Assembly (NCBI GenBank): GCA_048213135.1
Contig: PS015097.1
Coordinates: 278,070-313,863, forward strand
Direction of reading: 5' to 3'
DNA: 35,794 nt
From: Reclinomonas americana ATCC 50394
Taxonomy: Eukaryota
Shown here: piece after piece, positions 1 to 35,794 of the stretch
Layout of the letters: every line of letters starts with the position of its first letter
Position numbering within the stretch: the first letter of the stretch is position 1
Program-made: the position numbers and the translations under genes
The notes under the pieces: model-generated
Database searches by the model: none
Told to the model about the DNA's origin: nothing
The model's input: only the letters and a program-made list of their open reading frames with translations

Positions 1-108
1 CTCCCTCCCCTTTACTCTCTCATCTTCTGTCCCTTTACTTCTCCTTCCTTTCTTCTATTTGTTCGCCGTACTTTCCTTCGTCTGTACCGTACACTCCGCC
101 GTTGGTCG

Positions 109-113
<5 letters not shown>

Positions 114-148
<35 letters not shown>
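114..148. repeat. (GA)n microsatellite
   Basis: Direct read of the sequence. Confidence 0.95.
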
Positions 149-151
<3 letters not shown>

Positions 152-195
152 TGTTTGTTTGTGTGTGTGTCTGACTCTCTCTTGTGTGTTTGCAG

Positions 196-2908
196 TTTGG
201 CGCAGAGTGTCGCTGGTGTGTCTGCCTTTGACGACACGTTTTTGTTGGGAGTCACTGCGGTGAGTGCGTCTGTCTTTCTCTGTGCACAGTGCGTGCATGA
301 GAGAGAGAGAGAGAGAGTGGTACATTGTGATTGCGTGTGAGTGAGATGGTCATGACGAGGCGAGGGCGAGAGATAGACATGAAGAGGGGTGAGAGATAGA
401 CAGATAGACAGACACACAGAGAGTGGAAGAGTGAGAGTTTATGCAGGCGGTGAAGATCAGCAGGAAACAAGTGAGGAGCAGAAGGAGTGGTGAAAGGACT
501 GTGTCGTCATTCGCTCTCTCTTCCTTCAGCTTGTTTTCCTGTTCTGCCCATGTGTTACTCTTTCCTCCTCTTCTTCTTGTCCCTTCCCTCTTCACCTTCG
601 CTCTCCTCCCGCTCATCGTTTTCCTCGTCCTTCTTCCCCGTTCCTGCTTCAGCTGTATTCTGCTCATGTTCTCATTCTTATCTTCTTCTTGTCCGTTCCG
701 TCTCCTCCTTCGCTCTCCTCCCGTTCATCGGTTGCCTTGTCCCCTGCCTTCTTCTCCTCGCCTCCCTCCCTTCCTTTCCCTCTCCCTCTTCCTCCTTCTC
801 CATTTCCTCTCCACTCCTCCTCTCCCCTGTCTTCCTTCACCTGCTCTCATCCTGTACCATCCTCCTCCTCCCTTTTTCTCTGCTCGATTTCCTCCTCCCC
901 GTTCTCTCTTCCTTCTTCTGTCCCCCCTTCCCTCTCACCCCCTTCTCCCATCACTTTCACAGCCTGCTGGGCAACTGTGCAAAATTGCCCGCGACGGTAT
1001 GCATGATTTGCGCGTCCCAACACATGCACCGTGCTCACACTTCTCCTTCCCCTCCCCTCCCACCAGGCTCCTCGGTGCAAGTTATCGCATCGGCGGTGAG
1101 CGATCTTCTTTTCCTTTCTTATTCATCGCGCCCTCACCCTCTCCCGTGCAGGGCTGGACGTTGGCACGACGCGCTGTTCTCCGCAACGTTGGCGGCAACA
1201 AGACCGTGGTAGTGGTAGAAACCGCCTGCCTGTGGTTGTACGACACTGTAACGAGTTTCGTGTGCAACTCTAATCGCGTCGCTTCCCCCCGGTTGACTGA
1301 CTTGCCTGTCTCGGCACGCAGACACGGCCACGGTAATCGCCGGCACGTGCTCGGCGCCTTCGTGAGTCCTTGCAGTCTTGTCTCTCCTTCGCGCTTCGTT
1401 CTCATTGTGCGGCGTGGGCTTGGCAGGTGCACCGTACCACCGGCGGATGGACTCGGCGCCGCGGCGTGTCTCTCGGTCGTGCGAGACGTAGCCGTCGACT
1501 CTGCGGGTGTAATTTACTTTGCAGATGCTGTTGCGTTTCTCTTCCCTCTCTGTCCCGCTCTCTCCTTCGCCCACATCCCATTTCTTGAATTTTTTCTTTT
1601 GCTCATCGTTTTCTGCCCCCTCCTTCTCTCCGTTTCTCTCCCTCCCTCCTCTGTCTCTCCTCTCTCTCTCTCTCCGCTCTATCGCGCTTTGTTTCTGTCC
1701 TCCCCCTTGTCTCGTCCTCCCCTCCCCCTTTATCTCTCATCTTCTGTCCCCTTTATCTCCTCCTTTTCTCTATTTGTCGCCGATTTTCCCTCCTTATTTC
1801 TTGTCTTCTCTCCCTTACTTTCTCCCCATTCCCTCTCCCCCTCACTTCCTCCCCATTCCTCCTCCTTCCTCCCCTCCTCCTCCTCCCTCCCCCCCCCCCC
1901 CCCCCTCCCTCCTCACTGCTTGCGCGCCTGCAGCAAGCGCACTCGATTCGCCAATGCGTGCTGCAAAACACGTCGCCGCCCGTTTGCTTGGTCTCGACAA
2001 TCGCTGGCGGCTCCGCCCCTGGCTTCCTCGACGGGGCAAGCAGCAATGCACGCTTTGCCCATCCGACCTCCATTGCGGTCAACGCGGCTGGCGACACCAT
2101 TTTTGTGGGCGATCTTGTTGCGTGCTGTATCGCGCACGACTGTGCTTTCACAAATGCTTACAAGTCGCTGCATTTCCTCGCTTGCGTGCACAGAATAATG
2201 CGGCGATCCGCAAGCTCACTCTATCCGGTGGTACGTGCCCGCTCCTGCTTTTCAATTGCGCTCGTCGCTCATTTTCCCCTGGTTGCAGGCAACTGGACTG
2301 TCAGCACGGTGGCTGGCAAGACTGGTGTTTCCGGTGTCGACGACGGAATTATGGGCGGTGGCCTGCTCGCATCTCCGCTGGCTCTGGCCATCGACCCTGC
2401 CACTAACGACTTGTATGTGGTCGACCAGGTGCGCCTTTTTTTGCAACAACTGCCATCTCTCGCTCCTTCCGTCTGATCGCCCTCTGGCCAGACAAACGGG
2501 TGCATTCGAGTGCTCACCGACGATGTGTTGTGGACACTGGCGGGCACATGCGGCGACACCGGAGCCACGGCCGATGGTTTCGGAAGCGCTGCGCTGTTCA
2601 ACATGCCCTACTTCAACTTGCTGCCTGGTCTGTACATCGATACGGCGGCCTCGCAGTTGCTCGTGTCGCAAGCGGTGAGTGTATGCGTGTCATGCGATGG
2701 GTGTGTGCCTGTGCAACTGAGTCTGTGCATGTGGCTTCTCTCCATTCCTCTCACTCTTCCTCTGCCCCCTCTCCTCCCCTCTCCTCCTATCCCTCGCCCT
2801 CTTCCTTCCCCCCTCCCCCCTCCCTCCCTCCTATCCCTCTTCCCCCTCCACTAACCCATCTCTCGCAACAGACCGTCGCCACGGCACCGATGCGCATTAT
2901 CAGCTTGA
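196..2908 (+). CDS. NHL-repeat beta-propeller region (N-terminal exons of the giant gene)
   Basis: Spliced translation gives typical NHL blades: [88 protein letters not shown]...[52 protein letters not shown]. Confidence 0.9.
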
Positions 2909-4193
2909 GTTGCGCGCACACCTCCACATCCTCACGTCATGCACTCACCTCTCACACGCCCCCTTTCTCCCTTCCCCTATCCCCCTTCCCCCTTATCCCC
3001 AGCCACCTTGTCGCCGTTGTCGGTGGACCGCACCCAGACATCCACAGTGACGGTGTCCTATGTCGACTGTCCCTCCGCTATGACAGCGTGGGCGCTGGCC
3101 ACCTCCAATTGTCAGGCCGACGTTTTTGTGCACGTACCGGCTGTTTTCGTGTCGGCTGGCGTGTTCACGGTCACCATCCCAGTCAACGCACTTGCGCAGG
3201 CCAGCGCGTACCGCATCTGTCATCCGGTCACCGCACCCACTGGTCCGGTGACCTCGGTACCCGGTCCCATTGTGCGCGCCATGTACCTGCGCCCGCTGGC
3301 GACACCGCAGACAGTGTTCACTGTGGCCGGCCAAATAATCTCCGTAGCCGGCAGCAACCTGGTGGATCTGGCGTCGACCGACAATGTGCCCTTGGTGGTG
3401 ATTCCAGACTGCAACACCGTGCCGGTCGCTCTGCCGCCAACATCGACCACTTGGGTGTCGTCCACCTCCTTGCGAGTGACGCTCGATGCGTCTTCGATGG
3501 CGGTCGGGTCGTACATGCTGTGTGCGCGCATGACATTGACTGCCGCGTACGTTCCTCTCGGAGTTATTAATGTTGGTGAGTCTCATACGTGGTACTCTTC
3601 TTGCGTGTTACCACCGTGTGCGTTGCATTTTCTCACTTTCTATTTTTGTGCGTCACAGCCGCACCGTACGTGAGCCCGGCTGCTGTCGCTGCGACTACGG
3701 CGCACATTACAGTGACCGTGGTCGGACCGAACTTGGATTCGATTCAGCAAGTGGTGCGATTGCGTCTCTTCCGTCGTCCTGTCCCTCCGCGCGTCTCATT
3801 CTTTTCCTTCTCCTTCTTTCTTGTTGCAGGGCCTTTCCACTGGGCGTTGCAATCTGCTGGACCCAGTCATATTCAACAGCCAGCTCGGCGACTGGGACTC
3901 GGTGCTGTTGCAGCGCGTGGTCACCTTTGATGGCGTGCTCTCGGCTGGCCTCTGGTACGTGTGTGGTCAGGACTCATCCACCGCTGTATGGAGTCCGCTC
4001 TTCACCGGTGGCCTTGGTCTTACCATCGATCCACCCGCCACTATTTCTGTCGGTACGTTGTCACTCACTCACTTGCACACACGCACATGCACGCACACAT
4101 GCACACACATACACACACACACACAAGAAAGAGAGACACTCACAGAGTCAGCCCGCACTCACTGTATCTGAGATCTCCATCTCTCTCTCTGCC

Positions 4194-4241
<48 letters not shown>

Positions 4242-5019
4242 NNNNNNNNNNNNNNNNNNNNNNNNNNNNNNNNNNNNNNNNNNNNNNNNNNNNNNNNNNN
4301 NNNNNNNNNNNNNNNNNNNNNNNNNNNNNNNNNNNNNNNNNNNNNNNNNNNNNNNNNNNNNNNNNNNNNNNNNNNNNNNNNNNNNNNNNNNNNNNNNNNN
4401 NNNNNNNNNNNNNNNNNNNNNNNNNNNNNNNNNNNNNNNNNNNNNNNNNNNNNNNNNNNNNNNNNNNNNNNNNNNNNNNNNNNNNNNNNNNNNNNNNNNN
4501 NNNNNNNNNNNNNNNNNNNNNNNNNNNNNNNNNNNNNNNNNNNNNNNNNNNNNNNNNNNNNNNNNNNNNNNNNNNNNNNNNNNNNNNNNNNNNNNNNNNN
4601 NNNNNNNNNNNNNNNNNNNNNNNNNNNNNNNNNNNNNNNNNNNNNNNNNNNNNNNNNNNNNNNNNNNNNNNNNNNNNNNNNNNNNNNNNNNNNNNNNNNN
4701 NNNNNNNNNNNNNNNNNNNNNNNNNNNNNNNNNNNNNNNNNNNNNNNNNNNNNNNNNNNNNNNNNNNNNNNNNNNNNNNNNNNNNNNNNNNNNNNNNNNN
4801 NNNNNNNNNNNNNNNNNNNNNNNNNNNNNNNNNNNNNNNNNNNNNNNNNNNNNNNNNNNNNNNNNNNNNNNNNNNNNNNNNNNNNNNNNNNNNNNNNNNN
4901 NNNNNNNNNNNNNNNNNNNNNNNNNNNNNNNNNNNNNNNNNNCGAACGACGACTACACGTACGACGTACGTACGTACCGTACCCGTACCTACCGTACCGT
5001 ACGTTACGTACGTACGTAC

Positions 5020-5105
<86 letters not shown>

Positions 5106-8100
5106 CCGTTGCCTTGACTTGGTGTCAAGTGAACTGATATCTCCTCTTCGTTCCGTCAGGGGGCCTATCGAGCTTCTGGCCCGTTACCGCCACCGCGGGC
5201 ACATCAACCACGGTGGTAATCACTGGCGTCGGATTTACGAGCGCCACAGTCACGGCGGTTGCTCTCGACGTGAGCGGCACGTGCACAGCGGCGGCCATCC
5301 CTGCCACATTCACGGTCACGACGGACACATCGCTGTTCTTCACCGTACCGGATGCCGTCCAGTCACCCTGTGCCGTGTGTGTCACACTCAGTCCGTCGAC
5401 CACGGCCAGTGCAGTGCCTGGTGGCCTGCTGATGATTGGTGTGTGTCGGCGTTATTGTGTGGTCGACTTTGTGAGTTGCACTCACCTCTTGCGTGCAGCA
5501 TCGGCGGCGGCCACGGCCACCTCATTTACGCCGCTTGCGTTGAGGCCAGCGGTGGCTGGCACACTGACAGTCCTGGGAACCAACTTGATTCCGTCCGCCA
5601 GTGTATCGGCTATTCGCCTGGAGTGGATGGGCGCAAGTGGGGCGCTGACGTGCACCGCCGACCCTGCCACCAGTCCACCAAAGTCGGTTGCCGTACTCGC
5701 CACCTCCATGGTGGCGTCAGCAAACAAGCTGAGCGTGCGCGTGAACATTGCTGCCGGGACGCTGCTCACGCCGGGCGCCTATTCTGTGTGCAGTTGAGTA
5801 TGGGTGCATGCGTCTTCCCCCTTCTTTACGCGTTAAAATTGACCTTCCTGCCATGCACACAGTTCTCTTTGCGTCGAGTTCGACGTACACGGTCGTATCG
5901 AACACCGTGCCACTGCTCGTTGGTGCGTCTCCGAGTTGCACGTGATTGTGCACGCCACGCCCCTCGTGTACTCACACACTGATCGACAGCTGGCTTTACG
6001 GACGCTCCGCTGCCATCGATCTTTGGTACTACTACACCGCCGACTCTCTCTCTCGGTGGTGTCGGCCTGGGTCTGGCGAGTGTCGCCTCGGTCACCTTCA
6101 CAACGTCGACCGACTGGTGCGTGCACCCGAATAATGCATGGTTTCACTGCAATATTGTCTGACGATGATATGGCTACAGTGTGGGCACACTACAAGCGGC
6201 GGCAGCTGCAATGTGTGTACGATGGCGTGCTTTATACGTGGCCTTCTTCACAGCGAGCTCACTTTGTGTTTCCCTCGTGCGTAGTATTCCTGTGCCAATC
6301 ATGAGCATGTTGCCGATTCTGCCGCTGGGCAGGTGCGTCCCACTCGTTTTCTTTCCCTGCCTTTGGTGCTGTTCTTATTGATGTCACCTGCTGCAGCCTG
6401 TCAACTAGGTGCGCCAGTGTTATCGCTGTTGCTCTCCACTCACTCGTTTTCCATTCATGTTTTCAATCTCCACAGCTTCGCTATTACATCGGCGACCGTG
6501 ACGACCACGCTGGCGACTGGGCTCACCGAAAGCGCACCTCAATACGCCTCCCTGTCGTTCCCCACCCCCGCACTCGCAGGTGGTGTCTACACTGTGTGTG
6601 CTTCAGTGTACGATGGTACGACTTCAGGCAACACGGTGGCCGTGCCTGTCACCATGGCCACCATCAACGTTGGTACGCACCTGCGCATCCTTGCTTCCTC
6701 CGCTTGTGTATGTGCGTGTGTGTGTCTCATGAGAAGTTCCAGGCACGGGCACGGGCGTGTCACCGACAAGCGTGCTTCTCGGATCATCAACCACCATCAC
6801 CGTACAAGGTAGCGGTCTGTCACCCGGTGTGGACATTTCGAGCCTGCGGCTGGTGCCGGGAACCACTTGCCCAGCTTCGACAACGGCGAGCATGCCGGCT
6901 GGCACATTTTCCGTCCCCGCCGCCAATCTCAGCTACAGTGCACTCGGCGGTCTCACGGTGACATTGCCGCCAGCCACAACATTTTCTGTGGCAGGTGCGC
7001 CAGTCAATCAATTGTGACGTGTATGTCATGTGATCGCTGCTCATGTATCTTTCTTTCTATTTCACTTCCCCACACAGGCGCGTACTCGGTGTGCGTCGAA
7101 TATGTCGCCTCACCTGGATTGCTCGTGCAAGCGTCACCCACTCCACTTCTCGTTGGTGAGTGCGCGATTGATTTGTGTCTCACTGAGCAGTGAGCTCACC
7201 ATCGAGTTACCACCATGACAGCATCCGTGACGTCGGTGACGGCGAATACCCTCTCGTCCACCTCTGGCGGCGTCCTCACGCTCACTGGTGCGGGCTTGTC
7301 GCCGTCGAGTGTGCGTTCCGTGTTGCTTCAATCGGGCTCCTCGTGCACCGGAGTCGCCATGTCGCCATCGGTCACCGTCGCCAGCGCACAATTGATTCCT
7401 CTGGCGCCAACGTCGTACACCACCGTTGGTGTGCCGCTCACTACGCTGCCCACAGCACCGTACACCGTGTGCGTCGATTACACGGCCAATACTGTGATCG
7501 GCACATTCCAGTCAGTTGGCACCGCAAGCGCTTGTGCGTTGTTGACATCCTTCTTTTGCTCTTTCGTCTCTCCCCTCTCACGAACTCCCACTGCAGCCTC
7601 GGCCATTTCTTTCTCGCCCTCGGTAATGACCGTCGGCACTCAGACGGATTTGACAATCACTGGGACGTCGCTGGCGCCCACCACCAATGTGGTGGCTGTC
7701 CGTCTTGAACGCGGCACCACGTGCACTGCCGACCCCACGGCTTCTCCTGCTTCCGGTTCCGTTTCCACCACCAATCTGGTGGGCAACGGAACCGGCCAGC
7801 TGCTCACCGTCACCATGTCGTCGCGCGTGAGTGCGGCTGGCCCGTACGCCGTGTGCGTGGAGTTTGTCCTCAGCGGAGGCGGCCTCTCCAACACGTATCT
7901 CGCAACGCAACAGGCACCGCTTCTCGTTGGTGGGGAGTTTTTGTTGTTGCACCTACTCTTGTTTTCCCCGCCTCCTCCTGCTGACACGCATTATTCTCCC
8001 ACTGTCGTGGGTGCAGGTGCCTCCATCACTTCCATTACACCGTTGGCGCTGATTCCGGACAGCGCGCAGCAATTGACTCTTGTGGGCTCTGCACTCGGCA

Positions 8101-11100
8101 TCAACTCGCTGTTTTCACTGCGCCTGCAGTCCGGCACCAGCTGCAGCTCCTCTTGTGCGCCGTTTGTGGACGTACCTGCCGCACAGTGGGCCGCCGTCGG
8201 CTCCAATTATACCAAGCTTGCGGCAACGCTCGACACGCGCAACATGGTCGGTGGCGCGTGGTCGGTGTGCGTTCGCTACCAGCCGCAGACGGCAGCCAAT
8301 CCGCTCACCAAAGTCGGTGAAATTGTCCTCGGTTGGTGCCACTCTTTCTCCCTCCTCCGACTGTGTGCGAGCTGCTAACATGGCGTCTTCCTCCCACTGG
8401 CACAGCTAAAATAACGGACTTGTCGTCGGTGGCACTGATGAGTGGATCGGCTGGGTCGGTGACGATGAGTGCCGCATCGCTGAAACCAGCACAGAACATT
8501 ACGTCTGTCACCATTCGACCTGGCGCCACGTGCAGCGGGCCTGTTGCTGCCACGCTCTCCCTGGCGGCCTCGCCACCGTCCACCTGTGTGTCGACCATCT
8601 CTGGCTCTTTGTCGAGCGCTCTGTCCCCCGGCGTGTACACGGTGTGCGTCGCATATACGGGTGGCACCGCTGGCGCGCTCCAACCGCTGCCGTCTCCCCT
8701 CTACATTGGTACGTGTTGTCTCTCCACTCTCTGCGAGTCTGGACAAACCAAACTGAACACTCTGCGCAGTCAACGTGGACTCGGTGTCGCCGTCACCCGT
8801 CGGTGTGCTCTCGACAACAACACCCACTTCCATTCGCCTCAGCGGACAAGGCTTGAATGTGGCCTCGATCCGTGCGGTGCGTATCGCCACCGATGACAAT
8901 TGCGGTGACGGTACCGACATCACGAGCGGCTTCTCCTTTTCTGCGGACAACACACTTCTCGTGGTGCCGCTGACTCCCGGCGATGTGCCGAGCGGTGGCC
9001 TCCTCGCAGTGTGCCTGGATGTCAGTAGCTCTGATCCGGCAGGCACGTGGAGCAAGGCCGGCACAGCTGTTCTCCGTTGCGTCCTTGCTGCTGTTCGCGT
9101 TTCTTGTGATTGCCGCTAACAAGCCCACTGCCCTTTGTCGTCAATCAGTCACCAGCAATCGCCGATATCAGTCCTTCAACCCGGTGACTGCCGACTCCAC
9201 CGGTGCGCTGACTCTGACTTTGTCGGGTGGCGAAGCGTATTCTGCCGCCGCCGTGCGCCTGGCCTTGGTCGGCACGAATTGTTCGCAGACACTGTCAACG
9301 ACTGTCAGTGCCGGATCGTTGCAGCCGACCGTGGTTATTGCGTCGGATTCTGTTGTCGACGGTGGCGCTGCGAACCACAAGTTTGCCGTTCTCGGTCTGC
9401 TCACATCGACGACAACGCTGGTGGTGGCTACCACGGCCACCACTCCAGTCCTGATCACGTCAGACATGGAGGTCTCCATGTTTGGTTCCACCATCTTGCC
9501 GGGCTACTATCAGGTGTGCGTCACGGACGCTGCCACGGGAGACACATACATCGCGTCCCCCGAGCTGCTGGCCTACGGTGAGTGTGTGATTATTTATCAA
9601 AGGCCTTCTTTGGGGCAAACCCCTCACCCACCACTTGCAGATGTTGTGGCGCCTGCTGATCTTGCCTATGGACCAAACACGTACACCTATCCGGCGCCGT
9701 CTAGTGGTGTCGTGGCCGTGGGTGCAGTGGGCACGACGAACACGGCAACAATCACCGTGGTCAACTCCTCCATGTTCTCCGTGTCCGGTGGTCAGCTGTT
9801 TCTGCAGGCCTCGGAACAATCAGATCCGACTCTGTCGGTGACTCTGCAAGTCGCCGACTTGTACGGCAACTCGGTTCAGCGCACCGTTTCACTCCAACGC
9901 GGTTTGTGCAATACGTGGCGGGGTGGTGCCTTTTTGTCGTTTGTATCTATGTTCTCATCGTGATGTTGGGCTTGCAGTGTGCGACGCCGCTGTTACATGG
10001 TTTGTCTGTGTGTCGTCGCTGCCTGCTGTGGCCATCCGCGAATCTCATCCTTGTCTCACTGCAGCAACGGCAACGGCACGTGTGACGCGAGTGAATCGTG
10101 TACGTGCATCCATAATTTCCGACCACCGTACTGTCGCACACAGTTGCGTACGCGTGTGTATTTGTGTGCAACATGCCAATATTATTTTATTCCCTCATCC
10201 GTGTGTGTTGTTGTACCTGTAGGTGTGTCGCTTCCAGCGACTGCAACGACAATGGCACCTGCAACGCCTCGGGAGTGTGCGTGTGCAACGCCAATTTCGG
10301 CGGTCCTTTCTGCTCGTACTCGTTGCGTGGCAACTTTTGGTGTCACATCTACAGCACAGCGCACACAAACCACTCACCCTTTTATCTCCGCTGCAGCTGT
10401 GGATCTGGCTCGGCGCCGACTACCGCGTCGTTTGCACCACCGACTGTGTCACCAACACGAACGTTGCCGTTCAATCTGAGGATCTACGGTGCAAACCTCG
10501 ATCCGGAAAACGTCGTCCGTGCCGTTCGCCTACAACGCGGACAGGTGTGCACTGATGTTGCGGCGACGGCGGACCTGCTGCCAGCGGCCTTTGACGCCTT
10601 CTCGAACGATGGCGAAACTTCGTCGTGGGTAGAAGTCCGTTTCGACAAATTGCCGACTCCAGACGTGTACTCTATGTGCGCGCAGCTGGCGTGCGCCGAC
10701 ACACACTTTGTGGCGGTTGGCGGCACGCAGTTGCTCTTTGTCCGTGAGTCACTATCTCCCTGTTGCCGCACACTGTTTTTTGTGTGCGTATGCTGCTTGG
10801 ACTCACTCCGCTGAGCAGCATCGGTGGCAACCTTCACGCCAACGACCGTGGTGGCTGGCACACCGGTCAGGCTCACTGTGCAGGGTGTTGGGCTGTCGGC
10901 CAGCAGTGTGCGCACAGTGCGCTTTGAGCTGTCACCTGTGTGCACCTCCGGGTCGCTGCCGCGGCAACCGTTTGTCGAGTTCTCGGTGGCCACTGGCGCC
11001 GTCGCATTTGCGGGTGGCACATTCACGGAGCTCAGCGTTCAACTCGGAGCAGCAACCTTGTCCGTCGGACTGTGGAGCGTGTGTGTGGAGTACGAAGGCG

Positions 11101-12849
11101 ATGATGTTCTGGCTTCCGTCTTCAACCAGGCTGATTCCATCCAACTCACCGTCGGTAACGTCACGCTGGTTTCCTCCTCACTGTTCTTTACAGCTTGCAG
11201 TCGCTCATTCTCTCTTATGTCCGCGACAGCTGCTTTGTTGTCATCGGCAGCAGCATTCCAGCCAATATGGACGCTTTCCTCGGCTCCCATTACGCAGCTG
11301 ACACTGCTCGGTGTGGCACTGCAGCCGGACACGGGTGTGGTGCGCGTGCAACCGCAGCTCGGATTTGCGTGCGGAATTGCGCCCAACGAAGGCGACGAAT
11401 ACGTTAGTGTCACCGGTTCCGGCCTGTCGGCGAGTTTCGATGGGCAGACGTTGGTGGCGGTGCTGCCGCCGTGGTCGTTGTCGACTCCTGGGCTGTGGAA
11501 GTGAGTTGATCGTGATATTATGTCTCTTTCTGTTGACTTTGGAAGACTTACGAAACTTGTGTTTGCATGCAGTGTGTGCATTGAGTATGCGCGACAGCCG
11601 GGTGTGCTCTCGCAAGGCGCACTTTTGCCTCTGTACAGCAGTTTCGTGGCCGTGTGTTTATGTGTTCGTGTGCGTGCGAAGGCTTCTCGAGAACGACCTC
11701 TGACTGTGTGCATCACAGTGAGTTTGGACAGCTTCATGCCGTCGGCAGTATTCGCCTCGCCGCAGCCGGCACTTGTAACGCTTACTGGGCACGGGCTCAC
11801 GCTGGCTGCATTGTCGGCCGTGCGCTTCGAGTTGGGTCCTCTCTGTACCGCCTCCGCCTCCAGCACTCCCGCACATGCGTTTGTGGATGTTCCGCTGGCC
11901 GACGTCACGATTGTGGACCAATCGTCGGGATCGATTACGATTCCTGGCGGCTTCTCGTGCCCCGATCCGACGAACAAGTGGTCGCTGTGTGTGCTCCTCA
12001 ATCAGCAGGTGGATCGACCGTATGTCAATGTGGTGCCGGGAACGCAACTGAGTGTTGGTGAGGGCGCGCAAAGCAGGCAAAATAGTCCGTGTGCTGGTTG
12101 CTGAGTATTGTTGGCATTTTGTGTGTACACAGTGTCTCCGCAAGCCGTGACTACTGCGCTGCTGCCTGTGCCCTTTGGAGTGTCGATACCGTCAATGACG
12201 CTGACCGGAATCAACGTCGGCAGCGTAATCAGCGTGGTGCTTCAGAGTGGTCTCTCGTGTTCGACGGGTGCGGGTACAGTTAGTACTGCGGCGACGCTTT
12301 CCCCGCAAGTCGGGGCCTGTGCGTCGACTACAGTCGCCAGCTTCTTCAGCCCGAACACGGTTCCTGCTGGCGTGTACTCGGCCTGCGCAGCACTGACGGA
12401 CCCGCCCTCGAGTTTAGCGCAAGTGGACACTGTCACTGGCGAGCCGCTGCTTGTCGGTTCGTGTTGTCCTTCTGTTTCTCTTTTGCAGCTCAATCTCTCT
12501 GTCTCACTTTTCCTGTCAACCAGCTTCGGCCACGTCATTTTCGCCGCTCGGTGTGTCATCGACGGCCGTCACCACCACTCTGTTGCACATTTCTGGTGTC
12601 GGCCTCGGCGTGACCTCGGTGCGTACCATTCGCCTGGAGGCTGCGTCGACGTGCACAGCACTGGGGACACCGAGTTCTGGCATTCAATACTACGACATCA
12701 CCGCTGGCTTCATCCCCAACGCCACGTTTACCGATTTGGCCGTGCCGCTGCCACCATCGCTGACCGTCGGATACTACAGCGTCTGCATTTCGTATCCAAC
12801 CACTGGAACACCCGCCTTTGTGGCAGTCAACTCGCAGCGCCTCATCGTC

Positions 12850-12948
<99 letters not shown>

Positions 12949-13905
12949 GTTGTTGNNNNNNNNNNNNNNNNNNNNNNNNNNNNNNNNNNNNNNNNNNNNN
13001 NNNNNNNNNNNNNNNNNNNNNNNNNNNNNNNNNNNNNNNNNNNNNNNNNNNNNNNNNNNNNNNNNNNNNNNNNNNNNNNNNNNNNNNNNNNNNNNNNNNN
13101 NNNNNNNNNNNNNNNNNNNNNNNNNNNNNNNNNNNNNNNNNNNNNNNNNNNNNNNNNNNNNNNNNNNNNNNNNNNNNNNNNNNNNNNNNNNNNNNNNNNN
13201 NNNNNNNNNNNNNNNNNNNNNNNNNNNNNNNNNNNNNNNNNNNNNNNNNNNNNNNNNNNNNNNNNNNNNNNNNNNNNNNNNNNNNNNNNNNNNNNNNNNN
13301 NNNNNNNNNNNNNNNNNNNNNNNNNNNNNNNNNNNNNNNNNNNNNNNNNNNNNNNNNNNNNNNNNNNNNNNNNNNNNNNNNNNNNNNNNNNNNNNNNNNN
13401 NNNNNNNNNNNNNNNNNNNNNNNNNNNNNNNNNNNNNNNNNNNNNNNNNNNNNNNNNNNNNNNNNNNNNNNNNNNNNNNNNNNNNNNNNNNNNNNNNNNN
13501 NNNNNNNNNNNNNNNNNNNNNNNNNNNNNNNNNNNNNNNNNNNNNNNNNNNNNNNNNNNNNNNNNNNNNNNNNNNNNNNNNNNNNNNNNNNNNNNNNNNN
13601 NNNNNNNNNNNNNNNNNNNNNNNNNNNNNNNNNNNNNNNNNNNNNNNNNNNNNNNNNNNNNNNNNNNNNNNNNNNNNNNNNNNNNNNNNNNNNNNNNNNN
13701 NNNNNNNNNNNNNNNNNNNNNNNNNNNNNNNNNNNNNNNNNNNNNNNNNNNNNNNNNNNNNNNNNNNNNNNNNNNNNNNNNNNNNNNNNNNNNNNNNNNN
13801 NNNNNNNNNNNNNNNNNNNNNNNNNNNNNNNNNNNNNNNNNNNNNNNNNNNNNNNNNNNNNNNNNNNNNNNNNNNNNNNNNNNNNNNNNNNNNNNNNNNN
13901 NNNNC

Positions 13906-13942
<37 letters not shown>

Positions 13943-16900
13943 TGCTGTCGTCTACATTTCCTTGGTCTATGGCGCGAATTGTTGTTTTTTCACACGCGGC
14001 ATGTGTTTTGTAGCCTACACCACCTCGTCGGCCACGTCGTTTACACCGACCACGACTCACGCACCATTCAACGGTCCGGTGACGGTGAACGGTATCGATT
14101 TGACTCCCGTGTTTGGCGTGCGCTCGGTCCGCTTCGAGTCCGTGTTCCCATGCACACCTGGTACCACTGCCGTTGGTCAAGTGCTATCAGTGTCGGCCGG
14201 CGGATTGGTAGCAAATGGAACCAACCAGTTGCTCGTCACCTCCACCGCTGTACCGATGACCCCCAACACCTGGAGGTCTGTCTGTGTGTGTGTATTGTCA
14301 TGGTCTGTTTCGCACACTCCCCATTTATCGCCTTCTTTTGTTGCAGTGTTTGCGTCGAGTATGCCAAGGACCCGGATGTCTATGCGACCGTTGGATCGTC
14401 GCCGCTGTACATTGGTTTGTTCTCTTGAAAAAGTTGCTTGCGTTCAATCACCTCCAGTCGTACTGAGCATGTGTACGTTCTGGCAAATAGTGTCAGCATC
14501 TACGTTTTCTCCCTCCAGCGTGCAGGCCTACTCGGCCAACGTGATTCTGACGGTGTCCGGCACCTCGCTTTCGGCCGCAACTATTCGCGCTTTCCGTCTC
14601 GAAGTCGGTCCTTCTTGCACTGCCAGTGGATCCCCGCCGGCCACGGCCATCGCCATCAATTCGGCCTCGCTCGTGTTCGTGGCATCTGCGCTGAGCGTGA
14701 CGATGCCGCTGCCGACAGGGGGGATGGCTGCAGGCACCTACTCGGTTTGTGTCAATTACACTGACACGGCCGCCGACGTGTTTACTGTCGTCGGCTCGTC
14801 GCCGCTACTCGTCGGTTGCGTCGCTCGCTATCTGCGCATACTTGCACTTCCTACAACCACGCTCACGTTGCTCATTTTGTGACTACAGATGCCGGTACCG
14901 CCGTTTCTCCGTCGTACAAGCTGCAGGGCGACACTGGTACCGTCACCGTTACCGGCACGTATCTCGGTCCTGGCCTGGTGCGCAGCGTGCGCTTGGAACC
15001 CAACGTACTCAACTGCACCATGGGTAGCAACGGTCCGCCCGGTGGCACTGTGACCATCACGGGTCTCGCCTTCGACTCGGTGACCAAGCAGCTCACCGGA
15101 ACGCTCTCCAGCTCCATCTCGGTCCCTGCGACATACTCGGTGTGTATCGAGTACCTGCTCACCAATGCCAGTGACGCTCAGTACGTCAAGGTCACCACCG
15201 GCAGCATCTTTGTTGGTAAGAGAGAGAGAGAGAGAGAGAGAGGAGGGAGGGAGGGAGGGAGGGAGGGAGGGAGAGAGAGAAGAGTCGTCTCGTCGTACTA
15301 GTTCGACTACTACGAACGTTAACTTACGTCCGTCCCCCGTCCCCGACAACGACGACTACCGTACCCCGGTTACCCGNNNNNNNNNNNNNNNNNNNNNNNN
15401 NNNNNNNNNNNNNNNNNNNNNNNNNNNNNNNNNNNNNNNNNNNNNNNNNNNNNNNNNNNNNNNNNNNNNNNNNNNNNNNNNNNNNNNNNNNNNNNNNNNN
15501 NNNNNNNNNNNNNNNNNNNNNNNNNNNNNNNNNNNNNNNNNNNNNNNNNNNNNNNNNNNNNNNNNNNNNNNNNNNNNNNNNNNNNNNNNNNNNNNNNNNN
15601 NNNNNNNNNNNNNNNNNNNNNNNNNNNNNNNNNNNNNNNNNNNNNNNNNNNNNNNNNNNNNNNNNNNNNNNNNNNNNNNNNNNNNNNNNNNNNNNNNNNN
15701 NNNNNNNNNNNNNNNNNNNNNNNNNNNNNNNNAGAGAGAGGGAGGGAGGGAGGGAGGGAGGGAGGGTGAGAGAGAGAATGCTCTGTCATTGCATCAGACT
15801 TATGCCTCCCCGCACAGCATCACCCGGTACCTTTGCACCCAGCGATGTGGAGGCACTCAACGACGCGACGTCTTTCGCGATTCAAGGCGAGGGACTCGAC
15901 TCATCCTCCATTGATACTGTTCGTTTCGAGTTTGGACCCGTGTGCAGCCCCAACCTGACACCGGCCGTGGGCGCACAAGTGCTGTACTCCACCGGCGCCT
16001 TCTCCACAGTCATGACTGTTAGCTTGGTCACCAGCACTGCGGGCAAGTCAATTCTTGTGCCTCTACCCACTGGCGGTCTGCCGCGCGGAACGTGGTCGGT
16101 GTGCGTGCAACTCAAGGGTCGTACCGACTTTGCCAAAGTCGATCCCCTCTCCGAACTGGGCAGCTGTTGCGTACCTTGATCTTAATTCTTGCTATTTTCT
16201 GTTGACTCGTGTATGTGCTTGTTAACTTTGGTTTTCTTTGCATGTGTGCAGCGGTGGTGACATCGTTCACACCACTGACCATGCGCATCGGCGATGCGCT
16301 GGCGGTGACCCTCACCGGCACTACCCTGCAGCCGGGTGTCGACATTCGCTCGGTACGCTTCGAGCCGCAGGCGGCCGGCCCCAATTGCACTCGTGGCAGT
16401 GGCTCATCGCCGCGTGCCTCGAGTGTCACGGTCGATTCGACGAGCCTGACGAGCAACGGACCACTGTTCACGCAAACAGTCGTGCCGACGCCGGCTGGAT
16501 TCCCCGCCATCAGTGAGGCCTTTTACGTGTGTGTAGAGTACACTGTGAGTGACCCAACGTGGAAGGCGTACGTGCTGTCGGCCGTGGTGCCTGTGCTCAC
16601 CACGGTCGTCCAACTTAATGCTGTGCCACTGCTCGTTCGTTGCGTCGTTTGCGTCAGTCAGCTCGCTGTTTTTTTTTTTTGCAGTCGGCCTCACTTTTGT
16701 TGTGCAGCTTCGGTGGGTTCGTTTTCGCCGGTGACGGTGCTCCCGAGTACAACGAACGCGTTTAGGATTGTGTCTGTTTCGTGGGGGGACTAACTTTTTG
16801 CCGCGGCATTAGTAGTTTTTGTGTTGCTCAAGTAACTCTCGCGTTGGCGCAGGCTGGCCTCGGCCCGGCAAGTATCCGTCGTGTGCGGTTTGAACGGGTC

Positions 16901-19900
16901 ACCCCGCCGGCGGTGTCGTGCACCACTGGTGTGCTGCCAGCCGTCGGCACGTACACGGACGTGACCAGCGGCCTGGTGCCACTGGCGTTCTACCGCCAGT
17001 TGTCGCTCAGTATGCCGCCGCTTGTCACCGGCGTGTACGCAGTGTGCCTGGAGTTTGTCGGCGATGCGCCCGCTTCGCTGGTCATGCGCAAGGCCGGTCC
17101 AGCAACCGAACTCCTCGTCCGTGAGTAAGGGACGGTGACGCGGGCGCTCCGCTTGACTTTCAGCACCGCTCACTCACTCCTGTATTCTTGCAGCATCGCT
17201 TACCTCCTTCACGCCGCAAACCGCTCTCGTTGGCACCGTGCTCACCAACCTCGCCATCACTGGCGTGGCGCTCAAATCGACGCAGTCGGTTACCACTGTG
17301 CGCCTCGAGCCCGGTTTTACGTGCGACTCCAGTGGAAATCCAGTAGTCGGTGCTATCACCGTCGTCGGCGCTAATCTCACCTCGAATGCCGATCTCACTG
17401 TGCTCTCCGGAAGCACCGCACCGACAACATTGCCCGGTGGCACCTTTTCGGTGTGTGTCAACCTCGCCGCCGATGTGGTCACCAACTTTTCCAAGATTCC
17501 CGGGCCGTTGCCGCTGCTCGTTGGTGCGTCGCCGATCAAAACTGCATGTGTGTGTGTGTGTGTGTTATGGTGCATTGTAACTCAATCATCGCCTGTACCT
17601 CCCCCCACAGGCTCTACCACGCTTGTCACGCCGACCGTCAGTGCGCCTCTGGCCAGCTATCCGCTCACGCTGGTTGGGCTGGGGCTTGATGCGCTGTCGG
17701 TGCGAACTGTGCGCCTGGAACTCGGGGCAACATGCACCACTGGTGTGGCCAGTCCACCAGTCGGCACCTATTTTGACGTCAGCAGCGGTCTCCTGTCGAC
17801 CTTGCTGAACACGCAGCTGGTGGTTCCGTTTGTTGGCGTCACCGCTGGCACGTACAGTGTGTGCGTCAACTACTTGGCGAGTCCAGCCAGCAATTTTACG
17901 TTTACACGGGTCACCAACGCGGCTGGTGGCGACGTGGTTTACATTCGTGCGTTCTTTTTTCCGCGCCCTTGTTTTTTTTTTTTTTTTTTTTTGCTGCAGC
18001 GGTGTGTCTGACTTACCGGCTCTCTTCCTGCACAGCCTCTGCGGACGCGTTCACGCCACAGTCCATGGTGCTGAATACGGCAACCACTCTGCAGCTCACT
18101 GGCACAGCTCTCGCCTCATTTACGGTGGGCCGAGGCGGATTTGTGTTTGTGCGAAGGCGGGTAGACTCATCATCATCATCATCATCCATGTGCGTGTGTC
18201 TCTCCGCAGATATCTGCCGTTGGCCTCTCCCTTACATCGTCGTCACCGCCGTGCTCCGCCGTGTCGGTGATGGCCACCATCACTAGTGTGGACACCGCTC
18301 CGTACACGGCCCTCGCTGCATCGGCGACCGTCGGCGTTGGCGGCATCTACTCGGTGTGTGTGTCCCTGGTGTCGCAGCCCTCTACCTTTTTGCCGGTCGG
18401 CACTGCCAGTATCACAGTCGGTTTGTTTTTTACGGGCATCGCCTCCTACCTCCGTGCACTGCTGACTCGATTCTCCATGTAGCCACTGCCACGTCATTCT
18501 CGCCGCTCTCCATGCCGCGTATGTTGGTGGAGTCGTCATCGGTGCTTACCGTCAACGGCGCTGCGCTGGATCCCAACTCGTCTGTGTCGGCCGTGTACAT
18601 GGACCCCACCGGAGCCTGCCAGACAACCTCGGCGGGCATTTTGCGCTTCTCCGGTGCCGATCTGTCGGCCAACGACTCCTTGACCGCGTTGTCCGTCAGC
18701 CTCGCCGCGTTATCGTCGCTCGATCCCGGCGCGTACGCGGTATGCATGGAGTACGGAATCGCCGGCGTTCTATTCCCCGTCGACGCCGCCAACCGTGTTC
18801 TCGTTGGTGAGACCTGCTCATTCCTGCACGCTGTATTCCTCGCCGTCATCGCCATTCACATGGCTGCTGCGATTTCACACAGGCACTGGCGTCTCTTTCT
18901 CGCCCACCTTGGTGACCGGCAACGTGCAGAGCATCCTTACGATCGCTGGCAATGGTCTTGGAGCGTCCTCGGTGGCCAGTGTGTTGCTGTCACCCAACAA
19001 CATGTGCCCCGACGACGTGGGCTTCATCTTGCCGCCGACAGCACTCACCTTTTCTGCCGACTACACGTCTGCGTTGGTGACCATTGCTCCGCTGACGGTG
19101 GATCCAAACTACTATTATGTGTGCATCTCGCTGACAACCGACACTGTCGGCGTGTACACAAATGTGGACTCGGGTTCACAACTCATTATCGGTGAGTGAC
19201 ATGTGGGTGTGTTGTGCGAGACTGCAAAACATTGATCATGCGCACGATGTGCCTTCAGTGACTGGCACATCATTTACACCGGCGGCTGTTCCCACGGCCA
19301 CCGCTGGCTACACGCTGTCCGTCAACGGCTTCCCTTTCACCTTGAGCACCGTCTCCAGCTTGCACTTGCAGTCGGGCCAAACATGCTCGCAGCCTGCTGT
19401 CTCATTGGCTGTCAGCCCCGCTCTGAGTCTGCCGTCCGCTTCCCGCTCTGTCCTGCCGTCACCGACCGCAGGCCACGTGACTGCGCGTGTTGCGTGGTCT
19501 ACGCGTCCGGTGACAGCACTCGCGAGCGTGGGCGCGCCAGTAGATTTCAACATGCTCGACATTATGCAGTTCAGCTACGACAGTCAGCAGGTGACGCAAG
19601 ATTTGCCGCCGCTGCTGCCCGACGTCTACAGTGTGTGCGTTACCTTTGCCGCGATTCCGGAAATCACCGTTAAAGTCGGCACCACTGGGCAGGAGCTGCT
19701 TGTTGGTACGTTGCAGGAGTGATTCCAGTGTGCCATCGTCTCCACCCGCTTACCATTACCGCCCGCCGAACAGCGCAAGCCACCGCTTTTACACCCCCGT
19801 CGGGCTCGCTGTCGGCGGCCACCACGCTGACCATTGCTGGTATTGCGCTGCGGTGGGGAGCCGCAGCTGACAATAGCGTGCTGGATGTGGTCGCCGCACG

Positions 19901-22543
19901 CACTGCCGCCACGGCCATGCAAGCACCGACTTGTGCAGGCGCCACATCGTCGCCGGTGTTGCTGTCGGCGGCGATTATGGCGACCACCAGCTACTCGCAA
20001 ATCTTTGGACTGACGGATGTCATCACCATCCCTGGCTTTTACGACGTGTGCATTGCGTTTGTCGGAGACAGTGAGACCTACTTCCCGATTGGCGCAACGC
20101 AGTTTATTGTTGGTTCGTAGGCATGTGAATGGTCATGGATGTGTGCTGTGCACTGGCTACTGACACGCACGCTTGCGCATGTGTATGTCATTACAGCGTC
20201 GGCCGACAGCATTGCCCCTGCGACGGTGCTTGCCGAAGACCCCACGGCGTTGGTGACCGTGTCTGGCAGCGCATTGGTGGCCGCCACGGCCATTACGTCT
20301 GTGCGGCTACAGGCCAGCACCGACTGCACCATGCCTGATGCGCTGGCCGTGCGCTCGACAACACTGTCGAATCCGGTGGATGCCACAAAGTTGGTGGTGC
20401 AAGTTGGCGGTGTCGGCCTGGTTCCCGACGCCAACGACACAGCGTTCACTGCGTGTGTCGAATACGCTGCGCGACCGAATGTGTATGTGTTGTTGGGCAC
20501 GCCGACGACTGTGGCTGCCTGTTGCGTTTGCTTTCCTTGTCGGTGTCAATTTTCATGCCGTCATCGTCGCCCACCATCTGTTTTTCGTCACGCAGTGCCG
20601 TCGGTGACCACTTTTTCGCCCGGCATCGTCAATCGCAATGGTGCAGGCAGTGCGTTGACGATCACGGGTCGTGCGTTGAGGACTACCGATCAAGTGGCAC
20701 TCACCACCGACACCTGCGATATGGTCACCACGGGCACGCCAGTGCTCTCCGTCTCGGGCGTGGCTGGTTCTCGGCTCGCTGTCGTGCGAGTATCAGCACT
20801 GAACGCCAACGCCGGCATCTACTCTGTGTGCTACCAGTTCCGCGGAGCCGGGTCGTGGGTCACCGTGGATGTGATTACGGTCACTGTCGGTTGGTCTCCT
20901 CTGTCCCACTATTTGTTCACCTGCGGGACCATTTGCTCAGCCTTCTCTTTTTTTGTCTTTGTAGCCGATGTCACGGCCGTGGATCCGCCGGCCTTCACGC
21001 CCGCTGGTTCGTGGTCGGTGTCGGTGTCTGGCCTGTATATGGCCAGCACGGGTACTTTTATGATTAGCACCACCTCTGCGTGTGCGGCTACTGTGGCTGG
21101 CACCACTGTCACCACGGCTGCCTCTGGAAACACGCCCACAGCGATGCAGCTGACAGTGACTGTGGCTGCTGGCACGGCCGGTGGTAGCTACAAGCTGTGC
21201 GTCCGATGGCTGTCGACATCTGCGTTCTCGCTCACCACCTTCCAGCCCGTGAACATTGGTTTGTCGGGAGGATATTAGCAGTATTCGCCCCGTGCTGGCT
21301 GCGGTCTCATCACTTCTGTCGGTTTTCCTCTTCGTGCAGCGGTCGCCTCCGCCACCGTGCCCCCTGCCGTCCCGCAGGCGTCGTCGCAGGCAGTGGCAAT
21401 TGCAGGCGCCGGCTTTGTTGACATTGCAGCTGTTGGCTTGCCACTGTTCCTGTCCGACGCACCCTCCTGCAGCGGCGGCAGCACTATTTTGGTGTCGTCG
21501 CCGCAGTTTGTCTCACAAGCGTCGCTCACGTTTGCCGTCAACTCATCGACTGTGGCCAGTGAGTATTCTACGTCTGGCATCGCATTCTCTCATAATGTGC
21601 GCCTTGCGTCACTCACTCTGCTCCTGCTCGCTCTCTCGCGCAGCTGGTGCCTACACGATTTGCGTGCGATGGAGCAACTCAGTGTCGACCTACAGTGCCC
21701 TCTCTACCATCTCCGTTGGTGCGTATTGTGCGCCCTGTGCTGCAGTCATGTGTGTCAACCAGCTCATTTCCTGTGCGCGCAGCTACCATCTCTTCCCTGT
21801 CGGTGACCGTAATCACCAAGGCCGCTGGACAAAAAGTCGACATTGTGGGTTCGGGCTTTGTGAATCTGGCCACGGCCACACCGGTGGACTCGTCTGCTGT
21901 GGTTCTCTCTGCCGACTGCACCGCCACGCCTGTAATCGTGTCTGCCTCGGCATCGGTCACGACCGCCACACCCCCGACACTGCTCACCGTGACTTTCAAT
22001 GCTGCATTAACGATGGGCAACAGCTATCAGGTGTGCCTTCGATGGGCCTCCTCGGCCGCCTACAACCTGGCAGGCAATCTGCTCGTCGGTGAGTGTCCTG
22101 TTGCAGCGACAGCTTTCACTTTTCATGCGCTGAAGGCATGATCACAGCCCAATTCAATGCACTGACTCCTGCTCGCATTGAGCAAATGGCACTGCGATAC
22201 GTCACTGTATCCGGCACGATGTTTGACAACTCGGGCATGTTTGTGTTTGCTGCGTCGGCTGCTGCTTGTGCCGGCACTGTCGCCTCGGTGGTACCGATGA
22301 CGTCCACCACTTGGATCGATTCCTCCACGTTTGTTCTTGTGCTGGATGCAAGTAGCACTGCGTCGGCCGCGTATGTGCTGTGCGTGCGCTGGACGGCCGC
22401 TCTTCCGTACGGCAGTACTGGTCACACGGTTACCATCGGTTGCGTTTGTGCACCAAGTATTTATTTGTGTTGGTTGATGAACTCACTGACTCTCTCTCTC
22501 TCTCTCTCTCTTTCATTCCTCTATCTCTCTCTCTCTCTCTCTC

Positions 22544-22583
<40 letters not shown>

Positions 22584-22737
22584 CTCTCTCTCTCTCTCNN
22601 NNNNNNNNNNNNNNNNNNCGTACGTACGTACGTCGTACACGGTTACCGTACGTACGGTTCGGTTCGGTTTCGGTTTGGTTCGTACCAACGTAACGTTAAT
22701 TTTAGTTTGTTTGGTTTGGTTGTAGTACGTACTACTA

Positions 22738-22788
<51 letters not shown>

Positions 22789-24673
22789 TTATCCAGCCAC
22801 TGCTTCATTGTTTTCGCCAGTGACAATTGTGGCATCATCGGCAGCCGCCAAGGTTACAGTAACCGGCACGCACCTGGCTACCTCCGACGATTTGGCGTTG
22901 GAGCCTGGCGACTCCTGCACATCAGCCGGCGGCGCTTCCGGCACCGTCACCATCTCCACAACCCCAGTCCTTGGCGGCGGCGCTACATTGCTTACCTACA
23001 CCATGGGTGGCAGCGGGGTGCCTGGTGGTGTGTACTCTGTTTGCCTGCGCTTCTCGACCACGGGCGGCTACTTCAAAGTTGGCATCACCGAGCTTATCAT
23101 CCGTTGCGGCATGACGTGTGTGTTTTTTGAATATTGATTCATGGGAGTGTCGCCTCACCTACCGTGATGCATGTTCTCTCCCGTAGCCGCATTCACGGCA
23201 GTGACCCCGCTGTCGGCCACTGCCGAGGTGCCGAACACTGCCTTCACCCTCACTGGCGTCGGGATGCGGCCTGGCGCCTCCATTGGCACGGTGTTGTTGC
23301 AGCCGGGCAGTAGCTGCACCGGCACCAACGCCACGGTCGTGGGCACCATTGCCCCCGATGCGACCCTCACCACGCTGTCGATGCTCGTAGACGGAGCCGG
23401 CATTATCATGCCACCGCTGCCTCCCGACACATTCATCGTGTGTGTGGAGTTGCTGTCGGCGCCGTCAACATATGTGCAGGCCACACCCGATGTCATTGCT
23501 GTTGGTGCGTGGAGGATGCATGCGCTGTAGTCAACAAAGAGACTCACTGTTGTGTTTGTCATGTGCACCAGCGGCCGTCGCCAGTAGCTTCTCGCCCGCG
23601 CAAATCAACGCAGAGATGCAAGGCGAGATCGTTGTGTTGTCGGGCCTCGGTCTCCGTGCGTCGGATGTGGTGCGACTGCAGGCTGTTCCTGGCTCGTGTG
23701 CCACTGTGGGAGCGCCCACTCAGTTTACGTCGTCTTCGCTCATCGGCCTGCCGGGAGCGCGACAGTTGACCGCCTCTGCCACGAGTGATGCCACTGTTCC
23801 GCTCGGCTCCTACACTGTGTGGTTGCGTTTGTGTGCAGCGCAACGCGTCCACTGTTGTTCCTCCTTGTGGTTTTGTGTCGTGACTTTTTGGTTGTGTCAT
23901 CACAGCATTCAGTATGGTGGTGCCGGCGTATTCAGCGCCCTACCTTCCACTCTCACCGCTGGTTCGTATGCACTGCGCTCGGTTTCTGGTCTTTCTGTGC
24001 ACTCGCAGTGCAACTGACTCCTGTGCGCAGTGGCCACGGTGTCGGGGTTCACGCCATCTACCATCAATGCCGAGGATGTGACAGCCACGCTGACTGTCCT
24101 CGGACGAGCCCTCGACGTCTCCTTTCCCGTGATTCTCGAACCGTCTGGCTCGTGCTCGATGCTGCCGTCGGCTTCGGCCGTCCTTCTCACTTCCACTTCT
24201 GTCGTGGGTGTCGCCGGTGCGCGCAAGCTCATCAGCGCCGTTTCCGTGTCGAGTCCTCTTGGTCTTGGCACCTACGCCGTGTGCATTCGGTTGGCCGTCG
24301 GCGCTCCGTATCAACAAGTCGGCAGCTCGCTCCTTGTTGCTGGTGAGCGACAGTGTGGAGTCATTCATTGCACAGAACGAGAAAGGTGGACTCACTCACT
24401 TCTCCAACCCTGCGCAGTCGGCTCGGGTATCGACTTTTCCCCGAGTACCATTCTTGCGGAACTCGGTGGTTCCACACTCACTGTCACTGGTCGCGCACTC
24501 ACCGTGGACGACACGTTCACATTGGCCTCTGGGGCTGTGTGCCCTATCACTGGTGGCTCCATTCCACTCACTGTGGCGGGTAGTCCGGGTGGATCATTTG
24601 GCGCGCGGACCCTCTCTGTTACCGTGCCAGCGGTGCGTTTGTATGTGAGAAAAGGGAGAGAGATATAGAGAGG

Positions 24674-24745
<72 letters not shown>

Positions 24746-27700
24746 TGACCTCACCACTCGTGTGTCATCGGTTGTAGATTCCACAAGACACATACACGCT
24801 CTGTGCCCGTTTCTCTGGCCGCCAGGCGAACGAGTTCAGCAGTGTCGGCAACACGTTGCAAGCTGGTCTGGCACTCGTCCACCATCGATCCCGTGTGTCA
24901 GCACCACAGATTCTCATCCGTGTGGCTCCTCGTGTCGCAGATCCGTCTGTCACTGGATTCTCGCCGCTGGTCATTGCCAACGACGGCCGTGGATCGGAGA
25001 TGGTCGTTTCGGGTCGCGCGCTGAGCACCAGCGATGTGCTCGGTTTGGCACCGGCAGCAAGTGGGTGTCCGGCGTCATCGTTGTCGGCCGGCAACAGTGT
25101 TCTATTGCACACTGGCGCTCTGTCTGGCGCCTTTGGCGCACGGCTCCTTGCTGTCACCGGACAGAGTATGGGTGTGCATGGAGGCCAGTTCGCGTTGTGC
25201 ATCATGTTTGCTGGAGCCACCACTGTGACTCAAGTGGGCGCTTCGCTGGTCACTGTCGGTGCGTTAGCGGTACTCGTGATGTCACCAGTGACTGCACCAC
25301 GACACTCATTCATAGGGGCGATTTGATTTGCAGCGGAATTGACGGCTTTGGATCCGCCCACGGTTACGCGGGCAACAGGTCGCACGGTGGCCGGCACTGG
25401 TGTCTCGATGGTGGCCGTCGCACCGACCGACACTGCCGCATTTGTGCTCGTCAGTGGGTGTACAAGTGCTGACACGGTGACCCCGCCCGCACCGGCCGCC
25501 GTGGCGGTCACCATGAGTGGCACAGTGTCGGGTGGAACGACTGTAGCGTTTACTCTCGATGCGAGTGGTCTCCTCGCTGGCTGCTACAGAGTTACGCCCG
25601 TGTGAATGAGAGGGGGATGTGGAGAAAGGGAGGAGCTCGAGGCGTGCGTGCGCATCTCACTATTTTTGCTTGTAACAGGTGTGGGTGCGCTGGCTTGCCA
25701 CGAATCTCTACTCGTTCAGCGGGCAGACGCTCTCCGTCGGTACGTGCCGCGTGCACCATTTGTCAGCTGGGGATTCTTGGCGTGCTCACACTTGCTCGCG
25801 TCTTGTAGCTGCGTACACATCGATCTCACCGGCTGCCGTGCTCTCTGCTGTGGCACACACGGTCACTCTGAGTGGCAATGGGTTTGTCTCGTTGCCGGCG
25901 AACCCTCCGGAAGCCATGCTGACGCAGTTGTGCGCTGGAACACTCCCTGTCGCGTGGCCGTCGTCCACCGTGACTGTGAATCCGTTGATGTCGTCGACGT
26001 CCATGTCGCTCGTGGTGGACGGGAGCAGTGGGGGTGTGTGATTGGGAGAGAGGGAGGAAGGGAGGGAGGGAGGGAAGAAAGAAGGGTGGGAGGAGGGCAG
26101 GAGGAGGAGCACACAAAAGAGCGGAGAGTACTGTTGACAGAAGGTGATGGGAATTCATGTATTTACTGTGTGATGTTGTGTTGCAGCTAATGGCAGTGCC
26201 CTGGCTCTTTGTGTCCGCTGGAGTGGGTCGGCCAGTGCGCAGTGGACTTTGGCGGGTGCCATCAACTTAGGTGCGCTTGTATCATAATTTCATTACTCAC
26301 TTTGGTCTTTGTTGTTGTATTGACGATTGTGAACGCCGTGTACCTTGCGTCTTCAGTCCGCATTGACGTACCACTGGCAGCTCCGGCAATCCATGCCACC
26401 AGCGCGCAGGTTTCGTGTTGATGCTGTCTTACTCATGCATTTCGTCGTGTGCTAATGGAATAGCTCCACTTGTATCGCAGTCGATGGTGTTGACAGGCGG
26501 AGGATTTGTCGACATGTCACAGACTGCCCTCGGCGGCGCCTTTGACAACCAGGCCTGGGTGCTGGCGGCAAGCTGTGCCGGTGTTTCAGTCCCTGTGGCC
26601 AACACACTGGTCACTCCGCAGTCATTGACTGCGATGGTCACTCAGCCGCCACTGGTCAGCGCACTTGTTTCTCCGCTGGCAGTGGCTGCCATGCCCACGA
26701 GCATGACTCTGCAATTCGATGCCCTTGGCGCCGTCACCGGATCGTACTCCCTGTGTGTACGTTTCGCTGCCAGCGCCACATACGATGCTGTGGCCACGTT
26801 GAACATTGGTAAGTGCTCGGCATTGTTGCTGTTCATTCACTCCCACGTACTCACATTGTGCCCCCCTCCGCTCACAGCCACCATTCTATCGTCCAATCCA
26901 CCGGCGGTGGTCGCCGGAGCCGTATCGACGGTGACGCTCAGTGGTGGCGGTCTTGTCGTCCCCTACGTCACCAACACGCAGGCGCTCGTGGTCGCCACGT
27001 CGTGCACTGGGATGGGCATGCTGCCGCCACCGGCACCAGTTGTCGTTCTGACCAACGCCATGCTGGCGGCCTCCAAGCTGGTGCTTTCCATGGACACTCG
27101 GATGGTCGCTGGCGGCGCTTATCGCGTGTGTGTGAAGTGGAATGAGGCTGCAACTACCTACGTGGATGCGGTTGGCATCAGCATTGGTTTGTCATTGCTC
27201 TTGCCACTTTTTTGCTCATGCGCAACTAATGGTTTCCCGTGCAGTGGCTGCAACTTCCATTCTGCCGCCTGTGATTCCGCCAACGACGAGCGCGCCTGTC
27301 GTGCTTCGCGTCCTCGGCTCTGGTCTTATCAATATTGGCCTCAACAGCGATCCGCAGCCGGCGTTCCTCGCTGACGACAGTACGTGCGCCGGCGCCAATG
27401 GTGGCTCGGGTCTCACGGTGTCGTGGAATTCGTTTGTGAGCAGTGGTGAAGTGCGCTTCACCGTGTCGGCTGCGATTGCTCCGGCGGCCTCTTATACCCT
27501 TTGTGTGCGGTGGTCATCGACGACTCCGTACACATCTGTCGGTCTCACGTTAGATGTTGGTGAGTACGCATTCCACACACAACCCACACGCACGTCCATG
27601 TGTCCTCTTTCGTTGACACACATCGTTCCCCCTACCAGTGAGCATCACATCGTTCTCGCCGCCGACAATCAATCGTCAACTCGACCAGAGACTGACGCTG

Positions 27701-30700
27701 CAAGGCAGTAATTTGGTGGCGCCATCGACCGTGCAGTTCTTTGCCTCGCCGAGCTGCGGCGCTAGCTCGCCAGTCACAGTCGCCGGAGTCTTGTTGGCAT
27801 CGGAGTCGGCCAGTGTGGTTGTCGCCAACATAGCTGACTCGGCACCTGTCGGTTTCTGTCGCCTGTGTGTGCGGTGGAGTCCCAGCACTCCGGTGTATGA
27901 TCTTGGCCTGCTCGGTGTTGGTGAGTGCCGACTGTGTGTTCTCTTCGCACTCGTGGTGGTATGCTGAGCCTTTTGACTTGCGCACGACAGCTTACATGAC
28001 GCCGGAGCCGACGTTTATGTTTGCGGCCAACAACACGGACGTGACGGCGAGTGGCGACGGATTCGTGTCGTTCGGATCGGACACGGCACCGATGCTAATC
28101 TCCCGCGACTGCAAGCGTTCACCGACACCTGCACCAAACATGCGGGTCCGCGCTGCACGCACCCTCTCCACCACACTTGTGGCATTCACACTGGACGCCG
28201 ACGGTGCCACTGCTGGTACCTATCAGGTCAGCTTTTCTTCTGCCTCCTATTCTTGTTGCTTCTTCTCTTGCCAAGTATACTCACACACACACCGTTGCAC
28301 ACAATGGTAGATGTGCACGCGTTGGGCATCGACTGCGCCGTATAGCACAGCCGGCATCTTGTACATTGGTTTGTGTCTTTTCTTGTTGTTGCTGGCTCCC
28401 GTGCAATGCGCGCACACTCATGTGTGATTTAGTGGGCGTGTTTGAGGTGCAACCGAACTCCATCAGTGATCAGCGCGGTCAGCTCGTATCAGTCATTGGT
28501 GACGGCCTCCCGAACCTCTCGGGCGACTCGCGTTCTGTCGTCTTCTCGCCCAACTGCACCCGTCCATCGATTGTGGCGCCGTCGTCAGTCACCAACTCGA
28601 CGCTCACTGTCGGTACTGGCGATCTCCAGCACGCGACGTTCACGATCAATGCGAAGCACGTGGCCGGTGGCGCATACTCGCTGTGCATGCGGTTGCCGGG
28701 CGGCAGCTCCTACCAGTTTGTCGGCTCGCTCAGTGTCGGTACGTCGTGTGTCGTTGGCTACAACTTTTTGCCTGTCGACTCACGACGATCCTGTCAACAG
28801 CGCCCCTTCCGCTGTTGCAAATCACGCAGGTGTCCAGCGAGGCACCCGTCAACGCGCAGCCGGGTACCACCTCCGCAGCCACCGTGTACGGACACAAGGG
28901 CTTGGCAGTGGAGTGGGAGGCCACCGAAGACGTCTCGGTCGTCAATGTGGAAGTGTGGGCTCTCGAAGGAGGTTCGTACGTGTACGTGTGTACTCGTTGC
29001 TGATGTCACGCGATATTCACATGGGCGCGCGCACTCGTGTGCGTGTATGTAGGCATGTGGCGCCAGCTGTTGGTGGCAGTGACGGATGTGGCGGCCACCG
29101 ACTCGTCGGCCACGCTAACTCGCACACTGCAGGCCCTGAAGGGCACCATTGGCACCGATGTTGCGTTGCGCATCCAGTTGTCCAGTGCGACCACCAATGG
29201 GACCACCAGCAGTGGAGCCGTGGCGCAGAGCTCGCCGTTCTTCCTGCGTTGTTGCGTCTTGCACATCAGGATGGAGTGTCTCTCTGTCTCGCTGATCGTC
29301 CCTTCACTGATGTTGACTTGGTGCTTTGTGTGCGAACAGTCCCGGCGGTGGCCAGCAACGTCACGGTCTCGCAAGTTGTCCTCGGGCAACCGCTGACAGT
29401 GCAATGGATGTGTGACGGCCCGGCCTCCACCAACAGCACGTTTTTGATTGAGGTGTGTTGGGCACCAATCATGCACTCTGATGACTCTCGCACACACACA
29501 CACACACAAAAATCGGTGTTTTTTTTTTTGCAGGTTTTGGACTCCTCCAACGCCTTGGTGGACACGCTGTCACGCGCCGCTCGCGGTGCCTGTGCACCGC
29601 AGAGCACGAGCAGCAGTGTTGCCGGCGGAACTCGTTCTCTTCCCGATTCGACCAGCAGCTCGACGACAGCGATCAACACGTTTGTCTATCAACCACCGGC
29701 TGGCACGGCCGTCAAGTTTACGACGGGTAACAACTACCGTGCCCGTGTGACACCCGTCGGCGAGGACACCACGTCGTGGGACATTACACCGACCAACTCA
29801 TTCCGTTTCATTGGTGAGTTAACTCGACAGGAGGAGGTGCGGGGAGGATCCATGCTCAATGCGTTATTTTTCCCCCTCTGCAGCACCCACGTCGGGCTTC
29901 TCGTCGTGCCCGAATAGTATTACGTGCTGGTACTGGTTGCTGCTCATTGGTGCCACCGGCACACTACTGTTGCTGCTCGGCACTTGTGGTGCTCTGTATG
30001 CGTGCGCTCGCCGTCGTCGCCGTCGCGACACGCAACGCCTGTTGCGCAGCCAAACAAATGTCCTGCTGATCGAGGCCGCGCTCAAGGCGCAGCCAGAGCT
30101 CTCGTTCTGGTACTTTGTGATGCATCCGTCGTGGTGGTTCGGCAGCGGCGGCACTCTGGCTGCCGCCGGCAAGAATCTGTCAGTGCGCGAGCTTGGACCT
30201 GTGCCAACTGGTGGCGACAAGGCCGCAGCACTGACCACAATCGACTTTAGTGACGTGTTCCGTTGCGTTTTTTCCCCCTCCGACGTACCACATTGTTTAC
30301 CTCGCAGTCATTCATCTCACCCGCGCGGTAGGTTCTCCACTGTACGGCAACGTCGCATCCCCTTCAATTCCGCGTTTGCCGTCGCTTCACTCGTCGCCAA
30401 TCGCCTCAGCAAGCAACACGCCGCGTCCGCCAGTGGGGCCCACCACTCCTCGTGGCGTCGTGCCAAGCCCCGCAGCATCGCCAGGTGAGTCACAGCTATC
30501 TTTTTACGATCACTCGAGTCTCGTCTCTGACAATCTCCGAGCAGCCGGTGCACCACGTCAAACGCGCGGTATGCTCGAGTCGCCGAGAGATCACGACCGA
30601 GCTGGGTGGAATGGCAGACACACGTCGTCTGCCACACCGAGTCTGCAGAGTGACAATGATCACGCGCGGGCCGTCGAGTTTGTACCGGATGCAGGAGCGC

Positions 30701-31728
30701 AGCGTGTTCCTGTGCGCGGCTTAGCGCTCACCGGCTTTGCGGCCCCGACATTTGCGCCGCCGGTTCTGCCGCCGTTGCGATCACCGCCCCCTGCACCGTC
30801 GTCGCCGTCATCACCGTCGTCGCCATCACCGCGGTCGGCGGGTCCAGGCACCCCAAGACCTCCACCTGCGCTCGCACCGACCGGTCCACCGTCGTTTGCA
30901 GTGCCGCGTTTGAATCTGCAGATGCTGTCACTACCACTGCCGCCTCCGCCACTGACTGCGTCACCGCGCTCTCCGCCCTCGCTGCCGTCTGCGGCGGCGC
31001 CGCCGAGTACACGATCACCGCCCATTCGACCTCTGCCTGCGCCAGTGCCACCACTTCCGACTTTGGCCGGATCGCCGCGCCCCGCTAGTTCATCGCACCC
31101 GCTTCAGCTGCGAATGCCAATGTTTTCCGCCAGCTTTTCGCCACCCATGGCCGCACATGCCGCACCAACGGCGTCACCATTCCGCTTGGACGCCCTCGTG
31201 ACGGCACGTGGTGCACCGCCGGCTCGCCCGTGGCCACCCATGCACCTGCCTGTGTCACCACGCGGTCCTGCCACCGCTGTGTCGGCGCGATCAGCACCGA
31301 GCTCGCCGCGCCCTGCACCCCCGGCACCGCTCGTCCCGCTGCCCATGCCACCCGCATCTGCAACGCCGTCGCTTCGGTTGGTCAACGCCGCGCCCCACGC
31401 TACGTCGTTGTCCGTCGGTACCGCTGCCGCCGGTCACTCATACAACTTGCTGCGACTGCCGTCGGCGGCCGGTTTGCCCCCGCAGCCTGCCGCACCCCCA
31501 GCGCGTCCTCCTGTGATGATTCCGCGACTGGCTCTTCCCGCCGCTGCACCTGTGCGACCGCCACCGCTGCCTCTCTCACCGTCACCTGCACAACCTCCTG
31601 TAGTATCTGCTGCGGCCCGGCCCGCGCTCAGCGATGACAACTCGTGGCGGTTGGCCTCGACCGAGTCTGACAGCGACGACGACAATGCCGACGACGGCGA
31701 CGACGTGGACGTGTTGAATGCTCGTTGA
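196..31728 (+). CDS. Giant multi-exon type-I transmembrane cell-surface protein (NHL propeller + ~52 IPT/TIG-like repeats + cadherin-like + 2 EGF-like + TM + Pro-rich tail); 5' end not resolved
   Basis: Manual GT-AG splicing keeps one frame across ~89 introns, from exon 196-259 ([21 protein letters not shown]) and exon 963-996 ([11 protein letters not shown]) to TGA at 31726-31728. The exons share a recurring repeat motif. Gaps at 4242-4942, 12956-13904 and 15377-15732 may hide exons, and structure at 6180-6410 is ambiguous. Confidence 0.85.
3003..9577 (+). CDS. First block of ~13 IPT/TIG-like beta-sandwich repeats
   Basis: Repeats of ~100-130 aa with consensus 'SF(S/T)P...LT(V/I)TG..L...VR(S/T)VRLE.G..C...G.Y(S/T)VCV.Y...L.VG', seen in ORF fragments 2939, 5213, 7215, 8333, 8775 and 8983. 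IPT/TIG assignment is by motif resemblance only. Confidence 0.75.
4180..5102. repeat. (CT)n microsatellites flanking assembly gap 4242-4942, within an intron
   Basis: CT runs on both sides of the N-run. Confidence 0.9.
9641..9901 (+). CDS. Single cadherin-like/Ig-like module encoded by one exon
   Basis: [20 protein letters not shown]...VGAVGT...[12 protein letters not shown]...[23 protein letters not shown] resembles the cadherin-like pattern F.I..G.L...L.V.A.D..G. Canonical Ca-binding DYE/DxNDN motifs are not evident. Confidence 0.45.
9978..10321 (+). CDS. Two tandem EGF-like domains (exons 9978-9999, 10065-10142, 10223-10321)
   Basis: Spliced peptide [65 protein letters not shown] shows two 6-Cys EGF patterns (C..NG.C....C.C...F.G..C). 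Confidence 0.9.
10397..28738 (+). CDS. Second block of ~39 IPT/TIG-like repeats
   Basis: Same repeat consensus. Nearly every repeat starts after a phase-1 acceptor and ends at a phase-1 donor (for example LLVG|gt). Later repeats end in the LCVRW variant. Confidence 0.8.
12851..13939. repeat. (GT)n microsatellite beginning at a splice donor and flanking gap 12956-13904
   Basis: The GT run begins exactly at the donor after ...CTCATCGTCG and resumes after the N-run. Confidence 0.9.
22490..22783. repeat. Intronic (CT)n tracts around a short gap
   Basis: Direct read of the sequence. Confidence 0.9.
24676..24742. repeat. Intronic (GT)n microsatellite
   Basis: Direct read; lies inside intron 24633-24777. 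Confidence 0.95.
29928..30008 (+). other. Transmembrane helix of the giant protein, followed by a poly-Arg stop-transfer segment
   Basis: [27 protein letters not shown] is followed immediately by RRRRRR (positive-inside rule), indicating N-out/C-in topology. Confidence 0.9.
30332..31728 (+). CDS. Pro/Ser/Ala-rich disordered cytoplasmic tail with acidic C-terminus (probable in-frame 60-nt intron at 30485-30544)
   Basis: ORF 30250..31728 has many SP/SPR and PxxP motifs and ends in [31 protein letters not shown]. Confidence 0.8.
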
Positions 31729-31772
31729 TTATTGGTAAACACAATTGGAGCGGCATCATTGTTTATACAAGA

Positions 31773-33629
31773 TTATGAATTGAGCTCCACCAACAGACCC
31801 ACCAGGAAGATGACGACAGAAAAGTATAAACCGGCAAAGTTCATCGCACGGCCGCTGTCGACTTCGGCGTGCAGAATACGCACACCGTCGTGCATTTCAA
31901 TGGACTTGCTGATGAGTTGCAGGAGCTGCGGGCAGCGTGCGTCCAGGTGACGCGAGTCGGCGTAGTAGTAAAAGTCGATCTGCGGCCGGGGTGTGTGTGT
32001 CTGTGTGTCAGCTTTGTTGTGCTAGCAAACAAGCGCACAAGTACTCACCGAGGCCGCAATGAAGAACTTGCGGTGTGCCTTGTCGCGAGCATTGGAACTG
32101 GCGGCCGCCACCAACACAAATGTGTTTGCCGTCGTCAGTGCCACCAGGTCGGCAAGTGCCAGGAATGCCGGAAACAGATTTGCCGTCGGCGACGACTTGA
32201 CCAGTAGCACGGCTATGAGGAGGAGGACGAGGAAGACCACTGTCTCGAACACAGTGACACCAATCACGATCTCGGCCTCGGCCTGTCGCTGCCGATTGAC
32301 GTGTTCGCGATTCTGCGTGCAAATAAGGCATCAGCCGAAAGGGGGGGGGGGGGGGGGGGAGGTAGTACGACGTACGTACGACGACGAACGAAGAAAGAAG
32401 ACGCACACGTACGAAGTAGTCGCGGACGACACACAGAGACGNNNNNNNNNNNNNNNNNNNNCGACGACGACGTACGACGAGAGTGAGGAGGGGGGGGGAG
32501 GGTGAGACTCTACGTGACAGCAAAAGAAAAGCGCAACTGCCAAGTATTGCCGGGCAGACCACCAAGAGCGTACGTCGGGGACGTTGAATGGACTGAGTTC
32601 GAGGCCCAGCGAGCCACCCGTCCATGCTTCGGAGAAGAGAACATTGCGCTTTGCGCGGAACGTGAACTTGTTGTAACTCGTCATTTGGAGCAGCAGAATC
32701 TGTGTGTGTGTGTGCACGGTGGTGATGAGTGTACTGCCTTCATCTCGCTGTCTTTCCCCTTCCGACATACCAGCAAGTACACCAACGGCGTCACGAGCTC
32801 CGGATAAATGACGGCCAGGTAATCGACGAATCGCTCAGTATCGCCCCACAACAGTGGCTCGCCTGCACCACCACCACCACCACAGTCAGCCACCGTACCA
32901 CGCAATCGCAGTATTGGCACACACGCACCGGCAAACCCGTGAACAAAGAACGGGAGAATGGCTCGCACGATACACCATGTGACACATGCCACCACCTGTT
33001 TGTTGGTCACCTCAATGTACTCGGTCCACACCTGTGATGATGTGGGGGAGAAAGGGGAGAGGGGGAGAGGGGAGAGGGGTGGGGAAAGGGGTGAGGGGTG
33101 AGGGGAGAGGGGAGAGGGGAGAGGGGTGGGGAAAGGGTGAGGGGAGAGGGGAGAGGGGTGAGGGGTGAGGGGTGAGAAGAGAGGAGAGAGGAGAGAGGAG
33201 AGGAGAGAGGGGAGAGGGGAGAGGAGAGAGGAGAGAGAGAGAGAGGATGAGACAGAGAGAGAGAGAGACAGAGAGAGAGAGAAGGTCGGGACAGACGACG
33301 TCGTCGACTAGTGACGAAGGAACGGTCGCACTACAACACGACACAACACACCACACAGAAGAAATGATAGCGATACGTAAGTAAAGTTCGCCGAGAANNN
33401 NNNNNNNNNNNNNNNNNNNNNNNNNNNNNNNNNNNNNNNNNNNNNNNNNNNNNNNNNNNNNCGAGAGACGGACCGACACACAGAGAGAGGGGGAGGACGT
33501 TGTCGAGAGACAGTCATACACACCAACCACCAACAACCAACACAACAAACAACAACAACACACACAACAACACACAACAAAGACAACAACAACAACAACA
33601 ACAACAACAGCAACAGCATCGACAACAAC

Positions 33630-33683
<54 letters not shown>

Positions 33684-34726
33684 CTTCACAATCCCATGCA
33701 CACAGACCTTGAAGTAGCCCTTCTTCCAACTGTTGTAGCCACGAAGCACTGCACGCAGGGTGGTGACTGGACCCTTTTGCTGTCCCGAATCCTCTGTGCG
33801 CACACAACACACGTAGAAATGGATTTGAGTAGGTGCGCGCGTTTCGCGGTGGCGACTATCAAGCGGTGCACCTTGTCGCAATCTGCGCCAGGAGGCAGAG
33901 TGAGATGAGCACATCGCGCAGCACACAACAGGTGACTGTGAAGACGCACTGATTGGTGTAGAAATCGGACTCGGCCTGCACTTCGGTCCAGTCGTACGAG
34001 AGCAACAGACAGACGGCCAGAGTCGCAGTCACCACGCCAGTGAGCGGCACAATCGTCTTGACGGCGACACTGTGAATTTCTCTCGTGAGTCAGAGAAAAG
34101 AGGAGGTCCACGCAACGCGAAGTGCAACGCACCCAAATGTGATATTGACGGGGGGCGACACGGCCATGAGCAACAGCATCACGGAGAACACAACGTTCAT
34201 GGTGAACATGATGTCGGTGAGACCGAGAGCAGAATTGCGCTCGCCCTGGTGCATGGTGATCTGGCTCTCCAGGTATTGCTTCCACTGCTCCAGTTCTTCT
34301 TTCGCCATCCTCTTTGCCGCCTCTGCGTGTTGCAAGTGAGCAGAAAAAAAAACGCGACACAAGACAACAGTCGTTGGATTGCGTGCGAGTGTACCTTGCA
34401 GTGGAACTCCCTCTGCGTCGACCAGATCCTCGTCCTCCACACCTCTGCCGAACTGCATGCGACACACACAAGAGCACGAAGAGGGGGGCGGAGAAAGAAG
34501 AGAAGAGAGTGCGGGGGAATCGTGTAAGCCAAGTGATCGAGGGGTGGGAGAAAGCCATTCACATATGACGAAGAGAGAGAAGAGAAGGGAGAGAGGAGGA
34601 AGAGAGGTGGTGGGAAAAAACAAGTACAAAGGAAGGGCGCGCACACATACACACACAGAGAAAGAGGAGGGGAGATATGTGTTAGCCAAGTGATCGAAGG
34701 GTGGGAGCAAGACATTCACAAAAATG

Positions 34727-34766
<40 letters not shown>

Positions 34767-35509
34767 GAAGGTGGAGAATGACAAGTACAAAGATCAATAA
34801 ATGGGGGTGCACACATACACCCAGAGAGAGAGAGAAGAGGAAGAGAGGAGGGAGAAAAAGAAAGAGAAAGAGGAGAGGGAAGAGGAACAACAGACAAAAA
34901 AGGGCGTGCTCACACAAAGACATACCTTCTTCTCGCCATTCTCTTCCTCGTCGAAATCATGCGACCGGCTGTTGGCAGAGGGATAGAGTGGCGCGGTGAC
35001 CGAGTCTCGCCGGTCGCTCGAATCGGTTACCTCGCCGGCGGCGGAACCGGCGAGTTCTGGCGGAGGCGTCAGCGGAGGCGACGATTGATATCCCGTCTTG
35101 GAACCACTGCGAGGACGCCCTCGCGGCAACTCTGGAGCTGGTGGGGTGAGGCCAGTGAGTGCGCCAATGGCGGCCGCCAGCGAGCCGGCACTGCCCGTCG
35201 AATTGGACCGTTCGCGCCCATGGGCTCCCGGTGACTCAGACTTGCCGGTGGAGTTGCTGCGAGCGCGTCCACCGTCTGCGAGGTGTGTCAGGAAAGGGTC
35301 TCCAAAACAAGGAATCGAGGGTAACAATGCAGACCGCGCGGCGAGTGACCGGGTGACGTCTTTGGTGGCACAGGCGCCAGAACACCGCTACCACCATCAG
35401 GCTGAAGGTGACTGGGCGACGGAGTTGATGACCGAGGAGGCGATGAGCGTGACGTGCCGCTGTTGCCAGCGGCGGCCGTGGCGGCGGCCGTGGCAGCGGC
35501 AGAGGCCAT
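31773..35509 (-). CDS. PHTF-like multipass membrane protein (7TMIC-fold candidate), 653 aa, 10 exons
   Basis: Exons on the - strand: 35509-35335, 35275-34926, 34452-34395, 34322-34133, 34069-33950, 33882-33708, 33031-32771, 32699-32538, 32312-32049 and 31979-31773. They total 1962 nt, are phase-consistent and end in TAA. A Ser/Pro-rich N-tail precedes about 7 hydrophobic segments. 'FNVPDVRSWWSARQYLA...EIVIGVTVF' resembles my recollection of the PHTF segment 'NIKMWLSLRSYL...DVIVSSAF'. Confidence 0.7.
33044..33680. repeat. Intronic low-complexity block: GGGGAGA-type purine tract, (CAA)n and (CA)n
   Basis: Direct read; lies inside the - strand intron 33707-33032. Confidence 0.9.
34527..34720. 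repeat. 37-bp imperfect direct repeat (34527-34563 and 34684-34720) inside an intron of the - strand gene
   Basis: AGCCAAGTGATCGAGGGGTGGGAGAAAGCCATTCACA versus AGCCAAGTGATCGAAGGGTGGGAGCAAGACATTCACA, with 3 mismatches. Confidence 0.9.
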
Positions 35510-35794
35510 GGGTGACGGAGGGACGACCAATGGATGTTCAAGAGACTGTGTATGGCACACAAAGTTGTGACTCGTTAGAATGGAAGGGAGAAAGGAGCTA
35601 TCTTAGATCGTCCCACAGTACGGCTATTACAAATAAAGATGCAGAGCTCGCTCGGAAACCCACAGCCCTTCCCTTTCTAAATGTCAGCAGTGTTCTACCA
35701 CGGCAAACGAGCAAGCTTATCTCGTCCCACGACACAGCTTCACAAACACAGACGCACTCTCTCTCTCTCTCTCTATCTCCAATGCTCTTTTCCT

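Follow-up and report, generated by a model that had tools for sequence, protein, structure and literature searches.

Two classes of splice donor in a giant gene of Reclinomonas americana differ in the exon base that precedes them

The window analyzed here, a single locus of 35,794 nt from Reclinomonas americana ATCC 50394 (contig PS015097.1, 278,070–313,863), carries a giant gene on the + strand (196–31728) and a neighboring multi-exon gene on the - strand (31773–35602). The giant gene was modeled with 90 exons and 89 introns, 63 of which are in phase 1, and in the curated model its joined exons form an open frame of 6943 codons with one stop only, at the very end. The predicted product comprises NHL-like repeats, about 60 IPT/TIG-like domains, two EGF-like modules, a membrane span, and a proline-rich tail. 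EGF_2 and EGF_Teneurin (Pfam) match 10224–10319, and out of 75 exon translations five match TIG at E ≤ 0.01, with a single one above the curated cut-off. As the alignment of the repeats shows, domain exons homologous to one another are strung together in a long series, and the repeats are very divergent. The neighboring gene encodes a putative membrane protein with no family match, and its 10-exon model was partly checked by eye.

Genes were predicted by dynamic programming with the exon positions of the donor matrices set to zero, that is, with no exon-side donor preference, and the + strand model was then curated by hand using three-frame views and protein motifs. All junctions were placed from the reading frame and from protein motifs.

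The giant gene appears to use two kinds of GT-AG donor. Ordinary donors follow G/GTNNGT (the slash marks the exon end), with GT recurring at +5 and +6; shifted donors follow GTT(G/T/A)(C/A)G, most commonly as N/GTTGCGT and otherwise as GTTTCGT or GTTGAGT, with GT at +6 and +7. The curated model has 21 shifted donors out of 89 (about 24%), 67 ordinary donors, and a single GTAACGT at 11155. Within the shifted class, +1 to +3 and +6 are invariant (21/21), C occupies +5 in 20 of 21, and T occupies +7 in 18 of 21. C at +4 is found in 26 of 67 ordinary donors (p = 2.7e-6 against +5 of the shifted class), and given the excess of C at +5 a description of the shifted motif as the ordinary one slid by one base is not supported. 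The shifted 7-mers are a specific signal: within the gene, GTTGCGT serves as a donor in 13 of its 15 occurrences, GTTTCGT in 4 of 4, and GTTGAGT in 1 of 1 (together 18/20), whereas ordinary motifs are less often used (10 of 40 for GTGCGT, 6 of 28 for GTACGT). In the region as a whole there are 15 copies of GTTGCGT on the + strand and 3 on the - strand, and a parse made without any donor model already chose ten GTT(A/C/G/T)(A/C)GT donors, eight of them GTTGCGT. The introns are otherwise alike, with a median length of 77 for shifted donors and 70.5 for the others and CAG acceptors in 18/20 and 55/64, respectively, and no k-mer in the last 45 intron bases stands out by class (779 and 1622 k-mers tested, best p = 0.0025 and 0.012).

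Alternatives to each junction were sought as in-frame GT-AG pairs within 45 bases. Twelve of the 21 shifted donors have none, and 11 of these 12 lack a -1 G; some alternative donor exists for six of the 21, and nearly all of these alternatives likewise lack a -1 G. Six shifted donors, all on the + strand like those that follow, have A at -1. Two of them are without alternative, cga/GTTTCGT at 1255–1261 and the shifted-like tga/GTTGCGC at 2909–2915, which has C at +7. (The sequence-only reading gave 1254 as a start; that is the -1 base, and the intron itself begins at 1255.) The donor gca/GTTGAGT at 5793–5799 is the sole one with A at +5, and its junction restores YSVC-I. At 10143–10149, aca/GTTGCGT, found by hand, ends the first EGF-like module; weaker alternative donors are present, but reading the exon through to 10143 restores the six-cysteine EGF pattern, fits the phase of the exon at 10223, and leaves the frame open. 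Weaker alternatives also surround gca/GTTTCGT at 11641–11647. The sixth, aga/GTTACGC at 25591–25597, is shifted-like and was found by hand; it restores the G-x-Y-x-V-W-V-R-W spacing of the repeat motif, into which the alternative ccc/GTGTGA at 25600 would insert three residues.

T precedes six further donors, none with an alternative: gct/GTTGCGT (1530–1536), ctt/GTTGCGT (2117–2123), gct/GTTGCGT (16166–16172), tct/GTTTCGT (16776–16782), cct/GTTGCGT (20521–20527), and gtt/GTTGCGT (29251–29257). That at 16776 lies inside a domain, and the L-x-L-x-G-x-G-L spacing is preserved across its junction. C precedes five. Two of these are without alternative (tcc/GTTGCGT, 9076–9082; ttc/GTTGCGT, 16639–16645), and ctc/GTTGCGT at 10322–10328 ends the second EGF-like module, part of which would be cut away by the alternative donor 10277. 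The shifted-like tcc/GTTGCGG at 23103–23109 is ambiguous with cgt/GTGTGT at 23118 and is preferred on the repeat alignment, which ends at ...ELII; neither option has a -1 G. The fifth, tcc/GTTGCGT at 30262–30268, begins a 46-base intron past the membrane span, placed there on the basis of a frame change required between 30235 and 30488, and has an alternative for the acceptor only. G precedes the remaining four: tcg/GTTGCGT at 14815–14821, without alternative; tcg/GTTGCGT at 22439–22445 and cag/GTTTCGT at 26410–26416, each with an alternative for the acceptor only; and gtg/GTTGCGT at 23822–23828, which splits a Cys codon (TG/C) and restores the conserved Cys of G-x-Y-x-V-C. Conserved protein motifs thus pin the junctions at 5793, 23822, 25591, and 16776.

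The donor tcg/GTAACGT at 11155–11161 (+ strand, -1 G) begins a 75-base in-frame intron, 11155–11229, which is probably real: without it the exon would be 682 bases long, with a non-domain stretch between two domains. Because its +3 base is A, this donor is not of the shifted type; the sequence-only reading had suggested a version with an inserted A, and A at +3 and G at -1 fit a bulge rather than a shift. On the - strand, the neighboring gene has one firm shifted-like donor, gca/GTTGCGC at 32531–32537, whose intron begins at 32537 after an A at 32538, in agreement with the single shifted donor following a non-G base reported there before. A second candidate, cgc/GTTGCGT at 34110–34116, is ambiguous, as an ordinary alternative, tgg/GTGCGT at 34132, has a better acceptor (ttcacag/) and an equally open frame.

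The two classes differ strongly at the last exon base. At the 21 shifted donors of the + gene this base is A in 6, T in 6, C in 5, and G in 4, and at the 67 ordinary donors it is G in 55 and another base in 12, with G also at 11155. The curated model thereby bears out the claim of the sequence-only reading that 17 of 21 shifted donors follow A, C, or T, including the identity of the four exceptions (14815, 22439, 23822, 26410). The association is confirmed for this gene (non-G/G, shifted 17/4 versus rest 12/56; Fisher odds ratio 19.8, p = 2.0e-7). It is also found in phase-1 introns alone (11/2 versus 6/44, p = 1.2e-6), in the 69 donors left without the 20 that were hand-changed or flagged (13/4 versus 7/45, p = 2.9e-6), with strict motifs only (14/4 versus 10/42, p = 1.5e-5), and in the raw uncurated model (17/4 versus 23/44, p = 2.9e-4), and is not significant in phase 0/2 introns alone (6/2 versus 6/12, p = 0.09). 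Against the expectation from codon position, -1 G is not depleted significantly at shifted donors (4/21 observed, 6.9 expected, p = 0.25) and is greatly enriched at ordinary ones (55/67 observed, 22.7 expected, p = 7e-16); under the ordinary rate of 55/67, a count of 4/21 would have p = 6e-10. Nor do shifted donors prefer A at -1 (6/21), though A would pair with U10 of U1. Ordinary donors that begin GTT (GTTTGT, GTTCGT, GTTGGT, with GT at +5 and +6) have -1 G in 11 of 11. The -1 base of shifted donors looks as if it were unselected, and only this class tolerates any base at the exon end. Coding constraint may have determined the class, or the class may have relaxed the -1 base; this one locus is compatible with either direction.

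Donors of U12-type introns, the substrates of the minor spliceosome, carry the motif RTATCCTT, which is rigid, lies in the intron only, and shows no exon-end preference. Shifted donors resemble them in having a rigid, intron-only motif and no exon-end preference. Shifted introns differ from the U12 type in that their motif is not RTATCCTT, and a search of their 3′ parts brought up neither a conserved branch-site word nor anything else that sets them apart.

Among ordinary donors, those without -1 G number 12 of 68 rather than the 7 or 8 counted earlier: to 1362, 7534, 10744, 11501, 17121, 17947, and 21559 curation adds 6213, 14407, 18149, 24893, and 28986, of which 14407 and 28986 are uncertain. 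The five additions read GTGTGT (three), GTGCGA, and GTACAT, so that the statement that all non-G ordinary donors are strong (GTGAGT or GTGCGT) no longer applies. The two halves of a donor are said to be interdependent, a weak exon side going with a strong intron side, as Burge and Karlin in 1997 and Carmel and colleagues in 2004 reportedly found. The earlier statement amounts to this rule, for which the trend here is weak (strong forms in 7/12 non-G versus 19/55 G donors, p = 0.19), and the number of pairs at +3 to +8 does not differ (3.75 in non-G and 3.87 in -1 G ordinary donors).

On balance, we favor the explanation that shifted donors are bound by U1 one base further into the intron, with the GU cut unchanged and the -1 base freed. 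At ordinary G/GTNNGT donors the 5′ end of U1 would pair with -1 G, +1 G, and +2 U, then with +5 G and +6 U. At N/GTTGCGT and its close variants the same part of U1 would bind one base deeper, such that +1 G would stand opposite C9 of U1, +2 U would be mismatched with C8, +3 U would pair with A7, and +6 G and +7 U would pair with C4 and A3. Cleavage would still fall before GU because later steps of the spliceosome would set the cut. As the last exon base would not face C9, any base would be allowed there, and shifted donors would therefore stand mostly where the split or last codon gives no G; where a -1 G is available, the ordinary form would pair better and prevail. A neutral -1 base is what would be expected if C9 of U1 were already paired with +1 G.

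The mechanism at work is likely to be a +1 shifted register of U1 pairing that is already in the literature (Roca & Krainer, 2009, Nat Struct Mol Biol 16:176) and equals the register idea of the sequence-only reading. As described in PMC4856993, the cut in this register lies before GU and U1 pairs one base into the intron, and experiments in human cells are reported to have established it (Tan et al., 2016, PMC4856993; review PMC9311317). As in that register, +1 G would replace -1 G, +6 and +7 would act as +5 and +6, and the exon end would be unneeded for C9. In humans this register is rare: according to PMC4856993, the validated noncanonical registers taken as a whole account for about 1.5% of 201,541 donors, whereas 21 of 89 donors of one gene are concerned here. 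Moreover, the tested human site given in PMC4856993, ACA/GUCAAGUAU, has A at +4 and +5, unlike the motif here, GUUGCGU, which has a C at +5 that conventional U1 cannot pair with.

Nearest-neighbor energies were computed for the canonical and shifted registers using AUACUUACCUG, the conventional 5′ end of U1 given in PMC4856993. The sequence-only reading had proposed that +1 G takes the place of a -1 G denied by coding and that the rest of the motif slides by one in compensation, and had called for this comparison; the shifted register is predicted to be better in only 8 of the 21 shifted donors. The canonical register is better in the four that follow G; for these, pairing is predicted to be best when it starts with -1 G, +1 G, +2 U (-2.6 to -5.6 kcal/mol). 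For 9 of 21 neither register yields a stable duplex with conventional U1, C/GUUGCGU giving 0 kcal/mol in both, and among the shifted donors only the one at 5793 is predicted to form a strong duplex in the shifted register (-7.6 kcal/mol). Conventional U1 would favor A at +5, whereas C stands there in 20 of 21. The slide exchanges a pair with C8 for a pair with C9 and adds none, also relative to N/GUGCGU, so that a gain, which compensation would imply, is unsupported. The earlier interpretation is partly supported: its link between class and -1 base is strong and the -1 base of shifted donors behaves as neutral, but an energy gain in most shifted donors, an added pair, and a motif moved by exactly one base are not supported.

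A different register would leave the usual pairing with +1 G and +2 U in place, bulge one U at +2/+3, and resume at GCGU, with -1 still facing C9. PMC4856993 lists human donors with such a bulge at +3 (or +2), the shifted donors share with it a GUU start and a consensus-like tail one base late, and both GTAACGT at 11155 and the four shifted donors that follow G are probably compatible with it. A bulge with C9 free should favor -1 G, however, as ordinary donors do, and at shifted donors -1 G is not above neutral, which argues against a register that keeps this pair and makes it an unlikely account of the class. In human the +2/+3 bulge (Roca et al., 2012, Genes Dev 26:1098) is very rare, with 68 donors predicted and 54 after revision (PMC4856993).

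The exon end might instead be irrelevant because a separate reader, be it a second snRNA, a U1 variant, or a protein, recognizes the intron bases of GTTGCGT only. The 7-mer is indeed rigid and nearly always used, conventional U1 has no predicted pairing with it, and expressed U1 variants are reported for human (PMC3561869, PMC10870369). We nevertheless find this improbable, as shifted introns are in acceptors, k-mers, and lengths like the others, and for both classes a single U1 carrying G at position 5 would suffice (see below).

Misassigned junctions are a still more doubtful explanation, under which the supposed shifted donors would belong to GC-AG introns with the cut after GTT, for instance, or to other donor and acceptor pairs, and the -1 link would come from the choice of junction. 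Junctions do rest on frame and protein motifs, 14 donors of the first models were removed or replaced by hand, and alternatives exist for the - strand candidate at 34116 and for some + strand donors, as noted above. Yet every shifted donor has G, T, and T at +1 to +3, a constancy not to be expected of coding sequence before a GC donor; four junctions are pinned and most of the class has no alternative; the alternative donors nearly all lack -1 G too; the donor score ignored exon positions; and the link persists without the edited junctions.

Copying of one ancestral exon-intron unit with GTTGCGT and a non-G end, which the array of homologous exons and the adjoining shifted donors (16166, 16639, 16776; 10143, 10322) might recall, is very improbable and, as judged from sequence comparison, largely refuted as the cause of the -1 link: the repeats are very divergent, 13 of 21 shifted donors lie off repeat boundaries (in the NHL part, the EGF modules, the interior of domains, and the tail), a further one is in another gene, the 12 intron pairs with any similarity include no shifted-shifted pair, and shifted introns have nothing in common beyond the motif. 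On a tree of 50 repeat ends, poorly resolved with only 1 independent pair on supported branches, the 8 shifted donors located there call for 8 changes, which is the highest possible number and was also reached in 194 of 300 shuffles.

If U1 does bind shifted donors one base deeper, the strong demand for C at +5 bears on the U1 that would do so. A hypothetical U1 with G at position 5 makes the shifted register better in 20 of the 21 shifted donors and puts 84 of 89 donors at -3 kcal/mol or lower, compared with 64 of 89 for the conventional end, both figures being fitted to the same data. An Rfam scan of the window gave no match, hence no U1 sequence there. The fit suggests, as a prediction and not a finding, that the U1 of this organism, or one variant of it, may have G rather than pseudouridine at position 5.

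Donors in the giant repeat-protein gene on the forward strand (196–31728, +) fall into two classes that differ in the base preceding the cut. Ordinary donors read G/GTNNGT (G/GTGAGT or G/GTGCGT at the sites listed by the sequence-only reading), with a second GT at intron positions +5,+6; the shifted class reads N/GTTGCGT, GTTTCGT, GTTGAGT or a near variant, in which an additional T moves that GT to +6,+7. We defined shifted donors as GTT followed by G, T or A, then by C or A, then by G, and counted 21 of them (GTTGCGT 13, GTTTCGT 4, and GTTGAGT, GTTGCGC, GTTGCGG and GTTACGC 1 each). The last exon base (−1) before these donors is A in 6, T in 6, C in 5 and G in 4, the four in the curated model being at 14815, 22439, 23822 and 26410 (+). 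The sequence-only reading had placed 17 of 21 shifted donors after A, C or T, and our recount returns the same 17 and the same four exceptions. Its figure of about 7–8 ordinary donors lacking −1 G among roughly 68 was too low: of 67, 55 have −1 G and twelve do not, comprising the seven it named (1362, 7534, 10744, 11501, 17121, 17947 and 21559, +) and five more (6213, 14407, 18149, 24893 and 28986, +). Two of the twelve are uncertain, namely 14407 (GTACAT) and 28986, for which there is an option at 28972 with −1 G. Nor are the non-G ordinary donors all strong, as that reading had held; strong motifs make up 7 of the 12 against 19 of the 55 (p = 0.19), and pairs at +3 to +8 are no different. 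Ordinary donors that begin GTT and have GT at +5,+6 carry −1 G in all 11 cases.

Some donors stand apart. The curated model has an odd donor, GTAACGT with −1 G, at 11155 (+), and the donor at 7930 (+), ttg/GTGGGGAGT, lies at a normal repeat end outside both classes, with GAGT three bases late. The modelled donor at 14407 (+), gct/GTACAT, is very weak; a good donor, ttg/GTTTGT at 14415, lies where the repeat should end, yet its frame is incompatible with every acceptor, and the anomaly at 14407–14420 may reflect an assembly base lost or gained, or a small exon overlooked. G at −2 occurs at 1 of 67 ordinary donors, against 32% of third codon positions, and at 3 of 21 shifted donors.

The curated gene consists of 90 exons, separated by short introns, whose joined frame of 6943 codons has its sole stop at the end. 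It encodes NHL-like repeats, about 60 IPT/TIG-like domains, two EGF-like modules, a membrane span and a proline-rich tail, mostly with one domain per exon and with exons mostly of 294–333 bases; 63 of the 89 introns are in phase 1. Pfam TIG matches 5 of 75 exon translations at E <= 0.01, one of them over the curated cut-off, and Pfam EGF_2 and EGF_Teneurin match at 10224–10319. A 22-base micro-exon (9978–9999, +), overlooked by the automatic parses, completes the first EGF-like module (C-DAAVT-C). Exon 3002–3577 (+) matched no relative among longer proteins, and a query of metagenome contigs with exon 3005–3574 gave 147 pattern matches, none of them confirmed. In the ESM Atlas, the clusters nearest to this two-domain exon (3005–3574, +) are unnamed eukaryotic proteins plus one TIG cluster, and their few labelled members are Euglenozoa (the commonest on two records), a weak hint of lineage.

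All counts and junctions come from the window sequence alone, the junctions being inferred from reading frame and protein motifs. The exon finder applied dynamic programming to open frames. It scored them with a codon table, whose initial training set was eight clear exons specified by coordinate, with an intron penalty, and with matrices for acceptors and donors that were re-learned over successive rounds. In the donor matrices all three exonic positions carried zero weight, so the −1 base had no influence on junction choice. A parse free of any donor model ended exons at ten GTT[ACGT][AC]GT donors, eight of which are GTTGCGT. The automatic model of 89 exons erred by reading through open intron sequence and by inventing tiny exons; two such exons in the EGF part and three invented introns in the tail were mended manually. 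All doubtful regions were inspected in three frames, and junctions were changed on protein grounds only. These grounds were where repeats end when 27 single-domain exons are aligned, conservation of G-x-Y-x-V-C-V-R/E-W/Y, and the spacing of the six cysteines in the two EGF-like modules. In the cytoplasmic tail, a 60-base in-frame candidate intron (30485–30544, +; cag/GTGAGT ... gcag/) is open on read-through and could be retained or spliced. Runs of N, flanked by odd ACGT/CGTACG-rich stretches and long CT, GT or GA microsatellites, occur at 4943–5030, 22619–22740 and 32340–32480; these flanking sequences may be assembly or gap-filling artefacts, and the gaps fall within modelled introns, where they may hide exons.

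Non-G exon ends are preferentially paired with shifted donors in this gene. A Fisher test of the −1 base against donor class, suggested by the sequence-only reading and run on the curated set, bears out its association (non-G/G 17/4 for shifted donors vs 12/56 for the others, p = 2.0e-7), and the shifted class accounts for 17 of the 29 donors without −1 G vs 4 of the 60 with it. In the same non-G/G terms, the association holds in phase 1 (11/2 vs 6/44, p = 1.2e-6), without 20 edited or flagged donors (13/4 vs 7/45, p = 2.9e-6), with strict motifs only (14/4 vs 10/42, p = 1.5e-5) and in the raw automatic model (17/4 vs 23/44, p = 2.9e-4); introns of phases 0 and 2 give 6/2 vs 6/12 (p = 0.09). 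At phase-1 repeat boundaries, the codon split by an ordinary donor is Ala, Val or Gly in 42 of 49 cases, and that split by a shifted donor is Leu, Pro, Ser, Ile, Met, Thr, Asn or Phe in 11 of 13. The product of the neighbouring gene on the opposite strand (31773–35602, −) has several hydrophobic spans; the nine exon translations scanned gave no Pfam match, and exon 32049–32312 of this gene matched no relative among longer proteins. The gene contributes one firm shifted donor, gca/GTTGCGC, with the intron starting at 32537, and a second candidate at 34116 for which an ordinary alternative at 34132 is equally good. With this gene added, the Fisher test gives p = 1.8e-8 to 4.5e-8, depending on the treatment of one ambiguous site.

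The most likely mechanism is a slid register of U1, known in kind but new here in its high frequency and separate consensus. In the usual register, C9 near the U1 5′ end faces the −1 G; with U1 slid one base into the intron, C9 would be occupied by the intron's own +1 G and the −1 base freed. Given codon position, −1 G is expected at 22.7 ordinary donors and observed at 55 (p = 7e-16), and is expected at 6.9 of the 21 shifted donors and observed at 4 (p = 0.25). Thus −1 G is strongly selected in the ordinary class and unselected in the shifted class, the pattern expected if C9 is already on the +1 G. The last exon base is dispensable for the C9 pair in shifted donors, where the ordinary rate would predict about 17 with −1 G rather than 4 (binomial p = 6e-10).

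Pairing energies, also suggested by the sequence-only reading, fit that picture at only some of the donors. The U1 5′ end is near-universally ACUUACC, and we used the conventional end AUACUUACCUG, from which the host's own may differ. With it, sliding is favoured at 8 of the 21 shifted donors and the canonical register at the 4 that have −1 G; the other 9 form no stable duplex in either register. C/GUUGCGU scores 0 in both registers, compared with −1.4 for C/GUGCGU and −5.8 for C/GUGAGU in the canonical register. The description of the slide as compensation for a missing −1 G is not supported as worded, since sliding merely exchanges a C8 pair for a C9 pair. Moreover, C stands at +5 in 20 of 21 shifted donors, compared with 26 of 67 ordinary donors at the matching +4 (p = 2.7e-6), so the slid motif is not simply the ordinary motif moved along; at the position facing +5 of the slid motif, conventional U1 prefers A. 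When all 16 base combinations at U1 positions 5 and 6 were scanned, the best fit was G at position 5, with which 84 of 89 donors reach <= −3 kcal/mol, vs 64 of 89 with the conventional end, and 20 of the 21 shifted donors pair better when slid. This hypothetical U1 was fitted to the same donors and is therefore a prediction only. If the host's end proved to be ACUUACC, slid pairing with GUUGCGU would require assistance from proteins or from a further RNA. An Rfam search over the whole window gave no match, so neither U1 nor another snRNA lies within it. A tentative extension, which we rate as less likely than not, is a genome-wide two-register code: about a quarter of introns would begin N/GUUGCGU, and their reader would be either a U1 whose position 5 is G or an additional U1 variant.

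Among other readings of the donor type, a bulge register, in which U1 retains its canonical pairs at −1, +1 and +2 and a U at +2/+3 bulges out, may apply to GTAACGT at 11155 and to the four −1 G exceptions. Recognition of the 7-mer by some other reader, such as a U1 variant, seems to us unlikely. For the shifted class as a whole the bulge is disfavoured, because it would leave C9 requiring a −1 G that is not enriched there (4/21, p = 6e-10).

Because the repeats are homologous, duplication could have carried each donor along with its exon end, but this is rejected as the source of the link. The aligned repeats are highly divergent; when intron bodies were compared all against all, the 12 pairs with similarity were of low complexity throughout and none joined two shifted introns; and 13 of the 21 shifted donors lie outside homologous places, in the NHL part, EGF modules, domain interiors and tail. 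A tree of 50 repeat ends includes 8 shifted donors, which require 8 changes, the maximum, as they do in 194 of 300 shuffles. An independent-pairs test on this tree had a single pair on supported branches, and hence was without power.

Misplaced junctions are also an unlikely explanation of the shifted class. On the forward strand of the gene GTTGCGT is a donor in 13 of 15 occurrences, GTTTCGT in 4 of 4 and GTTGAGT in its only one, compared with 10 of 40 for GTGCGT and 6 of 28 for GTACGT; the opposite strand of this region has 3 copies of GTTGCGT. Conserved residues inside domains pin the junctions at 5793 (YSVC-I), 16776, 23822 (a Cys codon split TG/C) and 25591 (G-C-Y-R/V-W-V-R-W), all on the forward strand. 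At 12 of the 21 shifted donors, 11 of them without −1 G, no other frame-keeping GT-AG pair with passable signals lies within 45 bases, and where alternative donors exist nearly all lack −1 G too. A cut before the GU at +1,+2 agrees with frame and protein motifs, with GT in 21 of 21 of these inferred junctions. At repeat ends the shifted donors retain phase 1, which led us to reject a one-base slide of the junction off an ordinary donor; we also rejected a cut one base later at both ends and GA-AG introns cut after GTT. GC-AG introns following a coding GTT (GTT/GCGT) are excluded by the invariance of G, T and T at +1 to +3 and of G at +6 in all 21, the three bases ahead of the GC being unlike ordinary coding sequence; that reading also breaks the motifs at 5793 and 23822 and is impossible for the four GTTTCGT donors. 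U12-type introns have the donor RTATCCTT and a conserved branch site near the 3′ end. The donor here is GTTGCGT, no k-mer is enriched after multiple testing in the last 45 bases of shifted introns, and these introns resemble the others in acceptor (CAG in 18/20 vs 55/64) and median length (77 vs 70.5), so nothing points to a minor-type spliceosome.

In human donors a shifted register has been demonstrated (Roca & Krainer, 2009, as cited by Tan et al., 2016, PMC4856993), and a review mentions it likewise (PMC9311317). According to PMC4856993, experimentally validated noncanonical registers combined make up about 1.5% of 201,541 human donors, and the bulge +2/+3 class comprises 68 donors, 54 after revision; here, in one gene, the slid type makes up 21 of 89. 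In the literature searched, we found no organism described as using shifted donors often and no account of GTTGCGT/GUUGCGU or GTTGAGT/GUUGAGU as a splice signal, and the papers that name GTGCGT/GUGCGU in connection with introns and splice sites did not bear on this pattern; a listing of papers on euglenid introns likewise showed nothing relevant to GTTGCGT.

If the pattern were genome-wide, gene finders trained on one donor matrix would wrongly place roughly one in four of this organism's junctions, as the first models did. It would also be a natural, high-frequency case in which the place where U1 binds and the place of the cut are uncoupled by one base, and a clean example of a splice signal and a codon exchanging constraints; it carries a prediction that can be tested in the genome, the identity of the U1 5′ end. 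Should the two-register code prove true, the slid register would be a mainstream, strong intron mark that lifts the usual demand for an exon-end G, and a noncanonical register known in humans just as a rare exception would become a normal part of the spliceosome, providing a natural system for studying cut-site choice that does not depend on U1.

Follow-up and report, generated by a model that had tools for sequence, protein, structure and literature searches.

Genes at the locus

The window (the whole stretch of DNA that was analysed, 35,794 nucleotides) holds two convergent genes, in which the following features were recognised:

1-31728, + strand: giant multi-exon gene, from gene models, running off the window at its 5' end
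About 1152-2908, + strand: NHL-type blades (Pfam NHL 0.0021, below the cut-off)
3003-28747, + strand: TIG-like repeats, some 70 in number and each about 105 amino acids long (Pfam TIG, E 2.2e-6 for positions 5138-5794 of the window)
9978-10321, + strand: two EGF-like modules, read from translations
29884-29995, + strand: predicted membrane span, read from translations
31726-31728, + strand: stop codon, following a Pro-rich tail, read from translations
31774-35507, - strand: convergent neighbour gene with about 10 introns, coding for a multi-pass membrane protein, its start near 35507 and its stop near 31774

The TIG-like repeats are mostly encoded one per phase-1 exon, with exon ends of the form ..LLV g/GT (a slash marks the splice point). 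No relatives were found for the product of the - strand gene, and no family was recognised in it.

Displaced splice donors

Ordinary donors are defined here by G at +5, and displaced donors by T at +3 and G at +6. In a curated model of the + strand gene, built by us, 64 of the 90 scorable donors are ordinary, 21 (about 23%) are displaced and five are neither, and no frame break occurs over the 89 N-free introns. The original prediction had placed 21 displaced sites among about 89 donors of this gene, and the identical 21 were recovered; the letters at all of them read as claimed, as do those of one extra site on the - strand (32537), which was picked by the gene finder on that strand.

Three gene-finder variants based on dynamic programming were used, with no donor model, with one donor matrix, or with a two-class matrix; the cost of forbidding a site is given in log-odds. 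A repeat HMM, blind to splice signals, was built exclusively from 16 repeats flanked by ordinary donors. The displaced sites are:

1255-1261, + strand, GTTTCGT: phase 1; all three finders; forbidding cost 14.4; no in-phase G+5 GT nearby
1530-1536, + strand, GTTGCGT: phase 0, NHL-blade junction ADA/QAHSIR; one-matrix and two-class finders; forbidding cost 7.7; shares its blade position with the ordinary donor 2429 (VDQ/TNGCIR)
2117-2123, + strand, GTTGCGT: phase 0, NHL-blade junction GDL/NNAAIR; two-class finder; in the translation of window positions 1589-2473 the Pfam NHL match stops at residue 176, the last codon before this donor; the alternative donor 2105 would remove VGDL
2909-2915, + strand, GTTGCGC: phase 1; all three finders; forbidding cost 8.6; no in-phase G+5 alternative
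5793-5799, + strand, GTTGAGT: phase 1, junction YSVC a/tt LF; repeat HMM +16 bits over the next in-phase GT or GC; no further in-phase GT ahead of a stop at +2
9076-9082, + strand, GTTGCGT: phase 1, repeat end; one-matrix and two-class finders; forbidding cost 8.4
10143-10149, + strand, GTTGCGT: phase 2, end of the first EGF-like module; missed by the one-matrix and two-class finders; keeps the spacing C-x5-C-x5-C-x5-C-x-C-x8-C, read from the translation
10322-10328, + strand, GTTGCGT: phase 2, end of the second EGF-like module; two-class finder; forbidding cost only 1.9; the in-phase ordinary GTGCGTG at 10277 would truncate the module
11641-11647, + strand, GTTTCGT: ambiguous candidate; fits the repeat end ..PLYS a/; skipped by the finders; seventh of eight in-phase alternatives by the repeat HMM
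14815-14821, + strand, GTTGCGT: repeat end PLLV g/; all finders; forbidding cost 16.2; no other in-phase GT
16166-16172, + strand, GTTGCGT: repeat end; all three finders; forbidding cost 11.1
16639-16645, + strand, GTTGCGT: repeat end PLLV c/; all three finders; forbidding cost 7.0
16776-16782, + strand, GTTTCGT: phase 0, within a repeat; two-class finder; repeat HMM +5.3 bits
20521-20527, + strand, GTTGCGT: repeat end; all three finders; forbidding cost 10.7
22439-22445, + strand, GTTGCGT: ambiguous; repeat end TVTI g/; one-matrix and two-class finders; intron enters the N gap 22599-22618; an ordinary GTTTGT 5 nt 3' is out of phase
23103-23109, + strand, GTTGCGG: ambiguous candidate; fits the repeat end ..ELII c/; tied by the repeat HMM with its alternative; an ordinary GTGTGT at 23118, 15 nt 3', is in phase
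23822-23828, + strand, GTTGCGT: phase 2, within a repeat; all three finders; repeat HMM +10.8 bits, a GC site 3 nt 3' being 14.4 bits lower
25591-25597, + strand, GTTACGC: phase 0, within a repeat; repeat HMM +7.2 bits over GTGTGAA at 25600; skipped by the finders
26410-26416, + strand, GTTTCGT: phase 0; one-matrix and two-class finders; repeat HMM +2.6 bits; forbidding cost 8.8
29251-29257, + strand, GTTGCGT: stalk region past the repeats; one-matrix and two-class finders; forbidding cost 6.6
30262-30268, + strand, GTTGCGT: past the membrane span; all three finders; forbidding cost 5.4
32531-32537, - strand, GTTGCGC: phase 0, after ..RQYLA; - strand gene finder; intron holds the N gap 32442-32461

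Support is good for about 18 of these sites, with 11641, 22439 and 23103 being ambiguous.

In the + strand gene, the displaced heptamer is GTTGCGT 13 times and GTTTCGT four times, and GTTGCGC, GTTGAGT, GTTGCGG and GTTACGC appear once each. Position +4 is accordingly G in 16, T in four and A in one, while T stands at +7 in 18 of 21. C is found at +5 in 20 of the 21, compared with C at +4 in 24 of the 64 ordinary donors (p = 2e-6). The exonic G at -1, which is present in 51 of 64 ordinary donors (21 of the 24 with C at +4), is retained in 4 of the 21 displaced ones (p = 1e-6). Judged by these letters, the displaced core matches the ordinary NCGT type shifted by one base. The commonest ordinary type, GTGAGN, comprises 19 of 64 donors, yet its displaced counterpart GTTGAGT is seen a single time, at 5793.

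It could be argued that there is a single broad consensus with these sites in its tail, and that a bulged U at +3 is tolerated by the standard machinery. Variation at +3 and +4 is already seen among the ordinary donors (GA 19, GC 15, TT 7, AC 6 and GT 6, plus others), and Tan et al. (2016, PMC4856993) describe bulged and shifted registers as proven in human cells. Nevertheless, 21 of the 26 donors without G at +5 share T at +3 and G at +6, a combination carried by 56 of 1646 decoy GTs that also lack G at +5, and GTT[GT]CGT accounts for 17 of those 26 donors and for 2 of those 1646 decoys. This discreteness, the limitation of +5 to C, and the loss of G at -1, whose pair with C9 of U1 the bulge model retains, make a degenerate consensus highly improbable. 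As far as their letters tell, the displaced donors form a discrete second class in the + strand gene.

Placement of the displaced sites

The original prediction held that several sites are pinned by protein motifs, and this was borne out. ADA/QAHSIR, GDL/NNAAIR and VDQ/TNGCIR represent one and the same NHL-blade position, at which the donors are displaced, displaced and ordinary, respectively, and displaced GTs occupy the same position as ordinary GTs in paralogous blades and repeat ends. The Cys spacing of the EGF-like modules requires donors 10143 and 10322, and the junction codon TG/C at 23822 restores a conserved Cys of the repeat. The repeat HMM prefers the displaced site over all other in-phase GT or GC at 23822, 25591, 16776, 26410 and 5793, the last being the YSVC junction on which the prediction had also relied.

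GTTGCGT occurs 15 times on the + strand of the window and four times on the - strand, a total of 19; 100 dinucleotide shuffles gave 8.93 ± 3.04, with no shuffle as high as 19. Within the + strand gene, 17 of the 19 sense copies of GTT[GT]CGT lie at frame-compatible exon ends. Even the finder lacking a donor model set 6 of its 76 donors on GTTGCGT, against a background of 15 among 2547 sense GTs (binomial p = 6e-6), and an antisense control with this finder yielded 0 of 58. The finders recovered 8 (by reading of the listing), 13 and 17 of the 21 sites with no donor model, one matrix and two classes, respectively; the last figure is partly circular, displaced sites having served to train the two-class matrix.

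Part of the class may still be an artefact or a local quirk, that is, many true cleavage sites may lie elsewhere, at another GT or at a GC 3 nt downstream, introns may be retained in frame, or the class may be confined to this repeated gene. Five displaced introns (10322, 11641, 16639, 20521 and 23822) could be retained in frame, whereas 15 of the 20 N-free ones would break the frame according to a tally from the curated model; in-phase alternatives to 11641 and 23103 score equally well; two introns (22439 on the + strand and 32537 on the - strand) enter N gaps, their acceptors being inferred across the gap; and the gene is built of paralogous repeats. Against this, any further in-phase GT is lacking at 5793 and 14815, and 10 of the 21 sites have no in-phase G+5 GT nearby (the other 11 have one), the GC at +3 of 23822 scores far lower, and the replacements chosen when a site was forbidden are nearly all non-consensus (e.g., GTAATTT, GTCATGC, GTGATTG and GTGTCAA). 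Furthermore, the class is spread over six or more unrelated protein contexts (NHL blades, repeat ends, the interior of repeats, EGF modules, the stalk and the tail) and also occurs in the neighbouring gene. The displaced intron bodies, when compared with one another, exhibit no similarity, indicating that they are not one intron copied many times, and the exons on either side are old paralogues, with an ordinary donor flanking the nearest paralogous exon in 9 of 10 cases, and the repeats are at most 42% identical. An artefact of this kind is thus considered quite improbable, and the displaced-donor observation is confirmed at the sequence level.

Pairing with U1 and proposed reading

When duplexes with the 5' end of standard U1, whose letters come from Tan et al. 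(2016, PMC4856993), were predicted in any register, the median was -1.30 kcal/mol for displaced donors, -2.10 for decoy GTs and -5.95 for ordinary donors. The predicted pairing of displaced sites is no better than that of decoys (p = 0.06, AUC 0.38). The ordinary donors differ among themselves, with a median of -5.2 for C at +4 and -9.2 for A at +4.

The original prediction regarded the sites as a shifted or bulged second class, and this interpretation is partly supported: a discrete class with G and T one base further in, at the same place as paralogous ordinary GTs, was recovered, but they do not behave as ordinary donors plus a bulged T. C at +5 in 20 of 21 sites, which leaves the NCGT core as the only one shifted, the single GTTGAGT, G at -1 in 4 of 21 and a U1 pairing no better than that of decoys all argue against ordinary donors read with a bulge.

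We consider the best explanation, with a probability of about 0.6 for the whole, to be that these are U2-type GT-AG introns with a second donor consensus, N/GTT[GT]CGT, recognised by pairing displaced by one base. Cleavage would take place ahead of the first G, and the C-G-T of ordinary GT-NCGT donors would be placed one base deeper, behind an obligatory T at +3. In the frame of an snRNA that reads G/GTGCGT, the site would be G-T-TGCGT, so that the intron G at +1 fills the slot of the exonic G at -1 and U at +2 is the sole mismatch of the register; the loss of G at -1 would be expected if G at +1 occupies its slot. The GU would be set as the cleavage site later, at the U6/U5 step, as in the rare human shifted-register sites. 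Against this reading stand the predicted standard-U1 duplexes, no better than those of decoys, and the bulge that U6 pairing would require as well; in addition, displaced pairing with standard U1 does not predict the near-absolute C at +5 and the scarcity of GTTGAGT, as A there would pair better.

A rival reading is a dedicated reader, that is, a second U1-type snRNA or another guide RNA whose 5' end fits the NCGT core or GUUGCGU. This particle, in place of standard U1, would define the displaced donors, and it may do so for all 45 donors with an NCGT core (24 ordinary and 21 displaced). The motif is tight over seven letters, its C at +5 has no partner in standard U1, G at -1 is dispensable, the standard duplexes of displaced sites equal decoys at best, and weak pairing is likewise predicted for the ordinary donors that have C at +4. 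A scan of the 33 possible single-base changes in the U1 5' end, which serves to make hypotheses and is not evidence, raised the AUC of displaced sites from 0.38 to 0.85 with a change at position 8 and to 0.68 at position 5. On the other hand, acceptors and branch-like motifs are the same in both classes, with no sign of a separate spliceosome: C at acceptor position -3 is found in 19 of 20 displaced and 52 of 62 ordinary introns, the pyrimidine fraction of the tract is 0.66 and 0.65, and CTCAC, CTGAC and CTAAC appear alike, by reading, in both. No snRNA gene was matched by Rfam within the 35,794-nt window. To our knowledge, no eukaryote is known in which a functional U1 with an altered 5' end handles a large part of the introns, so that the prior of a dedicated reader is low. 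We regard it as rather unlikely. The same idea has been put forward for the GTGCGTG donors of Ostreococcus by Irimia and Roy (2008, PMC2483917).

Comparison with known systems

One-base-displaced pairing has a close parallel in human genes. Shifted-register 5' splice sites were reportedly described there by Roca and Krainer in 2009. These share with the displaced donors one extra base after GU, G and U at +6 and +7, the intron G at +1 in the -1 slot of U1, and cleavage that stays at GU. As reported by Tan et al. (2016, PMC4856993), whose model oligo has this geometry, all validated non-canonical registers amount to 3119 of 201,541 human sites (1.5%), against 21 of 90 donors in one gene here. 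The human shifted core AAGU pairs well with U1, whereas the core here is GCGU or UCGU, with a predicted pairing at or below that of decoys.

The bulge +2/+3 register is said to come from Roca et al. in 2012, and on paper GT-T-GCGT equals GTGCGT from which a single U, at +2 or +3, bulges out. According to Table 3 in Tan et al. (2016, PMC4856993), 68 of 201,541 human sites are predicted to use it (54 curated). However, this model frees C9 of U1 for a G at -1, which the displaced sites lose, and they are predicted to gain no energy from it with standard U1.

U12-type introns add to the main donor consensus a second one that is tighter, show no preference for an exonic G at -1 and are read by their own snRNA. 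The first two features are shared by the displaced donors, but the U12-type donor, /RTATCCTT, is different, both classes here have common branch-like motifs and pyrimidine tracts, and the displaced share is far above the U12-type share in nearly all known genomes.

In Ostreococcus and Micromonas, GTGCGT(G) donors and two sets of introns per genome have been reported, and the authors of these studies also considered that different sets of introns might depend on adapted snRNAs or on two spliceosomes (Irimia and Roy 2008, PMC2483917; Verhelst et al. 2013, PMC3879977). C at +4 as a mainstream donor core is common to these algae and the present gene. The passages of those papers that were consulted report no displaced G, and those genomes have few introns or contain introner elements, whereas the intron bodies here are unrelated.

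From a class known here from two genes, we infer that the displaced introns are spliced, that an RNA reads them and that such donors may be common beyond these genes. If this is true, the standard rule for splice donors would have here an exception of unusual frequency.

Gene models and sequence context

The window is eukaryotic DNA with a G+C content of about 58% and six N gaps. According to the gene models, it holds two converging genes, which are listed here together with the sequence features discussed below.

1-31728, + strand: giant repeat gene (the + gene), filling nearly the whole window; its introns are short, the median being about 70 nt
31774-35507, - strand: convergent neighbour (the - gene), a predicted multi-pass membrane protein
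31726-31728 (+) and near 31774-31776 (-): stops of the two genes, about 46 nt apart
30235-31728 (+): reading frame open to the stop of the + gene
264-1066, 1530-1933 and 2675-2871 (+): long introns with CT-rich degenerate repeats
4943-5030, 22619-22660 and 32360-32500: short repeats rich in ACGT, with runs such as GTACGTACGT and CGTCGTACG, which flank several N gaps
1880-1900 and 32340-32360: homopolymer C runs
33500-33700 (-): intron of the - gene with a long (GT)n run and then (GTT)n microsatellite text, adjoining an N gap

As read from the translated models, the product of the + gene holds NHL-type blades together with some 70 TIG-like repeats, each about 105 aa long (mostly one per phase-1 exon ending in '..LLV g|GT') and, by prediction, two EGF-like modules, a membrane span and a Pro-rich tail. 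Pfam assigns a TIG domain (E 2.2e-6) and a sub-threshold NHL match to this gene, and an Rfam search of the window returned no RNA family. Because the two stops are so close, the 3' untranslated regions of the genes must overlap or be very short. Since the frame is open from 30235 onwards, it does not call for the last three model introns of the + gene (30485, 30678 and 31088), which may be spurious. Introns 1530-1933 and 2675-2871 have in common a 35-nt stretch with 89% identity, and similar text occurs at the start of the window. The CT-rich low-complexity blocks that fill the long introns, together with the ACGT-rich repeats and the C runs, probably caused the assembly gaps.

A predicted set of displaced donors

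In almost all eukaryotes, no intron position apart from the GU is as well conserved as G at +5. The original prediction claimed that about a quarter of the introns use a donor shifted by one base, with T at +3 and G at +6 (hereafter displaced donors, as opposed to ordinary ones with G at +5), at 21 of ~89 donors of the + gene and at one site of the - gene (32537). The GT and the letters that it gave were found at all 22 sites, and its proportion agrees with that of a curated model of the + gene, in which 21 of 90 scorable donors are displaced, 64 have G at +5 and five are of other kinds. These five, one of which belongs to introns 30485, 30678 and 31088, look mostly like errors of our own gene model. 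During curation, four sites were patched by hand using paralogue motifs, and the over-extended exons 12058 and 28739 became ordinary donors; the resulting model keeps its frame throughout, and none of the junctions of its 89 N-free introns makes a stop codon. All these counts refer to about 100 introns in in-silico models of two neighbouring genes.

The displaced sites of the + gene comprise 13 copies of GTTGCGT, four of GTTTCGT and four one-off variants. GTTGCGT occurs 15 times on the + strand of the window and four times on the - strand, that is, 19 times versus 8.9 +/- 3.0 in shuffles. Out of 19 sense-strand copies of GTT[GT]CGT in the + gene, 17 stand at curated exon ends. This heptamer makes up 17/26 of the donors lacking G at +5, and only 2/1646 of the decoy GTs of the + gene that lack it.

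An independent gene finder, which used dynamic programming with only codon log-odds, GT..AG boundaries and an intron penalty, placed 6 of 76 donors on GTTGCGT, a heptamer carried by 15 of 2547 sense GTs (p 6e-6), and the same finder run on the antisense strand placed none of 58 there. When one donor matrix was added, 13 of the 21 displaced sites were recovered and eight were missed. A two-class matrix recovered 17; as sites of this kind had served to train its second matrix, this figure is partly circular.

Three further places in the + gene deserve mention. At model donors 14471 and 18143 (GT-GTACGT and GT-GTTTGT), an ordinary hexamer begins 2 nt inside the GT required by the frame, which could reflect model errors (14458-14470 being a 13-nt exon) or a two-base displacement. 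In addition, one of the two 'exonic' copies of the heptamer, GTTGCGT at 19489, begins a possible extra in-frame intron of 81 nt (19489-19569, GTTGCGT...TTATGCAG) within an unusually long repeat exon (447 nt). Its removal lifts the score of a profile of the TIG-like repeats (the repeat HMM) by 2.7 bits, and, if real, it would provide the 22nd displaced donor of the gene.

Letters of the displaced class

The displaced donors are not the tail of a loose consensus. C is found at +5 in 20/21 of them, compared with C at +4 in 24/64 ordinary donors (p 2e-6), and besides the G at +6 (21/21 by definition) T is present at +7 in 18/21. GTGAGN, the commonest ordinary type (19/64), is matched by only one displaced donor. 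G at -1 is retained in 4/21 displaced versus 51/64 ordinary donors (p 1e-6), a contrast that could be slightly inflated, as the ordinary matrix rewards this G when picking among alternatives; it is also seen among phase-1 introns only (2/13 versus 37/44), and ordinary donors with C at +4 keep the G in 21/24. The restriction to C, the single GTGAGN counterpart and the loss of G at -1 therefore define the class as 'GT + T + NCGT', the ordinary core of the C type shifted by one base, and these same features make it very improbable that all donors belong to one degenerate class. The exonic letters at -2 and -3 track the third-base usage of codons and are thus uninformative as to a shift or a bulge.

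Placing the cut before GTT

The claim that displaced sites are pinned by domain motifs is supported at the following positions. Four NHL-blade introns lie at the same spot (ADA|QAHSIR, GDL|NNAAIR, VDQ|TNGCIR and SQA|TVAT...), with donors GTTGCGT, GTTGCGT, GTGCGC and GTGAGT, respectively. At 23822, the junction codon TG|C rebuilds the conserved Cys of the repeat motif 'GxYxVC', and the Cys spacing of the EGF-like modules requires the sites 10143 and 10322. Moreover, introns at repeat ends always follow '[LIV]x[LIV] + 1 base', with ordinary and displaced donors alike.

The repeat HMM, trained without splice-signal information on 16 repeats whose flanking donors are all ordinary, was used to score all GT and GC dinucleotides that lie in phase within 60 nt. 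It favours the displaced site at 5793 by 16 bits, 23822 by 10.8, 25591 by 7.2, 16776 by 5.3 and 26410 by 2.6, and has no power at repeat ends, where differences are under 0.5 bit. By this measure, the chosen site ranks first for 34/48 ordinary and 7/14 displaced donors.

These results bear on the possibility that the class is an artefact of the gene models or purely local. A few sites would fit such an explanation, namely 11641, which ranks 7/8 by the repeat HMM, 23103, which has an ordinary GTGTGT in phase 15 nt downstream, and 22439, whose intron enters the N gap at 22599-22618; all three are ambiguous. Against it, 5793 and 14815 are each the only GT in phase, 10/21 displaced sites lack any in-phase GT with G at +5, and forbidding a displaced site costs 1.8 to 16.2 log-odds and nearly always yields a non-consensus GT as its replacement. 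An artefact or a purely local class is improbable, and about 18 of the displaced sites appear well supported by the models. The - strand site was picked by the gene finder, and its intron also crosses an N gap, at 32442-32461.

Two other placements of the cut were discarded at 23822 and 5793. Cleavage 3 nt downstream as a GC-AG intron (GTT|GCGT) scores 14.4 bits lower by the repeat HMM at 23822, and the nearest GC at 5793 is 16 bits worse; the bases that such a cut would bring to +5 and +6 are without conservation, and GTTTCGT sites are excluded outright. A one-base slide of both intron ends is, on our own reading, ruled out at these sites by the conserved Cys.

Intron bodies and independence of the copies

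Apart from their donors, displaced introns resemble ordinary ones, and would be classed as U2-type GT-AG introns by every feature tested. All 20 that are free of N gaps end in AG, with C at -3 of the acceptor in 19/20 (52/62 in ordinary introns), the pyrimidine fraction is 0.66 versus 0.65 (p 0.84), and no difference in branch-like motifs, acceptors or pyrimidine tracts was found within the + gene. They are slightly longer (median 77 versus 69 nt, p 0.003). A U12-type identity was rejected, as the donor is not /RTATCCTT and an inspection by eye of 19 displaced introns found no TCCTTAAC-type branch site near the 3' end. A GTTGC...GCAAC hairpin near the donor is not class-specific either (displaced 2/20 versus 0.96 expected, ordinary 13/64 versus 6.2 expected).

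The displaced copies appear to be independent of one another. Among the 89 introns compared, only eight pairs of bodies match at E<=0.01, all of which look low-complexity, and no two displaced introns show similarity; the nearest paralogous exon is flanked by ordinary donors in 9/10 cases. The sites occur in NHL blades, at repeat ends, at three within-repeat positions, and in the EGF modules, the stalk, the tail and the neighbouring gene. Introners (introns derived from mobile elements) and recent duplication were rejected on the basis of the dissimilar bodies and of repeats that are at most 42% identical.

Relatives of the protein are scarce. Word-index protein searches and metagenome scans found no close ones, and protein atlas scores were all below 0.9. 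A phmmer search with repeat exon 16254-16637 against 1.84 billion representatives gave six matches at E<=0.001, none of which spans a displaced junction. The only relatives of the repeat found are three short proteins (P0003, P0005 and P0008), with 26-41% identity to the window repeats by tblastn; the three long matches look, on our own reading, like unrelated bacterial repeat proteins. The short proteins show the ends '..LYIGE..', '..LYVGEC..', '..LLVGEC..' and '..LVGK', which, judging from the amino-acid letters only, resemble what G|GTGAG or G|GTAA donors at the same repeat boundary would encode if they were read through without splicing; none of the four ends shows a displaced donor.

How the displaced donor might be read

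Aligned to the extended ordinary consensus G|GTGCGT, the displaced G-T-TGCGT differs by one letter, with the intron's own G at +1 occupying the slot of G at -1. This occupancy would account for the loss of the exonic G, which a simple bulge at +2/+3 leaves unexplained.

Pairing was evaluated using RNAduplex with the standard U1 5' end 11-mer AUACUUACCUG (Tan et al. 2016, PMC4856993), from which the organism's own U1 may differ. With a median duplex energy of -5.95 kcal/mol, ordinary donors are clearly separated from the 2371 decoy GTs (median -2.10, p 2e-27), while displaced ones (median -1.30) deviate from the decoys in the wrong direction (p 0.06, AUC 0.38). C at +5 has no partner in standard U1, nor in the ACAGAGA box of U6. 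That displaced duplexes are no better than those of decoys, and that this C is unpaired in both RNAs, suggests that more than standard U1 is involved. The proposal of shifted or bulged recognition in the original prediction is thus upheld in part. Its shifted geometry stands (G at +6, T at +7 and a GT placed as in ordinary paralogous introns), but neither a bulge at +2/+3, given the lost G at -1 and an NCGT core in 20/21 displaced versus 24/64 ordinary donors, nor good shifted-frame pairing with standard U1 was borne out.

The human shifted register has the same geometry, with G at +1 in the slot of G at -1 (Tan et al. 2016, PMC4856993), but it involves a good pairing with standard U1 that is not predicted for the displaced class, and a bulge +2/+3 register would keep the ordinary consensus including G at -1. 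In the work of Tan et al., 68 human bulge +2/+3 sites were predicted and 54 curated among 201,541, and all validated non-canonical registers together account for 1.5%. The literature found on 5' splice-site registers concerns human work only, and a review (PMC9311317) contains nothing on other species. In Ostreococcus and Micromonas, GTGCGT(G) is the main donor (PMC2483917, PMC3879977); a displaced G is not mentioned in the passages on these donors, whose logos are in supplements. A full-text search, which left most subscription journals and all supplements outside, gave no printed record of a GTTGCGT/GUUGCG donor class among the matches listed, which are primers or unrelated.

We assign a probability of roughly 0.6 to a real second donor class, which would be read by displaced pairing, whatever the pairing partner. 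That a dedicated snRNA reads these donors is unlikely, although adapted snRNAs have been raised for two intron sets in one genome by Irimia and Roy (PMC2483917). In a scan of 33 single-base variants of the 11-mer, which only generates hypotheses, a change at position 8 raised the AUC from 0.38 to 0.85 and one at position 5 to 0.68, as might be expected of a paralogous U1 whose 5' end is adapted. A broader version, slightly more doubtful still, would have two 5' splice-site specificities in the major spliceosome, with an additional U1-type snRNA, its 5' end adapted to the NCGT-core donors (24 ordinary plus 21 displaced of 90, half), defining these donors and forming the sole particle that tolerates or prefers the one-base displacement.

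Implications

A G displaced by one base is a curiosity in human genes. If a fifth of an organism's introns start with one fixed heptamer that carries G at +6, lack the exonic G and match standard U1 poorly, they would constitute a natural experiment. Gene finders trained on one donor matrix misplace such junctions, as ours did at the eight missed sites. The displaced donors bear on how site finding and cut setting are divided among U1, U6 and U5, and they open to direct testing the long-standing question whether snRNAs have been adapted or duplicated. Should a second U1-type snRNA exist, GUUGCGU introns would add a third signal to the two known for spliceosomal introns, standard U2-type and U12-type.
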